A DNA stretch of 64,000 nucleotides from Capsulimonadaceae bacterium. GTDB lineage: Bacteria; Armatimonadota; Armatimonadia; Armatimonadales; Capsulimonadaceae. Below are positions 1 to 64,000 of the stretch, in pieces. Under the pieces are notes generated by a model. It did no database searches. It saw only the letters and a program-made list of their open reading frames with translations, and had not been told where the DNA came from. How positions within the stretch are numbered: position 1 is the first letter of the stretch; every line of letters begins with the position of its first letter. The DNA lies in contig OZ252240.1 in the NCBI GenBank assembly GCA_965249515.1, forward strand, positions 4,150,693 to 4,214,692, given 5' to 3'. Both the position numbers and the translations under genes were made by a program.

Positions 1-886
1 GAGCGGCTATGCCTGCGACTACCTTCGCGGCTTGCTGCGCGGGGTGGTCGAGAGCCTGCCGCCGTCTATCGAGTACCCGACCGGGATGCTGGAATGCGCC
101 GAAATGAGCTGCCTGGCGAACGGAGACCCGGACTGCCGCTTTCTTGTTGCGACCGCCGACTATCTGGCAGCCAGCGGCTATCGCAAAAGCGACCTCAGCC
201 ACAGCTCGGTGCGCGAAACATTGCTCCGGCTGAACCGTCAGCTCGAAGACGTTCTCGAAGCCGCCAAGCGCGATGCTCTGACTGGACTGTTCAACCGTGC
301 CCACTTCGAGTCGGTCCTGCGGGGCAAGATCGAAAATGCCAAGCGGCGGACCGATACGCTGGCCGTAGCGATGATTGACCTGGATGGTTTCAAGCAAGTC
401 AACGACGGCATGGGGCACGCGATGGGGGATTTGGCGCTGCGTCAGGTGGGCCGCCTGCTCGGGGCGCAGGCGCGGGACACCGACGTTGTCGCCCGTTATG
501 GCGGCGACGAGTTCGCCTGGCTGATGCCGGGGACATCTATGGAAGCCGCGGTGGCGGTAGCAGACCGGATTCGGCGGCTGGTTCAGGAAATGCGCCGTGA
601 GCTGAACCTGCCGATCAGCCTGTCGGTCGGGATCGCCTCGTGCCCGGAAGACGCGGCAAATATCAGCGACTTAATTGACTTTGCCGATGTCGCTATGTAC
701 CAGGCCAAAGGAGCGGGCGGCGATCAGGTGTGCCGCTTCCTCGCCGCCGAAGACGCAAGCCGCGTGCCGCAGCAGCGGCGCCGGGTTCCCCCGCCGCCCG
801 CCGCACGGGAACCGTCCACCGCCCAAGACAGCTCAGCAGACGATTTAGCCGACGATGAGCTGCCCCGGCTCGATCTCGGCGATTAA
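1..886 (+). CDS. diguanylate cyclase, V4R-like sensor region plus GGDEF domain (5' partial)
   Basis: Frame stays open to the window edge (SGYACDYLRGLL...CLANGDPDCRFLV). GGDEF-domain motifs LTGLFNR, DLDGFKQVND and RYGGDEF are present. Confidence 0.85.
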   Translation, partial: SGYACDYLRGLLRGVVESLPPSIEYPTGMLECAEMSCLANGDPDCRFLVATADYLAASGYRKSDLSHSSVRETLLRLNRQLEDVLEAAKRDALTGLFNRAHFESVLRGKIENAKRRTDTLAVAMIDLDGFKQVNDGMGHAMGDLALRQVGRLLGAQARDTDVVARYGGDEFAWLMPGTSMEAAVAVADRIRRLVQEMRRELNLPISLSVGIASCPEDAANISDLIDFADVAMYQAKGAGGDQVCRFLAAEDASRVPQQRRRVPPPPAAREPSTAQDSSADDLADDELPRLDLGD

Positions 887-1650
887 GACAGTCCAGCGCC
901 GACTAAAAGCCGTCGGGCGGCCGCAAGGTCGTCCGGCTTGTCAATGTCCGTGCCGATCTCGGCATAAGACGAGCAGACCCCGACCGCCCGGCCTCCCAAA
1001 AGGTCGCTGACCGCATTTTCCAGTATTCGCACGGACAGCAGACGGGGCAGGGCAAGCTGTGCGCCGAGGAGCCGGGCGAGCAGGCCGTAGCCGAGAAGAG
1101 ACGCCATTTTGGCGGGGCTTTTTCGGGCACCGTAAGCTTCGGTGATGCGTGTTTGGTTGTCCCGCAGGAACTTTGGATTGACGAGCATCACATTTCCCAG
1201 TGTGAAACGGCCCTCGGCGGTCCTGATCGCCGTCCGCTTCAATTCGGGGTACTTGGCGGTGCAGGCCGACAGCGGTACGTAGGAGCAGCAGAGGTCTGCG
1301 CCAATCGCTGTCGCCCGCGAAAGAAAGTCTTCCAGGGCGGCGGGCGTCACGAACGGAATGTCCGACGTGCAGATCAAGACGCGCGTCGAGTCGCCGGCGG
1401 CGCTGAGGCCCGCCAGCACGTTTTCCAGCAGCGTTTCTTGACCCGGAACGACTTTGTATCCATCGCTCCCCGGCACGTCCCCGACCACCAAGATGCGCCC
1501 GACCGACGGTGTCTGCGCCAGCGCCGTGACAACATAATCCAGCATCGTGCGCGGTCCGATTTGGGTCAGCGCCCGGTTTTCGGTGCCGGTCGCCGCCGCC
1601 ATTTCCGGGCTGTTCCGCCCGCCCGCCAGTACCACCACGTCTATCGTCAT
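883..1650 (-). CDS. MobA-like NTP-transferase family protein
   Basis: N-terminal VVVLAGGRNS nucleotide-binding loop. 4-nt overlap with the ispE stop. 255 aa. Confidence 0.6.
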   Translation of the reverse strand: MTIDVVVLAGGRNSPEMAAATGTENRALTQIGPRTMLDYVVTALAQTPSVGRILVVGDVPGSDGYKVVPGQETLLENVLAGLSAAGDSTRVLICTSDIPFVTPAALEDFLSRATAIGADLCCSYVPLSACTAKYPELKRTAIRTAEGRFTLGNVMLVNPKFLRDNQTRITEAYGARKSPAKMASLLGYGLLARLLGAQLALPRLLSVRILENAVSDLLGGRAVGVCSSYAEIGTDIDKPDDLAAARRLLVGAGLS

Positions 1651-2546
1651 ATACTCTCAGTCGCTCCCATTGTTTCCGTGACCCAGACTGTGCCGATACC
1701 TGCTGTCCGCACCGCCTCTGCAATGCGCTCGGCTTCGGCCGGCGAGGATGCCCGCAAAAAGAGGGCCGCGCCGCTGCCGCAAAGCAGCGGCGTGAAACTT
1801 TTTCCGTCCCCGGCTGTCTTTAAGAGCAGGGCATACGCCGCCGCGATCTCGGGATACGCGCCCAGCGTCACACTCTCGAAATCATTGTGCAGGGTTCTGT
1901 CGCCGTTCAGCCAGCGCCCGGTTGCCTGTCCATGCGGGCGATTTGGCAGCGCATCGAGCGCGGCATAGGCGGCGGGAGTGGATACGCCAGCCTGCGGCTT
2001 GACCACGACCAGCGGCCACGCGGGCGATAGCGGCGGCAGGGGCATGATCTTCTCGCCCAGCCCTTCCGCCAGCGCCGTGCCGCAGGTTAAGAAGAACGGC
2101 ACATCAGCCCCGAGCGCCGCGCCGATTTCGGACAATCGTGCGGAGGACAGCCCGAGGCCAAACAAACGGTTTACCAGCGTCAGCGTGGCGGCGGCATCGC
2201 TGCTGCCGCCGCCGAGGCCGGCCTGCGACGGGATGCACTTGTGCAGATGGATGTGCAGGCCGCTCCGCCCGCCCGGCAGGGTGCCCCGCGCCGCGGCGAT
2301 CTTTTGCAGCCGGACGGCGGCTTTGTGGACGATGTTCGACTCGTCCGTGGGAACTCCGGCGGCCTCCTCGCCGGTGACTTCGAGTGTGACACCCGGCGTT
2401 TCCGGGGCGAGTGTCACCGACAGCGTATCGTGCAGGCCGATTGTCTGCATCACCGAGCGGACCTCGTGGTAGCCGTCGGCGTGGCGTTCTCCAACATCGA
2501 GCGTGAGATTGATTTTCGCGTGCGCTTTTGCCGTCAGAGTACTCAT
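1647..2546 (-). CDS. ispE: 4-diphosphocytidyl-2-C-methyl-D-erythritol kinase
   Basis: MSTLTAKAHAKINLTLDV..., GHMP-kinase motif PSQAGLGGGSSDAAA. Start moved to the internal ATG at 2546; the longer track ORF is an Arg/Pro-rich extension. Confidence 0.9.
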   Translation of the reverse strand: MSTLTAKAHAKINLTLDVGERHADGYHEVRSVMQTIGLHDTLSVTLAPETPGVTLEVTGEEAAGVPTDESNIVHKAAVRLQKIAAARGTLPGGRSGLHIHLHKCIPSQAGLGGGSSDAAATLTLVNRLFGLGLSSARLSEIGAALGADVPFFLTCGTALAEGLGEKIMPLPPLSPAWPLVVVKPQAGVSTPAAYAALDALPNRPHGQATGRWLNGDRTLHNDFESVTLGAYPEIAAAYALLLKTAGDGKSFTPLLCGSGAALFLRASSPAEAERIAEAVRTAGIGTVWVTETMGATESI

Positions 2547-3556
2547 AATTTGGCCGCGGCCGAAAGCGATTGCGTGAGCGCCGCCGCGAAGTCGCGGGCG
2601 GTCGCTTCGTGGAAGCGCGGCAGGAGGCCGAGGGCTTCGCCGAGCCGTGCTGGGCCGTGCTTGTCGTCGAATGTCAGCGCCTGTCCGATCAAGTAGCGCA
2701 TCCCAGGCTCGTCCCGCCGGGCGAGCCAAATTTTGCTTGGGCCGACTCTTTTGTACAGCGCCAGCGGCGGGGCGATCAGCAGGCGGTCGAAGTTCGCCGC
2801 GCCGCTGAAATCGCCCCAGAGCGCCGACACCTCCGCCGGGCCGTTCGGGTCCCGCTGAAGCCAGCGCATCAGCAGCCGCTCACCGAGGTAACCGTTCGCC
2901 CAGTATTCCGGGGCATCGTAGCCGCCGATTGCCGGGAGGGCAAGATGGGAATACTCGTGGAGTATCTCGCGCATCCATTCCACCGAGGAGCGCGGCGTTT
3001 CCAAGTTATAGAAGTACAGATTGCTGCGCCACTGCTCGCCGCCATTTTGACCGCCCGCGCAAAGCCAGACATCAAAAGGGGCCGCGCCGTTGGCTGCTTC
3101 CCGCCCGGTTCGCGACACCAGGGTCCGGTGCGCCAGTGCCAGCAGCCGTCCGATCCGGCCGGCTTGCGGTGCCTCCGAGGCCGATGGGTAATGCACGGTG
3201 CAGAAAAGTGTGAGCGACTTCGCGCCCGGCCTGTAGACGTAGGTAACTTTGGCGAACTTCCAATCATGCTGCGGCTCGGCGGCGGGGGTTGGCAGGTAGG
3301 CTTTGGGAACAACCACGGTGCCGAGGCCGTAAGGAAGAAGGGCCGTGTCCACGGGCAGGTCCGGCAGCCAGTCGGGGTCCATCTCCGGCGGCAGCCCCGC
3401 GCTGACCACGCTTTCCAGTGCCGCCGTCGCCGATTTCGATTGGGGATCATGGCGGTGTGCGGCGACCAGCAGCCCGAGCGCCGGATCGGCGCAAATTGGG
3501 CGAAGTAAACAAAGCAGGGTGATTGTCAGGAAAAGAACGGCGAACGAGCGAGCCAT
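2543..3556 (-). CDS. secreted hypothetical protein with HExxH motif (putative metallopeptidase)
   Basis: Signal-peptide-like N-terminus MARSFAVLFLTITLLCLLRPICA. HEYSH motif. ATGA overlap with the ispE start. The upstream 230 aa of the track ORF are antisense to the M48 gene. Confidence 0.55.
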   Translation of the reverse strand: MARSFAVLFLTITLLCLLRPICADPALGLLVAAHRHDPQSKSATAALESVVSAGLPPEMDPDWLPDLPVDTALLPYGLGTVVVPKAYLPTPAAEPQHDWKFAKVTYVYRPGAKSLTLFCTVHYPSASEAPQAGRIGRLLALAHRTLVSRTGREAANGAAPFDVWLCAGGQNGGEQWRSNLYFYNLETPRSSVEWMREILHEYSHLALPAIGGYDAPEYWANGYLGERLLMRWLQRDPNGPAEVSALWGDFSGAANFDRLLIAPPLALYKRVGPSKIWLARRDEPGMRYLIGQALTFDDKHGPARLGEALGLLPRFHEATARDFAAALTQSLSAAAKL

Positions 3557-3601
3557 AGCGCCATTATGACATATTCGGGTTCGAGAAGGCCAGTACAAGT
3601 T

Positions 3602-4795
3602 ATGAAAAAGACAAAAATCGGCATCACTGCACTGCTCGGCTTGGGACTGTGCCTGTCGGCATCCGCTGATACGGACTCGGTTGTGACCATTTCGCCGCCC
3701 CCCGCGCTGACCGCGGCGGACCAGAAGCAGATGGCGAATGAAACCAAGCAGGGCACTGACGCCGAAACAGAAATCGCCAAGTCGGTGAAGCTGGTCAAAG
3801 ACAAGGCCGAAAACGACCGTGTCAACACAATCGGGCAGCGCTTGGCCGCTGTAGTCAACACCACGCAGATTCCGGCGGGTTATGGCAACGCCCGCGTGTA
3901 TCCGTTTGCCTGGCACTTCCATATCATCGAAGACAAAGCAGTCAATGCCTTCTCTCTGCCCGGCGGGCAGGTGTATTTGAACAGCGGGCTGATGAAGACC
4001 GTCCGCTCCGACGATGAGCTGGCAGGGGTCATGAGCCATGAGATGACTCACAGCGCCCATCACCACATCCAGGCCCTGTCGCATGAGCAGAGCAAGATGT
4101 CCACGGCGATGATGGCCGGCTTGCTTGCTGCGCTGCTCGCCCATGTGCCGTCGCGGGACATCGGCAACCTGGCGGCGGGGGCATCGTACACGCAGCTCGG
4201 GATTATGAACACCAAGTATAGTCAGGCGGCGGAACGCGATGCCGACCACGGCGGCACACTTTTAATGGCAAAAGCGGGTTTCAATCCGGTTGGCATGATG
4301 ACATTCATGCAGCGGCTTGGGGACTTCGAGGGCGGCAGCCCGCAGCTCCAGAGGGGTATCTTGCAGGACCACCCGGAAGCCGCCGACCGCGTCTCCGCCA
4401 TCAGCGCCGAGCTTGCCCTGATGAACATTCCCGTTACGGTCGGTGCGATCCGCGAAGTCACTGCCGCGCCGCATGCGTCCGCGCACCTAGACCCGGCGGG
4501 CGGCATTGACATTGTCTATGCCAACCGCACCCTGCCGACTTTGTCCGACCCGGACGGCGACCGTATTCCGGCGATTGTCAGCAGGTTCAACCGCTCGCTT
4601 GACCAGGGTTTGCAGCTTTACCAAGTCGCAGTCAGCGGCAACCAGGTCTTGCTGTCCGACCGCCCGCTCATCACGATTGAGGCGGCGGATGTGCGCCTGC
4701 ATCCCGGCGAGACCCCGGAAACACTGGCGAAAGCCGCGACCAATGCCCTGCGAAGCGGCATCTATTCGCAGACTTTTCCGACCAGCAAGCTGTAA
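3602..4795 (+). CDS. M48 family metallopeptidase (secreted or lipoprotein-like)
   Basis: MKKTKIGITALLGLGLCLSASA signal. AFSLPGGQVYLNSGL and HEMTHSAHHH (HExxH) are typical of Peptidase_M48. Confidence 0.8.
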   Translation: MKKTKIGITALLGLGLCLSASADTDSVVTISPPPALTAADQKQMANETKQGTDAETEIAKSVKLVKDKAENDRVNTIGQRLAAVVNTTQIPAGYGNARVYPFAWHFHIIEDKAVNAFSLPGGQVYLNSGLMKTVRSDDELAGVMSHEMTHSAHHHIQALSHEQSKMSTAMMAGLLAALLAHVPSRDIGNLAAGASYTQLGIMNTKYSQAAERDADHGGTLLMAKAGFNPVGMMTFMQRLGDFEGGSPQLQRGILQDHPEAADRVSAISAELALMNIPVTVGAIREVTAAPHASAHLDPAGGIDIVYANRTLPTLSDPDGDRIPAIVSRFNRSLDQGLQLYQVAVSGNQVLLSDRPLITIEAADVRLHPGETPETLAKAATNALRSGIYSQTFPTSKL

Positions 4796-4822
4796 AAGAC
4801 GCAACTTATTTTCCCGAAACAC

Positions 4823-4852
4823 TTGACAGGCCCGAAATCACGCGGGTATTAT
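4823..4852 (+). promoter_or_regulatory. sigma70-like promoter (TTGACA, 18 bp spacer, TATTAT)
   Basis: TTGACA at 4823-4828 and TATTAT at 4847-4852, about 55 nt upstream of a small ORF. Confidence 0.4.
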
Positions 4853-4907
4853 TGCCCCCGTTACCGAGATTAGGAAACGAAATACCCGAAAGGAGCAGCC
4901 GAGTACC

Positions 4908-5054
4908 ATGTTAGTCCACAATTTGACGATTGAAACATCAAAAACCAGCCCGAACCCGCAGTTCGACCGTTCGGACCGCCTGACGCTTACTGGCACCCTG
5001 TCCGTTTGCGTCCAGTATCCCGCTGCTTCCTTTGCCGGAGGTCTCGTCTCCTAA
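4908..5054 (+). CDS. small hypothetical protein, 48 aa (below the ORF-track length cutoff)
   Basis: AAAGGAG upstream of the ATG. ORF MLVHNLTIETSKTSPNPQFDRSDRLTLTGTLSVCVQYPAASFAGGLVS. Own promoter upstream and terminator downstream. Confidence 0.35.
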   Translation: MLVHNLTIETSKTSPNPQFDRSDRLTLTGTLSVCVQYPAASFAGGLVS

Positions 5055-5082
5055 CACTCACCCTGTTTTGCCCTGTGAGTTG

Positions 5083-5136
5083 AAGACGTCCCGCAAAGGC
5101 CCCAAGCCTGAGCGGAGGGCGTCTTTTTCTTTTTTG
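5083..5136 (+). terminator. rho-independent terminator candidate
   Basis: AAGACG(t)CCC ... GGGCGTCTT stem followed by TTTTTCTTTTTT. Confidence 0.45.
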
Positions 5137-5161
5137 CTTTGCGCGACAGGAGACAAACGCT

Positions 5162-5494
5162 GTGAACTACGACCATTTAGAATTGAAAAACTTTGACACC
5201 GAAGACAATGCTCCACCCCCGCTTTGTCTGGTGCATTATTTCGGAGCTGACCCGCCGGACCCGGACCCCAAGCCGCCGGGTTTGCGGCTTATCGGACGGG
5301 TCGCCGAGCAGCACGGCAATTTAATCATCCTGGAGTTCGCCCCGCCGCCGGAGTCGGCGCAGACGGAAACAGCACAGGCGAAGTGGCAGAAAGCAAGGCA
5401 GTCGGAGCGGATGCAGTCGCGACAGAACTGCGAACTCTTTTTGCTACTGTTGCTGCTCTGCATTCTGGGATGCCTGCTGGCATCCCGATTTTAG
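5162..5494 (+). CDS. hypothetical protein with C-terminal hydrophobic anchor
   Basis: GTG start 9 nt after AGGAG. C-terminal LFLLLLLLCILGCLLA segment. No recognisable family. Confidence 0.3.
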   Translation: MNYDHLELKNFDTEDNAPPPLCLVHYFGADPPDPDPKPPGLRLIGRVAEQHGNLIILEFAPPPESAQTETAQAKWQKARQSERMQSRQNCELFLLLLLLCILGCLLASRF

Positions 5495-5674
5495 GCCCCC
5501 CTGGCTCCTACTATTGGGAGTTGGCGGGCCGTGAAAATTGTGAGTCGCTCGGGCCGAAGCGTGTGGGTTATCCTCCAACCCTGGACTTGGCAGTGCTGGA
5601 ACACTGCGCCGGCCTAAGCTGCCGGTCCCGCTCCCACCGCACATTTGCCTGAGCGGCAAGAATGAATGGCGTGG

Positions 5675-5700
5675 GAATGAATTCCTACAATGAATTCCTA
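5675..5700. repeat. 13-bp perfect tandem duplication (AATGAATTCCTAC x2)
   Basis: Read directly: 5675-5687 equals 5688-5700. Confidence 0.95.
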
Positions 5701-5815
5701 CGCTGTGGGGCGCAGACGCCAAATGACCGCCTGCGCGGGCACGGAGAAGAGAGAAATCACAATCCTATTCCTCGTCCACGAAAGTAGACGGTCGGCGCTT
5801 CGCCCCACAGCGTAG
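5696..5815. repeat. inverted repeat, 16-bp arms (CCTACGCTGTGGGGCG / CGCCCCACAGCGTAGG) about 88 bp apart
   Basis: Arms at 5696-5711 and 5800-5815. The interior contains CCGCCTGCGCGGGC, a motif also seen at 20066-20079. Confidence 0.85.
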
Positions 5816-5856
5816 GATTTTAATCCCATGCTTCTCCATCCCCATGCCTCTGCTTT

Positions 5857-7179
5857 CTAGTGCATGTATTCTTCGGTGAACGTCTTGCGGACAAAGGGGT
5901 GGCTCGTGTTCAGCTCAAGCACCGGGATTTCGTTGCCGCTGTACTGGTCCACAAACGTGTTACTCAGCAGGACGCCCCGGTCGAGGGCTTCGTCAATCAG
6001 TTTGTGGATTTCCGACAGCTCGCGCACGCGCCAGCGGTCGGAGTGGGGCGGGGCGGCCTGCGGCGGCAGGTCCGCTGGGTCCCAATGGCCTTTGTTGTAC
6101 AGGAACTTCGCCAGCAGACGCCGGGCGATGTAGTCGCGGGAGCTGTTGTCAATGTCGTTCGCCGTCAGCACGATGTCGGCAAAATCCGGGCGCAGGTCGG
6201 AAGGAATGTCATCCGGCTCCGCAAGCACGGCGGCGATGTGCGCGGGTGGGGGCGGGGGCCGCATGACCTGCGCGTCATCCTCCGCCAGCCAGACACGGTT
6301 GACCGCGCCCTGCTTTTCAATCGTCACCAGTCCCGCCGCCGACATCTCCGCCAGCAGATCTTTGATGCCGTCCAGCCCATGCTTTTCCGGGCTAAAGCGC
6401 GGGGCGCGGTCACGCATCCGCAGGGCGAGCCAGTGAACGAGGGGTGGATAATTGCTTTCGCCTTCGGTGTCGCGCTGCTCATGGATCAGGCGCATCAACA
6501 CTGCCTGGGCTTCCGCTACAGTCATCTCCGGCAGGATTGGCTCCGGGGCAGCGATTGGCACGGGCTTGGACTGCTCGGCGAGAGAAACCGTCGGTTCCTT
6601 CGGCGGCGGCACACTGGAAATCGGCGGAGCCGCTGGCTGCTGCGATGCCTCCACACGGTCAATGTCCTCGTCGTAAAAGATGATTTCGTCCACGACGCCG
6701 GCCAGGCGGGTGGACGTGCTGCCGGAAACACCGATCATTACCACTTTCGCGCCCCGGCGGCGCAGGGCGGCGGCGATGTGCAGAAAGTCCGCGTCCCCGG
6801 CCACCAGCACGAAGGTCTGAATATGCGGCTCCGTGAACGAGACTTCCAGGCAGTCCAGGCTCATCCGCACATCCACGCTGTTTTTGATCCGCTCCTGCCC
6901 GAACGGGCTGCGCCGGGTCGGCACATAGACCGGCTCGATGCCTGCCTGATACAAGTTCATCTGGTCCCAGGAGCGGCGGTGGTAGTAGTCCTGCCAGTCG
7001 GCATAAGCGCGGAGAACCGTGGGCCGGCCATAACGCTCCTGGACCGCCGACATCAGCGCGGCGATGTTCGGCAGGCGACTCGCTTCGTAAAGACTATATT
7101 TGAAGTTTTCCCAGTCAATGAACAGTGCGACGCTTCCCGAAGCGGGGGGAGGGGGAGGCAGCGGAGACGAAGGGGGCAT
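5857..7179 (-). CDS. NYN-domain (LabA/DUF88-like) protein with OST-HTH/LOTUS-like region
   Basis: VALFIDWENF...LRAYADW...VDVRMSLD...LVAGDADFLHIAAALRRRGAKVVMIGV is typical NYN. A helical region (LVHWLALRMR...GIKDLLAEMSAAGLV) resembles OST-HTH. Confidence 0.8.
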   Translation of the reverse strand: MPPSSPLPPPPPASGSVALFIDWENFKYSLYEASRLPNIAALMSAVQERYGRPTVLRAYADWQDYYHRRSWDQMNLYQAGIEPVYVPTRRSPFGQERIKNSVDVRMSLDCLEVSFTEPHIQTFVLVAGDADFLHIAAALRRRGAKVVMIGVSGSTSTRLAGVVDEIIFYDEDIDRVEASQQPAAPPISSVPPPKEPTVSLAEQSKPVPIAAPEPILPEMTVAEAQAVLMRLIHEQRDTEGESNYPPLVHWLALRMRDRAPRFSPEKHGLDGIKDLLAEMSAAGLVTIEKQGAVNRVWLAEDDAQVMRPPPPPAHIAAVLAEPDDIPSDLRPDFADIVLTANDIDNSSRDYIARRLLAKFLYNKGHWDPADLPPQAAPPHSDRWRVRELSEIHKLIDEALDRGVLLSNTFVDQYSGNEIPVLELNTSHPFVRKTFTEEYMH

Positions 7180-7195
7180 AGGAGAATGTCTTTAG

Positions 7196-7225
7196 GAAAA
7201 AAGCAGGCGGCGTTCGCCGCCTGCT
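7196..7225 (-). terminator. rho-independent terminator downstream of pdxS
   Basis: AGCAGGCGGCG/CGCCGCCTGCT stem. The A-run on the plus strand gives a T-run on the minus strand. Confidence 0.6.
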
Positions 7226-7237
7226 GAAACGGAGCAG

Positions 7238-8143
7238 CTACCAGCCTCGGCTCGCCATCAGCTCTTCGCGCGGCAGGGTGCTGATATTGATGCCGACCAT
7301 CGGCTCGCCAATGTCGCGGGAGACTTCGGCCAAAATCTCCGGGTTGTCGTAATGCGTATTGGCATCCACAATCGCCTTCGCCCGGCGCTTCGGGTCGCCG
7401 GACTTGAAGATGCCCGATCCGACAAAGACCGTCTCGGCCCCGATCTGGCGCATCAGCGCAGCATCAGCGGGGGTAGCGATGCCGCCGGCGCTGAAATTCG
7501 GCACCGGCAGCTTGCCGGTGCGGTGGACTTCCAGGATCAGCTCGTAGGGTGCGCCCATGTTTTTGGCCTCGGTCATCAGCTCCTCAAGAGGCAGAATCTG
7601 AATGCGGCGGATGTCGCGCAGCAGTGTCCGCATATGGCGGACGGCCTCAACAACATTGCCCGAGCCGGCCTCGCCTTTGGTACGGATCAGGGCCGCGCCT
7701 TCGCCGATCCGGCGCAGGGCCTCGCCAAGATCGCGGCAGCCGCAGACGAACGGCACCTTGAAGTCGTGCTTGTCGATATGGAACATATCGTCGGCGGGGG
7801 TCAGCACTTCGGACTCGTCAATAAAGTCCACGCCAAGCGCCTGCAAGATCTGCGCTTCGGCGAAGTGTCCGATCCGCGCTTTCGCCATAACCGGGATTGT
7901 CACCACGTCCATGATCTCTTTGATCATCTTCGGGTCGGACATCCGGGCAACTCCCCCCTGGCGACGAATGTCTGCCGGGACACGCTCCAGGGCCATCACC
8001 GCGACCGCACCCGCTTCTTCGGCGATGATCGCCTGCTCGGGGTTGATGACGTCCATGATGACGCCGCCCTTCAGCATCTCGGCCAGACCCACTTTGGTCT
8101 GCCATGTTGACTTCTGCGCCGTCAATCTCTGCTCTTCCACCAT
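7238..8143 (-). CDS. pdxS: pyridoxal 5'-phosphate synthase lyase subunit
   Basis: [42 protein letters not shown]...[14 protein letters not shown]. Start set at MVEEQRL (8143). Confidence 0.95.
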
Positions 8144-8189
8144 GTCTGTAGCCGTCCTTCTAAAAACGCGCACTCGAAATAGAAAAATA

Positions 8190-8219
8190 AGTATACCCGA
8201 AATTAGCCGCTCTTGGCAA
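8190..8219 (-). promoter_or_regulatory. sigma70-like promoter for pdxS (TTGCCA, 18 bp spacer, TATACT on minus strand)
   Basis: Reverse complement reads TTGCCA (8219-8214) and TATACT (8195-8190). Confidence 0.4.
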
Positions 8220-8234
8220 GATTTTTTCAGCAAG

Positions 8235-11200
8235 CTACAGCACAGACGGGTCTGCGCCGATAAAGCCGCGCTGGGTTTCGAGATACTCCGGTCCCTCGAT
8301 CCGCTCGCAGTGTGCCTGCGCCTGCTGCAGGCGGGCAGTGACTTTGCGGCGCAGGGCGGGGGTGACCTGGCCCGGGTCGTCCAGAAATTCGCGCAGGGTG
8401 CGAAGATGGCGCTTCCAGAGCCGCAGATCCAGAGTCTGCTGCGCTTGCAGACGCTCCCGGTACCAGTCACTCTTCAGGAGCGCGTCCGGCGTGAACAGAG
8501 CCCGGACTTCCGGGTCGGCCGCCGCTCGGCCCTCATAGCTTCCGGTGTGCATGATATGCAGCAATGCTTTCAGCGGGAGACAGGCGAGGGCGATACTGCC
8601 GTCCTCGAAATAGTTGGCGGCGATCTTTTGCTGGGTTGTGACGATGTTGTCGATGCCGTCCACGAACGATGCCATGTCCTGCCTTTCCGGGCGCAGCATC
8701 TCGGGCGTGAATACATCGTTTGGATTGTCAAAGACGATGCCGAAGAACGTGCGGACAAAATCGGCGGTGATCCGGTACCCAAGCCGGCTGGCAGCGACCG
8801 TTTTGCCGTCGTACTCGAAATCGTCTAACTTCTCCAAATAACTGTGCGCGATCAGGTACGATGGGTCACGCTCGGCGACCTCCATCCGGGACCAGATTTC
8901 GGGGATCAGCAGGCTGACATCGTGGTCCACCCGGAAGCTTGGCCCGACAAAGCCTGCGGCGGTCGAGAACGCCTCCGCGCCCGTGAGAATATGCGACACG
9001 AGCGCGTTGTTCAGGTCAATAATCGGCAGCAGCGCGTTGAAAGGGCCTTTGGTCAGCGCCCCCTCAGACCCGGTGCCGGTGGTAGACGGCGATTTCCCGG
9101 TCAGTGAGCTGATCAGCTCCATGAACAGCTCGGGTGTTTCCTGGTAATGGATCGGGTTGCAGACCGCAAGCGACCGAATCCCCGGCTCCGGCGGATTCAG
9201 GCGTCGTCCGGGCAGCACGGCATTGACGGGCGTTGGGACCGATTGGCCGAGCGGAATCTGGCGGTACAGCCGCATTCCTATTTCAGACAGGTAGCTCGGC
9301 TTTTCGTCTATTAAATCGGCCCGGACTTGCAGGTAGCGCGGGTTTTTGGTCGGCTTGCCGTCCACAATGCGTGGGTGAGCCGACGACACAAAGTAGCCGG
9401 GCGTCTCGGCGGCCCGGCGGATCACTTCCTGCATCGGTTCAGTCCACTCGCTCAATGTAATCGCCGACGCCAGCAGCTTTTGTGCATCCGCCTGGGTCAG
9501 CGGCGCATAGTTTGAGAAAAAGTTGTTGTCTCGTGCAAAATGGGCCTCGGTCAGCGTGTCGTAGCCCCGATGAATGGCCTCGTCAGGCCGCTGGAACAAG
9601 CGCCGCTCGGTATTCTCGACCACTTTATAGCTGGCAGGGCCGGCGTACTTGGGGTTGACACCGGGCAAGTCGTCCGCCGGGACAACCATCGAGACGGTGA
9701 TGTCGTCTTCCTCTTGCAGCTTGTCCGCGGGCACGAAATCGTTGCGAAGGGAGAAGATGCGCCAGTTGCCGTCCTCGGTAAACCCGACACGGGCATAATG
9801 CGCGACCAGCTTTTCGCCCTTGAACCGAAGCTCGTTGCCGGGACGGCCATTGACCACGTCCACACTGAACGACTCGCGCCAGTTGTTTCCCATCTCGGGC
9901 TGATAGAAGCGCTTGACCAGATAGGCCAGCTCACGAATCGGGTGGGGGATAGACTCCAGCCAGGCGTTGTACCCATCGGTGTAGAGCGTATTCGACGGCG
10001 TCAGCAGCTTGATGACCGAGCCGAGCGAGCGCTCGGGGCTGAGAATCGGGCGGCTCCCTTCGGCAGCGCGACGCTGAAACCGATCCGAATAGTCATGGGT
10101 CAGCAGCGCTTCGACGGCGTCCATGTCGTGCGCGAAGTCCGCGACAAAGAATGGGGCGTGCATGATTGAGTCCGAGATGGACTTCGAGATCTCCGACTTG
10201 CCGCCGCCCGACACTGTGGACGGCTTATGGCACAAGGTGCCCTCGGCGGTCGTGCCGATGAGCCGCCACTGCCCTGAGCCGGCCTCTTTTTCCAGCCGTA
10301 CTTTGTAGCCTGCCGGGACAATGTAGGTGACTGCCGGATCGAGCGGCAGCGTGTGCCGGCCGCTGAGATTGCGCCAAGTAACGGTCTGCGTGTTCAAGTT
10401 GATCTCGACATTTTCGGGGACATAGTAGAGCGACGGGTACGCTTTGTCAACCGCATAGCCTTCGCTTTGAACATCAATTCGGTCGCCAAGCTGCTGCTTG
10501 ACCCCTTCAAACGTGTGCGCGGTCTTCGGCAGATGCACGGCGACGCTGAACACTTTGCCGAGGTCATACTGCGGGTGGACCAGCGCCCCGCCGGCGTGCT
10601 CTTCTTCCACCAGCCCCATCAAATTGGCGGCGTAGTTGATCTGTGTCTTGATCTCTTTTTTGCAGTAGCCGTAGTAATTGTCCGCGATGACCGTGACCAT
10701 GACCCCCGACAAATCCCGTGCGGTGACTTTGAACGCATCGCCGTCGTTGTAGCATTCGTCCGGCGAGACCCAGCACATCCGGTCGCGCTTCTGCCGGTCG
10801 GTGGCGTCGTCGAAGTGCGGCAGGCCAAGCGCTTTCTTGGAGAGAGTAATCAGATGCGGCGCGAGAATCACATAGCCGGTGTGCCCGGTCCAGCCTTCGG
10901 GGTCCATCCCGGCGTCGTTTTCCGGCAAGTGTGGGTCGCCGGCGATGCCGAAAATACGCTCCAAAAAGTCGAGATTGCTGACCAGATTGCCCGGCACCAA
11001 ATACCGAAGCTCCATCGTCTTGCGCGTTGTCACCTCCGGCACATCCGGCACGACCGCCGCGCGGACCAGCAGCGAGACAAATGTTTCCACGGGCCGCGCA
11101 CCGTGCGCGGTGAACGGCAGGGTCAGCAGCGAGCGCGGGGGCGCAAGCGCGGCGCGGAGCAGGCCGGCGTAGGCGATCTTCGGCACCGCGACCTTGTCCG

Positions 11201-11657
11201 ATGGCACGGGAGCGCCGCCTTCGGCGATATGGAAGACGCCTTGAGTGGTGCGCCGGTCGCTTTTCGGGTTGTGCAGCACGCCCTGCCCGTGGCCTAAACG
11301 ATACGAGCTGACAATATCGGACTCAAAGAAGTCGCCTTTTTCGGGAAGGGACAGCTCGCGGGCCATGCCGGGCCGGTCCAGCACAAAGCTCTCGCCGAGG
11401 CCCGGCAGGGTAATCGGCGTGTCAAGCGCGAGGTCCGCCAAATAGCCGTCCAAGAACGCCTGTGCCCGCTTGTCGCTCGGACACTGCTGCCTGAACGACA
11501 GCCGGACCCGCTCTTTGAGGTGCGCGACGACTTCATGAGGGATAGTCAAACGCCCGATCAGATCGTCCGAAACCGCGTCGTCGCCGGCGACCATCAGCTT
11601 CAGCTTGATATAATCAACGAGTTCTTGATTGATCGGTGTTGTGTTGGTTGGTGTCAT
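8235..11657 (-). CDS. large conserved protein, 1140 aa; tentative PPi-dependent phosphoenolpyruvate carboxykinase
   Basis: Uninterrupted 3.4-kb ORF. P-loop-like [15 protein letters not shown]. Size matches the roughly 130-kDa PPi-PEPCK family. The family assignment is from memory only. Confidence 0.45.
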
Positions 11658-11673
11658 AAGTGTTCCAAAGAAA

Positions 11674-11719
11674 TGCCCCGGAAGGAACCTCACCTATCAG
11701 TGAGATACTTTCCGGGGCA
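11674..11719 (-). terminator. hairpin or terminator candidate
   Basis: TGCCCCGGAA ... TTCCGGGGCA 10-bp stem with an inner CTCAC/GTGAG stem. T-rich tract on the minus strand. Confidence 0.4.
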
Positions 11720-11744
11720 GCATTGCCTCAGCGAAAAAACGAAT

Positions 11745-12053
11745 TCAACGACGAATAAGAACAGAGCTTGGCGGGCGCTCGGACTCCAGCGCGGACAGCC
11801 GCTGCTGCAACTGCTGAATGGTCTTTTCGGATGCCATCGCCGATTCGTAAGCCGTGTTTTGTGCGTCTTGCAGCCGCAACCGCAGGACCTCGATCTCGGA
11901 CAGCTTTCGGTCCCGCCAAGAAGCTCGCGAGAACATCCGGGCGACGCCCCAAGCGGCCCCGCCCAGCCCGAGCAGCAGCAGGACAACCAGCGCGATGCCG
12001 ATGACGCCGACCAGCAGCAGAAACTCAGCCAGCGAAACGAGAAGATGTTCCAT
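11745..12053 (-). CDS. small membrane-anchored coiled-coil protein
   Basis: Start at MEHLLVSL. N-terminal TM segment LLLVGVIGIALVVLLLLGLGG, then a heptad-like helical tail. Confidence 0.5.
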   Translation of the reverse strand: MEHLLVSLAEFLLLVGVIGIALVVLLLLGLGGAAWGVARMFSRASWRDRKLSEIEVLRLRLQDAQNTAYESAMASEKTIQQLQQRLSALESERPPSSVLIRR

Positions 12054-12098
12054 GAGAGTCGGCTCCCCGAGAAAATGGCACCAAGAGTGCCCAACAAA

Positions 12099-12219
12099 AA
12101 CCTCACCCAAGCCCTCTCCTTAAGCAAGGAGAGGGAGCCAGATTTAAGACAAAGAATGCGTTTCTCCTAACCCTCTCCTTTGCTAAGGAGAGGGTGGCAA
12201 CTTGTTGCCGGGTGAGGTT
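12099..12219. repeat. composite palindromic element, family A (CCTCACCC ... CCCTCTCC hairpins)
   Basis: Outer arms AACCTCACCC (12099-12108) and GGGTGAGGTT (12210-12219). Inner hairpins at 12112-12135 and 12171-12194 (CCCTCTCCTTAAGCAAGGAGAGGG-like). Confidence 0.85.
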
Positions 12220-12263
12220 CCTCGTCTGGGGGTCTTATGAGCGCCTCTGAGGCGAAGAAAAGC

Positions 12264-13748
12264 TCATGGCAGTGTCGTCTCGCCCATCAAGTAGCGGTCG
12301 CACTCGCGGGCCGCGCCCCGGCCCTCGTTGAAGGCCCAGACCACGAGGCTCTGGCCGCGCCGGGCATCACCCGCCGCGAAAACGCCGGGGATCGAAGTCG
12401 CATACTCGCCGTACTCCGCCTGCACATTGGAGCGATCGTCGCAGGCAACCCCAAGCTGCTTGAGCAGCGCGTCTTCCGGCCCGAGAAAGCCCATCGCCAG
12501 CAGGACCAGTTGTGCAGGGCTGATTTTTTCGGTGCCGGGGACTTCCACCGGCACGAAGCGCCCATTCTCGTCATGCTGCCAGTCAATCTCGACTGTGTGA
12601 ACCTCTTTGACATGCCCATCGGCGTCGCCGACAAACTTCTTCGCAGTCGTGCAGTAAACGCGCGGGTCGGAGCCGAAGACTGCCAGCGCTTCTTCCTGCC
12701 CGTAGTCCAGCCGGTAGACTTTCGGCCACTGCGGCCACGGGTTATTCGCAGCGCGGGTCATCGGCGGCTTCGGCAGGATTTCTAATTGAACCAGCGAGTG
12801 GCAGCCGTGGCGCATCGAAGTCCCGACACAGTCCGTGCCGGTGTCGCCGCCGCCGATGACGACCACATCTTTGCCTTCTGCCGAGATGAAGTTCTTGTTT
12901 GGCTCGCCGTCAAGCACATTTTGGGTATTGGCCGTCAGGAAGTCCATCGCAAAGTGGATGCCGTGCAGGTCGCCGCCTTCGATCTCCGACAGGCCGCGCG
13001 GCTTGGTCGCGCCGGTCGCCAGCACGACGGCATCGAACTCTTTCAAGAGCAGGTCGGCGGCGTAGTCCTTGCCGACTTCGGTATTGGTTAAAAACGCAAT
13101 CCCTTCCGATTCCATCAGCTTGACCCGGCGATCTACCAGCTCCTTGCCGAGCTTCATGTTCGGGATACCGTAGGTCAGCAGGCCACCGACACGGTCGCCG
13201 CGCTCGAAGACCGTGACGAGATGCCCCGCTTTGTTGAGCTGGGCGGCGGCGCACAAGCCCGCCGGCCCGGAGCCGATCACCGCGACCCGCTTGCCGGTGC
13301 GCTTTGCGGGCGGCTCGGCGACTACCCAGCCCTCTTCGAAGCCTTTGTCAATAATCGCGCACTCGATATTTTTGATTGTCACCGCCGGGCCGCTGATGCC
13401 GAGGACGCAGGCTCCTTCGCAGGGCGCGGGGCAGACCCGGCCCGTGAACTCCGGGAAGTTGTTGGTCTTATGCAGCCGGTCCAGCGCCTCGCGCCATAGT
13501 CCCCGGTAAACCAAGTCGTTCCATTCGGGAATCAGGTTGTTGATCGGGCAGCCCGACGCCATGCCGTTCAGGGTGGTGCCGGTGTGGCAGAACGGAATGC
13601 CGCAGTCCATGCACCGTGCGCCCTGCTCGCGCAGCTTATGCTCGGCGAGATGCAGGTGGAACTCTTTCCAGTCCTTGATTCGCTCGGTGGCCGTGCGGTC
13701 GAGCGGCAGCTCGCGCAGGTATTCGATAAAGCCGGTTGGTTTTCCCAT
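12264..13748 (-). CDS. gltD: glutamate synthase small subunit (NADPH)
   Basis: [13 protein letters not shown]..., Cys clusters, [17 protein letters not shown] dinucleotide fold, [15 protein letters not shown]. Confidence 0.95.
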
Positions 13749-13772
13749 GTGTGGTTGTTTCTAAAGATAGGC

Positions 13773-13885
13773 ACCGGCACTGGAAGTGCCGGTCTACTGT
13801 CGCATCAAAGTCGCTCCGCGACTGAAGACTCTGGAGTCGCGGAGCGACTTTCATTCCAAAGTAGACCGGCACTTCCAGTGCCGGT
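13773..13885. repeat. nested palindromic element between gltB and gltD (three hairpin modules)
   Basis: 25-nt arms at 13773-13797 and 13861-13885 are mutually complementary, and each is itself a CCGGCAC/GTGCCGG hairpin. Central 16-bp stem at 13807-13822 and 13836-13851. Confidence 0.9.
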
Positions 13886-13908
13886 TCCAAATGCTTGTTT
13901 CAGTACGC

Positions 13909-18507
<4,599 letters not shown>

Positions 18508-18685
18508 TGCGGGAGCGGTTCCTCTTCTAAGTGACGGATTCGGGGTCTCAGCCTGATTGGCTCAAAGCCCGAATTGGGAGAGGATTGTAGCACAATGCAA
18601 GCCCTCCCGTCAATCGTTTTGGCGGCGCATTTTTCGGCGTCGTTGTTCGCCCGATTTATAGAGAGAATATGGGTAGAATACACGC

Positions 18686-19711
18686 ATGTTCGCCCTGATT
18701 GACCTGCCGCTTTTAGATACCTTCGCCCGCCCGCTGCGCGACCTGCGGATTTCGGTGACCGACCGCTGCAATTTCCGCTGCACCTATTGTATGCCGAAGG
18801 AGATTTTCGGGCGTGATTTTGCCTTCCTGCCCTCCAAAGAGCTTCTTTCTTTCGAGGAAATTACGCGCCTCGCCCAAATCGCCGTCAGCCTCGGCGTCGA
18901 AAAAATCCGCCTGACCGGCGGCGAGCCGCTGCTCCGCCGTGACATCGAGACGCTCGTCGGTCAGCTTGCCCGAATTGATGGCCTGCGGGACCTGACCTTG
19001 ACCACCAACGGGGCACTGCTTGTCAAAAAAGCCGCCGCGCTCAAATCTGCGGGTCTGGGCCGAGTCACCGTGAGCCTCGACTCACTCGATGACGCGGTTT
19101 TCCAAGCGATGAACGACGTTGCGTTCCCTGTTGGGCGCGTGCTCGACGGCATCGCGGCGGCGTCGGAAGTCGGCCTCGGCCCGGTCAAGATCAACATGGT
19201 CGTCAAGCGCGGCGTCAACGAAGACAGCATCGTCCCCATGGCGCGACGCTTCCACGGCACGAACTGCATCCTGCGCTTCATCGAATTCATGGATGTCGGC
19301 GCGACCAACGGCTGGCAGCTCCAAGACGTTGTTCCGGCCTCTGAGATCGTCTCGCGCATCAGCGCCGAGCTGCCTCTGGAGCCAATCCCGCCGAACTACC
19401 CCGGCGAAGTTGCGAGGCGCTTTCGCTACGCCGACGGTGGCGGCGAAATCGGCGTGATCACATCCGTGACCCAGCCCTTCTGCGGCGACTGCTCCCGCGC
19501 CCGCCTGTCTGCCGAAGGCAAGCTCTACACCTGCCTCTTCGGGTCGGACGGCTTCGACTTCCGCGCCCTGCTGCGCGGCGGCGCATCTGACCGCGAGATT
19601 GCCAATGCCCTGCGCGGCGTCTGGTCGAAGCGCAGCGACCGCTACTCCGAAATCCGCACGGAAGAAACCGCCCACCGCCCCAAAGTCGAGATGTCGCATA
19701 TCGGGGGCTAA
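18686..19711 (+). CDS. moaA: GTP 3',8-cyclase (molybdenum cofactor biosynthesis protein A)
   Basis: Radical-SAM [11 protein letters not shown]-terminal [20 protein letters not shown] cluster motif. Confidence 0.95.
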
Positions 19712-19726
19712 GAAAGGCGTGTAACC

Positions 19727-20020
19727 ATGAGTGTTGGCTTGGCTTCCGTGGTCGGCTTTCTGCTTGGAGGTGGGTTTGGGGTTGTTCTTTACTGTGTGGT
19801 CTTCATTTTTACGGATGCAATAGGCGCTGCCTCAAAGGCTTGGGACATCGAGGAAAGCTACATCTTCGTCTCTACGACTTTCATCTGTGCAGTAGCAGGC
19901 TGTGGCCTCGCAGTCTGGCTCGCTCAAGTGTACGAAAGAAGATCAACCGCCGCGGTGCAGCTTGTACCGTCGGTTTCCGAAGTTGGGACGGATGTATGGC
20001 CGCCAGCTCCGAGGGAATGA
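19727..20020 (+). CDS. small hypothetical membrane protein (2 TM)
   Basis: Two hydrophobic segments. No family recognised. Confidence 0.45.
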   Translation: MSVGLASVVGFLLGGGFGVVLYCVVFIFTDAIGAASKAWDIEESYIFVSTTFICAVAGCGLAVWLAQVYERRSTAAVQLVPSVSEVGTDVWPPAPRE

Positions 20021-20052
20021 AATTACCCTGCCCTGAACGGCATGGCTTTAAA

Positions 20053-20148
20053 AGTGCAAGCTCCCGCCTGCGCGGGCGAAGAACGGATACATATTCTGCC
20101 CGCGCAGGCGGGGATTTGCACTTCAAAGCACGGGGGTTCAGCCCCGTG
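20053..20148. repeat. palindromic element, family B (25-nt imperfect arms plus an adjacent hairpin)
   Basis: AGTGCAAGCTCCCGCCTGCGCGGGC (20053-20077) pairs with GCCCGCGCAGGCGGGGATTTGCACT (20098-20122). CACGGGG...CCCCGTG hairpin at 20129-20148. Confidence 0.85.
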
Positions 20149-20161
20149 AAATCCGTTATCT

Positions 20162-21559
20162 ATGTTAGCCACCGATAACAACCAAGCACATCTGCGCCAT
20201 CTGCCTAAAGTCCAAACGCTGCTGGAAAGCCAGCACGCGCAGGCGCTCTTAGCCGACACGCCGCGCTCCGTAGTCGTGAATGCCGTTCGGGTGGAGGTGG
20301 GTGCGCTCCGGCAACGTGTCCTCGCGGGCGATGCGACGCCGCCGTTTTTGGATGCCGACATCTTTGCGGCTGTTTCGGCGCGTTTGCAAGCCCAAGACCT
20401 GCGGCGATTGCAGCGGGTCGTGAACGCCACAGGAATTGTCATTCACACGAATATGGGACGTGCGCCGATGGCGGACGCGGCGGTTGAGGCCGTGGTGGCG
20501 GTCGCCGGAAACTATTCCAATCTGGAACTCGATCTCGCGACAGGGAAGCGCGGCGGGCGCGGCGGGCAGATCGAAGAATTATTGCAGGCGCTGACCGGGG
20601 CGGAAGCAGCAGTGATTGTCAACAACAACGCGGCGGCTGTGCTGCTGGCGCTGTCGGCGGTGGCATCGGGCGGGGAAGTGGTCATCTCGCGGGGCGAGCT
20701 GGTCGAGATTGGCGGCGGCTTCCGGGTGCCCGACGTGATTGTGCAATGCGGTGGGACACTGGTGGAAGTCGGAACGACCAACAAGACCCGCTTGAGCGAC
20801 TATGCCTCGGCAGTGACGGCAGACACCAAAGTCTTGCTGAAAGTCCATGCGTCCAACTATAAAATCATTGGGTTCACGTCCGAGACATCGGTCTCGGAGC
20901 TGGCCGCACTCGGCAGGGAGCGTGGGCTGCTGACAATGGTGGATCTCGGCAGCGGGGCATTGGTGGACTTATCCCGCTACGGCCTGCCGCCGGAGCCGAC
21001 TGCCGCCGAGATGCTGAAAGCCGGCGCAGACGTCGTCATGGTCAGTGGGGACAAGCTGCTCGGCGGGCCGCAATGCGGGATTATTCTCGGCAAGTCGGAG
21101 CCTATTCACCGCATGGCGGCGCACCCGCTGTTCCGGGCGCTGCGGGCCGACAAGATGACCCTGGCGGCGCTGGAAGCCACCCTGCGGGTCTATTTAGATG
21201 AGGACCGATTGACCGAAACAGTGCCGGTGCTGGGGATGCTGGCGCAGACTAAAGAAATGCTGACCAAGCGGGCGCGGCGTCTGCGGAATGCCCTCGCGAA
21301 GCTGCCGGGGGTCACGGCGAAGCTCGCCGATGGGGTGGGGTACACCGGCGGCGGGGCATTGCCGATGGTCCCGCTGCCGACGACCCTGGTTCAGCTCACC
21401 GCCGAGGGGATCAGTGCCGAGCGCCTCGCCGCCGCCCTGCGCCGGGCCGACCCGCCGGTGGTGGGAATGCTGGCGGACGGCGCTCTTGCCCTCGATGTGC
21501 GGACCGTGCGCGACGACGAGTTTGCGCTGATTGTCCAGGCAGTGAAGAGCGCTCTATGA
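20162..21559 (+). CDS. selA: L-seryl-tRNA(Sec) selenium transferase
   Basis: Colinear with E. coli SelA as recalled: NATGIVIHTNMGRA, IVNNNAAAVLLAL, SRGELVEIGGGFRVPDV, SGDKLLGGPQCGII, RADKMTLAALEATL. Confidence 0.95.
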   Translation: MLATDNNQAHLRHLPKVQTLLESQHAQALLADTPRSVVVNAVRVEVGALRQRVLAGDATPPFLDADIFAAVSARLQAQDLRRLQRVVNATGIVIHTNMGRAPMADAAVEAVVAVAGNYSNLELDLATGKRGGRGGQIEELLQALTGAEAAVIVNNNAAAVLLALSAVASGGEVVISRGELVEIGGGFRVPDVIVQCGGTLVEVGTTNKTRLSDYASAVTADTKVLLKVHASNYKIIGFTSETSVSELAALGRERGLLTMVDLGSGALVDLSRYGLPPEPTAAEMLKAGADVVMVSGDKLLGGPQCGIILGKSEPIHRMAAHPLFRALRADKMTLAALEATLRVYLDEDRLTETVPVLGMLAQTKEMLTKRARRLRNALAKLPGVTAKLADGVGYTGGGALPMVPLPTTLVQLTAEGISAERLAAALRRADPPVVGMLADGALALDVRTVRDDEFALIVQAVKSAL

Positions 21560-23457
21560 ACCATCTCACCGTTGGCGTCGCCGGGCATATTGACCACGGC
21601 AAAACTGCGCTGGTGCGGGCGCTGACCGGCACCGAGACCGACCGGCTTAAAGAAGAGCAGGAGCGCGGCATAACCATCGTGCTCGGCTTCGCGCACTTGA
21701 CCCTGCCGAGCGGCAAGATTGACTTTGTAGATGTGCCCGGTCACGAGAAGTTCGTCAAGACGATGATCGCCGGTGCGACCGGCATTGACACGGCCCTGCT
21801 GGTGATCGCCGCCAACGAGCGCGTCAAGCCGCAGACGGTGGAGCATGTCGCGCTGATGGGTTTGTTGGGCGTCAAGCGTGGGATTGTCGCCGTCACGAAA
21901 AGCGATCTCGTCGCCGATCCCGCTGCAAGGGAGCATGTTTTGGATGACCTGCGCGGGTTTCTGGCAGGGACGTTTCTCGCCGATGCGCCATTGCTGTTCG
22001 TCTCAGCACAAATGGGCGAGGGCATCGCCGCGCTGCAAGACGCCCTGACAAAGCAGCTTGACACGGCGATTGCTCCCGCAGCGCAGTCTCGCTTTTCTCT
22101 GCCGGTGGACCGCGTCTTTACGCTGACCGGGCAGGGGACCGTCGTCACAGGAACGCTGCGCTCGGGTCCGATCCGCACCGGGCAGACCGTCGAAATCCTG
22201 CCCGGCGGGCGTCTGGCCGAAGTGCGCGGTTTGCAGGTGCATGGGCAGCCTATCGCAATCGCTCATCCCGGCGGACGCACAGCGGTCAACCTGCGCGGGA
22301 TCAAGAAAGAGGACATCGCGCACGGCGACACGCTGGCGACGCCCGGCACCCTGCGCCCGACGCGCATTCTCGATGCCGACCTGACCCTGCTGGCGTCCGC
22401 CGCCAAGCCGCTGAGGCGCGGCCAATCAGTGACGCTGCACTACGGAGCCGCCGAAGTCCCCGCCCGCGTTTATCCGCTCGGTATCGCCGAAATCGCGCCT
22501 GGTGAGCGAGCGTTTGTGCAGATGCGCCTCACCGAAGATGCCGTGCTGGCATGCGGCGAGCCGTTTGTCGTCCGCCAGCCATCGCCTGCTGAAACGCTCG
22601 GCGGCGGGCGTATTACCGACCCGTACCCGCAAAAGCATACGCAGGCCGACGCCGCCCTCCTGCGCCATATCGAGACTCTGGCCTCGGGCAGTCCTGCCGA
22701 GCGCCTTCTCGCCAAGCTGTCCGAAGCCGGCCCGGCAGGCCGCGACCCGGCGCAGCTTTTGGCGGATTTGGGCCTGCCCGCCGAAGCGCTCTCGCCCGCG
22801 CTGCCGATTGCCGTTTGCTCGCCGTTGCTTGTTCTCGACCAGGCTGTCTTCGACGTGCTGACAACCCAAATCGCCGACGCCGTGACGCAGTTCCACGCCA
22901 AGCACCCGACCCGGCGCGGGCTGCCGTCAGAAGAGCTGCGCCGCAGCCTGCCACCGGCGCTCAAACCCGCCGCTTATACCGCCCTGCTCCGCGCCCTGTC
23001 CGGCACCATCGAGACAGTAGACGGCCTCGTGCGGACGCCCGGCTACTCGCCCGAAGCCGCACTCTCTTCGATTGAGCGGGAGATCGCCCGCGAAATCGAG
23101 AGCCAGTTCCGAGAAGGCGGCCTGAAGCCGCCCGAACTCGATGCCGTCCTGAAACGCGATCGCCGCCGCAAGACGCTCTACTATTATTTAGTCGAGTCTG
23201 GGGCACTGATCCCCACCACTGACCGGACCAGCAACCGCACGGTCGTGTTCCATCGAACAGCGATAGACGCGCTGGGGCCGCTTCTACAAGCGGCTTTGAC
23301 CGAAAGCGACGGCGGCGGCCTGCGCGTCTCGGAACTCAACCAAGTTCTCGGTACCACCCGTAAGTTCTCCGTGCCGCTTTTAGAATACCTTGACAGCCTC
23401 GGCCTCACCCGCCGCGATGGCGACCTGCGCTTTTGGAAGGAAGACTCTTTCCCGTAG
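21556..23457 (+). CDS. selB: selenocysteine-specific translation elongation factor
   Basis: GHIDHGKTALVRALTG, DVPGHEKF, TKSD G-domain motifs. Long winged-helix C-terminus. ATGA overlap with selA. Confidence 0.93.
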   Translation: MNHLTVGVAGHIDHGKTALVRALTGTETDRLKEEQERGITIVLGFAHLTLPSGKIDFVDVPGHEKFVKTMIAGATGIDTALLVIAANERVKPQTVEHVALMGLLGVKRGIVAVTKSDLVADPAAREHVLDDLRGFLAGTFLADAPLLFVSAQMGEGIAALQDALTKQLDTAIAPAAQSRFSLPVDRVFTLTGQGTVVTGTLRSGPIRTGQTVEILPGGRLAEVRGLQVHGQPIAIAHPGGRTAVNLRGIKKEDIAHGDTLATPGTLRPTRILDADLTLLASAAKPLRRGQSVTLHYGAAEVPARVYPLGIAEIAPGERAFVQMRLTEDAVLACGEPFVVRQPSPAETLGGGRITDPYPQKHTQADAALLRHIETLASGSPAERLLAKLSEAGPAGRDPAQLLADLGLPAEALSPALPIAVCSPLLVLDQAVFDVLTTQIADAVTQFHAKHPTRRGLPSEELRRSLPPALKPAAYTALLRALSGTIETVDGLVRTPGYSPEAALSSIEREIAREIESQFREGGLKPPELDAVLKRDRRRKTLYYYLVESGALIPTTDRTSNRTVVFHRTAIDALGPLLQAALTESDGGGLRVSELNQVLGTTRKFSVPLLEYLDSLGLTRRDGDLRFWKEDSFP

Positions 23458-23517
23458 ACCGAACCAAAACCCGTCTTGCCTGCGTTTAACCACAAAATGA
23501 ACCGCAGGAGGTATCCT

Positions 23518-24210
23518 ATGCACAGCAAACGTCGGACACGGACCACGGCAGGCTTCACACTGATTGAATTGCTCGTTGCCCTGGCGATCCTCGCCATTAT
23601 CGCCGCGATCTTGTTTCCGGTCTTCGCCGGAGTGCGCGAACGAGGCCGCCGAACGACCTGCCAGAGCAACTTAAAGCAGATTGCCCTCGCAATGCAGCAG
23701 TATGTGCAGGACAACAATGGAACTTACCCGCCCAATAGCGATTGGGGGTACGCGCCCTACTCGTATTTGAAAAACATCGCGGTATTTCGCTGCTCGGATC
23801 ACCCACCAGACGTTGTCTTTGACCAGTTCACTACGGAGCCACCGATTGTCTCCGCAAATCAGCTTAAGATATTTGAGGGAGCCACTTCTCCTACGGATTA
23901 CTCGTACAACTCCATGCGGCTGTACGTATTTCAACACGCCTCAATGCATGGAACACAAGAAATGGTGCTTGCCACCCCTTCTACAATTTGGCTGAATGTA
24001 GATGCTGCCTTCGTCTCACCAGAAGGTGAATATAGTTATGGCCGATTCGCAACTCGTACCTCCTGCGGGCGCAAGTTCGGCGGAAGCACAATTCACTCTG
24101 GCGCGGGCAATTACTCTTATGTAGATGGTCATGTGAAGTGGCTGACGCCGGAAGAGGCAGGCGAAATCGAATGCGCGAACGGGCCTCTGCCTGCGCCGTT
24201 CAAGGATTGA
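23518..24210 (+). CDS. prepilin-type N-terminal cleavage/methylation domain protein, H-X9-DG (DUF1559-like)
   Basis: GFTLIELLVALAILAIIAAILFPVF, then QSNLKQIALAMQQY. C-terminal HSGAGNYSYVDGHVKW. GGAGG upstream of the ATG at 23518. Confidence 0.85.
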   Translation: MHSKRRTRTTAGFTLIELLVALAILAIIAAILFPVFAGVRERGRRTTCQSNLKQIALAMQQYVQDNNGTYPPNSDWGYAPYSYLKNIAVFRCSDHPPDVVFDQFTTEPPIVSANQLKIFEGATSPTDYSYNSMRLYVFQHASMHGTQEMVLATPSTIWLNVDAAFVSPEGEYSYGRFATRTSCGRKFGGSTIHSGAGNYSYVDGHVKWLTPEEAGEIECANGPLPAPFKD

Positions 24211-24218
24211 CTGAGGCA

Positions 24219-24336
24219 CCCTGGTCTGGAAGACCGGGTCTTTAAAAAGCATAATGTCCGCTTCGCGGACGCCGAATACGTCCCGGAGGGACATCCTGCA
24301 CTGTTAAAGCCCCGGTCTTCCAGACCGGGCCAGGGT
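24219..24336. repeat. palindromic hairpin cluster, family B
   Basis: CCCTGGTCTGGAAGACCGGG (24219-24238) pairs with CCCGGTCTTCCAGACCGGG (24311-24329). Inner hairpins GTCCGCttcGCGGAC (24256-24270) and GTCCCggaGGGAC (24280-24292). Confidence 0.85.
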
Positions 24337-24376
24337 AGCTTGACCGAAACCAACTGGAAAGGAGGTGATGACACTG

Positions 24377-25429
24377 ATGACTGATTTAGGAGTCGCGAAG
24401 CGACTGACGGAGATGGTTTCGGGCGCGGGTTGAGCGGCAAAACTTGGTCCGGGGGACCTAAATGCTGCGGTCAAAGACCTGTTCTCGAATGTTGCGCGTG
24501 ACCCGAACGTTCTCGTGGGCTTCGGCACGCTCGATGACGCCGGGGTGTATCGCCTGAACGCGCAAACCGCGCTGGTGCAGACGGTGGATTTTATCACGCC
24601 GGTTGTAGACGACCCGTTCGCTTTCGGCGAAATCGCGGTCGCCAACGCGCTTTCGGACGTCTACGCCATGGGCGGGGTCCCGGTCACTGCGCTAAATGTC
24701 ACCTGCTTCCCGTCGGGCACCGACCCGACGCTGCTGAACGCCATTTTGCGGGGCGGCCTCGCCCAGTGTCAGGCCGCAGGTGTTGCGCTCTTAGGGGGCC
24801 ACACGGTGGACGACCCGATGATCAAGTTTGGGCTGTCGGTCACGGGCACCGTGGACCCAAACGCGATTTGGACCAATGCTGGGGCGCAAATCGGCGACGC
24901 GCTGATACTCACCAAACCGCTCGGCATCGGGGTCATCACCACCGGCATCAAGCAGCAAAGGGCGAGCGCGGCGGCAGTGGAAGCGGCTCTGACTTCCATG
25001 CGGACCCTGAACCGGGCAGCGCGGGATGCAGCGGCGGAAGTCGGGCCGAATGCCTGCACCGATGTCACGGGCTTTGGCCTGACGGGCCATCTGTACCAAA
25101 TGCTGCGGGCATCGGGCCGGACAGCACATATCTACGCCAATCAAGTCCCGCTGCTGACCGGAGCTTTGGACCTGGCACGGGCAGGTGTCGGGCCGGGCGG
25201 GACGGAGCGCAACAAAAACTACTTTGGCGGCTTTGTATCGCTTGCGCCGGGTGTCGAAGCGGCTTTAATTGAACTGCTGTTCGACCCCCAGACCTCCGGG
25301 GGTTTGCTGCTGTCGGTCGCCGTGGATAAACGAGAAGCGATGCTGGCCGCGCTGACCGCGCACGGCGTCCGGGCGTCGGTCATCGGCGAGGTGACGGGGC
25401 CGTCGGCGGGGCGCGTCGAGGTATTCTAG
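24377..25429 (+). CDS. selD: selenide, water dikinase; selenocysteine-containing (UGA at 24431-24433 read as Sec)
   Basis: In frame with the track ORF at 24515. The upstream frame reads MTDLGVAKRLTEMVSGAG-U-AAKLGPGDL, matching the SelD active-site loop (E. coli RLTQ..HGAGCGCK). GGAGG at 24361-24365. Alternative ATG at 24368. Confidence 0.9.
24444..24461 (+). promoter_or_regulatory. SECIS-like hairpin downstream of the selD UGA
   Basis: GGTCC-GGG-GGACC (24446-24458) begins 15 nt after the U of UGA. Possible extension with a bulged T. Confidence 0.4.
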
Positions 25430-25432
25430 CGT

Positions 25433-25525
25433 GGAGGCGTTCGGGGTCTGGTGGCCCCCCTGGTCTTCAAAACCAGTGTCCCGCATTACGCGGGGGGTGG
25501 GTTCGATTCCCATCCGCTTCCGCCA
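25433..25525 (+). tRNA. selC: tRNA-Sec (anticodon UCA)
   Basis: 8-nt acceptor strands (GGAGGCGT / CCGCTTCC). 6-bp D stem with a 4-nt loop (GGGGTC-TGGT-GGCCCC). Anticodon arm CTGGT-CTTCAAA-ACCAG. Long variable arm CCCGC-ATTAC-GCGGG. 5-bp T stem with TTCGATT loop. G-CCA end. 93 nt. Confidence 0.92.
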
Positions 25526-25541
25526 CTTTCATCCAAACACT

Positions 25542-26375
25542 ATGTTCTCATCGGCAGCGACTAAAACAAGAACCGTCACGCGCCTGCGCGGCGGGCAATG
25601 GGCCGAGATTGACGACATGCTTGTCATCGAGGAGCCGCTGGAAATCCGCCTCGGTTCCGAGCGGTTCACCGTCACGATGCGAACCCCCGGCGATGACTTT
25701 GCCCTGACGCGCGGCCTCTTGCTGACCGAAGGCGTGATCGAGTCGAATGCAGACATCGGCCAGATCCGCTACTGCGACGAAGGCGAAGCCGCCGACACTG
25801 ACCTCCCGAACATTGTTACGGTGCACCTGAACAAACAGCCTGCGGCGGGCCGCCTCTGGCAGCGGACTCTTATGGCGGGCACAAGCTGCGGCCTTTGCGG
25901 CAAAGCGGCCTTGGACGCCGTCGCCATGCAGACCGACCCGCTGCCCCCGCCGACCACCAGCCTCCTCACCCCTGATATTCTGCTCGAACTGCCGCACACG
26001 CTGCGCCGCCGTCAGGAAGCGTTCCAAAGCACCGGCGGCCTGCACGCCGTCGGCCTGTTCACCGCGTCCGGCGACTGCCTCTGCGTTTATGAAGACATCG
26101 GACGCCACAATGCCACCGACAAAGCCATCGGCCACGGCGTCAAGCAAGGCTGGCTGCCCTGGGCCAACCCTGAGCCTCTGATTTTGCTAGTCAGCGGCCG
26201 TGCCTCGTTTGAGATCACCCAAAAAGCGCTGATGGCCCGCATCCCCGTCGTCTGCTCCGTCTCCGCCGCGTCTTCTCTCGCCGCAGACTTGGCAGAGCTA
26301 AACAATCAAACACTGGTCGGATTTCTGCGCGATACCGGCATGACTGTTTATACTGGCGGGGGGCGAGTGGTTTAA
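25542..26375 (+). CDS. fdhD: formate dehydrogenase accessory sulfurtransferase
   Basis: EEPLEIRL...TMRTPGDDFALTRGLLLTEGVI, SCGLCGK, GGLHA, GRHNATDKAIG, SGRASFEITQKA. Start moved to 25542; the track extension overlaps tRNA-Sec. Confidence 0.9.
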   Translation: MFSSAATKTRTVTRLRGGQWAEIDDMLVIEEPLEIRLGSERFTVTMRTPGDDFALTRGLLLTEGVIESNADIGQIRYCDEGEAADTDLPNIVTVHLNKQPAAGRLWQRTLMAGTSCGLCGKAALDAVAMQTDPLPPPTTSLLTPDILLELPHTLRRRQEAFQSTGGLHAVGLFTASGDCLCVYEDIGRHNATDKAIGHGVKQGWLPWANPEPLILLVSGRASFEITQKALMARIPVVCSVSAASSLAADLAELNNQTLVGFLRDTGMTVYTGGGRVV

Positions 26376-26933
26376 ATTTTTCAGCGGGCCGAACCGAAAC
26401 CATGCGCCTTACCGTTATAAGGCAGTATCATACGTTGGGGGTACTGCATGGATATCAAGAGTAAGCATCGGATTGGATTTACGTTGATTGAATTGCTGAT
26501 CGTAATCGCCATTGTCGGGGTCATTGCGGCAATTTTAATTCCGGCATTTTTGTCAGCACGGGAGCGCGGCCGGCGAACCGTTTGTCAAAGCAACTTGAGG
26601 CAGATGACGCTGGCAATCCAGCAGTATGTTCAAGACAATGGCACTTACCCGGTATACACGACATCAAACAATCATATTAACCCAGATGGTACAGGTGGAC
26701 CTGATGAATGGCAGCATTTGATCTTTCCTTACATAAGAACGCGGCAGGTGTTCTACTGTCCTTCTTTGCCTGCGGACGCGCCAATGATCGCGGACCCGAT
26801 CGCGAAGGATTTTGAGGAAGTAGGATATGTTTAACCTAAGTTGCGTTTCTGGTTTTTTGCGTTTGCAGGTTTAGGTGCCTGGCCGGTTTCCGTAAAGTGA
26901 AAGTACCACCCAACACTTCACAGGAGACCGACC

Positions 26934-27799
26934 ATGCATCCCTCTGTTCGACAAATCATCGCGATTTACTGCCTGTGCGACGATTTTCTTTCGGCCCGTG
27001 GCTACAAAGATGCCCGGCAAGCTAAACTGACCACGGCCCAGGTCATGACCGTGGCTTTAGTGGCCGCCGCCCTGTTTAACGGCAACCAGGAGAAAAGTCG
27101 CGTGTTCCTACGGGACCACGGCTACATCCGGCCCATGCTCTCCAAAGGCTGCTTGAACCGCCGTCTGCATGAAGTCCCGGAAGCGCTCTGGCAATCCCTG
27201 TTCGCGGTTGTGGCCGACGTTCACAAGCAAGGCAACGAAAGCCAGTGGTACGCGGTGGACAGCATGCCCGCCAGCGTCTGCGATAATTTTCGCATCTGCC
27301 GCAGCCGCTTGTACCCGCAAAAGCAGCACGGCAAAGCGTTTCGAGGCTACATCGCCTGCAAGAAACGCTTCTTCTACGGCCTGCGGGTGCATCTGGTGAC
27401 GACCACGGGCGGCCTGCCCGTCGAGGTCATGCTCGCACCGGGCAGCGAGGCAGACATTGCGGCGTTCCGGCGACTGCCGCTGGACCTGCCGCCAAAGGCC
27501 CGCATCTTCGCGGACGCAGGCTATCTGGACCAGCATGAAGAAGCGCTGCTTAAGGACGCCGATTTGCATTTAGTGGCCCAGCGGCGCAAAAACAGCAAAG
27601 AACCGCTGGCTCCGTGGGTGAGCTACCTTTGGCTCCGTGGGTGAGCTACCTTGCCCGCAAAGAGCGCAAGCGCATCGAGACGGTGTTCAGCCAGATCGCG
27701 GCAGCGTTCGGACGGACCCTTCATGCGGTCACGGCCCGAGGCTTCGAGCTAAAAGTCTTTCTGACCGTGCTGGCTTACAGTATGCTCGCAACAGCATAG
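26934..27799 (+). pseudogene. IS982-family transposase, frameshifted by a 23-bp tandem duplication
   Basis: Track ORFs 26934-27644 and 27614-27799 share ...LAPWVSYL. Deleting one 23-bp copy gives a single 280-aa frame. Confidence 0.85.
27607..27652. repeat. 23-bp perfect tandem duplication (TGGCTCCGTGGGTGAGCTACCTT x2)
   Basis: 27607-27629 equals 27630-27652. Confidence 0.97.
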
Positions 27800-28103
27800 A
27801 AACGCAACTTAGGTTATGTTTACAATCTTGGTCTCCTCAACCGGATTCATAAAGGGGTTCTTCGGGGCGTCAAGGAGGAAGAAATCCGAAAGCCTACTAT
27901 TTCGCCGGTTTTAAATGATCAATGCTGGGCCACTGAAAACGGCGTCGCGCATTCTGAGCGCGACGTTCCGGTCTCCTGCGGGCAGACCTTCGGTGTCAGC
28001 ACACTGCATGAGGGCGGGGCTAATTATTCGTTTGTGGACGGACACGTCAAATGGTACTCGGCGGAGGCGATGGGGGAGCTTTATTGCGCCAACTGGCCGC
28101 CGC

Positions 28104-29549
28104 CTAAATATGTGGAGTAGACGAACGCTCGTTTGCCAGTGCGGCCATTGCCGCGTAGTAGCCGCACATGCCGTGGACGCCGCCGCCGGGAGGCGTGGAC
28201 GACGAGCAAAGGTAGAGGCCGGGCACGGGTGTGGACCACGGTGTCCAGCGGGGGAGGGGACGGGTGAAGAGCTGCGCCCAGTCCTGAACACCGCCGTTGA
28301 TGTCGCCGCCGATGTAGTTGGCGGAGTAGCGCTCCAGCGCCGCCGGGTCCATGGCGTTTTTGGCGAGAATGCGGTCTTTGAACCCCGGCGCGAAGCGCTC
28401 GATTTGAGACTCGATACGCTCCGTCATATCCACGGTGCTGCCGTTGGGGACATGACAGTAGCCCCAGACCGTGTGCTTGCCCTTGGGGGCGCGGGTCGGG
28501 TCAAACAGACTTTGCTGGGCCAGCAGGATGTACGGCTTGTCGCAAATCTCGCCATTGGCGGCGGCGTGTTCCGAGGCAGTCAGCTCGGCGCGGGTGCCGC
28601 CGAGGTGAACCGTTCCCGCTTTGGCGACTTCGGGCGACTTCCAGGGGATCGGACCGTCGAGCGCCCAGTCAATCTTGAACGCGCCCATGCCGTAGCGGTA
28701 GCGACTGAGCTGCTCTTTGTAACCCGTCGGCAGCGTGTCCCCAGCAATACGCAAAAGCTGGCGCGGCGTGATGTCTCCGAACACCAGCTTCGATGGCGGC
28801 AGCTCGGCCAGGGTCTTGACTTCATGGCCGGTCTCGACTTCCCCGCCAAGCGACTTCAAATGCGACACTAAAGCGTCGGCAATGCCCTGCGAGCCGCCGC
28901 GCGGGAACGGCCAGCCGACCGCGTGGCCGGCCAGCCCGAGGGCCATGCCGAATGCACCGCTCGGGGACTGCGTGAGCGGCAGCATCGAGTGGGCCGCCAT
29001 GCCCGAAAAGAATCCTTTGGCGCGTCCGCTCGTGAACGAAAGCTCGGTCAGTGCTTGGGACGACAGCATCGCTTTGAGGCCGAAGCGGGCCAGGCCGAAC
29101 GGATAGCGGGCGAGTCTCAGCGGCTCGCGCAGTGTCACCGAAAGCTCATCCCAGTCCGGCACCAGCGGGGCCATCAGCTTGCGATAGTTGGCGGCATCCT
29201 TGCCGAGCGTCGCCGCCGTCGCTTCCACTGATTGATACAAGAGCGCCGGCGGGCTGTCATCGAAGGGGTGTGCCAGCGCCGCTTCCGGGTGAACCCATTC
29301 GAGGCCGTATTTCTCCAAGCCCAGTGTCTGGAAGAACGGCGAGCCGTACCCGAGAGGGTGAATGGCCGAGCCGACATCATGCTGGTAGCCCGGCAGGGTC
29401 AATTCTTTGGTCCGGCACCCGCCGCCGGGCGTATCGGCGGCCTCGACGACCAGCACTGAGCGGCCCTCTTGGGCCACTTTAATTGCCGCCGCCAATCCGT
29501 TCGGCCCCGCGCCGATCACCACGGCGTCATATTTGGTGTTCTTGCTCAA
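28104..29549 (-). CDS. phytoene-desaturase-family NAD(P)/FAD-dependent oxidoreductase
   Basis: YDAVVIGAGPNGLAAAIKVAQEGRSVLVVEAADTPGGGCRT Rossmann N-terminus. CrtI-like length. Confidence 0.85.
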   Translation of the reverse strand: MSKNTKYDAVVIGAGPNGLAAAIKVAQEGRSVLVVEAADTPGGGCRTKELTLPGYQHDVGSAIHPLGYGSPFFQTLGLEKYGLEWVHPEAALAHPFDDSPPALLYQSVEATAATLGKDAANYRKLMAPLVPDWDELSVTLREPLRLARYPFGLARFGLKAMLSSQALTELSFTSGRAKGFFSGMAAHSMLPLTQSPSGAFGMALGLAGHAVGWPFPRGGSQGIADALVSHLKSLGGEVETGHEVKTLAELPPSKLVFGDITPRQLLRIAGDTLPTGYKEQLSRYRYGMGAFKIDWALDGPIPWKSPEVAKAGTVHLGGTRAELTASEHAAANGEICDKPYILLAQQSLFDPTRAPKGKHTVWGYCHVPNGSTVDMTERIESQIERFAPGFKDRILAKNAMDPAALERYSANYIGGDINGGVQDWAQLFTRPLPRWTPWSTPVPGLYLCSSSTPPGGGVHGMCGYYAAMAALANERSSTPHI

Positions 29550-29566
29550 AATAAGTTCAGTTCTAA

Positions 29567-29806
29567 TTACGGTACCGGCAGACGCCGCTCAAACTTCAGC
29601 ATCTCGTTTTGCAAACGTAGCGCCATCATCTCGCGTTCTTTGGCTTCGTCGTTCTTGTTGCCGCGAACTTCATAAACGAGCTGCTGTAGAGCTGCCGTAA
29701 GAACCTTGAGATCTTTTTGCAGGTCCGTGATGTCGTCTGTGTTTTTCTTGGTGTTCTCACGCAGAAGCAAAAGTTCCTTGAGAGCATTGGCAATGTCACG
29801 AAACAT
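29567..29806 (-). CDS. small helical (coiled-coil-like) hypothetical protein, 79 aa
   Basis: AAGGTGGA RBS. Charged heptad-like sequence. AT-richer DNA. Confidence 0.5.
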   Translation of the reverse strand: MFRDIANALKELLLLRENTKKNTDDITDLQKDLKVLTAALQQLVYEVRGNKNDEAKEREMMALRLQNEMLKFERRLPVP

Positions 29807-29838
29807 TCAGTTCCACCTTAAACATTCAGTTCCACCTT
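29801..29838. repeat. 19-bp perfect tandem duplication (AAACATTCAGTTCCACCTT x2) at a gene boundary
   Basis: 29801-29819 equals 29820-29838. One copy carries the RBS and ATG of the 79-aa gene. The other encodes the last 6 codons and part of the stop of the 66-aa gene. Confidence 0.97.
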
Positions 29839-30018
29839 CAGCCGGTCCAATATCTCGCGCGTCTCCAAACGTAACCGAGCCGTTTCAACTTGACTTTTGT
29901 TTGTTTCTTCCGCAATCTGTCTTATCTCAGCAAATGTGCGAGCAATTTCCGCCTTGTAATAAGCCGTATTGTAAGTAACTTTGCTTGTGGTCTTCTCATT
30001 TCCTAGCATTTTATCCAT
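29818..30018 (-). CDS. small helical hypothetical protein, 66 aa
   Basis: ORF with charged helical composition, in the same strand run as the Uma2 genes. Confidence 0.5.
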   Translation of the reverse strand: MDKMLGNEKTTSKVTYNTAYYKAEIARTFAEIRQIAEETNKSQVETARLRLETREILDRLKVELNV

Positions 30019-30075
30019 ATCATTTTCCTCTCATCAGCATTGTAGCATATTTGGGGTGTCTGCATCAGGCGCGTT

Positions 30076-30675
30076 CTACTTCTCGACGGCTTCACGAACG
30101 CTGACGGCCTCGGGAAACGTGACCCTGTCGTACACTTCTGTCAGCAAGAGCGTGACGCCTAAAACAGTGATTGACCCGTCTAGCCCTTCGGCAAATGTGA
30201 ACTTCCAGGTGTCATCGTCCTGCCGGATATACTGCTCGACCTGCGGCGTGTCCTGCGAAACCAAGATGTACTCTTGCAGCGAATCAAGCCGCCGGTAACG
30301 CGCCCATTTTTCGCCCCGGTCGTAACGCTCGGTGGACGGTGACAGCACCTCAAAAATCACCGACGGATTGATCACGCTGTTTTTGTCGAAGGGGTTGATG
30401 TGCAGCTCCCCGCAGACGATGGTAACGTCCGGGTAAGTCTCAACATCAATCGGCATGATGCCGACACGCAGGTCGCTGTTGGAGACGCGGCACGGCTGAC
30501 CGCGCAGCAAGCTACGCATCTCACCGCCAATGTTGCTGGCAATGAAGCTGTGGTTGGGGCTGCCACCGGACATCGCGTAAATCCGGCCTGCAATAAACTC
30601 GCTCTTGTAGTCCGCCGCGTCCTCCAGCGCAGCATACTGCTCCATCGTACAATACGGTAAAGGTTGTGCTGACAT
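30076..30675 (-). CDS. Uma2 (DUF820) family PD-(D/E)xK-like endonuclease, copy B
   Basis: YKSEFIAGRIYAMSGG, YPDVTIVCGE, VIFEVLSPSTERYDRGEKWARY, EYILVSQ. Confidence 0.85.
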   Translation of the reverse strand: MSAQPLPYCTMEQYAALEDAADYKSEFIAGRIYAMSGGSPNHSFIASNIGGEMRSLLRGQPCRVSNSDLRVGIMPIDVETYPDVTIVCGELHINPFDKNSVINPSVIFEVLSPSTERYDRGEKWARYRRLDSLQEYILVSQDTPQVEQYIRQDDDTWKFTFAEGLDGSITVLGVTLLLTEVYDRVTFPEAVSVREAVEK

Positions 30676-30692
30676 GTCGATATGATGCCTCT

Positions 30693-31295
30693 CTATTCGT
30701 TATCGGCTTGTTCTCTTAGCGTCTCAGCTACTGGAAACGTAATCCTATCATAAACCTCAGCGAGGGGCAGCAGGACGCCGAGTATTGTCACCGCCGCGTC
30801 TAAGCCCTCAACTGCCATGTAGCTCCACAGGCCGCTTTCCTGCCGGATATACTGCTCGACTTGGGGCGTGTCCTGCGACACCAGAAGATATTCTTCAAGC
30901 GAGTCCAGCCGCCGGTAACGCGCCCACTTTTCGCCCCGGTCATAGGCTTCTGTGGATGGAGACAGCACTTCAAAGATCACCGCAGGATTGATTATGCTGT
31001 TTTTGTCGAAGGGATTGATACGCGGCTCGCCGCAGACAACCGTAACGTCCGGGTAGGTCTCCACATCCAGCGGCATGATTGCAACACGCAAGTCGCTGTT
31101 ATAAACCTGACACGGCCCGCGTTTAAAGAGGTTTCCAGCTTCACGAGTGATATTAGCGGCAATCGCGCTGTGCTTCGGAGTGCCGCCAGACATGGCGTAA
31201 ATGCGCCCAGCGATGAACTCGCTTTTGTACGCCGCGTCTTCTTCCAGCGCAGCGTACTGTTCCATCGTATAATATGGTAAAGGTTGTGCGCTCAT
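30693..31295 (-). CDS. Uma2 (DUF820) family PD-(D/E)xK-like endonuclease, copy A
   Basis: Same motifs as copy B. Roughly three-quarters identical to copy B by eye. Confidence 0.85.
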   Translation of the reverse strand: MSAQPLPYYTMEQYAALEEDAAYKSEFIAGRIYAMSGGTPKHSAIAANITREAGNLFKRGPCQVYNSDLRVAIMPLDVETYPDVTVVCGEPRINPFDKNSIINPAVIFEVLSPSTEAYDRGEKWARYRRLDSLEEYLLVSQDTPQVEQYIRQESGLWSYMAVEGLDAAVTILGVLLPLAEVYDRITFPVAETLREQADNE

Positions 31296-31759
31296 TGAAA
31301 TGCCTCCATTAAAATTCTCAAATACTCTTGCACAGAAGCAAATTGTATCCGGCGGTCTGCGTAACTTTCGTGGCTCATAACGACCAACTGAGGAGCAATA
31401 ATCTTGCCTTCAGCAACGGCATAGCCGACGAAGTCTCCATTCGGTACGCTGGCAAAGAACAAAAAATTTGCTAACCCCGCAAAAGCCGTTTCCAAACCAT
31501 CGTCTTGCGCCCGAAGTTCTTGATTTTCATGCTGAATTTCTGTTACTGTCCAAACGACTTGCATCTCACCGTCTTCTTCACCTATGCTATCGAAGAAAGA
31601 AGGATGAACCGCCACGCCGTCCACTTCCAGCAGCAAATCTCGTAATTCCAGTGGCAGAGTAACTTGCAGTGATTGTTCGAGGCGTAAGACAGCCTCTTTT
31701 GACGCGGGTTCACCGAAGAAGCAGGGCAATCCAAAACTCTCGAAAAACTCGCGCCACAT
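31292..31759 (-). CDS. SMI1/KNR4 (SUKH-1) family protein
   Basis: EAVLRLEQSLQVTLPLELRDLLLEVDGV is the typical SMI1/KNR4 N-terminal signature. ATGA overlap with Uma2 copy A. Start at MWREFF (31759) is preferred; the track start at 31924 would overlap the fdnG start. Confidence 0.7.
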   Translation of the reverse strand: MWREFFESFGLPCFFGEPASKEAVLRLEQSLQVTLPLELRDLLLEVDGVAVHPSFFDSIGEEDGEMQVVWTVTEIQHENQELRAQDDGLETAFAGLANFLFFASVPNGDFVGYAVAEGKIIAPQLVVMSHESYADRRIQFASVQEYLRILMEAFQ

Positions 31760-31889
31760 AATTTCTACATTCGAGGACGACCGCCGGAATTCCTGCGTGA
31801 TTGGCGGTGTGAAAACGGGGGTAGAACAGGGAACAAGAAACTCATTCTCCACGTATTTCACACTTCCATCACTTAGAGGTAAGACCCTT

Positions 31890-34800
31890 ATGTTCAACCT
31901 GCCCTTGTTCTCCAAGAGCGGCAAGCCGGACGCGAAAAAGCGCGAGGCGCAGCCGTTTAGCCGTCAAACGCTGACGAAGAATGCCCGGATTGATGGCGCG
32001 ACCGTGACCGAAAGTGTCTGCCCCTACTGCGCCGTCGGGTGCGGCCAGCAGATCTACACTAAGGGCGGCCAGATTATTGATATCGAGGGCAACCCGCACT
32101 CGCCCATCAACGAAGGTACGCTCTGCCCAAAAGGCGCGAATGTTTTCCAATTGGCGCGTAACCCCAATCGCGTGAAGAAGGTCCTCTACCGCGCCCCGTA
32201 TGCGACCGAGTGGGAAGAAAAGCCGCTCGACTGGGCGATGGAGCGGATCGCGCAGAAAGTGTTCGATGCCCGCGAGCGCGGCTGGACCGAGAAGGACGAC
32301 GACGGGCGAACGATCAGCGCGGTCCGCAATATCGGCACCCTCGGCGGAGCGACGCTCGACAACGAAGAAAATTACCTCATCAAAAAGCTCTTCACCGCCG
32401 GCCTCGGCGTCCTCTCAGTTGAGAACCAAGCCCGCATTTGACATTCTGCTTCCGTGCCCGGTCTGGGCGCGACATTCGGCCGCGGCGCGGCCACTTCCTA
32501 TCAGCAGGATCTTCAAAACAGCGACGCGATTCTCATTATGGGTTCCAACATGGCTGAGGCGCACCCGGTCGGCTTCCGCTGGCCGATGAAGGCCAAAGCG
32601 AACGGCGCAAAGCTCATCCATGTGGACCCGCGCTACACGCGCACGTCGGCAATGGCCGACCAGCACGTCCAGATTCGGGCCGGCTCGGATATCGCGTTTT
32701 TAGGCGCACTGGTGAACTACGTTCTCACCCATGAACGCTGGTTCAAAGAATATGTGCTCGCCTACTCGAACGCCTCGACAATTGTAGACCCGCAGTTCCA
32801 GGACACTGAAGCGCTCGACGGCTTATTCAGCGGCTACGATGCCGAGACGCGCTCCTACGACCCATCTGTAGGCCACTGGAGCTACAAGCAGCCGGAAGAT
32901 AGCGAGGGTGAGGAAGGCAGCGGCGACACGCAGGGCAAGATGGCCGCGAACTCTCACGGCCTGCACGGGCACGGCATCGAAGGCGGGGCCAGCACTCACA
33001 GTTCGCCGCGAGCCAATTCAACCACGGACAAGGCTGGCTATATTCAGCGCGACGAAACGCTGCAAGACCCAAACTGTGTCATGCAGCTTCTGCGTCGTCA
33101 CTATGAGCGCTACACGCCGCAAATGGCGGCGGACATCTGCGGCTGTACGCCTGAGCAGGTTATCCAAGTCGCGGAAACCCTGTGTGACAACTCAGGACGG
33201 GAGCGCACCAGCGCCATCTGCTACGCGGTCGGCTGGACCATGCACACGACGGGCGTACAGATTATCCGCACGGCGAGTATTCTCCAGACTCTGCTCGGCA
33301 ACATGGGCCGGCCCGGCGGCAGCATCATGGCCCTGCGCGGTCACGCCAGCATTCAAGGGTCTACGGACATTCCAACGCTCTATGACCTCCTGCCGGGTTA
33401 CCTGCCCCAGCCGACCGCCGACCCGACCCATGACACGCTGGCCGACTACGTCAAGTATGAAGGTCTGCCCACGGGATACTGGGTGCATTTCAAGGAGTTT
33501 ATGGTCAGCCTGCTCAAAGCCTACTACGGCGACGCGGCGACGAAAGACAACGACTTCCGCTACAACTGGCTGCCACGGCTGGACGATGATTACTCGATGA
33601 TCCTGGCGTTTCAGCGCATGGCGAAAGGTGATTTTGATGGCTACTTCCTGTTCGGACAAAACCCGGCGGCAGGCTCGGTCAACGCCAAAGTTGTCCGCGA
33701 GGGCCTGCGTAATTTGAAGTGGCTGGTGGTCGCCGACTGGTTCGAGACCGAAAGCGCCGTCTTCTGGAAGAACGACCCGACCGGGCCGCCCGCTACTGAC
33801 ATCGGCACCGAAGTCTTTTTCCTTCCGGCAGCGTCGTCTCCCGAGAAAGAAGGGACGCTGACAAACACGCAGCGGCTGATCCAGTGGCACGACAAAGCGA
33901 TTGACCCGCCGGGCGACTGCCGCTCCGATCTGTGGTTCCTCTACAATTTAGGCAAGCGGCTCAAAGCGCTGTACGCCGGCTCGACAGACCCAAAAGATCT
34001 GCCAATTCAGCACCTGACCTGGGACTACGACCAGGACGAGCCGGAACGACTGCCCGATGGTACGCTCAGCAGAATTGTCGGTGAACCTGATGCGCTGAAA
34101 GTCTTGCAGGAAATCAACGGCTGCCACGTCAACGAGATTGACCCGAAGACCGGCAAGCCCAAGCTGCTGTCGGGCTATTCCGAGTGCAAGGATGACGGCA
34201 CGACCGCCTGCGGCGGCTGGATTTACTCGGGGGTCACGCCGGCGCCGGAGGTCAACCGTGCCCGCGACCGGGTCCGCACCCCGGACAATCCGCTCGACCC
34301 GAATTGGGGCTACGCCTGGCCGAGCAACCGGCGCGTCCTGTATAACCGGGCGTCGGCTGACCCCGAAGGCAACCCGTGGTCCGAGCGCAAAAAGCTGATC
34401 TACTGGGACAAAGATGCCAAAAAATGGATGGGTAACGATGTCCCCGACTTTGAAGTAGGCAAAGACCCGTCGTACCGCGCACTCAAAGACGCGGTCGGCA
34501 TGGAAGCAATCGGCGGCGACCAGCCGTTTATCATGCACCCGGACGGCTTGGCCTGGCTGTTCGCGCCGGGCGGCACCAAAGACGCCCCGCTGCCGACCCA
34601 TTACGAGCCGGTCGAGTCGCCGGTTCGGAACCTGCTTTATTCTAAGACGCAGGACAACCCGACAACGCGCTACTTCGAAGGCCTGGCGGGCAACAAACTG
34701 GCCCGCTACCCGGAAAACGATTTCCCGGTGGTCGGCTGCACGTTCCGCCTGACCGAGCATTACCTGAGCGGCCCGATGTCCCGGTTCAATTCGTGGCTCA

Positions 34801-35249
34801 ACGAGCTGATGCCGGCCATGTTCATTGAAATCAGCCCGGAGCTTGCCGCCGCGCACGGCATCGAGCACGGCGGCTGGATGATCTGCGAGTCGGCGCGGGC
34901 TGCAATCGAGGCGCGGGCCATGGTCACGAAGCGCATCAAGCCGATGACCATTGACGGCAAAACGATCCACCAAGTCGGTGTCCCGTTCCAATGGGGCTTT
35001 GCCGGGGAAGTGGTCGGCAGCAGTGCCAACGACTTGACTTCACTCGTGGCCGACCCGAATGTCTCGATGCACGAGGCCAAAGTCTTCGCCTGCCGGGTCC
35101 GGGCCGGACGCCTGCCCGACCAGCCGAAGACGCCGACCAAGCCCGAGCACCGCTGGGCCAGCCGCGAGCCGGTTCCAAACACCGCCGCCGGCGCACAGCC
35201 TGAGGGCCATTTGGAGAAGTCATTGCGAAAGGACGGACCGGAGAAGTAA
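31890..35249 (+). CDS. fdnG: formate dehydrogenase catalytic subunit, selenocysteine-containing (UGA at 32439-32441)
   Basis: Track ORFs 31797-32441 and 32454-35249 are one frame: ...VENQARI-U-HSASVPGLGATFGRGA, compared with E. coli ...VDNQARV-U-HGPTVASLAPTFGRGA. CPYCAVGCG Fe-S motif. Colinear with FdnG to the C-terminus. Confidence 0.93.
32454..32470 (+). promoter_or_regulatory. bacterial SECIS hairpin of fdnG
   Basis: GUGCCC-GGUCU-GGGCGC. The GGUCU loop occupies +22 to +26 from the U of UGA, the same register as the E. coli fdhF SECIS (G23/U24) as recalled. Confidence 0.65.
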
Positions 35250-35383
35250 GAACCTACCCCCGCTCGTTCCTCACGACCCCTCCCTAAGAAGGAAGGGTAG
35301 GAATTACGCATGAAGCCTTCCGTATCTGTCTCTCACCCTTCCTTCTTAGGGAGGGGTCGTGAGGAACGAGCGGGGGTAGGTTC
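35250..35383. repeat. 134-bp palindromic element, family A, between fdnG and fdnH
   Basis: 48-nt arms at 35250-35297 and 35336-35383 are perfectly complementary. It starts at the base after the fdnG stop codon. Confidence 0.95.
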
Positions 35384-35406
35384 GCATTATCCTTGAAAGC
35401 AAAACC

Positions 35407-36276
35407 ATGATCCAGTTAAATATGCTTCGCGCGGAGGCGACGGCCAGCCTCAAAAATGCGTTCCCGCCCCAGCGCACCGAAGTCCCCGACGCCGGCCCAG
35501 ATGGGCAAGGGCAGATGGGCTTCTTCACCGACACCAGCCTGTGCATCGGCTGCAAAGCCTGCGAAGTGGCCTGCAAGCAGTGGAACCAGTTGCCGTCGGA
35601 CGGCTACAACTTTTCGGCGAAGTCCTATGACAATACCGAGCATCTTTCGGCGACCACCTGGCGGCACGTGGCGTTCCAGGAGCAAATCGGCGAGACCAGC
35701 AGCCGCTGGCTGATGATGAGCGATGTCTGCAAGCACTGCGTGGATGCCCCGTGCGTCCAGTCCTGCCCGACCGGATCGCTGATTTACAATGAATACGGCA
35801 ACGTCTATGTCCAGGCCGACATCTGCAACGGCTGCGGGTACTGCGTCTCGGCCTGCCCGTTCGGGGTCATCGCCCGGAGCGCCGAAGACGGGCACGCGCA
35901 CAAATGCACACTCTGCTACGACCGGCAAACGGTCGGCGAGACGCCCGCCTGTGCGAAGTCCTGCCCGACGGCGTCTATCCAGTTCGGCCCGGTTGATGAG
36001 CTGCGCGAGCATGCCCGCGAGCGGGTAGAAACACTCCGCGCCCAGGGCAACACGTCGGCATTTCTCTACGGGGCCGATGAAGAGTCGCTGCCGGGCTACG
36101 GCACGCTGAACTCGTTCTTTCTGCTCGAAGACCACCCAAACCGCTACAACCTGCCGGAAGCCCCGCCTCAGCCGCTGCACCAGCAGGGCAAGCGCTACGC
36201 GGCGAGCCTGCTGACGGGCCTCGCGCTCACGGCCCTGGCGGGTCTGCTGCTGTCGAAGGGGGCGACCAATGCCTGA
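35407..36276 (+). CDS. fdnH: formate dehydrogenase iron-sulfur subunit
   Basis: CIGCKACEVACKQWN, CKHCVDAPCVQSCP, CNGCGYCVSACP, CTLCYDR ferredoxin motifs. C-terminal TM helix. Confidence 0.92.
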   Translation: MIQLNMLRAEATASLKNAFPPQRTEVPDAGPDGQGQMGFFTDTSLCIGCKACEVACKQWNQLPSDGYNFSAKSYDNTEHLSATTWRHVAFQEQIGETSSRWLMMSDVCKHCVDAPCVQSCPTGSLIYNEYGNVYVQADICNGCGYCVSACPFGVIARSAEDGHAHKCTLCYDRQTVGETPACAKSCPTASIQFGPVDELREHARERVETLRAQGNTSAFLYGADEESLPGYGTLNSFFLLEDHPNRYNLPEAPPQPLHQQGKRYAASLLTGLALTALAGLLLSKGATNA

Positions 36277-37426
36277 TTTTGATGTCATGGGGGCAAGCGG
36301 AACGACCAGTGGCACCGAGACACGCGGACGCTGGGACAGCGCCCACGGAATCGCGCCCGATAAAAAAGCGTTCGACACGCTGCCGGACAAGCTCACCGAC
36401 TTCACGCCGAAGCAGAAACCTTTCACCGAGGGCTTTTCCGAAAGCGGCACGAACCGCAAGAAAAGCACCGTGGATAAAGACAACGGCGACGCGGCGTACT
36501 ATGACATCAGCCTCTTGCAGTCGCCGGTCTGGACCAAAGAAGTCGGCATCTATTTCTTTCTCGGCGGGCTGTCGTCGAGCGCCTATAGCATCGCCCGGCT
36601 GTCGGACCGCTTCGGACGCGGCAGCCTGCGGCCTGTCACGCAGTATGGAACACTCATCGCGGCGTTGGCCGCGCTGCCCTGCGCTCCGCTTCTGATCTGG
36701 GATTTGGGTGACCGGACGCGCTTCCACCATATGCTGCGTATTTGGAAGCCGAAGTCGCCGATGAACCTCGGAAGCTGGACTCTGACAATCTACACACTCA
36801 TGGGCGGGATTGCTGCCCTGCGCGAGTTTCTGCGTACCCTGCGGAAAGACGCGCCGCTGACCGGCGGCGCCAAAGCTTTGGACGAAACGGCGGGGGTGAT
36901 CGCTGACACTGCCGGCATCCCGCTCGGCCTGCTGCTGGCGGGCTATACCGGCATTCTGCTGTCCACGACTTCGACGCCGCTTTGGAGCCGCAACACCTGG
37001 ATTGGGACCCTGTTCAGCGCCTCTGCGGTCGGCTCCGGCGCAAGTGCGGTTAAGCTGGCTTTGGAAATAACCGGCAAATCCGAACACGCCGCCCATGCGC
37101 TCGGAAAAGTCGAGACGCTGGCACATTTGACCGAAGCAGTCGCCCACGCGGGCTTTTTGTCCGCTGCCGGGCCGCTGGCGAAACCCGTCACCGAGGGTAA
37201 GTACAAAAACGCTTATCTCGGCGGCGCGGTCGGCCTCGGAATCGTGCTGCCGGAGATTTTAAGCCGCCTGCCGGGGACGCCGAAGCAGAAGCGGGCGCTG
37301 TCCATTGCCGCCGGAGTGGCCGGACTTGTCGGCGGATACATCCTGCGGACAGTCTTTGTCGCTGCGGGCAAGCCATCCGCCGATGACCCGGATTTGGCGC
37401 GTCTTGCCACTGGCCCAAGAAATTGA
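36269..37426 (+). CDS. NrfD/PsrC-like polytopic membrane subunit
   Basis: Overlaps the fdnH stop. Multiple TM segments. WTKEVGIYFFLGGLSSSAY resembles the NrfD family. Not an FdnI-type cytochrome b. Confidence 0.7.
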   Translation: MPDFDVMGASGTTSGTETRGRWDSAHGIAPDKKAFDTLPDKLTDFTPKQKPFTEGFSESGTNRKKSTVDKDNGDAAYYDISLLQSPVWTKEVGIYFFLGGLSSSAYSIARLSDRFGRGSLRPVTQYGTLIAALAALPCAPLLIWDLGDRTRFHHMLRIWKPKSPMNLGSWTLTIYTLMGGIAALREFLRTLRKDAPLTGGAKALDETAGVIADTAGIPLGLLLAGYTGILLSTTSTPLWSRNTWIGTLFSASAVGSGASAVKLALEITGKSEHAAHALGKVETLAHLTEAVAHAGFLSAAGPLAKPVTEGKYKNAYLGGAVGLGIVLPEILSRLPGTPKQKRALSIAAGVAGLVGGYILRTVFVAAGKPSADDPDLARLATGPRN

Positions 37427-37445
37427 CTAGGAAAGGAGGCCGCGC

Positions 37446-37853
37446 ATGAAAGTCCGCTGGAACCGTGACAGCATCCGTTTGAGAATTACGCCGTCGGAGT
37501 TTGCGGCAATCACTGCCGGAGAAGCCGTACATGAGGGCATTGCGTTCCCCGGAATGCAGTTTTGGAACATCACGCTGTGCCCGAGCGACGCCGAAACGAC
37601 TCTCTTTGCCGACGCGCACGGCGTCTATTTCTCGCTCTCGGCAGCCGACCGGGCAAAGCTCGCCGACCCGGAAGCCGAAGGGGTCTACTTCGAGATGACC
37701 GAGCCGACTATCCTGCGCTACTACATCGAGAAGGATTTCCCGTGTGTCCACAAGCCCGCCCCGGAGACCGGGGAAGGCGCATCGGAAACATTCACGCCGC
37801 CGCCTGGCTTCGAGGCCCGCAAGCTGGCCCCCACCGAGATCAACGGGGACTAG
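37446..37853 (+). CDS. hypothetical protein linked to the FDH operon, 135 aa
   Basis: GGAAAGGAGG RBS 19 nt after the NrfD-like gene. No family recognised. Confidence 0.55.
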   Translation: MKVRWNRDSIRLRITPSEFAAITAGEAVHEGIAFPGMQFWNITLCPSDAETTLFADAHGVYFSLSAADRAKLADPEAEGVYFEMTEPTILRYYIEKDFPCVHKPAPETGEGASETFTPPPGFEARKLAPTEINGD

Positions 37854-40851
37854 CCGCCGTCAAGACAATCCCGGTGCGGTTGGCGGCTGCCTCGGTGACA
37901 ATTCTCACATTCGACGGGCTGAGGCCATTTTCGTCGAAGATGACCAGGTCATTGTTGCCGGGCCGCAAAAGAGGCTCCGGCAGGTAGACGCCGTCTACCG
38001 GGGACTTCTCGGGGTAGCGGCCCAAATTGACGCCGTTGAGCCAGACGAAGCCTGCCGAGAGGGTAGTGGTCGCGACGCGCAGAATTGGGTGGGGGCCGCT
38101 CTCGCCCGGCGGGGTCACTGTAAATCTCGTGTGGTAGAACGTCGGAACGCCGTCAGTCTTGACGGCTCCGAGCGGCTTCCAGCGCGGCGATGTGAACGCG
38201 GCATAGGACACGCCGCCGCGCATCTTCCAGCCCGTCACCAATGGGCCGTCTTCCAGCCCGGAGTCCAGCCGGACTTCTCCGGTCAAACCTCCCGGCCCGC
38301 CGGTGTTTTGCACCGCGACCGCCAGCACATTCGGCCCACCTTCATGCCAGGCAGCGTCAAGCGGCACCGTCATGTCGGCGTTCAGCCCAACACTTGGGGC
38401 GATCAGCTTCCCATTCAAATAGACGATACCGACATCGTCAATGCTGTGAAAGAACAGGTTCCGGTGCGGACCGGGAACGTCCGGCAGTGCCGTTCGGAAC
38501 CAGACCCAGCCGAGCCGCCCGTCCCCGAAGACATCGGTGGACGTTGTCGCGTCCGACCAGCCTGGCCCGGACGTATCCAGCCCCGGCGCGGCCTGCTTGG
38601 CGGCGTCACCGGGGGCGGCATCATCGGCCTGCCAGCGGAAGGCATTCAAGTCCTGACGCTTGGCGTCGTGCCGGGTCAGGGTCACCGGCCCGGTGATGCC
38701 TTTCCATTTGGCGTCCGCCCCGTCCATTGGCCCGTAGTAGTTGAACAGCTTGTCCCGACCATAGTGCGCGGTCAGGAACGCCACGGAGTTCGGTCCGGCT
38801 TTCAGCATTACTGGAAAGGCGCGGGGGGACGACCGCAGATCGGCGCTTGCCGCGTGAGTGCCGTTGACAAAGCAGCTTGCCCAATCGTTGCCGCTGCTGA
38901 GATTGAGCTGATAAGTTCCAGCGGCGGGGGCCGAGACGGTCGTGCGGTACCAGGCATAGGCGCTGATGTCGCCGTCCGCGCCCATCGGCAGTGGGGTGGC
39001 GCTGGATTTCCAAAGCTTGTCATTGTAGGCAGGCTGAACGAACGGCACCGAGGCATCGGCCCGCCAGGGACCAAGTGCCGGCGGCCGGGCCGAAGCGATG
39101 CTTTGACCCGGCACAACGACTGGGATTAGCGTTTGGGGCGCTTTGCGGGCATCGGCAGGATACAGCAGCATCGGCAGGGGCCGCGCGGGCGGTGTCGGCC
39201 CGGTGCGCTCGGTGACAAGCTGCACGGTGCCGTTCGGCATTTTCTGGACCTCCCCGACATAGTCCGGGCCGCAGGCAATCGAGCCGTCTTCTAAAAACCA
39301 GGTCCGGTCGGCCATTGCCAAGCTCATCGTCAGGACACGCACCTTCCGGGTGCCTGTCCCGACCATACTGACACGCGGCGCAGCGCTCGGCACGGTCGTT
39401 TGGAGCACACTTTCGCCGCCGCCGCCGGCGAAACGAAAATGCAGCTCAACGGGTTCACCCGGATTGCCGTAGGCAATCAGCGTGTTCTGGGACCCGTGCC
39501 GGACCGCGCCGAGCAGCCGGGCTGCGGCAAGCGATAAAGTGACGCCCGGCGCGAGCGCGTAGTTCCGCAGCACCGGCACCATCTCGCCGGGGGCCAGCAT
39601 GATCGGCCCGGCGGACGGATACCGTGCGCCGCCGAGTGTAATTTGTGTCCTGACCGGGGCATTTTCCGGGCGGTTGTACAAAAATACGGCTTCGCCGGCC
39701 CGGCCCTTGCGGTGGGTGACTTGCAGGCTGCCGCCGTCGGTGGCCGTTGCCCCGTCGCCGCCTTCGCGAGAAACCGAGTCCGCCAGCAGGTTTTGGAAGC
39801 TGGTCGCGAACTGCGCGGCTTTCTTGCAGTAAGCGTAGGAGACGCGCAGGTCGCCGGCCTGCCCGATGGGAGCGCCGAAGTCGTAGGAAGCAGCCTGGGC
39901 ATCGTTGTTCCAGGTGCCGAAATCGGTGCCGCCGACCATTGTGTAATGGGTGTAGCCCGCGCCGCCGTAGGCGATGATCTTCCAGGTGGCCCGCTCCAGC
40001 TTTTTGGCCCGCTCGGGGTCCACGCCGTAGACGCCGTACCAGCCCGTCCAAAACTCCGTGCTGTACCAGGGCGAGGTGCGCGTTGCGGTGTCCAGCGGGC
40101 TATCTCCGGCGGGGTCGTCGTTGTGGTTCAAGCCGCTGAAAAAGAGCGGCACTTCCAGGCCCATCGCCCGCATTTTGGCGTAGTACCAGCGGTAGTAGGG
40201 GTTCGGCAGGTCGGTTCCGGCCCCAAGTCCGCCGCCGAGCGTATGCTCGTTTTCAAGCTGGATCATCAAGATCGGCCCACCGTGATTGATCTGGTTGGCG
40301 GCGAGTATCGGAACCAGCTTATTAAAGTAGGGCGTGACGGCTTTGTAGAATGGTCGGTTGTCGGTCATCGGCAGCAGGCCGGGGTGGTTGAACCGGAGCC
40401 AGACCGGCAGGCCGCCGGTGTCCCATTCGGCATTGACATACGGCCCCATGCGGACAATGGCGTATAGCCCCAGCGAATGCACGAGTTTTAGGTAGGCGTC
40501 TAAATCCTTCTCGCCACTGAAATCAAATCTGCCTTCGGTCGACTCATGGTAGTTCCAGAACGCATAGGTCTGCACGGTGTTGTAGCCCGCCCGCTTGATC
40601 CGCAGCAGCCGGTCACGCCACAGCGCACGGGGGGTGCGGGGGTATTGCAGCTCCCCGGCGACAAGGAATGTCCGCTTGCCGCGCACGAGGAACCCGCGCC
40701 CGTCGAAGGCGATATACGGCTTCGCGGCGGGCAGCGCTGGGAAGATGCCGTCGTTAGTACCCGGCCAGCCGCCGGCATGGCTGGGGGTGGGGGCAAGGCC
40801 GAGCAGCAAAAGCGCAAGGAGGCTGGCAGCGAGCACAGGGAGATGTTTCAT
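37840..40851 (-). CDS. secreted glycoside hydrolase family 35 beta-galactosidase
   Basis: Signal peptide. GELQYPRTP, GYNTVQTYAFWNYHE, VRMGPYVNAEWDTGGLPVWL, IMIQLENE. Confidence 0.9.
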   Translation of the reverse strand: MKHLPVLAASLLALLLLGLAPTPSHAGGWPGTNDGIFPALPAAKPYIAFDGRGFLVRGKRTFLVAGELQYPRTPRALWRDRLLRIKRAGYNTVQTYAFWNYHESTEGRFDFSGEKDLDAYLKLVHSLGLYAIVRMGPYVNAEWDTGGLPVWLRFNHPGLLPMTDNRPFYKAVTPYFNKLVPILAANQINHGGPILMIQLENEHTLGGGLGAGTDLPNPYYRWYYAKMRAMGLEVPLFFSGLNHNDDPAGDSPLDTATRTSPWYSTEFWTGWYGVYGVDPERAKKLERATWKIIAYGGAGYTHYTMVGGTDFGTWNNDAQAASYDFGAPIGQAGDLRVSYAYCKKAAQFATSFQNLLADSVSREGGDGATATDGGSLQVTHRKGRAGEAVFLYNRPENAPVRTQITLGGARYPSAGPIMLAPGEMVPVLRNYALAPGVTLSLAAARLLGAVRHGSQNTLIAYGNPGEPVELHFRFAGGGGESVLQTTVPSAAPRVSMVGTGTRKVRVLTMSLAMADRTWFLEDGSIACGPDYVGEVQKMPNGTVQLVTERTGPTPPARPLPMLLYPADARKAPQTLIPVVVPGQSIASARPPALGPWRADASVPFVQPAYNDKLWKSSATPLPMGADGDISAYAWYRTTVSAPAAGTYQLNLSSGNDWASCFVNGTHAASADLRSSPRAFPVMLKAGPNSVAFLTAHYGRDKLFNYYGPMDGADAKWKGITGPVTLTRHDAKRQDLNAFRWQADDAAPGDAAKQAAPGLDTSGPGWSDATTSTDVFGDGRLGWVWFRTALPDVPGPHRNLFFHSIDDVGIVYLNGKLIAPSVGLNADMTVPLDAAWHEGGPNVLAVAVQNTGGPGGLTGEVRLDSGLEDGPLVTGWKMRGGVSYAAFTSPRWKPLGAVKTDGVPTFYHTRFTVTPPGESGPHPILRVATTTLSAGFVWLNGVNLGRYPEKSPVDGVYLPEPLLRPGNNDLVIFDENGLSPSNVRIVTEAAANRTGIVLTAASPR

Positions 40852-40881
40852 GGGAGTATTAAAAAAGAGAAAATAAGAGAG

Positions 40882-40915
40882 AAAAAGACGCGGGGGCTTA
40901 CCCCCGCGTCTTTTT
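40882..40915 (-). terminator. bidirectional rho-independent terminator
   Basis: AAAGACGCGGGGG-CTTA-CCCCCGCGTCTTT, flanked by an A-run and a T-run. Confidence 0.6.
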
Positions 40916-40928
40916 AGTGAGTGCGTCT

Positions 40929-42083
40929 TTACTCGTCGAAGTAGACGGCTTTGCCGGTGGACGCCGATTCGTAGATGGCTTCCAAAATCTCGGAGACGAC
41001 CAGCGCCTGCTCGGGCAGGACGACCGGGGCGGTATCGTTGCGGACGGCGGCGATCCAGGCTTTGGCTTCCTCGTAGGCGGGGTCGTTGGACTTGCCTTCG
41101 TAGAATGCGACGCCGTTGGCTGAGGTCTGAATGTTATTCAGGTACAGTGTCGAGCGCTCCTCGCCGTTGATCCGCAGGCCGCCCTTGAAGTCCGCGCCGG
41201 CTTTGGTGCCGGCCAGGACACACTGCGCTTCGGCGGTCTCGACAAGGTTGATCGCCCAGGCGGCTTCGAGCGCGATGGTCGCGCCGTTCTGCATAGTGAT
41301 GAAGCCGAATGCCGAGTCTTCGACCGTGAACTTCTCGGGGTCCCAGGGTCCCCAGGCGTTTGCGGCGTTTTTGGTGCCGGACAGCTTGTGGAAGACGCTG
41401 CCCATGACCGACTTTGGCTTGTAGTTGTCCATCATCCAGAGCGACAGGTCGAGCGAGTGGGTGCCGATGTCAATCAGCGGCCCGCCCCCTTGCTTGTCGC
41501 CGTCGAGGAAGACGCCCCAAGTGGGAACAGCCCGGCGGCGGATCGCCAGCGCTTTGGCGTAGTAGATCTCGCCCAGATCGCCATTCGCGCAGACCGACTT
41601 CAGGTACTTGCTTTCGGCGGTATGCCGGGTCTGGTAGCCGATGGTCAGCTTTTTGCCGGACTTCCGGGCGGCTTCGAGCATCCGGCGGGCGTCGGCAGCC
41701 TTCTTCGCCATGGGCTTTTCGCACATGACATGCTTGCCGGCTTCAAGCGCCGCAATCGTAATGACGGCGTGCGAGTCGTTCGGGGTCAGGACATGAACGA
41801 CATCAATTTTGGGGTCCGACAGCAGCTCCAAATAATCTACATAGACCTTGGCGTCCGCCGTGCCGTATTTCGCGGCGGCCTGCCGCGCTTTTTCCTGGTC
41901 AATGTCGCAGAATGCGACCATTTCGACGCCGGCGACTCTGGCCAGCGACGGCATATGCTTGCCGTTGGCAATGCCGCCCGTTCCGATGATTCCGACTTGG
42001 ATTGTTTGTTCCACGAGATTGAACCGCCTCCTAATGTTTATCTTCGGCTCTAGTTTCACGACCGGGCGCGGAATGTCCTGCAC
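40929..42083 (-). CDS. Gfo/Idh/MocA family oxidoreductase
   Basis: VGIIGTGGIANGKHMPSL Rossmann motif, EKPMA motif. 384 aa. Confidence 0.9.
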   Translation of the reverse strand: MQDIPRPVVKLEPKINIRRRFNLVEQTIQVGIIGTGGIANGKHMPSLARVAGVEMVAFCDIDQEKARQAAAKYGTADAKVYVDYLELLSDPKIDVVHVLTPNDSHAVITIAALEAGKHVMCEKPMAKKAADARRMLEAARKSGKKLTIGYQTRHTAESKYLKSVCANGDLGEIYYAKALAIRRRAVPTWGVFLDGDKQGGGPLIDIGTHSLDLSLWMMDNYKPKSVMGSVFHKLSGTKNAANAWGPWDPEKFTVEDSAFGFITMQNGATIALEAAWAINLVETAEAQCVLAGTKAGADFKGGLRINGEERSTLYLNNIQTSANGVAFYEGKSNDPAYEEAKAWIAAVRNDTAPVVLPEQALVVSEILEAIYESASTGKAVYFDE

Positions 42084-42178
42084 GATTGCAAAAAAAATCC
42101 AGGGATTCGCCGCTTGTCATCGCCCGCCCGCCTGGGGTACAATTCCGAATTGGCATCGGGCGGGGAGGACAGAGGCGG

Positions 42179-42490
42179 ATGAAGCGGTACAAAACGGCGG
42201 TGACGGATTACGAAGGGATGCAAGGCGTTCTGGACACGCACTCGGAGCAGGGCTGGGAGCTGTTTCTGCTCACGCCCGACACCTGGCGGCGCTCGCTGTC
42301 CGAGAACAGCGACCTGGAGCAGTCGCCTTTTGAGGAGCTTGACACGCAAAATCGGGGCACCCGCGAGTATTCGGCATCCTACTACCTGCTCGTCTTCCAG
42401 TGCGACGAAGGCCGCGACACGGTGGAAAGCTACGCCTCCGCCGAGCAGCCGCTCCCCTATAGCGCCGCCCTGCCGGCGTTCGACGAGTAG
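42179..42490 (+). CDS. hypothetical protein (DUF4177-like)
   Basis: MKRYKTAV...HSEQGWELFLL pattern. Start set at the internal ATG with GGGAGG upstream. Confidence 0.45.
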   Translation: MKRYKTAVTDYEGMQGVLDTHSEQGWELFLLTPDTWRRSLSENSDLEQSPFEELDTQNRGTREYSASYYLLVFQCDEGRDTVESYASAEQPLPYSAALPAFDE

Positions 42491-43362
42491 ATAATCTCAA
42501 TCAGCGCTTGAACGCGGGCCGAGACCGGCGTTTTCGGCCAGACCGCCCACACCTCGGCATACAGTGGGGCGTCGGTCTCCACGGTGATACTATGCAGACC
42601 CGCGACTTGAAAGCGCTCCGGGTGCATCGGGGACAGCAGGAGGCCCGCCCCGCTCAGCACCAGCGCGATACAGTTCTGCCCCGGTTCCCGTTCCCGTAGG
42701 TTTGGCGTCAGACCCGCCGCTGCATAGGCCGCGTGGAGGCGGTCGTGATAGTCTGGGCATTCCGGCCTCGGATGCACGATCAGTGTCTCGCGGCTGATGT
42801 CTTCCAGCGACACTGCGGAGCGTGATGCGAGCGGGTGCCTATCCGGCACAATCAGCGACAGCGTCTCTCGGTGCAGCCGCCGGCTTTCGAGTCCAGGCAT
42901 CGGCGCATCGGCGAATGCTAGATCTATCCGCCCCCGCGTGAACATATCCGGCGGAACCGCCCCGGCCCACTGCACGAGGTCAATGCGGACATCGTGGTCC
43001 CGCTCCCGGAGCAGCGCCAGCAGTGGAGGCAGCACTGTTTGCAGCGCCAGCGGCGTATAGGCAAGCCGCAGGCTGCCACGCTCCCGGTCTATGGCCGCCG
43101 CCGTCGCTTCCAGCGCCTCCTCCATCCGGGCCAGTACCGCCCGCGCTTCGGCGACGAACACTCCCCCCGCTGCCGTTAGCGAGACCCGCCGGGTCGTCCG
43201 CGCAAACAGCTTCGCGCCGACAGCGTGTTCCACAGCGATAATTAAGCGTGTCAGCGGCGGCTGTGACATCGTCAGGCGCATCGCGGCCCGCCCGAAGTTC
43301 AGCTCCTCCGCCAGCGCCACCACGGCCCGCAGGTGACCAAGCTCGATCTCGTTTATGTTCAT
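42457..43362 (-). CDS. LysR family transcriptional regulator
   Basis: N-terminal HTH LRAVVALAEELNFGRAAMRLTMSQPPLTR plus a substrate-binding domain. Confidence 0.93.
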   Translation of the reverse strand: MNINEIELGHLRAVVALAEELNFGRAAMRLTMSQPPLTRLIIAVEHAVGAKLFARTTRRVSLTAAGGVFVAEARAVLARMEEALEATAAAIDRERGSLRLAYTPLALQTVLPPLLALLRERDHDVRIDLVQWAGAVPPDMFTRGRIDLAFADAPMPGLESRRLHRETLSLIVPDRHPLASRSAVSLEDISRETLIVHPRPECPDYHDRLHAAYAAAGLTPNLREREPGQNCIALVLSGAGLLLSPMHPERFQVAGLHSITVETDAPLYAEVWAVWPKTPVSARVQALIEIIYSSNAGRAAL

Positions 43363-43466
43363 AGCGTATCAATCGAGGCGAAAATCGAAAAAATCTTTCT
43401 GTCCTTCGCGGTGTTATAATACCAGAACAGCAGCAATTACGCCGCTTTCCACGGAGATAAACACTG

Positions 43467-44396
43467 ATGTCAACAATTTATGATGCCGTCGTAGTCGGCG
43501 GCAGCTTTGCCGGCCTGTCCGCCGCCATGCAGCTTGCCCGCGCTCGCCGGACCGTGCTGATGCTCGATACCGGCCAGCCCCGGAACCGCTTCGCCACGGC
43601 GTCGCACGGTTTTCTTGGGCTGGACGGGCGCTCGCCCCAAGTGATTATGGAGATTGGCCGGGCGCAGCTCCTCGCGTACCCGAACTTCGAGTTTCGGCAG
43701 GCAGAGGCGACAGGCGCGGCGGCAGAAGACGGCGCGTTTACGGTCAGCCTCGCGGGCGGCAGCGTCGTCCGGGCCGAGCGCCTGATCCTTGCGACCGGCC
43801 TCACCGATCACCTGCCCGACGTGCCGGGCATGGTGGAGCTTTGGGGGAAGGGAGTCAATCAGTGTCCGTACTGCCACGGCTACGAAGTCGGGGGCCGACG
43901 GCTCGCCGTGTTCGGGATCGGCCCGACATCGGTGCATCATACGATGGTCGTAGCGGGCTGGAGCGACGATACGACCCTGCTGACCCACGGCGGGGACTGG
44001 CTGACGCCCGAGCACCGCGCAGCGCTCGCGGCCCGGAACATCAAGATTGACGAAACCCCGCTTCGGCGTCTCATTCCTGACGGCCCAGACCTTAAAGCCG
44101 TCGAGTTTACCGATGGCCGAGTTGTCCCCTACGGCGCGATGTTCACCGGCACCCGCTGGTCATTTGCCAGCCCGCTTGGCGAGATGCTGGGCTGCGAGAC
44201 CGAAGACACGCCCTTCGGGCCGATTTTGAAGGTAGACGCGCGAAAAGAAACCACCATTTCCGGCATCTACGCCGCCGGGGACATCTCCAATCCCGCCCCG
44301 AACGCAACACTCGCCTCCGCGTCGGGCTTGACGGCCGGCGTCTCCGCGCACCAATCCCTGCTGGGGCTGACCTTCCCGCTGCCGCCCGCAAAATAG
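43467..44396 (+). CDS. thioredoxin-reductase-like NAD(P)/FAD-dependent oxidoreductase
   Basis: YDAVVVGGSFAGLSAAMQLAR, CPYCHG, YAAGD. Divergent from the LysR gene. Confidence 0.85.
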   Translation: MSTIYDAVVVGGSFAGLSAAMQLARARRTVLMLDTGQPRNRFATASHGFLGLDGRSPQVIMEIGRAQLLAYPNFEFRQAEATGAAAEDGAFTVSLAGGSVVRAERLILATGLTDHLPDVPGMVELWGKGVNQCPYCHGYEVGGRRLAVFGIGPTSVHHTMVVAGWSDDTTLLTHGGDWLTPEHRAALAARNIKIDETPLRRLIPDGPDLKAVEFTDGRVVPYGAMFTGTRWSFASPLGEMLGCETEDTPFGPILKVDARKETTISGIYAAGDISNPAPNATLASASGLTAGVSAHQSLLGLTFPLPPAK

Positions 44397-44401
44397 ACAC
44401 G

Positions 44402-44440
44402 AAAACGCCCCGCTCCTGAAGAAGAGCGGGGCGTTTTGTT
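44402..44440 (+). terminator. rho-independent terminator
   Basis: AAAACGCCCCGCTC ... GAGCGGGGCGTTTT 14-bp stem followed by TTTTGTT. Confidence 0.7.
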
Positions 44441-44446
44441 GGCTGA

Positions 44447-44518
44447 TGGACAGTACAAGATTCGAACTTGTGACCCCTTCGATGTCAACGAAGTGCGCTA
44501 CCACTGCGCCAACTGTCC
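44447..44518 (-). tRNA. tRNA-Val (anticodon GAC)
   Basis: Reverse complement folds as GGACAGT / D arm GCGC-AGTGGTA-GCGC / CTTCG-TTGACAT-CGAAG / ACAAG-TTCGAAT-CTTGT / ACTGTCC-A. CCA is not encoded. Confidence 0.93.
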
Positions 44519-44743
44519 ATTTTAGCTATCAATGAGCGGTAATAACCGTCATATCTTCGTCTCTCTGGGCGTGGTATGTTCGGAAACGAAGTGGGCACAT
44601 TATACCGGCGTTTCCGTGCCGTGTCAAGAGCAGTCGCATAATCTTTTGACTGCTGGCATCTGGTCCGCCGCTCGGGTTCCCTTTTCCCCCCAAGCCTGGG
44701 TATACTGCCCGCAAGTTTGTCCTACGATTAGAAACACAGCGCA

Positions 44744-46369
44744 TTGAAACTTCTGACAGCCAGCCCGATTGACTACATTATTATCGCCGCCTACTTTCTT
44801 GTCGTTCTCGGCATCGGCGCGTTGGTCAGCCGGAAGATGAAAAGCAGCGAAGACTTTTTCGAGTCGGGCCGGTCTCTGCCGGCTTGGATCGCCGGGCTGG
44901 CCCTGATGTCCGCCAACTTGGGGGCGTTCGAGCTGCTCGGCTTTTCCGGGCAGGCCGCCGAGTATGGCCTGATGGCCTGCCACTTTTACTGGCTCGGCGC
45001 GATCCCCGGCATGCTCTTTCTCGGCGTCGTGATGATGCCGTTCTATTACAATTCCAAGATACGCTCGGTGCCCGAGTACCTGCAAAAGCGCTACAACGAG
45101 CCGACACGCGCGGTCAATGCCCTGACATTCGCCGTGAGCACACTGATCTTCTCGGGCGTCTCGATGTACAGCATGGGCCTGATCTTCCATGATTTGCTCG
45201 GCTGGAACATCAATGTCACGATCTGGCTGGCGGCGGGGATCGTGCTGGCCTACACGCTTCTGGGGGGCCTGACCTCGTCTATCTACAACGAAGTCCTGCA
45301 ATTCTTTCTGATTCTGGCTGGGCTGGCCCCGCTGGCCTGGATCGGGCTGCACGCGGTCGGCGGCGCTCATGCCCTGCTCGCACACCTGCCGCCCCCTGAC
45401 CGGCATGTCTGGGCGGGCACCGGCCATGCGGCGACGAACCCAATGCACGTCGCCTGGCCGGCGCTGGTGATGGGCCTCGGCGTGATCCTCGGCCCCGGCT
45501 ACTGGTGTACCGACTTTCTGATCATCCAGCGGGCGCTGGCAGCCAAAGATGTCAACGCCGCCCAGCGGGCGCCGCTGATCGCCGCGTTCCCGAAAGCCCT
45601 GTTTCCGCTCTTGACGGTCCTGCCGGGCCTTATCGCGGTTGTAGTCATCCCCCATTTGGGTGAGAAAAACAACATTGCACTTGGCTATAACAATGCCCTG
45701 CCGCTGTTGATGGGCAAGTTCTACGGGCCGGGTCTGCTCGGGCTGGGGCTGACCGCGATGATGGCGTCGTTTATGTCCGGCATGGCGGGCAACACGACGG
45801 CGTTTAACACGGTTTTCACGTATGATTTGTACCAGGCATATTTTGTCAAAGACAAAGACGATAAGCACTATCTGAATGTCGGACGGGCGGCGACTGTCTT
45901 TGGTATCTTCGCTTCCATCGGCGCGGCCTATCTCGTTTCCAAGGCGCCCTCGATCATGGACTTCGCGCAGGCGGTGTTTGGGTTCGTGAACGCCCCTCTG
46001 CTCGGAACATTTTTGCTTGGGATGTTCTGGAAAAAGACGACGCCCTGGGGGGCGTTTTACGGATTGCTTCTCGGCACGGCTGCCGCCGCCGTCCACTTCA
46101 TCCTGACCGATCACAATATCCTGCACTACGACACGCCGCAGGCGGGCAACTTCACGCGGGCGATTGTCGCGTTCTTCGTGGGAGCCGCCTCTACTCTCCT
46201 GATTAGTTTATTCACCACGCCCCGGCCCGTGGAAGAACTGAAAGGCTACGTCTATTCGGAGACGCCGCGCCCCGAACCCGACGCCCACCGGCCCTGGTAC
46301 GAGCGTCCTGTCGTGCTGGCCGCCGTCGTGATCGTGTTCGTTGTGATATTGAATGTGCTGACCTGGTAG
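44744..46369 (+). CDS. sodium:solute symporter (SSS) family transporter
   Basis: About 13 TM segments. N-terminal DYIIIAAYFLVVLGIG...GRSLPAWIAGLALMSANLGA is typical of SSS. TTG start as in the track. Confidence 0.85.
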   Translation: MKLLTASPIDYIIIAAYFLVVLGIGALVSRKMKSSEDFFESGRSLPAWIAGLALMSANLGAFELLGFSGQAAEYGLMACHFYWLGAIPGMLFLGVVMMPFYYNSKIRSVPEYLQKRYNEPTRAVNALTFAVSTLIFSGVSMYSMGLIFHDLLGWNINVTIWLAAGIVLAYTLLGGLTSSIYNEVLQFFLILAGLAPLAWIGLHAVGGAHALLAHLPPPDRHVWAGTGHAATNPMHVAWPALVMGLGVILGPGYWCTDFLIIQRALAAKDVNAAQRAPLIAAFPKALFPLLTVLPGLIAVVVIPHLGEKNNIALGYNNALPLLMGKFYGPGLLGLGLTAMMASFMSGMAGNTTAFNTVFTYDLYQAYFVKDKDDKHYLNVGRAATVFGIFASIGAAYLVSKAPSIMDFAQAVFGFVNAPLLGTFLLGMFWKKTTPWGAFYGLLLGTAAAAVHFILTDHNILHYDTPQAGNFTRAIVAFFVGAASTLLISLFTTPRPVEELKGYVYSETPRPEPDAHRPWYERPVVLAAVVIVFVVILNVLTW

Positions 46370-46388
46370 AGAGGTCTTGGAGTGCCGC

Positions 46389-47324
46389 CTAAGCGGAGAT
46401 CGTCCGAGCTTCTTCCCTCAGCCGCTCCGCATCTTTCTTGGGGGGTACGCCGAACAGGCTTTTGTATTCCCGGCTGAAGTGCGCCGGATCGTCATAGCCC
46501 ACGCAGAAACCGGCCTCCGCGGCATCAAGCGCCTCATAAAGCATCAGTCGGCGGGCTTCTTGCAGCCGCATCCGCTTCTGAAATTGCAGCGGACTCAGGC
46601 CGATGACCGCCTTGAAATGGGAATGGAAGCTGGAAATGCTCATCCCTAATTCTTTCGCAACATCTTCAACCCGCAGGGGCTGAGCGAGACTTGCCCGCAG
46701 CTTTTCGGCGGCTCGTGCGATGTAATGGCTGTCGCTGCCCTGGCCTGCCATGCGGCGAAGCTGGCTGCCCCGCTCCCCGAGGAGCAGGCGGTAAATCATC
46801 TCCCGTGTAATGAGCGGCGCGAGAACTTTTGCTTCAGCCGGAGCATCGAGGAGCCTGACGAGCCGCACTACGGCATCCAGCAGGCCCGTGTCAAGCGGGC
46901 CGGTGTTCAGAGCCTTCACCTGAGTAGCCTCCGGGAGCGAGGAGAGCGCGGCCTCGGCGGCGACCGAACGTACCAGGGCCATGTCAAGTTCCAGATGAAG
47001 GCTGAGGTACGGCTGCTCCTTGCTCGCTTCCAGCACCCAGCTCACGACGGGCACCTCGACCGTAATGAGAAGATAATGGGCAGGGTCATGGCGGTAGCGG
47101 TCACTGCCCACAAGTACCTCCTTGCTGCCCTGCGCGACCATGCAAAGGGCAGGACCATGCAAGCCATGAACCGACACCAGTGGCGAGGAATTGCGCTGCA
47201 AGTGCAGCCCCGGTAGGGGGTTTGCTGCCCCGTCCTCACGCATGGTTTTTGCGATACAGTCTACAAGCTCTTCTTTGCTGGCCTGCACCCTTTGCTCCTC
47301 GCGTTTTTCCATTTTTTGGTTCAT
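46389..47324 (-). CDS. AraC family transcriptional regulator
   Basis: C-terminal HTH_18 region (VEDVAKELGMSISSFHSHFK...GYDDPAHFSREYK). Confidence 0.9.
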   Translation of the reverse strand: MNQKMEKREEQRVQASKEELVDCIAKTMREDGAANPLPGLHLQRNSSPLVSVHGLHGPALCMVAQGSKEVLVGSDRYRHDPAHYLLITVEVPVVSWVLEASKEQPYLSLHLELDMALVRSVAAEAALSSLPEATQVKALNTGPLDTGLLDAVVRLVRLLDAPAEAKVLAPLITREMIYRLLLGERGSQLRRMAGQGSDSHYIARAAEKLRASLAQPLRVEDVAKELGMSISSFHSHFKAVIGLSPLQFQKRMRLQEARRLMLYEALDAAEAGFCVGYDDPAHFSREYKSLFGVPPKKDAERLREEARTISA

Positions 47325-47557
47325 TTAGAGAATTATACAATATATTTCCAGGATTATTCAACGAAACACGCCTACCCATGCATTATAATTAAACCAAAGA
47401 ACCGGACAGGATCAGGAGATCGTGATGAAAATCCGCAGTCTCATATTATTGAGACTCGGTGTTTCAAGTCAAGCGATATGTGGAGACTCTGTAGCACGAA
47501 TCGAAAAAGAGCGTTCTGTTTTTTATTGTAAGCGACAAACACAACAAGGAGACGATC

Positions 47558-48271
47558 ATGAAATCAATACTGATGGTGCTTACGGGCGCCAAGACCTGGA
47601 CCATGAAGGATGGCACAGCGCACCCGACGGGGTTCTGGGCCGAGGAGTTTATCGAGCCGCACAAGGTTTTCACGGACGCGGGGCTGAAAGTCACCCTTGC
47701 AACCCCCGGCGGCGTCACGCCCGTCGTGGATGCTCTCAGCCTCTCGCTCGGCATGAACAACAATGACGCAGACAATGTTGCCGGTCAGCAAGCATACCTC
47801 AAGCAGGCGGAGGCGGTGCTGGCCGCGTCGGTGAAACTCGAAGACGTGCAGGCCGGCTCCTACGATGCGGTGTTCGTCCCCGGCGGACACGGGCCGATGC
47901 AGGACCTGGCGGTGCATCCGACCTTCGGCGAGTTCCTTGCCGCGATGCTGGATGACCCCAGCAAAGTCGTCGGTGCCGTTTGTCATGGCCCGGCCAGTTT
48001 CCTGCCCGCGCACCGCGCCGACGGAAGCTGGCTGTTCAAAGGCCGTGCGCTGACCGGGTTCAGCAACGAAGAAGAAACACTGGCGACGTTTGCCGGCAAC
48101 GCACCCTGGCTCCTGGAAGACCGGCTGCGCCTGGCTGGGTCCAGGTATGAAGCCGGCACGGCGTGGGGCGTCAATGTCGTCGTAGACGGCAACCTCATCA
48201 CGGGACAGAACCCGGCCTCCGCCGAAGCGTCGGCCAACGCCGTGCTGAAGCAGCTCGGCAGCCTGGCCTGA
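47558..48271 (+). CDS. DJ-1/PfpI-type class I glutamine amidotransferase-like protein
   Basis: YDAVFVPGGHGPMQDL, VGAVCHGPA nucleophile elbow. Confidence 0.85.
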   Translation: MKSILMVLTGAKTWTMKDGTAHPTGFWAEEFIEPHKVFTDAGLKVTLATPGGVTPVVDALSLSLGMNNNDADNVAGQQAYLKQAEAVLAASVKLEDVQAGSYDAVFVPGGHGPMQDLAVHPTFGEFLAAMLDDPSKVVGAVCHGPASFLPAHRADGSWLFKGRALTGFSNEEETLATFAGNAPWLLEDRLRLAGSRYEAGTAWGVNVVVDGNLITGQNPASAEASANAVLKQLGSLA

Positions 48272-48282
48272 GAGACTTTGCA

Positions 48283-48318
48283 AAGAGTCCCCCCAATAAT
48301 GGGGCTGGGGGGACTCTT
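48283..48318 (+). terminator. terminator-like hairpin
   Basis: AAGAGTCCCCCC ... GGGGGGACTCTT 12-bp stem. Weak T tract. Confidence 0.35.
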
Positions 48319-48391
48319 ATGGGCCTTTTACTCAGCTTCTTAAGCCGAAACATACTGATAGTGTACGCGGCTGATGCAATTGGAGGGCAAG

Positions 48392-49240
48392 ATGAAGAAT
48401 GTTTTGATTACGGGTGCAGCCACCGGCCTGGGACACGGGACGGCGATGCAGCTTGCGGAGAAAGGGTTCGATGTCATTGCCGCTGTCGAGATTTACGCGC
48501 AGGTCCAGCCTCTCAAGCGCGAAGCGGCGGCGCGAGGTCTCAGCCTCCAGGTGGAGAAGCTGGACGTGACGGTGGACGGAGATCGCAAAAAGGCCCTGTC
48601 GTGGGGTGTGGAAATTCTAGTGAACAACGCCGGTGTCCTCGAAGGCGGATCGGTTTTGGACGTTCCCGGCTCCAATATGCGCCATGAATTTGAGGTCAAC
48701 GTCATCGGGCCGCTGCTGCTGACGCAAGGAATCGCAAAGCAGATGGTTAAGCGGGGCGAAGGGCGGATTATCTGGGTCTCCTCGCGGGAGGGCATCAATG
48801 TCAACCCCTTCACCGGAATCTACTCTGCCTCGAAGCACGCCGTTGAAGCCATTGCCGAGACGATGAGCGCGGAGCTTCAGGAGTTTGGAATTGAAGTCGC
48901 CACAATCAACCCCGGCCCGTTCCTGACAGGCTTCAATGATCGCGGCTTTCAGACCTGGGAAGGCTGGGAGGATAACCCCGCCGAGCGCCTGTTCGATTAC
49001 TCGAAGCTGGCGTTCCCGAGAGCGCAGTACGACCCGGAAATCATGATCAAAACGATGACCGCCGTGGTCGCGGGCGAGATTGACAGCTACCGTAACCTCG
49101 AACCCAAGTCTATGCTTGAAGAGACCAAGAAGAATATCGAAGCACCCTGGACGAAGAAGACGCGGGAAGGTTTGGGTACTCGGCCTGCCAATCTTCAGAA
49201 GTGCTACGAAATGCAGCCTGAGACACCTGTGTCCGAGTGA
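48392..49240 (+). CDS. SDR family oxidoreductase
   Basis: VLITGAATGLGHG, NNAG, YSASKHAVEA. Start at the ATG 5 nt after GGAGGG. Confidence 0.9.
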   Translation: MKNVLITGAATGLGHGTAMQLAEKGFDVIAAVEIYAQVQPLKREAAARGLSLQVEKLDVTVDGDRKKALSWGVEILVNNAGVLEGGSVLDVPGSNMRHEFEVNVIGPLLLTQGIAKQMVKRGEGRIIWVSSREGINVNPFTGIYSASKHAVEAIAETMSAELQEFGIEVATINPGPFLTGFNDRGFQTWEGWEDNPAERLFDYSKLAFPRAQYDPEIMIKTMTAVVAGEIDSYRNLEPKSMLEETKKNIEAPWTKKTREGLGTRPANLQKCYEMQPETPVSE

Positions 49241-49300
49241 ACGTGAACCATTGCTTTGACCGCTGCGGGGAGGCTCTCGGGACCGAGTTGCTGCCAAAAC

Positions 49301-49330
49301 TTGACACCGTCTTTCGGGGCGTGGTATACT
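49301..49330 (+). promoter_or_regulatory. sigma70-like promoter upstream of rpsU (TTGACA, 18 bp spacer, TATACT)
   Basis: TTGACA at 49301-49306. TGG-TATACT at 49322-49330. Confidence 0.45.
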
Positions 49331-49401
49331 ACGACGTTCCCAACTGCTCCTGACAGGGGTGGGGAAAGAATTAAATTTCAATGCGGGGGGGGTGGAATAG
49401 G

Positions 49402-49605
49402 TTGACCCAGATCCAGGTTCGGCCCAACGAGTCACTTGACAGTGCTTTGAAGCGCTTCAAGAAGCAGCTTCAGCAAACCGGCATCCTAAAAGAAGCGCGG
49501 GAGCATGAGCACTACGAAAAGCCAAGCGACAAAAACCGCAAGGCCAAAGCAGCCGCAATTCGCAAGATGAAGCGCAATGAAGAAAAAGAAGGCATGAATA
49601 AGTAG
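49402..49605 (+). CDS. rpsU: 30S ribosomal protein S21
   Basis: (M)TQIQVRPNESLDSALKRFKKQ...HYEKPSDKNRKAKAAAIRK is colinear with E. coli S21. A TTG start is inferred. Confidence 0.88.
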   Translation: MTQIQVRPNESLDSALKRFKKQLQQTGILKEAREHEHYEKPSDKNRKAKAAAIRKMKRNEEKEGMNK

Positions 49606-49740
49606 CCTTTCCCGGCGCTCCCCTCGCGACAGGCGGGAGGGGGCGCCTTTCCCCTATTGGTAGAAACTTGGCGCTGCGCTCCTGTCCTCGGAACTTTCTT
49701 CCGTTCTTCGGAGTTCGCTTCCGGCAGCTCCTCATGCCCT

Positions 49741-52086
49741 ATGGCACGTGACCCTTCTGCCCTAACTTCATCATTTTCCAAGTCGCTCGGACGCCTGCCG
49801 CGCCGCCGCAAGCCGCGCGGCGCTTCGGGACGCCGCGACCTCCCCTTTTGGCGTTTGCAGCCGCTGCGTGACCGGCTGGCCGGCCTCGATTTCCTCCGTG
49901 TCCTGCTCCTGCTCGGCACCGTCCTTGCGCTGTCCGCCCTGCTTTCCCTGCACCTGCTGCCGGACAAAGTCGCGCTGCGAACCGGCGAAGTCAGCGGTCA
50001 GGACATCCGGGCGCTCCGCACCGTGCGCTTTCTCGATGACGGCGCGACGGACGCTCTGCGCTCGGCGGCAGCGGCCCGCGTCGAGCCGGTCTACTCGTCC
50101 GCCCATGCGGCGTCGGAGGCCGATGAAACCATCTCCGACGCTTACCAGCATTTGCGCCGCGACCAAGTTGCCGGCACCGATCCCGCCCGCGCTGCATCGG
50201 ACCTGCGCCGCGAAGTCGGCGTTGTCGTCCTGCCCGCCGCTCTGACACCCCTTCTCAGCCCCCGCGCCGGTGCGTACCACCTGGACCAGGCCGAGCGGCT
50301 CACCCATCAGGCCGTGCATGATGCGATGGACCGGGAGATCCGCGACGACCGCCCCGGCGACCTCGCCGAAGCGCGAATCGTCGCCGTGTCCAGGCTGTCG
50401 GCCTCTATGCTGCCCCGCACCCATATCCCCGCCGCCCTCGCCATTGCCCGTGCCGTGGTCCAGCCAAACCGACTGCTCGACAAGAACAAGACTGCCGGGG
50501 CTAGGGCAAGCGCCGAGCGCCTGGTCGCCCCGGTCTACAGCCAGATATTTGCCGGAGACATCGTCGTGCGGAGCGGCCAGATTGTTACCCCCGCCACGAT
50601 TGCGAAGCTGCGGGCGCTCGGCCTGCAAAACCCGCGCCTCGACCCGGTGATGGCTGCAAGCGTTACCGGCTTGGTGCTGTTCATGGTCGGCCTGGTCTGC
50701 GCCTGGCTGGCCCGCGACTACCCGCGCGTGTATGCGTCCACCAAGACCCTGCTGCTCCTGTCACTCCTGGTCGGGCTGGGCATTCTCGGTCTCCGTTTGG
50801 GAAGCGCTGTGCTTGGGGTGCGGCTGTCCGCGTCGCAGTTCGGCTATGTCGGGATGCTCTGGGTCGCGGCCACGGGAATGCTGATTGCAGCCCTGATCAA
50901 GCCGCGTGTTGCGCTGCTGGTCACCGCGCTGCTGGCGGCGCAGTCGGGCGTGATCCTCGGCAACGATCTGCGCTTTTCGGTGCTGACTTTGCTGTCCACA
51001 TGGGTCGCCATTTATGCCGTCTCCGACCTGCGGAGCCGCACCGATGTTCTGCGGGCCGGCGGCATTTTGTGCGCGGCCAACGTCGCGATGAGCCTGCTGG
51101 TCGGCCAGCTCCAGGGAGATGTGCGGGCGGACATCGGTCAGTCCGTGATCTGGGCGTTCTTTTCCGGTCTCCTCGCCGTCGCATTGTTTGGGGTCAGCAC
51201 GGCGCTGTTCGAGCGGCTGTTCGGCATCACGACGCCGCTTGGCCTCCTGGAGCTGTCCGACCCGAACCGCCCTTTGCTGAGGCGCTTCTGCGAGGCCGCA
51301 CCTGGCACCTACACTCACTCTATTCTGGTCGGAAATCTGGCTGTCAGCGCCGCCGAAGCCATCGGCGCGGATGCGCTTCTGTGCCGTGTGGGGGCGCTGT
51401 ACCATGATTTGGGCAAGATGCAGCGGGCGCAGTTCTTTGTCGAGAACCAGGCCGGCGGCGACAACGCCCACGAGCGCCTGAACCCGTCCCTGTCGGCGTT
51501 AGTCGTGACCGCCCATGTGCGCGACGGGTTGGAGATGGCCGACCGGGAAAAGCTGCCGCCCGTCATCAAATCATTCATCACTGAGCATCACGGCACGAGT
51601 TTGATCCGCTACTTCTACCATCAGCAGTGCGCCGGGGACGACTGCGAGGCCGCGCCGGTTTTGGAGCAGCAGTTCCGCTACGGCGGTCCGAAGCCGCAGA
51701 GCCGCGAAACCGCCATCCTGATGCTGGCTGACAGTGTCGAAGCGGCGTCGCGGACTTTGGAGCGTCCGACGCTGAGCCGCATCGAAGATCTCATCACAAA
51801 AATCATTGACGGCCACCTCGGCGATGGTCAGCTCGACGAATGCGATTTGACTCAGCGCGACCTGCGTGGTATCCGCGAAGCGTTCGCCAAATTGTTGTCG
51901 GGAATGCTGCACTCGCGCATTGACTACCCCGAGATGCTTAAAGAACCCGTGAAGAAGCCCGCCGACCTCTCCCTGCCGACACCACCTGCCAATGCCACTC
52001 TTGATTCACTGCCGGACCGCTTTGCCGCCGCCGCTGACCGCCCCAGCGATCTTGACCGCCCCGCTGGCGGCTCTCTTGCGGCATGA
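49741..52086 (+). CDS. 7TM-receptor HD-domain phosphohydrolase (PgpH/YqfF-like)
   Basis: Extracellular region, 7 TM segments, HD domain (YTHSILVGNLA...ALYHDLGKM...TEHHGTS). Start is uncertain (49657 or 49741). Confidence 0.85.
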   Translation: MARDPSALTSSFSKSLGRLPRRRKPRGASGRRDLPFWRLQPLRDRLAGLDFLRVLLLLGTVLALSALLSLHLLPDKVALRTGEVSGQDIRALRTVRFLDDGATDALRSAAAARVEPVYSSAHAASEADETISDAYQHLRRDQVAGTDPARAASDLRREVGVVVLPAALTPLLSPRAGAYHLDQAERLTHQAVHDAMDREIRDDRPGDLAEARIVAVSRLSASMLPRTHIPAALAIARAVVQPNRLLDKNKTAGARASAERLVAPVYSQIFAGDIVVRSGQIVTPATIAKLRALGLQNPRLDPVMAASVTGLVLFMVGLVCAWLARDYPRVYASTKTLLLLSLLVGLGILGLRLGSAVLGVRLSASQFGYVGMLWVAATGMLIAALIKPRVALLVTALLAAQSGVILGNDLRFSVLTLLSTWVAIYAVSDLRSRTDVLRAGGILCAANVAMSLLVGQLQGDVRADIGQSVIWAFFSGLLAVALFGVSTALFERLFGITTPLGLLELSDPNRPLLRRFCEAAPGTYTHSILVGNLAVSAAEAIGADALLCRVGALYHDLGKMQRAQFFVENQAGGDNAHERLNPSLSALVVTAHVRDGLEMADREKLPPVIKSFITEHHGTSLIRYFYHQQCAGDDCEAAPVLEQQFRYGGPKPQSRETAILMLADSVEAASRTLERPTLSRIEDLITKIIDGHLGDGQLDECDLTQRDLRGIREAFAKLLSGMLHSRIDYPEMLKEPVKKPADLSLPTPPANATLDSLPDRFAAAADRPSDLDRPAGGSLAA

Positions 52087-52468
52087 GGGCATCACAAACG
52101 ACCCGGAAATCAGCGTCGTCTTTTGCGATGACCCGTACATCCAGGCGCTGAACGCCCAGTACCGGGGCAAAGACAAGCCCACCGATGTGCTGTCATTCGC
52201 CCAGGAAGACCCGGAGATTTTAGGCGACGTCGTCCTCTCCGTCCCGACCGCCGACCGCCAAGCCAAAGCCGCCGGCTGGCCTTTAGAACACGAGATCGCC
52301 CTGCTCGGTGTTCATGGCCTCCTGCACCTGCTCGGCTACGACGACGAAACGGAAGCGGGCGCGTGGGAGATGCAGTACCGCACCGAAGCAGCTTTGAGCG
52401 AGGCTGGGATTGCCGTTCCCAAGCGCGGTCAGCACCCGTTTTTCGTGGAGGAAGTTAAAGAACCATGA
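51992..52468 (+). CDS. ybeY: rRNA maturation RNase YbeY
   Basis: LNAQYRGKDKPTDVLSF, HGLLHLLGYDD zinc motif. The track start implies a 95-nt overlap with the upstream gene, so the start is uncertain. Confidence 0.88.
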   Translation: MPLLIHCRTALPPPLTAPAILTAPLAALLRHEGITNDPEISVVFCDDPYIQALNAQYRGKDKPTDVLSFAQEDPEILGDVVLSVPTADRQAKAAGWPLEHEIALLGVHGLLHLLGYDDETEAGAWEMQYRTEAALSEAGIAVPKRGQHPFFVEEVKEP

Positions 52469-52676
52469 CATGAATGTCACGGCCAAACGGCAAAGTCGCC
52501 ACGAAGTACCGCTTCGCGGGACTCAGACCAGGGGTGTTCTCTCATCCTAACCCCGCGCCTTCCAGGTAGCCAGTGCTGACCAGTGCAGAAGCGGTGTTTT
52601 GTGGCGTCTGCGCCGTCTACCCCAATAAAGCCCTAGCCGTGCGTTTCAACGCATTGTGTTCGTATCAGGTACAAAT

Positions 52677-53123
52677 ATGCCTTCCGTCGAAATCGTCTGC
52701 ATTGGTCAGCCAGAGCCGATTGTTTTTGAGAATATGCCATTTCGGATTGACGCAGAAAACCGGCTAGTCTCGCAGCGCACCCCGTCGCCTCTGTTCCAAA
52801 CCGACTTTGATTTATTGACAGGCTGTATCTACCATTTAATCAAGCAGTCGAGAGGCGCTTGTACTGCGGTTGAATTGCTCGACGCTTGGTGGGAGGAATT
52901 GCGCTTCAAGCCGGAGTATGTGCCAAACATCCAGCAGATATTGAGCGAGCTGCTGACTGCTTCCCCGGAAGGAAAAGTGCTGTTTACAAGCGACTACCAA
53001 TTCGGCCCGAACACCAAACGGTACAAGCGGCCTTTAACGCTTGGCAATTTTTGGGCGCTCCACGCAGAGGGTAAATTGCGGGCCAACGCCCTTTATCCAC
53101 TCACGCGGGACAAAATCACTTAG
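52677..53123 (+). CDS. hypothetical protein, 148 aa
   Basis: ORF in visibly AT-richer DNA between ybeY and dgkA. No family recognised. A GTG at 52656 is an alternative start. Confidence 0.5.
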   Translation: MPSVEIVCIGQPEPIVFENMPFRIDAENRLVSQRTPSPLFQTDFDLLTGCIYHLIKQSRGACTAVELLDAWWEELRFKPEYVPNIQQILSELLTASPEGKVLFTSDYQFGPNTKRYKRPLTLGNFWALHAEGKLRANALYPLTRDKIT

Positions 53124-53143
53124 CGAAGTTCGCTGATCAATCT

Positions 53144-53866
53144 ATGCGCCAAGTACCGAGGCCGAAAAACCATCTTGATTCGTTCCGCTATGCTGTGGAA
53201 GGCATTGTTCATACCTTCCGCACGCAGAAACACATGCGGTTCCACTTCTTCACGGTCGTGCTGGTACTGCTTATCGGGCTGCTGCTGCGGCTGTCACGGG
53301 TGGAAATGGCCGTGCTGTTTATTGTCGTATCGGGCGTTTTGGTTACCGAAATGCTCAACACGGCGATTGAAAGTGTCGTGGACATGATCACGCAGGCATA
53401 TCACCCGCTGGCGAAGCTCGCCAAAGACATTGCGGCGGGGGCGGTGCTGATTGCCAGCATCACGGCGGCGGTTGTCGGCGGGATCTTGTTTTTTGGCTCT
53501 AACAAGATTGCCCAGTTACACCTGGACATCAAGCGTGACCCGCTGCCGGTGACGGTGATCCTCACGGTCGTGGTGCTGGTGCTGATTATCGTTTTGATCT
53601 CGAAGGTGCTGGGGCAGAAGGGATCTATTCTTTCGGGCGGGATTGTCAGCGGCCATGCGGCGGTGTCGTTTTTTCTGGCCTCGACGCTGATCTACCGGGC
53701 GATGGACTACTTCACCGGCATACTGGCGCTGCTGCTGGCGTTTCTCGTGGCTCAAAGCCGGGTAGAGGGGAAGATACACACGCTTCAGGAAGTAATCATC
53801 GGCGGCCTGCTCGGGATTTTGTTCACCTGCGGCATCTATTTCGTGCATATCTTTCCAGTTCACTGA
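53144..53866 (+). CDS. dgkA: diacylglycerol/undecaprenol kinase (DgkA) fused to a PAP2-like C-terminal module
   Basis: The N-terminal 120 aa are colinear with DgkA (EMLNTAIESVVD, AKDIAAGAVLIA). The C-terminal half has VSGHA and SRVEGKIHTLQE, resembling PAP2 motifs C2 and C3. Confidence 0.8.
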   Translation: MRQVPRPKNHLDSFRYAVEGIVHTFRTQKHMRFHFFTVVLVLLIGLLLRLSRVEMAVLFIVVSGVLVTEMLNTAIESVVDMITQAYHPLAKLAKDIAAGAVLIASITAAVVGGILFFGSNKIAQLHLDIKRDPLPVTVILTVVVLVLIIVLISKVLGQKGSILSGGIVSGHAAVSFFLASTLIYRAMDYFTGILALLLAFLVAQSRVEGKIHTLQEVIIGGLLGILFTCGIYFVHIFPVH

Positions 53867-53882
53867 CCCCTATCTACCGACC

Positions 53883-55256
53883 ATGCAGCCATCCCATCTT
53901 TACGCCCTGTTTGCCCTGTTTCTACTGACCCTCCTCAATGCGTTTTTTACGCTGGCGGAGATCGCGCTGAATACTGTCCGCAATGCGCGGCTGCAAGACT
54001 TGATCGAAGAAGGCGGAACGGATGCCGGGGCGGCAGGCAGCGCCCAGCAGCTCCTGCGGCAGCCGACACGGGTGGTCGCGACGGTGCAGGTCGGCATCAC
54101 ACTGGCGTCTTTTGGGGTTGCCGCTATCGCCGCCGCCGTGCTGGCTCCCGCCTGGGCGGGCGTCATCCCGCCGGGCCTGACTCGCGCCCCGGTGCGCTTT
54201 ATGACGGTCGCGCTGACTTTGGTGGCCGCGCTGTTCACCATCGTCATCGGCGAGATTATTCCGCGCTCGGTCGCGCTGAAGCGGCCCGACGAAACGGCGC
54301 TTTTGATCGCCCGTCCGCTGCGCTTTTTTATTGTTGCGCTTGCCCCGCTGGCGACATTCGCGCTTGGGATGTCTTCCCTGCTAGTCCGGCCCTTCGGCCT
54401 GACCGCGACTTTCGCCGCGCCGATGATTACCGAAGAAGAATTGCGGGCGATGCTTGAGGCAAGCGCCCAGTCCGGGGCAATTGAGGAAGACGAAAAAGAG
54501 ATTATTCGTAACGTTATCTCGTTCGGCGATACCGATGTCCGGCAGGTGATGACCCCGCGCATTGATGTGAAGGCGATTGACGCCGGGGCGGGTCTGCCCG
54601 CGCTGCTCGCGCTGATTGTCGAGAGCGGCCACTCGCGCATTCCCGTCTATGAGAGCAGCGTGGACAGCGTCGTCGGCATCGTCCATGCCAAAGATTTGCT
54701 GCCGGCCCTGTCGCGCGGCGAGCGGGATTTAGACCTGCGCCCGCTGATGCGTACCCCCTTGGTGGTGCCGGAAAACCGGCGCATTGACGACCTGCTCGAC
54801 GAATTTCGCCGTTCCAGCGTCCAAATGGCGATTATTCAGGATGAGTACGGCGGCACGGCGGGCCTCGTCACGGTCGAAGATTTGCTGGAAGAGCTGGTCG
54901 GGGAAATCCAGGACGAATACGACCAGGAAAACGCCCAGTTCCAGACGCTTGGGCCGAACATCTACCGTGTGGACGCCCGCATGGCGATTGACGACCTGAA
55001 CGATTTATTAGACCTGGACCTGCCGCACGAGGATTTTGACACCATTGGCGGCTTCGTCTTCGGTCAGTTTGGCCGTCAGCCCGAAGCCGGCGAGTCGGTC
55101 GCCTACGAGAACTTGGAGCTGCGGGTCGAGAAGACCGATGGCCGCCGGGTAGACGAGATCACGCTTACGGTGCTGCCCGACGGAATAGGAACGGATGAGG
55201 ATGAGCGCGGCGCGGGAGCCTCTCATCTGACACCTCTCAAGCCGACATCTGCTTGA
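53883..55256 (+). CDS. hemolysin-family CNNM/CorC protein (DUF21, CBS pair, CorC_HlyC)
   Basis: 4-TM DUF21 N-terminus, a CBS pair, and the C-terminal DTIGGFVFGQFGRQPEAGE transporter-associated domain. Confidence 0.9.
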   Translation: MQPSHLYALFALFLLTLLNAFFTLAEIALNTVRNARLQDLIEEGGTDAGAAGSAQQLLRQPTRVVATVQVGITLASFGVAAIAAAVLAPAWAGVIPPGLTRAPVRFMTVALTLVAALFTIVIGEIIPRSVALKRPDETALLIARPLRFFIVALAPLATFALGMSSLLVRPFGLTATFAAPMITEEELRAMLEASAQSGAIEEDEKEIIRNVISFGDTDVRQVMTPRIDVKAIDAGAGLPALLALIVESGHSRIPVYESSVDSVVGIVHAKDLLPALSRGERDLDLRPLMRTPLVVPENRRIDDLLDEFRRSSVQMAIIQDEYGGTAGLVTVEDLLEELVGEIQDEYDQENAQFQTLGPNIYRVDARMAIDDLNDLLDLDLPHEDFDTIGGFVFGQFGRQPEAGESVAYENLELRVEKTDGRRVDEITLTVLPDGIGTDEDERGAGASHLTPLKPTSA

Positions 55257-55581
55257 GGCGCTGAGTGCGGCGCCATTCGCGCTGCATGCTCTGGGTCAGA
55301 GTCAGTTTGGCCCGCTTGACATCGTGCAGGCTGCGCGATAGGTCGCGGTGCAGGGCGCAGGCCGCTTTGACCGCCTCAAGCTCGGTGGTCTTGACATAAA
55401 CTTTGCGGACCCGGCTGCCTTCACGCCAGATGCGGTAATGGTAAGGGCCATGCGGCTTTCCATTCTGGCAGCGGCAGCCGGCTTTTCCGCAGCGAATAAA
55501 CTGCGGGCAGACTTCTCCTTCCAGCGGCTCAATCTCAGTCGAATCAATCTCGGGTAAGTCAGTGTCGGTGTGTGAGTTCAA
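55237..55581 (-). CDS. DUF6788-like zinc-ribbon protein
   Basis: CGKAGCRCQNGKPHGPYHYRIWREGSRVRKVYV matches the recalled DUF6788 signature. Confidence 0.55.
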   Translation of the reverse strand: MNSHTDTDLPEIDSTEIEPLEGEVCPQFIRCGKAGCRCQNGKPHGPYHYRIWREGSRVRKVYVKTTELEAVKAACALHRDLSRSLHDVKRAKLTLTQSMQREWRRTQRLKQMSA

Positions 55582-55714
55582 TACAGCACCCTCACGGCAA
55601 GTATGCCAGCTTTCTAATTTTCCCCATTGTACCCCGTGCCGGCCACACCATAACTTTTTTTGGGCTGCAACTTTTTCCGCCGTTCTGTGTCATAGTTTTC
55701 AAGAGGAACCTACC

Positions 55715-56860
55715 GTGAAACAATCGCCGCTGCTTTTTTTGATGACCGGGGCGGCCCTGGCGCTTTCCGGCTGCTCCCATAACAGCCCGCCGGTGGCAAT
55801 GGCCCCGCCGACCAACCCCGTGACGATCTCTCAGCCGCAAAACCCAATGGCCGGGCAGGACCCAAACAGTCAAATGGCGGGGCAAAACGGTGCGTATAAC
55901 TGGACCGAGGTGCCGGCCAATCAGCAGGTGCCGATTACACGGGCCGTCTTCGACCAGGGCGGCTACCAGCTTTATTCTTCGCAGGGCACGATTGTCGTGC
56001 CGTTCGCAAACCAGAATATGTATGTGATGAAGTTCGGCCAGTCTCAGACCGGACAAATGTACTTCGTCAACAGCGGCGCATTCCCGACTCTCTTTATCCC
56101 GCCGGGCGCGGGCCTGCAAAACGCCGCACAGCAAGGGGCGACCTGGTATCCGTTCCCGCAGAACTACAACTATACCAGCCCGGTGTATGTCGGCCTTGCC
56201 CCGAGCTGGTCGGCATTCTCAGGCATGGGCTGGTATCCGGGCATGTCCTATTACGGCGGTTACTACGGCTACAGCCCGTACAGCATCGTCGGGCCGATGA
56301 TCGGCCTGCACTTTCTGATTGGCGGCTCGCCGTATTACGGCTGGAACTCGTACCACAGCTACTACAATAGCCACCCCGGCTACGCCCCGATGCGCGTGGT
56401 CAACCGCACGGTCTACAACCAGGCCGCGCGGTCATCGAGCTTCGGCTCAGGCCGTTCGTTCGGCAGCCGCACGTCGGGCAGCGGCAGCTCCGGCAGCTTT
56501 GGGCGGCGCTCCTTCGGCTCCTCTGGGACGACATTCGGCGGCGGTCGCTCTTCCTTCGGCGGCGGCCGTCCGGCGTCCGGCAGCAGCGGCTCGTTTGGAC
56601 GCGGCCCGTCAAGCTTCGGCGGCTCGTTCGGCGCGGGACGCCGCTCGCTCCCCACGGCATCGCCCACGCCATCTTCCAGTGGCGGCTCCTTCGGCAGCCG
56701 GCCCGCGTTCGGGGGAGGCGGATCGTTTGGAGGCGGTTCCAGCAGCCCACGCCCGTCATTCGGCGGTGGGTCTTTCGGGGGCGGGGGACGGTCCTCGTTC
56801 GGCGGGGGCAGCTTCGGCGGCGGCGGTCGGTCTTTTGGCGGCGGCGGACGGCGTCGCTGA
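55715..56860 (+). CDS. lipoprotein with Tyr/Gly-rich core and Arg/Gly/Ser/Phe low-complexity tail
   Basis: GTG start after AAGAGGA. Lipobox LALSGC. About 140-aa tail of SFGGGGR-type repeats ending GGGGRRR. Confidence 0.65.
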   Translation: MKQSPLLFLMTGAALALSGCSHNSPPVAMAPPTNPVTISQPQNPMAGQDPNSQMAGQNGAYNWTEVPANQQVPITRAVFDQGGYQLYSSQGTIVVPFANQNMYVMKFGQSQTGQMYFVNSGAFPTLFIPPGAGLQNAAQQGATWYPFPQNYNYTSPVYVGLAPSWSAFSGMGWYPGMSYYGGYYGYSPYSIVGPMIGLHFLIGGSPYYGWNSYHSYYNSHPGYAPMRVVNRTVYNQAARSSSFGSGRSFGSRTSGSGSSGSFGRRSFGSSGTTFGGGRSSFGGGRPASGSSGSFGRGPSSFGGSFGAGRRSLPTASPTPSSSGGSFGSRPAFGGGGSFGGGSSSPRPSFGGGSFGGGGRSSFGGGSFGGGGRSFGGGGRRR

Positions 56861-56898
56861 CTTTCGGCATTACGGTTCATTTTTGAGGAGACCACACC

Positions 56899-57348
56899 AT
56901 GAACGATATGATCTTTCAGACCGGCGGCGATTGGGAAAACACGACCCTCTACAATAACGGCGTCGAAGTGCCGGCGGCGCAGCTTTTTGTCGAGCTTCGC
57001 GCCGGCCGCGACGAATATGACAACCCGGTGCAGGGCGGCATCTATGACGGCACCGATTTCACCGCCATTGTCCGCACCCAGGATAACCCAGAAACTGCGC
57101 TCGACATCCTGCCCGGCAAGCTGACCCTGACCTTTCCCGGTCACCAGATTGTGCTGGAAAACTATCACCCGATGGTCGCGCTTGACTCCACCCGCGTCTG
57201 GTACAATGGTCAGGACATCACGAACCGCGTCGTGGATGTTTATGTAGATGTCAACGCCCAGGACGACCTCGTCAAAGCGTTCGTCACGGTCTATAAGCCG
57301 CACTTTATTTCGACCGACGAAGTGATTACGTATACGATTGTGGCGTAG
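56899..57348 (+). CDS. hypothetical protein, 149 aa
   Basis: GGAGA RBS. No family recognised. Confidence 0.5.
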   Translation: MNDMIFQTGGDWENTTLYNNGVEVPAAQLFVELRAGRDEYDNPVQGGIYDGTDFTAIVRTQDNPETALDILPGKLTLTFPGHQIVLENYHPMVALDSTRVWYNGQDITNRVVDVYVDVNAQDDLVKAFVTVYKPHFISTDEVITYTIVA

Positions 57349-57349
57349 G

Positions 57350-57506
57350 GACCTCACCCCGCTGCTCCGCAGCGACCCTCTCCTTAAGCAAGGAGAGGGT
57401 AGGAATAATTCGGAGAAGGACCCGGATGGGGCCGATACCTAGCTGTCTTCTCTTCACCCTCTCCTTGCTTAAGGAGAGGGTCGCTGCGGAGCAGCGGGGT
57501 GAGGTC
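57350..57506. repeat. 157-bp palindromic element, family A
   Basis: 50-nt arms at 57350-57399 and 57457-57506 are perfectly complementary. Each arm ends in a CCCTCTCC..GGAGAGGG hairpin. It begins 2 nt after a stop codon. Confidence 0.95.
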
Positions 57507-57529
57507 GCATTCAAAGGAGACATTTATCT

Positions 57530-58054
57530 ATGTTCGGCAGCACCAACGGCAGCAGCGCCGCGCCCGCCCCCTCTAACCTGCCCGCCGCGTCGGAAGTCGC
57601 GAAGCTCGGCAGCAGCCTGACCCAGATCGTCGTCAGCGGCCCGTCGTCCGGCGACCTCTTCGTTTTTCTCAACGGCCAGCCTATCCCGACCGGCCAGGTC
57701 GAAAGCCTCACCGTCGAGATCATTGCGCCCGACCAAAACGGCCAGAACGGCTCCGTCGCCGCCGTGCTGTCCCAATACAAGACCGGCTTCACGGGGAGCC
57801 GCGATCAAACCAGCGTTTCGCTGTTCCCCGGCACGGTCGAGCTGATTGCGCGGGGCCGCCGCATCGTCGTTTCGTGCGAGCAGGACGGCAGCTTCGACGG
57901 CCTCTGGCTCGGCCTCGGCCTGCGTCCTGACGGCACGTCCAGCGAGCTTTCGGGAGTCCAATCCCTGCGCCTCGCCGTCGCACAGGGCCTGGTAGACGCC
58001 AAGCTGATATGGAGCGAGACCAACGCCACCGAAGACCTCCTGCCGGAGGGGTAG
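57530..58054 (+). CDS. hypothetical protein, 174 aa
   Basis: AAAGGAGA RBS directly after the palindrome. No family recognised. Confidence 0.5.
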   Translation: MFGSTNGSSAAPAPSNLPAASEVAKLGSSLTQIVVSGPSSGDLFVFLNGQPIPTGQVESLTVEIIAPDQNGQNGSVAAVLSQYKTGFTGSRDQTSVSLFPGTVELIARGRRIVVSCEQDGSFDGLWLGLGLRPDGTSSELSGVQSLRLAVAQGLVDAKLIWSETNATEDLLPEG

Positions 58055-58105
58055 GCGGAAGTGGTACAATTATGACAAAGTCGCTGAACCGCTTGGACAA
58101 ACAGC

Positions 58106-58549
58106 ATGAATGCACTTATTGATTGGCTGTCGAACATTTATATCGGACACCCGCTGTTTCAGGCTATTGTGTTCTATATTGGTCATGCTCTACAAGTCGG
58201 CTTTTTGCTGTTGATGCTCTGGGGTTGTCTGTTTCTCGGCTTTGTCGCTAAACATCGCCGATATTCCATCCCACCGCACTCTTTGAGCGATAAATGCTGG
58301 AAGGCGACTTGGTTGCTGCAAGCCGTCGTTCTTCTCGTTTTAGCTCACGGCGTTTACAAGGACAAGTACCATATGGCGACGGGCGAAATCATTTTCTCCT
58401 TTTCGCCTTACGTTTTGATGATTGCCTCGTTTATTTTGGCAGGACGCTACTACCAGACGACAGGCAAATCTTTACAAGAAGCTGAAAGAGATAATCACGG
58501 CAAACGCAACATCGGCATAGGCCGCGCCTCAGACAACCGCAGAATATGA
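58106..58549 (+). CDS. hypothetical membrane protein (about 4 TM)
   Basis: Hydrophobic segments. AT-richer DNA. Confidence 0.5.
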   Translation: MNALIDWLSNIYIGHPLFQAIVFYIGHALQVGFLLLMLWGCLFLGFVAKHRRYSIPPHSLSDKCWKATWLLQAVVLLVLAHGVYKDKYHMATGEIIFSFSPYVLMIASFILAGRYYQTTGKSLQEAERDNHGKRNIGIGRASDNRRI

Positions 58550-58598
58550 AGCCGAGTTCGAGATGCTGATTCAGGAGTTAGAAGCGGCTGCGTTTGTT

Positions 58599-58691
58599 CC
58601 CTGGTCTGAAGACCAGGGCTTCTGAAGGGCGATTGTCTGCCTTCGCAGGCAGACAATCGCTTTACCGAAGACCCGGATTTCCAATCCGGGT
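58599..58691. repeat. cluster of three perfect hairpins, family B
   Basis: CCCTGGTC-tgaa-GACCAGGG (58599-58618). A 14-bp stem GCGATTGTCTGCCT-tcgc-AGGCAGACAATCGC (58629-58660). ACCCGGATT-tcc-AATCCGGGT (58671-58691). Confidence 0.9.
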
Positions 58692-58711
58692 TGAACCGAT
58701 CAGTTTACGAT

Positions 58712-60574
58712 ATGCCATTTTTGCCAAAACGAACCCTACTCTCGCTGCTATTTCTGCTCTGCCTTACGGGCATGGCCCGCGCCGACACGACTGTCAAGCG
58801 GCTTGCGCCGGGGGTGACGCTGACGCAGGAGATTGACCAGAAGACGCCGCTGATTATCAATGTCGTGTCGGTGGACCTCGACACGCCGGGAGTAAAGCTT
58901 GGAGTCGGCATCGGGCAGGACAAGGTCAGTGCCCCGGACCCGACCCACGGACGGGAAGATGTCTCGCGGCTGGCCCGGCGCTACGGGGCGGTCGCAGCGA
59001 TCAATGCCGACTACTTTCCGTACACGGGCGATCCGCTGGGGGTCGGGATTCGGGACGGCGAGCTGTTCTCGGAGCCGTTCCTGGGGATTCGCGGCAGCGG
59101 GCCGCGTGTGACATTGGGCGTCACCCCCGACGGGCGCGGGGTCCTGTTCGATACGCTCGGTTTTCTCGGCGACTTGCAGGCTGCCGACGGGGCGCGGGCG
59201 TATCTGGGAGGCATCAACCGCTCGACGGCGGCGAACGAAATTGTCGTCTATAGCCCTGTCTATGGGTCGGTGACCTCGAACAAACTTGGCGGCGCGGAAG
59301 CGGTGCTGTCAGGGGTCAACCTCCCTGTCCGAGCCAACAAGCTGATGACCGGGCGGGTCGAGCGGGTCGAGGCCGTGCGCGGCGCGACCGAGACGATCCC
59401 CGAAGGCGGCCTGGTGATCTCAGGCGGGCCGGGCACCGGGGCGGATTTTTTGGCTCGTCATCTGCATCCGGGGGATCCGGTGAGCTTCGTTCTGGCGGTC
59501 GCGCCGGTGGGGCAGACGCTGTCGGCGCTGCAAGTGGCGTCGCTGCCGCGCACGACAAGCGATCTGCCGTCGCGGGCGGGCCTTGCGGTCAGCCGGTCGG
59601 CGTATGTCTGGGCGGCGGTGCCGTCGGCGGTCGGCGGCGGGCCACGATTGCTGACCGATGGGCAAACCACGATTGACTGGGCCGCCGAGGGCTTCGAGGC
59701 GGGCTTTGCGGACAGCTTGAACCCGCGCACGGCGGTCGGCACGACCCGCGACGGACGGCATCTTTTGCTGGTCACGGTGGACGGGCGGCAGGCGTTCTCG
59801 AAAGGCGTCTCGCTGGCAAGCCTCGCACTCATTTTGAAGCGCTATGGGGCATGGAACGCGATCAACCTAGACGGCGGCGGCTCGACGACCCTGGCGGCGG
59901 ACGGGCTGACCGTGAGCAGTCCTGGAGGCGACGGAGCGGAGCGCCCGGTGGCGGATATGCTTTTGGTGTACAGCGACCGGCCCTACCAACCTCCCGCGCC
60001 GCTGCTGCCGACCCCGACCGCCGAGGCCGATACACCCATGGCCCAGATCGTGCTGCCGAAAGTGCCGATTCGGGTCGGCACTGCCGTTTCGCTACGGCTG
60101 TCGGTCGGTTCGCGCCAACTGTCCGGCTCCGCACCGGGCATCGTCTGGTCGGGACCGGCAACGGGCGGCATCGGCTTTGTCAACCAGAAGGGCTATTTAA
60201 TTACGGCTGCGCCCGGCACCGGCACCGTGTCCGCACTGTATGGGGGGCACCTGCTGACGGCAAGCGTCACCGTTCTCGGCAAGACCGCGCCGGTGTCGGT
60301 TTATACGCTTTCGGCTAGGCTTGCGCCGGACCCGTTTGGACTGCACAACCGAAACCAGCTTGTGGTGCGCGTTTTGGACCAAAACGGCAAGCCGCACCCG
60401 TTTGCTGCCGCCAAGATCATTGTCACGGACGGAGTCGCCGACAGCGCCGCCGTGCAGACCGACCGCGACGGCACGGCGACGGTCGGCATCACTTGGAACA
60501 ACGATGCGGGCGGCAGCGTCCAAATTATAGCGTCCGACAAGGCGCTGATACCGATCTCTCTGAAACGATTATGA
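58712..60574 (+). CDS. secreted phosphodiester glycosidase (DUF2233/NAGPA-like) with C-terminal Ig-like repeats
   Basis: Signal peptide. AINADYF, GGGPRLL, LLLVTVDGRQ, NAINLDGGGSTTL. Confidence 0.8.
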   Translation: MPFLPKRTLLSLLFLLCLTGMARADTTVKRLAPGVTLTQEIDQKTPLIINVVSVDLDTPGVKLGVGIGQDKVSAPDPTHGREDVSRLARRYGAVAAINADYFPYTGDPLGVGIRDGELFSEPFLGIRGSGPRVTLGVTPDGRGVLFDTLGFLGDLQAADGARAYLGGINRSTAANEIVVYSPVYGSVTSNKLGGAEAVLSGVNLPVRANKLMTGRVERVEAVRGATETIPEGGLVISGGPGTGADFLARHLHPGDPVSFVLAVAPVGQTLSALQVASLPRTTSDLPSRAGLAVSRSAYVWAAVPSAVGGGPRLLTDGQTTIDWAAEGFEAGFADSLNPRTAVGTTRDGRHLLLVTVDGRQAFSKGVSLASLALILKRYGAWNAINLDGGGSTTLAADGLTVSSPGGDGAERPVADMLLVYSDRPYQPPAPLLPTPTAEADTPMAQIVLPKVPIRVGTAVSLRLSVGSRQLSGSAPGIVWSGPATGGIGFVNQKGYLITAAPGTGTVSALYGGHLLTASVTVLGKTAPVSVYTLSARLAPDPFGLHNRNQLVVRVLDQNGKPHPFAAAKIIVTDGVADSAAVQTDRDGTATVGITWNNDAGGSVQIIASDKALIPISLKRL

Positions 60575-61263
60575 CCAACGAACCAAATACTCTCTTCGAA
60601 CCAACACTTGTAACACTCAAAGATGTCCGCCATGACGGGCGGGTCCGCACCTACATCACCCGTGCCAATGAGCAGATGCAGGCTATCGGCTACACCGAGC
60701 ACGGGCACCGCCACGCCGGCATCGTCTCGACGATCGCCCGCACGATTTTGACCCAGCTCGCGCACCCGGAGCGGGAAGGGGAGCTGGCGGCGATTGCCGG
60801 CTATACCCACGACATGGGCTGCGTCATCAACCGCATCGGCCATGTCGAGGCCGGGGCGCTGATGGCCTACACGATCCTGACCGACATGAAGATGGCCCCC
60901 GGCGAGATCGCCACGGTCATCGGGGCCATCGGCAACCACGAGGAGCCGAACGGCCTGCCGATCTCCCCGGTCTCCGCCGCCGTGATCATCGCCGACAAGT
61001 CCGATGTCCACTTTTCGCGTGTCCAGGAGAAAGACCCGGTCAAATGGGACATCCACGACCGGGTCAACTCTGCTGTCCAAAAGTCGTACCTGCACGTCCA
61101 CGCCGAGCACAAGATGATCACGCTGGAACTTGAGATTGATACCACCCATGCCAGCGTCACCGAATACTTCGAGATTTTTGTCCTAAGAATGGTCCTCTGC
61201 CGCCGCGCCGCCGATTTCTTAGGCTGCAAGTTCCACTTAAAGATCAACGGCGTCAACCTGTAA
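60571..61263 (+). CDS. HD-domain phosphohydrolase
   Basis: GYTEHGHRHAG...GYTHDMG...GNHEE. ATGA overlap with the upstream gene. Confidence 0.8.
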   Translation: MTNEPNTLFEPTLVTLKDVRHDGRVRTYITRANEQMQAIGYTEHGHRHAGIVSTIARTILTQLAHPEREGELAAIAGYTHDMGCVINRIGHVEAGALMAYTILTDMKMAPGEIATVIGAIGNHEEPNGLPISPVSAAVIIADKSDVHFSRVQEKDPVKWDIHDRVNSAVQKSYLHVHAEHKMITLELEIDTTHASVTEYFEIFVLRMVLCRRAADFLGCKFHLKINGVNL

Positions 61264-61283
61264 GCAGTGAGGCATGGTAAGCA

Positions 61284-61898
61284 ATGGAAACTGAACTGCT
61301 CAAAGCACATCCCCTGTTTCTCGGTAACATGGCGAACTCTACGGTAGATGACGACGACAAGCATTGGGTTGGCGGGGATGGTGGACCGCTCATTGTTCTT
61401 CAAACCAGCGTTATCCCGCAGTGGCAGGGAGCAATGGGTTCCGAGGACGATCTGAGCGATGACAGGGAGGAACTCGTTGATGTAAGCGCCGAAGACGCGC
61501 ACTTGTACGCGCCGGGCGAGGTGGCCTATGAGACGGACTCCGATGCTGCGTTCCTCTGCGGAGAGTATCTCACCCAGCGTTATGGACGCGATATGCTAGT
61601 GCTGGAGGACAGCAGTTGGAGCGGGCGATTCTTCCTCTTCGGATTAGGGGAGATTGGAATTGTACAGGTTCAGTGCCTGACAAATAATCTTCCCAAACTC
61701 ATTCAGGAGACATTACGGACAGAGCCAGACCAAACTGGACCATTCCAAATGCAGGACGAAGGCTTGCGGCTTATGGTCGGAGCGGATACGAGTGAGGACG
61801 CTTGCGGGTACGGTTTTTCAGAGGTGCTGCTGATGCCGGGTAGCAAACAATGGAAGCGGTATGAGACTGAGTGGGGCTGGCTATTCGTCATAGAATAA
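61284..61898 (+). CDS. hypothetical protein, possibly Imm21-like immunity-family fold
   Basis: HWVGGDGGPLIVLQTSVIPQWQG resembles the recalled Imm21 W..GGPL...W.G signature. AT-richer DNA. Confidence 0.45.
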   Translation: METELLKAHPLFLGNMANSTVDDDDKHWVGGDGGPLIVLQTSVIPQWQGAMGSEDDLSDDREELVDVSAEDAHLYAPGEVAYETDSDAAFLCGEYLTQRYGRDMLVLEDSSWSGRFFLFGLGEIGIVQVQCLTNNLPKLIQETLRTEPDQTGPFQMQDEGLRLMVGADTSEDACGYGFSEVLLMPGSKQWKRYETEWGWLFVIE

Positions 61899-61901
61899 AT
61901 A

Positions 61902-61934
61902 AGCCCCGGCCAAACGGTCGGGGCTGTTTTGTTT
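61902..61934 (+). terminator. rho-independent terminator
   Basis: AGCCCCG..CGGGGCT stem followed by GTTTTGTTT. Confidence 0.65.
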
Positions 61935-62082
61935 ATATCTCGTTGGCTTCTTCGCCCTTTACTGTGTCTTCGGTGACATTTTCGCTGATTTCGGTCTTGT
62001 CGTGGTCGGTTTCGCTGTGGCTGGTGCTTGTCGTTTCGGTGCCGCCGGGAATATCGTGCGTCTCAGTTTTTGTGTCGTCCAT
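61933..62082 (-). CDS. small acidic Thr/Glu-rich protein, 49 aa (below the ORF-track cutoff)
   Basis: GGAGAG RBS 8 nt upstream. MDDTKTETHDIPGGTETTSTSHSETDHDKTEISENVTEDTVKGEEANEI. GC-rich third positions. Confidence 0.35.
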   Translation of the reverse strand: MDDTKTETHDIPGGTETTSTSHSETDHDKTEISENVTEDTVKGEEANEI

Positions 62083-62148
62083 TTTGGTCTCTCCTCAAGT
62101 CGTGCTGAAGAGTTTTGCCCCGGTGAGCGCCGCGGCTAAACTTAGGAC

Positions 62149-63141
62149 CTAAACTTCGCCGGCGATTTCCTGCAAGACCATGGCCGCGCCGCCGAGTACG
62201 CCGGCGTTGTCGCCAAGCTCGGCGGGGACAATCGCGCAGGTGCGGGACATCGAGCGGATGGCGCAGGCAGTCGCCGTGCGCCGGATCGGCTCTAAAATGA
62301 TCTCGCCGGCCTGCGCGATACCGCCGCCGACCACGATCATCTGCGTGTTGAACAAATTAATGAGATTGGCGACGCAGATGCCCAAGTAGTAGCCCGTCTC
62401 CTCGTAGACTTCCAGCGCGACGGCGTCGCCCTTCTGGGCTTCCTCAGCGATAAGGGCGGGCGTGAGCGCGAAGCGGTCGTAGTCCACTCGTGCGCCGAGG
62501 GTCGTCGGACGGCCCGACTGGATCTTGCGGGCGGCCCGCTCGATAATGCCGTCGCGCTGCGCTTCGCCTTCCACGGTGCCGAACGCTGTGTTGCCGCCGC
62601 GCCCGCCGGGGTTAATAATCATGTGACCGATCTCGCCCGCGCCTCCGTCCGCACCGTCAATCAGCTTGCCGTCCACGATAATGCCGCCGCCAATCCCGGT
62701 GCCGAGCGTCACCATGATCATATGGCGCACCGACCGGCCCGCGCCGAAGCGGAACTCGCCGAGGGCGGCGAGATTGGCATCGTTGCCGATCCGCACCGGG
62801 ACCCCAAGCAGGGTCTCGACCAGATGGGCGATAGGGACACCCTTCCATTGGTCCTTGAAGTTCGGTGCCCACATGACCATACCTTCACCCGCCTTGACAT
62901 GACCGGGCACGGCGATCCCGACTCCTAAAACCTGGGCTTTATCTATGCCCGCCGCCGTCAGCGCATCTGAAACCGCCTGGACAATCTGCCCGGCGGTCTG
63001 CGCGACCCCTTCCAACGCGTGCGACGGCAGGTTCCGGCCCCGCGCCACGACTTGTTCGGTGTCCCGGCTTAGTACCGCCGCCCGGACATTGGTCCCGCCC
63101 AAATCCACGCCGACCACATAGGGCTTATCAATCTGTTCCAA
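62149..63141 (-). CDS. ROK family glucokinase
   Basis: VGVDLGGTNVRAAVL, GIGGGIIVDGKL, GEIGH. Confidence 0.9.
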   Translation of the reverse strand: MEQIDKPYVVGVDLGGTNVRAAVLSRDTEQVVARGRNLPSHALEGVAQTAGQIVQAVSDALTAAGIDKAQVLGVGIAVPGHVKAGEGMVMWAPNFKDQWKGVPIAHLVETLLGVPVRIGNDANLAALGEFRFGAGRSVRHMIMVTLGTGIGGGIIVDGKLIDGADGGAGEIGHMIINPGGRGGNTAFGTVEGEAQRDGIIERAARKIQSGRPTTLGARVDYDRFALTPALIAEEAQKGDAVALEVYEETGYYLGICVANLINLFNTQMIVVGGGIAQAGEIILEPIRRTATACAIRSMSRTCAIVPAELGDNAGVLGGAAMVLQEIAGEV

Positions 63142-63276
63142 ATCATGTCTCCTCGCATCAATTCTCTCGCACTAAATCTCTGGCTTTGAGTATAGCGGAC
63201 TCGGCCCAAGTTGTCAAGATTGCCGGCGAGGCAGCCAAACGGTTACGAAGCGGGCGATTGTGCTATAATCAAAATT

Positions 63277-63489
63277 ATGAGCAACGAAACCGCCGACTAC
63301 TTGACGATGCCTGCGCCGCCAACCGATGAGGAGTGGGCAAAAATACAGCCGCTTATAGACCAGGCCATCGCCGATGGAAACCCCTGGGCTGCCGGTGCAG
63401 GTATTTCCCGTAAAGATGCTGCTTTTGAGGAATGGATTGAGATCACGTGTGAGAACCGGCGTAAAGCCGATGCGGAGCCAAACTGTTGA
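63277..63489 (+). CDS. small antitoxin-like protein, paralog 1 (70 aa)
   Basis: The C-terminal half (NPWAAGAGISRKDAAFEEWIEITCENRR) parallels the next gene (HPWLPAIGIFEDDAVFEGWQQAIQDYRR). TATAAT at 63264-63269. Confidence 0.5.
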   Translation: MSNETADYLTMPAPPTDEEWAKIQPLIDQAIADGNPWAAGAGISRKDAAFEEWIEITCENRRKADAEPNC

Positions 63490-63518
63490 GCGTCAAGTAA
63501 ACTTTTGGAACCAAAACT

Positions 63519-63725
63519 ATGAGTAAGCAAACAGCCAAAAAAATAAATGATGACTTTAAACCCGAAAACATGACGTTGGAACAACTTATGGCGAAATTAA
63601 AAGAAGAAAACCATCCCTGGCTCCCAGCTATCGGCATCTTTGAAGATGACGCCGTTTTTGAGGGATGGCAGCAAGCCATTCAAGACTACCGCCGCAGTGT
63701 GGATGAAGACCCTCAAGCGTTATGA
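63519..63725 (+). CDS. small antitoxin-like protein, paralog 2 (68 aa)
   Basis: ATGA overlap with the downstream PIN gene. Confidence 0.55.
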   Translation: MSKQTAKKINDDFKPENMTLEQLMAKLKEENHPWLPAIGIFEDDAVFEGWQQAIQDYRRSVDEDPQAL

Positions 63726-64000
63726 GCCTACAAATTCTGGATACCGTTACGCTATCGTTGCTGGAACGAAAAGACTTGAACGTGCTACGCCGCTTCGTGG
63801 CAGTCCCTCCTTTGGAACTGGCAGTCACAGTTATCAATGTCGAGGAGCAACTGACCGGCTGGCAGCTTTATCTACGTCATGCTCGAACTGATAAAGAGCT
63901 TGCTGCTGCTTACGCAAAATTGGCTGCTTCCGTCCGGGTGCTGTCAGGAATGCAAATACTCGATTTCTCCGAAGCCGCTATTGCCCGCTACAATACGCTT
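63722..64000 (+). CDS. PIN-domain (VapC-like) toxin, 3' partial
   Basis: Open frame to the window end: MSLQILDTVTLSLLE...ILDFSEAAIARYNTL. It has the N-terminal LDT acidic motif and the typical 'fd..aa..y..l' segment. Not in the ORF track because it is unterminated. Confidence 0.7.
   Translation, partial: MSLQILDTVTLSLLERKDLNVLRRFVAVPPLELAVTVINVEEQLTGWQLYLRHARTDKELAAAYAKLAASVRVLSGMQILDFSEAAIARYNTL

Follow-up and report, generated by a model that had tools for sequence, protein, structure and literature searches.

Inverted pairs of BoxC-type triplex-motif units within operons of an Armatimonadota genome and their association with DUF559 endonuclease genes

Three copies of a palindromic element (family A) are found in the window analysed here, a 64-kb stretch of DNA from a member of the Armatimonadota; no further copies were found within this window. 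All three are intergenic, and each is made of two inverted units on opposite strands. Copy 1 (35250-35383, plus strand) directly follows the stop codon of a gene encoding the catalytic subunit of a molybdopterin oxidoreductase, which ends at 35249, and precedes the gene encoding the 4Fe-4S subunit, which starts at 35407. Copy 2 (57350-57506, plus strand) starts 1 nt past the stop codon of a 149-aa gene (ending at 57348) and is followed by the ribosome-binding site (Shine-Dalgarno, SD) and the start, at 57530, of a 174-aa gene. Copy 3 (12099-12219, minus strand), which is short and asymmetric, is flanked by a gltD-like gene (12264-13748, minus strand) and by a small minus-strand ORF starting at 12053; its centre is oriented with these surrounding genes.

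Copy 1 is composed of a left arm (35250-35298), an asymmetric centre of 36 nt (35299-35334) and a right arm (35335-35383), and copy 2 of a left arm (57350-57400), a 55-nt centre (57401-57455) and a right arm (57456-57506). The first-pass annotation, made from the sequence alone, had described these two long copies as self-complementary over 48-50 nt; both are real, and their arms are fully complementary at 49/49 and 51/51 positions, respectively. The shared motifs that it listed are also present in both copies, namely: the outer GAACCTACCCCCGCT / GACCTCACCCCGCT; the mini-hairpin at the inner arm ends; a centre that begins with (T)AGGAAT and ends with TCTCTC / TCTCTTC; and GCATT after the right arm, which in copy 2 follows it directly (57507-57511, plus strand). 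In copy 1, comparison of orthologous spacers delimits a 9-nt tail, GCATTATCC, after the right arm (35384-35392, plus strand). This tail is probably part of the insertion or of its target; the ancestral spacer TTGAAAGCAnnACC, common to the window and the related locus L131, lacks it. The third, shorter relative exists as proposed, but it is unlike the other two: its outer stem is 10 bp long (12099-12108 / 12210-12219), and an extra mini-hairpin, GGCAACTTGTTGCC (12196-12209), is found on one arm only. The two hairpins of copy 3 (12112-12135 and 12171-12194) lie on either side of its centre (12136-12170), and both have the form CCCTCTCCTT-N4-AAGGAGAGGG.

Each arm is itself composed of sub-palindromes, a point absent from the first-pass annotation. 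The arm module has three parts, namely a C-rich tract (ACCTCACCCC), a mini-hairpin that varies in sequence, and a polypyrimidine/polypurine hairpin (CCCTCTCCTT-N4-AAGGAGAGGG). In the left unit of copy 2 (plus strand), these correspond to the C-rich 'third-strand' tract ACCTCACCC (57351-57359), whose partner GGGTGAGGT is at 57497-57505; the mini-hairpin or 'loop 2' (CGCTGC-TCC-GCAGCG-A, 57360-57375), with its mirror copy at 57481-57496; and the hairpin CCCTCTCCTT-AAGC-AAGGAGAGGG (57376-57399), with a second copy at 57457-57480 that carries the complementary loop GCTT. The mini-hairpin of copy 2 has a ΔG of -9.1 kcal/mol compared to -2.3 for shuffles, and the mini-hairpin linkers of the other copies have different sequences with the stem kept. 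Copies 1 and 2 are predicted to fold into long hairpins (-113.9 kcal/mol as RNA, z = -18, for copy 1; -78.5 kcal/mol as DNA, z = -16, for copy 2), while copy 3 (-67.3 kcal/mol, z = -8) and a single unit at another locus (L080) are predicted to fold into multi-branched structures. The longest perfect inverted repeat is 51 nt, compared to 11-16 nt in 20 shuffles of the window; thus, chance does not explain the complementarity of the arms.

The orthologous sites in relatives indicate that copies 1 and 2 are insertions. The site of copy 1 is empty in L135/L136 and is occupied by other palindromes in L131-L134, and that of copy 2 is empty in L137/L138 (12-nt spacer) and L139 (22-nt spacer). The neighbouring proteins of the relatives lacking copies 1 and 2 are 82-90% identical to those of the window. 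Both copies are located inside operons and begin 0-1 nt past a stop codon. Comparison of filled and empty sites reveals no target-site duplication at either of them. At the psrA-like/psrB-like junction, i.e. between the genes for the molybdopterin oxidoreductase and the 4Fe-4S subunit, one site is occupied in close relatives by three palindrome families that are unrelated to each other.

The unit of which each arm is made follows the sequence grammar of a repeat described in E. coli, which the first-pass annotation did not recognise. This repeat, named BoxC, PIT (potential intrastrand triplex) or TM_ECO, is intergenic, is sometimes arranged in inverted pairs and is unstable between strains (Holder et al. 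2015, PMC4666352, citing earlier work on it by Bergler et al. and by Hoyne and Maher). The same study reports that it forms a triplex in vitro, that no triplex was found in vivo and that no mobility functions were found near the repeats; E. coli K-12 has 23 TM_ECO. The window copies have the same three blocks: a C-rich pyrimidine arm, a purine arm pairing with it and an antiparallel G-rich tract giving G.G-C, A.A-T and T.A-T triplets. In copy 2, GGGTGAGGT set against the purine arm AGGAGAGGG follows the purine-motif triplet rule at 9/9 positions; copy 3 also scores 9/9 and copy 1 scores 7/8, and an identical script gives 9/9 for the unit carried by the E. coli pepA-holC spacer. The core words are nearly equal (CCCTCTCC / GGAGAGGG / GGGTGAGG), and in both cases the repeats are strictly intergenic, form inverted pairs and vary in presence between close relatives, as seen here for copies 1 and 2.

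In contrast, the published pattern, CCCTCNCCC N3-6 GGGNGAGGG N3 GGGNGAGGG, is unmatched by the window copies. Their stems are CCCTCTCCTT/AAGGAGAGGG or CCCTCCCT/AGGAAGGG instead of CCCTCNCCC/GGGNGAGGG, and the 3-nt second loop is replaced by a variable mini-hairpin of 15-19 nt (the second loop being 15-16 nt in 5 of 6 arms, with a 3-nt loop, AAG, in one arm of copy 3 only), so that the published search, which allowed loops of 1-6 nt, would miss the window form. The window pairs also differ in their perfectly complementary arms of 49-51 nt and in their Armatimonadota host. On account of the unmatched stems and second loop, we class the window elements as a variant of TM_ECO and not as that sequence family itself. 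Using a hairpin pattern search, the 20 specified bases of the unit were found in at least 111 loci from many phyla, and the flanking ACCTCACCCC tract, which lies outside the search pattern, recurs with the hairpin in those loci. The unit occurs in Bacteroidota, candidate phyla radiation (CPR) bacteria, Cyanobacteria, Chloroflexota, Proteobacteria and Armatimonadota. Together, these results support the conclusion that the three window loci are inserted copies of a small mobile element made of two inverted BoxC/triplex-motif units.

Intercistronic hairpins can act on the relative stability or processing of mRNA, as does the REP element in malE-malF. If the window hairpins served the host as regulatory RNAs of this type in its operons, selection on the RNA fold would keep the arms and mobility would be secondary. 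All three copies do lie between co-oriented genes in operon-like contexts, 4 of 5 composites begin 0-1 nt after a stop codon or overlap one, and extreme stability is predicted for the RNA hairpins (down to -114 kcal/mol). The polar centre is oriented alike relative to transcription in 3/3 window copies, but such an agreement has a chance probability of 0.25. Moreover, in relatives these operon junctions function without an element, and the three palindrome families at the psrA-like/psrB-like junction look like opportunistic insertion instead of a conserved regulator. The copies have no T-run and no terminator- or promoter-like site, and neither promoter nor terminator activity was found for PIT/BoxC in E. 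coli (Maher and colleagues, as cited in PMC4666352). No Rfam family was matched, with only generic miRNA-hairpin models below threshold on both strands. Since the unit is also common to several phyla and tied to a nuclease gene (see below), a host regulatory role seems quite improbable as the reason for these hairpins. An intrinsic (Rho-independent) terminator was rejected separately, as no T-run follows any copy and a terminator scan was empty at copy 2. No evidence was found for a small RNA from the asymmetric centre.

The first-pass annotation had also emphasized that the arms differ between copies while staying complementary within each. This is correct, although the gapped identity of the copy 1 and copy 2 arms is 79% (42/53) and not the 70% or so estimated by eye. 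Each of their 11 differences, indels included, is mirrored in the partner arm. Part of the difference between copies reflects membership in subfamilies, copy 1 resembling L046 and copies 2 and 3 resembling L111 and L063. The five Armatimonadota composites found all have perfect arms (65/65 in L046, 52/52 in L111 and 44/44 in L063, in addition to the two long window copies), and arm identity from one element to another is only 60-79%. In copy 1 and L046, the local hairpin has a C.A / G.T defect that is duplicated in both arms. Further copies thus exist, and their arms are free of random mismatches. Together with the empty sites in relatives, this agrees with the earlier reading of a structured mobile or regulatory element with co-varying arms, as opposed to a decaying repeat.

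Such arms could also be perfect merely by being young, with no maintenance at all: one unit would be duplicated in inverse orientation, or a perfect master copied, at or shortly before insertion, and decay would follow. Both long copies are indeed lineage-specific, being absent from the relatives with 82-90% identical neighbouring proteins, and the asymmetry of copy 3 fits decay. Composites beyond the Armatimonadota are near-perfect but not perfect (39/40 in L076, 58/60 in L183 and 72/79 in L162), and the arms of a family-C element in L131-L133 have 1-2 mismatches. Nevertheless, the five Armatimonadota composites, which are independent and come from four genomes, are without exception perfect over 44-65 nt and yet differ from one another at 21-40% of arm positions, which means that their lineages have changed both arms in step. 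The mirrored defect common to copy 1 and L046 likewise shows that a diverged palindrome type has propagated with matched arms. We therefore regard youth without maintenance as unlikely, while arm perfection could be partly due to young age; selection, templated regeneration and recent origin are all compatible with the arm data. Template-switch mutagenesis at quasi-palindromes (Ripley; Lovett laboratory) is an established DNA-level process, mutational in nature and distinct from an element family, that corrects one arm of an imperfect inverted repeat to match the other; it would give arms that stay complementary while their sequence drifts. The mirrored defects, as well as the centre of a sister palindrome that is inverted between samples sharing an identical neighbouring protein, suggest that it may act here.

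DUF559 proteins have a PD-(D/E)XK nuclease fold; their relatives include the mismatch-repair nuclease Vsr and the homing endonuclease I-Bth0305I. In longer elements from many bacterial phyla, nearly identical arms enclose a small DUF559 (Vsr / I-Bth0305I-like) endonuclease gene of roughly 115 aa. The 64-kb window contains no DUF559 gene. The arm of the DUF559-bearing element L111 is 94% identical (49/52) to the long arm of copy 3, with an identical mini-hairpin; in the L111 ORF, neither ATG nor GTG occurs in frame ahead of the conserved N-terminus. PDB 3HRL (N. gonorrhoeae NGO0050) is matched by the DUF559 profile, as is, weakly, I-Bth0305I (3R3P, E = 0.005), and PADLOC gives a weak 'HEase' match. 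Among the loci selected by the hairpin pattern, 103 of 111 are without a DUF559 gene, and the DUF559 ORFs present (8/8) all lie within 70 nt of a unit, most of them bracketed by inverted units.

The association was also analysed in reverse, using metagenomic DUF559 loci picked by protein similarity alone, 61 of which were usable. A polypyrimidine/polypurine (Y/R) hairpin is found within 200 nt on at least one side of 55 of these DUF559 genes (90%), and on both sides in 37 of the 61 loci. Y/R hairpins are 22-fold denser near the DUF559 gene than further off. In addition, the third strand co-varies with the hairpin arm, with 132 of 176 hairpins obeying the rule as compared to about 25 after arms are swapped between hairpins. 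Viral contigs (16 loci) have the same arrangement with other sequences, and the E. coli DUF559 gene ycjD has a unit-like hairpin at its 3′ end, with a BoxC about 165 nt beyond. Thus, the association of the units with DUF559 holds in both directions. It is absent from PMC4666352, and we found no literature report linking DUF559 to these repeats. Around DUF559 genes, unit polarity is mixed: about two thirds of the third strands point inward and the others outward. In addition, some DUF559 genes have long direct repeats of whole palindromes on their flanks; therefore, no single simple element structure fits all DUF559 loci. Gene-filled and gene-less alleles at one site were sought and not found. 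Around L111, allelic comparison revealed a hypervariable spot in which other cargo is present, and neither a clean empty allele nor a clean gene-less one was seen.

The direction of dependency between units and nuclease may be the reverse of what a nuclease-driven element implies. The inverted triplex-motif pairs would then be spread by a mechanism unrelated to DUF559, a free-standing homing-endonuclease-like DUF559 would target such pairs or survive best inside them, and the window copies would be empty targets. I-Bth0305I (PDB 3R3P), to which DUF559 is distantly related, is a free-standing homing endonuclease of the Vsr-like PD-(D/E)XK family (Taylor et al. 2011, as cited in PMC3424549). As in that case, the only gene of the long relatives is a small nuclease of the same fold superfamily, and they lie in hypervariable intergenic spots beside other selfish cassettes. 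Gene-less units far outnumber DUF559 genes, not only in the pattern-selected loci but also in E. coli K-12 (23 TM_ECO compared to one ycjD), and the variable polarity of the units around the gene also fits. The DUF559 gene is not within an intron or intein, and it is flanked by structured repeats that are also abundant without it. However, the hairpins near 90% of the DUF559 genes sampled by similarity have family-specific, co-varying sequences, a pattern that co-evolution explains better than would the opportunistic targeting of a single site, and near the units no further mobility gene was detected, either in the fetched loci or in PMC4666352. On balance, reverse dependency appears somewhat unlikely.

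A close organizational parallel is with REPIN-RAYT systems (Bertels and Rainey 2011, PMC3116915). REPINs are likewise inverted doublets of small palindromic units around a spacer, with long-hairpin and clover folds as alternatives and with compensatory changes across the hairpin, and many gene-less copies accompany one or few small nuclease-type genes flanked by the same units. However, the gene here encodes a PD-(D/E)XK DUF559 endonuclease, where RAYT is a Y1 (IS200/IS605-like) transposase. The units consist of polypurine/polypyrimidine triplex motifs common to several phyla, whereas REPs are lineage-specific and GTAG-tagged. The units here have no GTAG-type 5′ tag, their flanks being ACCTCACCCC / GGGGTGAGGT, and GTAG occurs only within GGGTAGGAAT at the inner junction of copies 1 and 2. 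A phmmer search seeded with E. coli RayT, which is a weak test as it covered only the 1.14 Mb of fetched loci, gave one weak match (L053, E = 4e-5) and none in the window or the Armatimonadota loci.

MITEs, such as Correia, ERIC and Nezha, are also short, non-coding, intergenic elements with terminal inverted repeats, a long hairpin, insertion polymorphism and longer gene-carrying relatives. A MITE of a conventional insertion sequence was rejected here, as the terminal inverted repeats are present but no direct repeat is seen at the boundaries, and the gene-bearing relatives encode DUF559 and not a DDE transposase. In addition, co-variation of the arms is seen here from copy to copy, whereas the ends of MITEs are conserved sequences bound by proteins. 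It is thus very improbable that the window copies belong to the ordinary REPINs that a RAYT (Y1 tyrosine transposase) mobilises, or to the MITEs of a conventional insertion sequence.

We favour, with a probability of roughly 60%, the reading that the window copies represent gene-less relatives of a selfish element that is associated with DUF559 and analogous to REPIN-RAYT; their arms would be kept identical by templating at the DNA level. Each arm is one BoxC / PIT / TM_ECO-type unit, which on one strand runs from pyrimidine arm through loop, purine arm and spacer to a G-rich tract that follows the purine-motif triple-helix rule; the spacer is, in this lineage, a small hairpin whose sequence varies. 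Two inverted units around a short polar centre can form a hairpin or cruciform of 134-157 nt, or the alternative clover fold. Insertion takes place in the few permissive bases within operons, between a stop codon and the ribosome-binding site of the next gene. The window copies would be the gene-less counterparts of the longer elements whose inverted units bracket a DUF559 gene. We infer that the DUF559 nuclease may cut or nick the extruded, structured unit, and that repair or copying from another element, through transposition or homing, could spread the units and sometimes the gene as well. One arm would template the other and thereby keep the two identical, for which candidate routes are template switching at quasi-palindromes, mismatch correction in the extruded hairpin and arm-arm recombination.

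The BoxC repeat has been known in E. coli for 30 years and has stayed unexplained. The presence of DUF559 inside the longer relatives of the elements described here points to a protein that may spread these repeats.

Both long family-A palindromes of the window are perfectly self-complementary, as the first-pass annotation had described them. Copy 1 (35250-35383) consists of two 49-nt arms around a 36-nt centre and copy 2 (57350-57506) of two 51-nt arms around a 55-nt centre, with 100% arm complementarity in each; perfect inverted repeats in the shuffled window are 16 nt or shorter. The annotation had further claimed that the arms diverge between copies but stay matched within each, and a gapped alignment bears this out: copies 1 and 2 are identical at 42/53 arm positions (79%), and every one of the 11 differences, indels included, is mirrored by the partner arm. 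The predicted fold is -78.5 kcal/mol for copy 2 as DNA (z = -16) and -113.9 kcal/mol for copy 1 as RNA (z = -18), both relative to shuffled sequence. The third relative that had been proposed, copy 3 (12099-12219), is a genuine family member, though asymmetric in structure: the outer stem is 10 bp long, there are two CCCTCTCCTT-N4-AAGGAGAGGG hairpins, the extra mini-hairpin GGCAACTTGTTGCC is on one arm only, and the predicted fold is multi-branched. No family-A copy beyond these three is present in the 64-kb window.

The arms are modular. The C-rich tract ACCTCACCC(C) is outermost, followed by a mini-hairpin linker (CGCTGC-TCC-GCAGCG in copy 2, TCGT-TCCTC-ACGA in copy 1 and GGCAAC-AA-GTTGCC in copy 3) and, innermost, by a hairpin with a pure pyrimidine 5′ arm and a pure purine 3′ arm (Y/R hairpin). 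The opposite arm is made of the reverse complements of these modules and terminates in GGGGTGAGGT. Since the sub-modules are palindromic themselves, the element can form either one extended hairpin or a clover of several small ones within the outer stem. Tract, linker and hairpin together are referred to here as a unit, in which a tract that obeys the purine-motif triplet rule is a third strand; the rule is followed 9/9 in copies 2 and 3 and 7/8 in copy 1.

A scan with the pattern CCCTCTCCTTNNNNAAGGAGAGGG, using one genome per species, matched at least 111 loci. Among the matches listed, the hosts are Bacteroidota, Armatimonadota, Patescibacteria (CPR), Cyanobacteria, Chloroflexota, Acinetobacter, Binataceae and other delta-proteobacterial lineages, and others, and the tract ACCTCACCCC or its complement adjoins the hairpin in nearly all of them, though it lies outside the search pattern. 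The same arrangement is found in the E. coli pepA-holC spacer, namely CCCTCACCC-TAA-CCCTCTCCC-TAA-GGGAGAGGG, where the MG1655 annotation has no repeat feature. The E. coli 16-mer GGAGAGGGTTAGGGTG provided the textual link to Holder et al. 2015 (PMC4666352) and to a G-quadruplex preprint (10.1101/032615). According to these sources, the pepA-holC-type repeat is the BoxC of the 1990s, later renamed PIT (potential intrastrand triplex) and TM_ECO, with the pattern CCCTCNCCC N3-6 GGGNGAGGG N3 GGGNGAGGG; MG1655 has 23 copies, all of them intergenic, and inverted pairs occur five times. In vitro its single strand adopts a stable purine-motif triplex, and none was detected in vivo. Local instability of the genome is linked to the repeat, a hairpin tends to survive deletions at palindromic sites, and the authors state that mobility functions were never found near these repeats (PMC4666352; 10.1101/032615). 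Earlier work that these papers cite found no promoter or terminator activity of the repeat.

The window units differ from BoxC/PIT/TM_ECO in their stem words and have a hairpin in place of the 3-nt second loop. They fail the exact published TM_ECO pattern and are therefore a variant, though of the same class by structure, so that the family-A element reads as a variant of a known, unexplained repeat class. Linker length is bimodal, either 2-5 nt or ~15-19 nt (n = 140 units). Long linkers fold (dG of -3 kcal/mol or lower in 26/40), at least 4 terminal pairs are formed in 18/29 of them compared to 10% of shuffles, and each stem position shows several base-pair types; in the mini-hairpin linkers, structure is kept while sequence turns over. 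Single units of 61-73 nt also occur in Armatimonadota, at three of the loci fetched from other genomes, metagenomes or viral contigs (L-numbers): L080 1481-1553, L091 150-222 and L071 6420-6480. In these, a central Y/R hairpin and flanking mini-hairpins (two different ones in L080 and L091, one in L071) are closed by a ACCTCACCC/GGGTGAGGT stem, which gives L080 and L091 a cloverleaf of tRNA size (L080: -48.2 kcal/mol, z = -7). The 73-nt cloverleaf units are not tRNAs, and a tRNA-like element was ruled out.

The window belongs to an Armatimonadota genome near Capsulimonadaceae, judging from the best named relatives of its proteins and from a DNA segment of 83% identity. Copy 1 begins at the first base past the stop codon of a molybdopterin oxidoreductase catalytic-subunit gene, upstream of genes for 4Fe-4S and NrfD-type subunits in the same operon, while copy 2 lies 1 nt past the stop codon of a 149-aa gene, 5′ of the ribosome-binding site of the next gene. 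The copy-1 site was compared, neighbourhoods included, with relatives in which the protein encoded downstream of copy 1 is 85-90% identical. L135 and L136 have a 4-nt spacer and no palindrome; the window has the family-A element (35250-35406 through the gap to the next gene); L131 (9885-10000), L132 (29-143) and L133 (1371-1485) have an unrelated palindrome, family C, with arms GAAGTCCCCCCGCCCCCAATAATGGGGGAGC; and L134 (9844-10000) has a third palindrome type with arms GAACCCGGCCTTGAAAGGCCGGGCTACT. This gap of 4-20 nt between the genes of the two oxidoreductase subunits, right behind the stop codon, is a hot spot for insertion. At the copy-2 site, relatives with an 82-84% identical protein have only a 12- or 22-nt spacer. 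The earlier reading of the palindromes as a structured mobile element holds, given that the sites of copies 1 and 2 are unoccupied in relatives, and both copies are insertions. No target-site duplication is visible between the filled and empty sites of copies 1 and 2. In both long copies, a 9-nt tail starting GCATT comes after the right arm; the ancestral spacer lacks it.

Six of the seven elements examined, namely window copies 1 and 2, L046, L063 and the other-family palindromes of L131 and L134, start 0-2 nt past a stop codon or overlap it. The exception is copy 3, which is located on the minus strand between a gltD-like gene and a small ORF, 44 nt beyond the gltD-like stop. The post-stop position may be the sole place that tolerates insertion in such tight operons. 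A second palindrome family, built on CCTGGTCTGGAAGACCGGG-type mini-hairpins, is found at 24220-24329 (26-nt arms, 92% complementary, 58-nt spacer) and 58599-58690, also shortly behind the stops of + strand genes (24210 and 58549); the L134 palindrome at the copy-1 site is a relative of this family. Another near-perfect palindrome of 119 nt and a different sequence family (13770-13888; 59-nt arms 88% complementary, 1-nt spacer) fills the gap between a large ORF (13909-18507, minus) and the gltD-like gene (12264-13748, minus). The molybdopterin oxidoreductase gene itself is split by an in-frame TGA at 32439-32441 (31797-32441 and 32454-35249; context ...ARI-TGA-HSAS...). A tRNA-Sec gene (25433-25521) is located 7 kb upstream of that TGA, selB- and selD-like genes are nearby in relatives, and the gene probably encodes a selenocysteine-containing formate-dehydrogenase-like protein.

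Several other identities were considered for the element. A classical MITE was ruled out by the absence of both a target-site duplication and a transposase parent, an intrinsic terminator by the lack of a T-run, and a CRISPR repeat or integron attC site by the lack of an array and of a matching consensus. Rfam searches of the window and 8 related loci gave nothing above gathering thresholds; in E-value mode, only sub-threshold plant and animal miRNA-precursor models appeared, on both strands, and these are generic long-hairpin artefacts.

DUF559 (PF04480), a PD-(D/E)XK endonuclease domain, is a very widespread domain of unknown function. It is encoded in the centres of two long relatives: L111 (Capsulimonadaceae), with 52/52 arms and a 414-nt centre, and L085 (Bacteroidota), with 33/33 arms and a 555-nt centre (E = 7e-32 and 1.5e-35). 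The long arm of copy 3 is identical to the L111 arm at 49/52 positions and has the same mini-hairpin; the L111 ORF may have a degenerate 5′ end. Among the pattern matches listed, a profile search of all six-frame ORFs found DUF559 in 8/111 loci, from Bacteroidota, Moranbacteria, Zambryskibacteria and Capsulimonadaceae, with all 8 genes within 70 nt of a hairpin. The order is usually ACCTCACCCC-N-hairpin, then a ribosome-binding site with ATG, then DUF559 and its stop, and finally hairpin-N-GGGGTGAGGT; these proteins are 42-48% identical between phyla. Against the PDB, the DUF559 profile matches N. gonorrhoeae 3HRL (2e-33) and, weakly, the homing endonuclease I-Bth0305I (3R3P, 0.005). The idea that the pyrimidine-rich CTCCTAA at the end of the centre is a remnant of a DUF559 ORF was dropped because gene-less units have the same words as the normal linker joining the third strand to its hairpin.

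Among relatives of the L111 locus, no pair of gene-filled and gene-less alleles was found at one site; the same spot holds HicB-like, ParE-like or hypothetical cargo, and in L228 a single unit lies ~120 nt from the gene. This spot is a hypervariable spacer between glycosyltransferase-4 and UDP-GlcNAc 2-epimerase genes (L111 1-720; L221-L229), occupied, depending on the relative, by the DUF559 element, a HicB-like antitoxin, a ParE-like ORF or other small ORFs, and in Capsulimonadaceae it is a landing pad for small selfish cassettes.

The association was also examined in reverse, using DUF559 genes chosen on protein similarity alone: 16 viral-contig loci and 80 metagenomic loci kept of at least 598 confirmed. 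Most viral-contig loci are GC-rich and share one related sequence type, and in this set the gene sits between inverted units that follow the same grammar in other words; in one group, the arms have different mini-hairpins, ACCGCGAAGCGGT and GGCGGCGAAGCCGCC, each self-complementary. For the 61 metagenomic loci with enough flank, perfect all-pyrimidine/all-purine, G+C-rich hairpins within 200 nt of the gene were scored. They are present on both sides in 37, on at least one side in 55 and on neither in 6, at a density of 157 per 29.2 kb near DUF559 vs. 11 per 46.0 kb farther out. Inverted-repeat matches between the 5′ and 3′ flanks (score of at least 16) occur in 35/75 loci, compared to 0/75 in the reversed-only control. 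Furthermore, in 132/176 hairpins the tract that follows obeys the triplet rule with that hairpin's purine arm, vs. ~25 (maximum 35) when arms are swapped among hairpins. The layout varies between loci: third strands are directed toward the gene in about two thirds of cases and away from it in the remainder. In part of the metagenomic set, long direct repeats of 50-150 nt lie on either side of the DUF559 gene (L142, L143, L144, L154, L167, L184, L191 and L195). Where the flanks were inspected (L142, L191 and L195), every such repeat consists of a complete inverted pair or an array of triplex-motif units, and in the direct-repeat loci DUF559 appears to lie between two complete palindromes and not within one. 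Triplex-motif repeats and DUF559 genes are strongly linked in both search directions. This link is apparently unreported: no statement of it was found among the listed papers that mention DUF559 (22 of 25) or in searches on BoxC, PIT and ycjD.

A single annotated DUF559 gene, ycjD, was seen in E. coli K-12, where it adjoins fabI. It terminates in a unit-like hairpin, followed farther downstream by a second copy of part of the ycjD 3′ end and, beyond that, by a full BoxC; the duplicated piece, aatattctccagcaccgtctcc, is ~25 nt long (fabI-ycjD region, L114 3204-3470). Among 5,426 complete E. coli genomes, 2,051 lack the ycjD region. O157:H7 has another island beside fabI, so there is no simple empty site, and ycjD was dropped as a clean presence/absence case.

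Composites, i.e. two inverted units around a centre, have perfect arms of 44-65 nt in 5/5 Armatimonadota cases, and arms are 60-79% alike between elements. Established quasi-palindrome template switching or hairpin mismatch repair would yield matched arms without selection; selection for a cruciform or hairpin recognized by a nuclease would likewise do so, and the youth of the copies may add a share to arm perfection. Copy 1 and L046 both have a mispaired local hairpin, C.A on one arm and G.T on the other, with arm-to-arm pairing still perfect, which means that arm identity is preserved rather than each local fold. This mirrored mismatch points to copying at the DNA level. At the copy-1 site, the 32-nt centre of family C (CCCCCAATAATGGGGG-type) is inverted between L131 and L132/L133 (31/32 as reverse complement) in samples that encode an identical neighbouring protein; such a flip-flop between ~33-nt arms implies exchange between them. 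The L132 contig opens with a fold-back of downstream sequence, probably an assembly artefact at the palindrome. REPINs are alike in showing compensatory change across the hairpin and alternative hairpin and clover folds (PMC3116915).

The organization is similar to that of the REPIN-RAYT system, the gene here being a PD-(D/E)XK DUF559 endonuclease. A search for RAYT in the 1.14 Mb of fetched DNA was negative apart from a single weak match to E. coli RayT (L053 3355-4005, a Moranbacteria contig; E = 4e-5), ~1.7 kb from a DUF559 gene and unit.

Taken together, we tentatively propose, with a probability of about 0.4, that DUF559 proteins, including E. coli YcjD and N. gonorrhoeae NGO0050, are the nucleases of a hitherto unrecognized, pan-bacterial class of selfish elements with intrastrand-triplex/hairpin ends, and that BoxC/PIT/TM repeats, including the palindromes of the window, are their non-autonomous progeny. 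What makes and spreads the BoxC/PIT/TM_ECO repeats, found in E. coli in the 1990s, is still unexplained, and the two-way association across Armatimonadota, Bacteroidota, CPR, Proteobacteria and metagenomes joins two unknowns into one hypothesis. It is testable in tractable organisms, with YcjD present in E. coli K-12 and the 3HRL structure already solved. For annotation, elements right behind stop codons in operons can be mistaken for regulatory hairpins or microRNA-like structures. The window palindromes are a natural example of inverted repeats whose sequence differs from copy to copy with self-complementarity still perfect in each, and they bear on how palindromes are tolerated and kept in bacterial chromosomes. 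If the proposal is true, these elements would join REPIN-RAYT as the second system of that type, this one based on a PD-(D/E)XK nuclease and on structured DNA ends able to restore their own complementarity.

Follow-up and report, generated by a model that had tools for sequence, protein, structure and literature searches.

The five tightly packed genes between a selenocysteine-containing formate dehydrogenase gene (fdnG) and an FAD-dependent oxidoreductase gene probably represent separable modules that have accumulated in a variable slot specific to the lineage, arranged as two units, rather than one system. The window, that is, the whole stretch of 64,000 nucleotides that we analyzed, comes from a Capsulimonadaceae-like (Armatimonadota) genome, and the slot lies within its selenocysteine/formate-dehydrogenase cluster. 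The initial annotation had read the run as a single toxin/immunity or defence cassette. This reading did not hold when about 95 related loci were compared: the expected conserved co-occurrence was not found, the components are separable at the slot, and the pair of small genes at the end of the run lies mostly far from any Uma2 gene.

Gene content and setting of the run

All five minus-strand open reading frames were intact and correctly placed in the initial annotation, and its account of their packing, an ATGA overlap (4 nt) followed by gaps of 17, 57 and 11 nt, was verified. The features of the region are as follows.

28104 to 29549, minus strand: FAD-dependent oxidoreductase, CrtI/amine-oxidase-like (Pfam NAD_binding_8 and Amino_oxidase); downstream syntenic anchor
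29567 to 29806, minus strand: s79, predicted helical protein of 79 aa, second gene of the small pair (alignments A1 and A3)
29801 to 29838, no strand: perfect 19-bp tandem duplication at the junction of the s66 stop and the s79 start (TRF, 2.0 copies, 100% match)
29818 to 30018, minus strand: s66, predicted helical protein of 66 aa, first gene of the small pair
30039 to 30047, minus strand: extended -10-like element TGCTACAAT, 21-29 nt upstream of s66
30076 to 30675, minus strand: Uma2-B, second Uma2 allele, 199 aa (Pfam Uma2, E 1.3e-29)
30693 to 31295, minus strand: Uma2-A, PD-(D/E)xK-type Uma2/DUF820 protein, 200 aa (Pfam Uma2, E 2.9e-32)
31292 to 31759, minus strand: SUKH (SMI1/KNR4) gene, 155 aa (Pfam SUKH_6, 41.4 bits; SMI1_KNR4, 41 bits)
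31760 to 31889, no strand: divergent intergenic or leader region between fdnG and the first gene of the run, with conserved blocks
31890 to 35249, plus strand: fdnG, formate dehydrogenase alpha subunit with selenocysteine (in-frame TGA at 32442-32444); upstream syntenic anchor, transcribed divergently

Both anchors are well conserved. The fdnG gene is read as two ORFs (31890-32441, with a Pfam Molybdop_Fe4S4 match, and 32454-35249), for which relatives show 84-94% and 77-90% identity, respectively; the C-terminal gene of the relatives matches Pfam Molybdopterin and Molydop_binding. Genes for selA, selB, a selD-like protein, fdhD and tRNA-Sec lie near fdnG. On the other side, the FAD oxidoreductase starts only 17 nt past s79 on the same strand and is 78-92% identical across all syntenic relatives.

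Pfam searches confirmed the SUKH and Uma2 families proposed from the sequence. The SUKH product matched SUKH_6/SMI1_KNR4 at E ~3e-10, above the gathering score, and PADLOC PDC-M40A only weakly (E 0.003). While its family and position stood, its start did not: the open frame first listed (31292-31924) begins at a TTG that overlaps the fdnG start at 31890, and the start is most likely the ATG at 31759 (MWREFF...), because all three homologues open with MWREF. These homologues are 57% (locus L004), 51% (L083) and 37% (L006) identical to the window protein, so the subfamily has only four occurrences across all collections searched. A search of IMG/VR returned no homologue of the SUKH subfamily or of the 79-aa protein. 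The leader before SUKH is homologous to the leader before Uma2 in SUKH-less genomes, and its blocks TTCTACCC...TTAATC...GCAGGAA are common to relatives with and without SUKH, indicating that the same upstream region precedes either SUKH or Uma2.

The region had been described as an AT-richer island, and its composition is indeed deviant. GC content of the five ORFs was 0.42-0.57 versus 0.61 for the window, and GC3 was 0.455 in SUKH, 0.612 in Uma2-A, 0.730 in Uma2-B, 0.448 in s66 and 0.588 in s79, against a mean of 0.768 (standard deviation = 0.030) in host-like ORFs; the Uma2-B value is near that of the host. GC3 of these genes is lower in all relatives too, which long vertical residence does not explain and which hints at ongoing exchange or some shared property.

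Uma2 alleles and SUKH at the shared slot

The two Uma2 copies are 73-74% identical, in agreement with the earlier estimate of about three-quarters. As had been noted, their differences are clustered, with 12 of 20 positions differing at residues 41-60 and 26 of 60 at residues 141-200, compared with 2-4 per 20-residue bin elsewhere in residues 1-140. The proposed diversifying specificity was not borne out, since the same regions are variable throughout the subfamily and dN/dS is 0.12; dS is 1.5 (saturated). The nearest relatives of Uma2-A (L084, L085 and L086; P0002, 82%) are 81-83% identical, and that of Uma2-B (L025/P0043) is 84% identical; all are single-copy genes in the same slot, those of Uma2-A without SUKH. 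Judging from these alignments, Uma2-A and Uma2-B are old alleles, each with its own closest kin and both under purifying selection, not recent duplicates. A check of catalytic residues showed that Uma2-A keeps all 37 near-invariant residues of the subfamily, as does Uma2-B, and that the conserved family positions E26, D83, E109 and K123 are present in both. Both proteins are predicted to be single-domain PD-(D/E)xK-type nucleases with intact catalytic-type residues.

We compared the slot between the window and 13 relatives, mostly Capsulimonadaceae-type metagenome-assembled genomes; the 14 loci come from one family and are not independent samples. Their content at the slot is as follows.

Window: SUKH and two Uma2 genes
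L004: SUKH directly upstream of Uma2
L006: SUKH and a Uma2 gene split by an insertion sequence (IS)
L083: SUKH without any Uma2
L001, L002, L003, L005, L007, L025, L084, L085, L086 and L087: Uma2 without SUKH

An intact Uma2 is present in 11 of the 13 relatives and SUKH in three (4/14 with the window), so each occurs without the other; only the window and L004 combine SUKH with an intact Uma2, and Uma2 stands without SUKH in 9-10 genomes. The SUKH-Uma2 association suggested by the initial annotation is therefore not a conserved neighbourhood. Tandem Uma2 genes were found only in the window among slot-sharing genomes. The nearest relative differs gene by gene at the slot while the flanks stay 77-94% identical, and in L088 Uma2 adjoins fdnG and the small pair is absent.

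These patterns suggest a first unit in which SUKH, Uma2-A and Uma2-B would be read from the conserved leader beside fdnG. Uma2 would be the long-term resident of the slot, of which the window appears to carry two old alleles side by side, and SUKH a sporadic add-on placed exactly before the Uma2 start codon. The SUKH product is most likely a cytoplasmic binding or immunity protein, not an obligate antidote; it could be directed against nuclease toxins arriving from outside, or its effect may be no more than an optional modulation of Uma2. SUKH and Uma2 may still plausibly serve in conflict, given their family assignments, the intact Uma2 residues and the match of Uma2 to the PADLOC candidate PDC-S03 (E 1e-24).

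The small-protein pair and the reading of the run

The two small proteins had been described as helical and without a recognizable family, and both points stood; their membership in one cassette did not. Neither matched a family in Pfam, NCBIfam or PADLOC, and a PDB profile search with s79 matched generic coiled coils alone. AlphaFold predicted a helix at residues 18-63 of s66 (pLDDT 87) and a single helix at residues 2-74 of s79 (pLDDT 90); with one long helix predicted for each, they probably pair as a coiled-coil heteromer. The s66 family shows a DQxEIxxLKxETR motif (alignment A2), 22% mean column identity and one near-invariant column. In the s79 family these figures are 30% and 11, the near-invariant columns lying in the C-terminal part and holding across three phyla; its near-invariant C-terminal motif is ERExxALRLxNE(L/M)LKFERRLP. 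The s79 profile retrieved 571 clusters at E<=1e-3, and almost all of the 150 listed were stand-alone proteins of 62-126 aa.

An s66 homologue lies directly upstream of an s79 homologue in 76 of 81 loci from Armatimonadota, Acidobacteriota and Verrucomicrobiota, with a spacing of -16 to +8 nt (49 pairs). The 11-nt gap in the window reads as the product of the 19-bp tandem duplication, which the closest relative (L087) lacks; its two ORFs have an 11-nt overlap instead. A Uma2 gene is found no more than 5 kb from the pair in just 18 of the 81 loci, and none is that near in the other 63. In Acidobacteriota the pair stands in-line within operons (sufC-pair-sufD and gcvPA-pair-gcvPB), one suf arrangement being sufC-pair-sufD-Uma2-sufS; at other loci it follows an MTAP-like phosphorylase gene or precedes a carboxyltransferase gene, and genomes carry several copies in differing contexts. 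By gene order, then, s66/s79 is a module of its own, separable from Uma2 and SUKH, and an undescribed pair found repeatedly within housekeeping operons in other soil bacteria.

The extended -10-like element in the window is followed by a GAGAGGA Shine-Dalgarno-like stretch before s66. Of 67 loci, 31 have the motif TGnTAnAAT at this position before the pair, whereas it is absent from all 182 control regions upstream of neighbouring genes; exact copies number two in the window, both intergenic, where 0.11 would be expected. This motif conservation points to a putative promoter of the pair. The 66-aa and 79-aa genes would thus form a second unit, an independent two-gene module apparently under the control of a separate extended -10 promoter within the 57-nt spacer, with transcription probably continuing into the FAD oxidoreductase gene.

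The data bear unequally on other readings. It is unlikely that SUKH and Uma2-A were acquired as a genuine toxin/immunity (TA-like) pair in which SUKH neutralises Uma2-A and the remaining genes are bystanders. Their ATGA overlap and shared low GC3, both values below that of Uma2-B, fit a co-acquired functional pair and speak against the modular view, as does SUKH beside the broken (L006) or absent (L083) Uma2, which has the look of an orphaned antidote; L004 repeats the arrangement, and SUKH-superfamily proteins classically provide immunity to nuclease toxins, among them those of restriction-endonuclease fold (PMC3113570). However, the closest relatives of Uma2-A stand without SUKH, an unprotected toxin should not allow the 9-10 SUKH-less Uma2 genomes, and four SUKH occurrences are too few to show linkage. 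In addition, Uma2 is a single-domain 200-aa protein in which Pfam finds no trafficking domain, and the described SUKH-linked restriction-endonuclease-fold toxins differ in signature, GE-D-ExK-Q (PMC3113570).

A single toxin/immunity or anti-phage cassette made up of all five genes, with SUKH and/or the small proteins controlling two specificity-diverged Uma2 nucleases, would agree with their single strand and tiny gaps, deviant composition, PADLOC matches and an allelic mosaicism frequent in conflict loci. Yet none of the other genomes examined carries the full set, each component is found without the others, and the small pair sits mostly inside housekeeping operons, often with its own promoter-like element; the purifying selection on old Uma2 alleles and the IMG/VR result also argue against it. 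On these comparative data the cassette is already contradicted, and we regard it as the least probable reading. Only slightly more credible, and still improbable, is that the genes persist neutrally as hitch-hikers or are remnants in decay, without present function. Variable presence, the IS in the L006 Uma2 and a low GC3 consistent with weak expression would suit this view, but the five intact ORFs, the constraint on Uma2, the near-invariant C-terminal columns of the widespread 79-aa family and the retained order and spacing of the pair do not. The modular reading is thus preferred.

Comparison with known systems

Both Uma2 genes fall far above the Pfam threshold for Uma2/DUF820/COG4636 (PF05685; TT1808-type PD-(D/E)xK fold; PDB 1wdj, 3ot2, 9y1l) and can be aligned to the chain solved as 9y1l (E 3e-9). 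To our knowledge, the family has no established biochemical function. Its copies are multi-allelic and occur in conserved contexts beside metabolic operons (PMC3424549; PMC4963859), as in the window. What sets the window genes apart is a distinct subfamily that, in Capsulimonadaceae-type genomes, is fixed beside the gene for a selenocysteine formate dehydrogenase, and the tandem placement of two old alleles.

The window SUKH resembles the SUKH immunity proteins known from polymorphic nuclease toxin systems in being small and predicted cytoplasmic, with a gene that adjoins one for a restriction-endonuclease-fold protein. It occurs sporadically among lineages, in keeping with the isolated or supernumerary SUKH genes for which a role in countering toxins of non-self origin has been proposed (Zhang, Iyer and Aravind 2011, PMC3113570). 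In contrast to those systems, no large secreted toxin bearing a toxin domain at its C-terminus is encoded next to it; the SUKH gene lies upstream rather than downstream of the nuclease, forms no tandem arrays, and neighbours a nuclease usually found without SUKH.

In Synechocystis, DUF820 genes are embedded in the hoxEFUYH hydrogenase operon together with toxin-antitoxin modules of type II (Kopfmann et al. 2016, PMC4963859). The window similarly places Uma2 and a small two-gene module co-directionally in or beside a redox-enzyme operon, and the Acidobacteriota suf and gcv loci show the same picture. Unlike the hox modules, s66/s79 is a new family pair without a recognizable toxin or antitoxin fold, apparently stably inherited within each operon context. 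The pair resembles type II toxin-antitoxin systems in its two small, closely spaced genes, its own promoter-like element, its several copies per genome in differing contexts and a first gene far more variable than the second. It differs in its predicted single long helices, with no DNA-binding or nuclease/kinase-type domain, and in that each operon context looks vertically inherited, not mobile.

Gene content and genomic setting of the locus

The five minus-strand open reading frames (ORFs) at 29567-31924 lie where the initial annotation had placed them, with a 4-nt ATGA overlap between the first two (31292-31295) and gaps of 17, 57 and 11 nt thereafter. We refer to them as the cassette, and to the space between the divergent fdnG gene and the FAD oxidoreductase gene as the slot.

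Features of the slot and its surroundings (window positions)
31890-35249, plus: fdnG, selenocysteine-encoding
start at 31759, minus: SUKH gene (155 aa)
30693-31295, minus: Uma2-A
30076-30675, minus: Uma2-B
29818-30018, minus: 66-aa gene
29567-29806, minus: 79-aa gene
28104-29549, minus: FAD oxidoreductase gene
25433-25521: tRNA-Sec, overlapping the start of the longest fdhD ORF

The SUKH gene and its family assignment were upheld by Pfam gathering scores (SUKH_6, 41.4 bits with a cut-off of 27; SMI1_KNR4, 41 bits with a cut-off of 25.4), whereas the proposed TTG start at 31924 was not; it would run over the fdnG start at 31890. Because all three SUKH homologues open with MWREF, we place the start at the ATG at 31759. 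Both Uma2 proteins (199-200 aa, with the Uma2 domain at residues 12-163) scored 112 and 103 bits with PF05685 (cut-off 27), and Pfam matched neither the 66-aa nor the 79-aa protein, in agreement with their description as lacking a recognisable family. In a PADLOC scan of the five cassette proteins, both Uma2 proteins matched PDC-S03, a single-gene candidate defence model (E = 1e-24 and 4e-24), and SUKH weakly matched PDC-M40A (E = 0.003); the neighbours here are sel/fdh metabolic genes. A literature search found no paper that mentions PDC-S03 or PDC-M40. No activity has been established for the Uma2/DUF820 family, which is biochemically uncharacterised (PMC3424549; PMC1274311).

The predicted difference in composition from the flanks was clear. 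GC3 was 0.455 in SUKH, 0.612 in Uma2-A, 0.730 in Uma2-B, 0.448 in the 66-aa gene and 0.588 in the 79-aa gene, compared with a mean of 0.768 +/- 0.030 in the host-like ORFs of the window. At the junction of the two small ORFs, both of which are intact, we found a perfect 19-bp tandem duplication (AAACATTCAGTTCCACCTT x2, 29801-29838). The duplication is absent from the closest relative, locus L087, whose two small ORFs share 11 nt. It has produced the 11-nt gap in the window from an ancestral overlap of 11 nt, as in L087.

The cassette sits within a selenocysteine/formate dehydrogenase cluster (20162-26375 and 31890-37426), in the order selA, selB, a pilin-like gene, a selD-like gene, tRNA-Sec, fdhD, an insertion sequence (IS), the FAD oxidoreductase gene and the cassette; beyond it, divergently, come fdnG (in-frame TGA at 32442-32444) and genes for an Fe-S subunit and an NrfD-like subunit. 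Between selB and selD, the pilin-like gene (prepilin-type, N_methyl/DUF1559, 23476-24210) has a low GC content and interrupts the two. Between fdhD and the FAD oxidoreductase gene, a DDE transposase is encoded in two overlapping ORFs (26934-27644 and 27614-27799) and may represent a frameshifted or programmed-frameshift IS; a low-GC patch at about 26250-27000 adjoins it.

SUKH and Uma2 at the slot in related genomes

We recovered the slot from 13 other genomes, giving 14 syntenic loci including the window; related loci carry the labels of Capsulimonadaceae or Armatimonadales MAGs. The flanking genes were 77-94% identical to those of the window in all 13.

Gene content of the slot in the related loci (L-numbers denote loci from other genomes)
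SUKH and one Uma2: L004
SUKH and an IS-split Uma2: L006
SUKH, with Uma2 absent altogether: L083
One Uma2, without SUKH: L001, L002 (= L008), L003, L005, L007, L025, L084, L085, L086, L087

Among the 14 loci, two Uma2 genes occur in the window only. SUKH is present in 4 of the 14 genomes, once without any Uma2, and Uma2 stands without SUKH in 9-10, so the conserved SUKH-Uma2 linkage expected from the initial annotation did not emerge. In L006 (3768-5282), a DDE transposase gene cuts Uma2 into fragments of 105 and 100 aa, with SUKH upstream and the small gene pair downstream both intact. The region upstream of SUKH is homologous to the region upstream of Uma2 in genomes lacking SUKH, and this shared leader indicates that SUKH was gained or lost exactly between the leader and the Uma2 start codon. 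In L004 (6693-7265 / 7082-7744), the SUKH stop and the Uma2 ATG of the window type are both gone: the SUKH ORF continues into the Uma2 region in a different frame, and Uma2 could start only at an ATG further upstream, with an overlap of about 180 nt with SUKH. An error of sequencing or assembly, or a genuine rearrangement, may account for this junction.

Other genes come and go at the slot. Three relatives carry a further optional gene that overlaps the Uma2 stop codon (L001 6593-6892, L003 7487-7774 and L085 2203-2517); its product is an Ala/Gly-rich, membrane-like protein of 95-104 aa with the C-terminus IKTLEIDELxVRRLxVxEL, which had no Pfam match and, for the L085 copy, no PADLOC match. 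In L001, an AT-rich ORF (GC 0.41) of 317 aa at 7234-8187 takes the place of the 79-aa gene, another sign of the slot taking up foreign cargo. An IS605 OrfB/TnpB-like gene directly 3' of the FAD oxidoreductase gene in L087 (5824-7017) shows more mobile-element activity near the slot. A more distant genome, L088, has a 55%-identical Uma2 likewise divergent from fdnG, after which come tsaD and a gene for endonuclease V, both small genes being absent.

The two Uma2 proteins of the window, estimated at first sight to be three-quarters identical, share 74% of their residues (73-74% across comparisons). A look-up of Uma2-A itself yielded no record. Uma2-A is 81-83% identical to the single-copy genes at the slot in L084, L085 and L086, all without SUKH, and Uma2-B shares 84% identity with the lone copy of L025; the two are not sisters in a neighbour-joining tree. 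The copies thus do not derive from a recent duplication. Between them, overall dN/dS is 0.12 and dS is about 1.5, a saturation that precludes an assessment of positive selection. The 37 columns conserved to at least 97% among 113 homologues, E26, P82-D83, E109 and K123 among them, are all identical in both copies, which hence keep the conserved acidic and lysine residues of a PD-(D/E)xK-type core. Their differences do concentrate in residues 41-60 and the C-terminal 60, as had been noticed, but the interpretation as diversifying specificity gives way to one of lower constraint: the differing stretches are those that vary throughout the subfamily, with a mean conservation of 0.49 at differing columns vs 0.80 at identical ones (p = 8e-16), which indicates lower constraint and not demonstrated diversifying selection.

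The nearest relative also changes from gene to gene: L086 for Uma2-A (83%), L025 for Uma2-B (84%), L005 for the FAD oxidoreductase (92%), L086 for the 66-aa protein (64% vs 34-46% elsewhere) and L087 for the 79-aa protein (86% vs 48-72% elsewhere). In each relative that was checked, GC3 is lower in all cassette genes than in the neighbouring oxidoreductase gene. This gene-by-gene mosaicism and the low GC3 point to old allelic lineages shuffled inside a conserved slot. Such shuffling is typical of conflict genes but is no proof of a conflict role.

SUKH proteins are reported to confer self-immunity to an adjacent nuclease or, as isolated copies, to act against non-self toxins (PMC3113570). A word-indexed protein search returned no homologue of the SUKH protein studied here; relatives were obtained only by tblastn, in related loci and one metagenome contig, and a scan of IMG/VR gave no match. 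We saw neither a large repeat or secretion protein flanking the locus nor, next to it, a toxin combining an N-terminal secretion or trafficking region with a C-terminal toxin domain. That SUKH is the obligate antidote of the adjacent Uma2, the two forming a toxin/immunity pair, would agree with the ATGA coupling of SUKH and Uma2-A and with the persistence of SUKH where Uma2 is broken or absent; however, Uma2 is mostly kept without SUKH, the closest relatives of Uma2-A included, which makes this role unlikely.

Distribution and promoter-like element of the 66-aa/79-aa pair

The 79-aa family is defined by a near-invariant C-terminal motif, ERExxALRLENE(L/M)LKFERRLP. A profile search identified 571 clusters (50% identity) at E <= 1e-3, and among the 150 clusters listed almost all are stand-alone proteins of 62-126 aa. 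Proteins of 146-148 aa found in this search were rejected as fusions of the two small proteins, as their N-termini are out-of-frame junk. Scanning one genome per species yielded 80 loci, up to three per genome, in Armatimonadota (Capsulimonadaceae, Abditibacteriaceae), Acidobacteriota (mostly Pyrinomonadaceae/Blastocatellia) and Verrucomicrobiota. Of 81 loci, 76 have a 66-aa homologue as the next gene upstream, in the same orientation, at a spacing of -16 to +8 nt (49 pairs measured). Uma2 occurs within 5 kb in 18 of 81 loci and is adjacent in Capsulimonadaceae-type loci only. Elsewhere, housekeeping operons contain the pair in-line, at distances of 0-17 nt from the adjacent genes and in at least four contexts.

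Operon contexts of the pair outside the slot
sufC-pair-sufD(-Uma2-sufS): L030, L032, L038, L042, L077 and others (Pyrinomonadaceae/Acidobacteriota)
gcvT-gcvH-gcvPA-pair-gcvPB: L044, L048, L057, L067, L076 and others (Pyrinomonadaceae/Acidobacteriota)
Further contexts: after an MTAP-like phosphorylase gene; before a carboxyltransferase gene

The suf loci have a different Uma2 gene of their own, placed between sufD and sufS, and a gene for an RlaP-type nucleotidyltransferase 5' of sufC.

Searches of all members of both families against Pfam, NCBIfam and PADLOC gave scattered generic coiled-coil matches only, as did the 79-aa profile against PDB; the 79-aa family had no relative in the IMG/VR scan, and no homology between the two families was detectable (hhalign probability 14%). 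In the AlphaFold models each protein is a single long helix, so a stable form would need a partner, and the small proteins probably form a hetero- or homo-oligomeric coiled coil. Their lengths co-vary weakly (rho 0.31, p 0.03, across non-independent loci). Flanking direct or inverted repeats, as expected of a mobile element or target-site duplication, were mostly no commoner than in shuffled pairings, except for direct repeats of at least 20 nt at the pair flanks in 3 of 48 loci.

Upstream of the pair, 41 of 67 loci have a TAnAAT hexamer 22-30 nt ahead of the 66-aa start codon, compared with 9 of 182 upstream regions of conserved neighbouring genes. The extended form TGnTAnAAT occurs in 31 of 67 loci, spanning three phyla, vs 0 of 182 (Fisher p ~1e-20 for the element against control genes, the loci not being independent). 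Downstream of this promoter-like element comes a short leader carrying a ribosome-binding site of the GGAGG type. Loci of the sufC type form the exception: the pair directly follows the sufC stop without the element.

Exact copies of the element in the window
30039-30047, minus: extended -10-like element TGCTACAAT, within the 57-nt spacer between Uma2-B and the 66-aa gene
18584-18592, minus: the sole other exact copy, intergenic, about 77 nt upstream of a 1532-aa ORF (13909-18507)

A generic sigma-70/terminator scan gave nothing above shuffled background in the locus. From the element in the spacer we infer two transcription units, in which SUKH, Uma2-A and Uma2-B would be transcribed from the fdnG-side leader and the small pair from its own putative promoter. 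The latter unit probably extends into the oxidoreductase gene, which begins 17 nt further on.

A probable composite locus and its parallels

The initial annotation had read the five genes as one toxin/immunity or defence cassette. Synteny across relatives takes this cassette apart, and we regard a single five-gene system as highly improbable. The reading that we favour, and consider reasonably probable, is a composite: a long-resident putative Uma2 nuclease slot with two old alleles, a SUKH gene sporadically placed in front, and an independent coiled-coil pair. Our result is therefore mainly corrective, in that tight packing and suggestive names (SUKH, nuclease) are insufficient for a toxin/immunity call. 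The natural presence/absence series of SUKH before Uma2 offers a direct testbed for the immunity hypothesis, and a Uma2 subfamily that is fixed beside a formate dehydrogenase gene yet allelically mosaic offers a tractable way into the role of a very large family.

SUKH and Uma2 are known families, and what is novel is the undescribed 66/79-aa module. We propose, tentatively and as one possibility, that the pair is a self-contained module, in which an extended -10 promoter and a short leader precede the genes for two translationally coupled coiled-coil proteins. Across Acidobacteriota, Armatimonadota and Verrucomicrobiota, this module would have settled in-line in essential operons (suf, gcv) and in the present Uma2 slot. 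It might be a new addiction or toxin-antitoxin-like element, or an inserted internal promoter with a regulator of the downstream genes, with the near-invariant ...LRLENELLKFERRLP tail of the 79-aa protein as its effector surface. A widespread unannotated coiled-coil pair that separates sufC from sufD and gcvPA from gcvPB is unusual and could influence the expression of core metabolism.

Known systems resemble the locus in part. In polymorphic toxin/SUKH immunity systems the linkage of toxin and immunity genes is conserved, whereas the SUKH-Uma2 linkage here is not. SUKH and Uma2-A recall a type II toxin-antitoxin pair in their tightly coupled two-gene arrangement (ATGA), but differ in that Uma2 genes 81-83% identical to Uma2-A are kept alone in L084, L085 and L086. 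The 66/79 pair is likewise similar to type II toxin-antitoxin modules in its small adjacent genes, tight spacing, several copies and varied contexts, but lacks recognisable toxin or antitoxin domains, and its proteins are modelled as single helices. The closest published parallel is the Synechocystis hox operon, in which DUF820 genes and small toxin-antitoxin modules lie inside the operon (PMC4963859).
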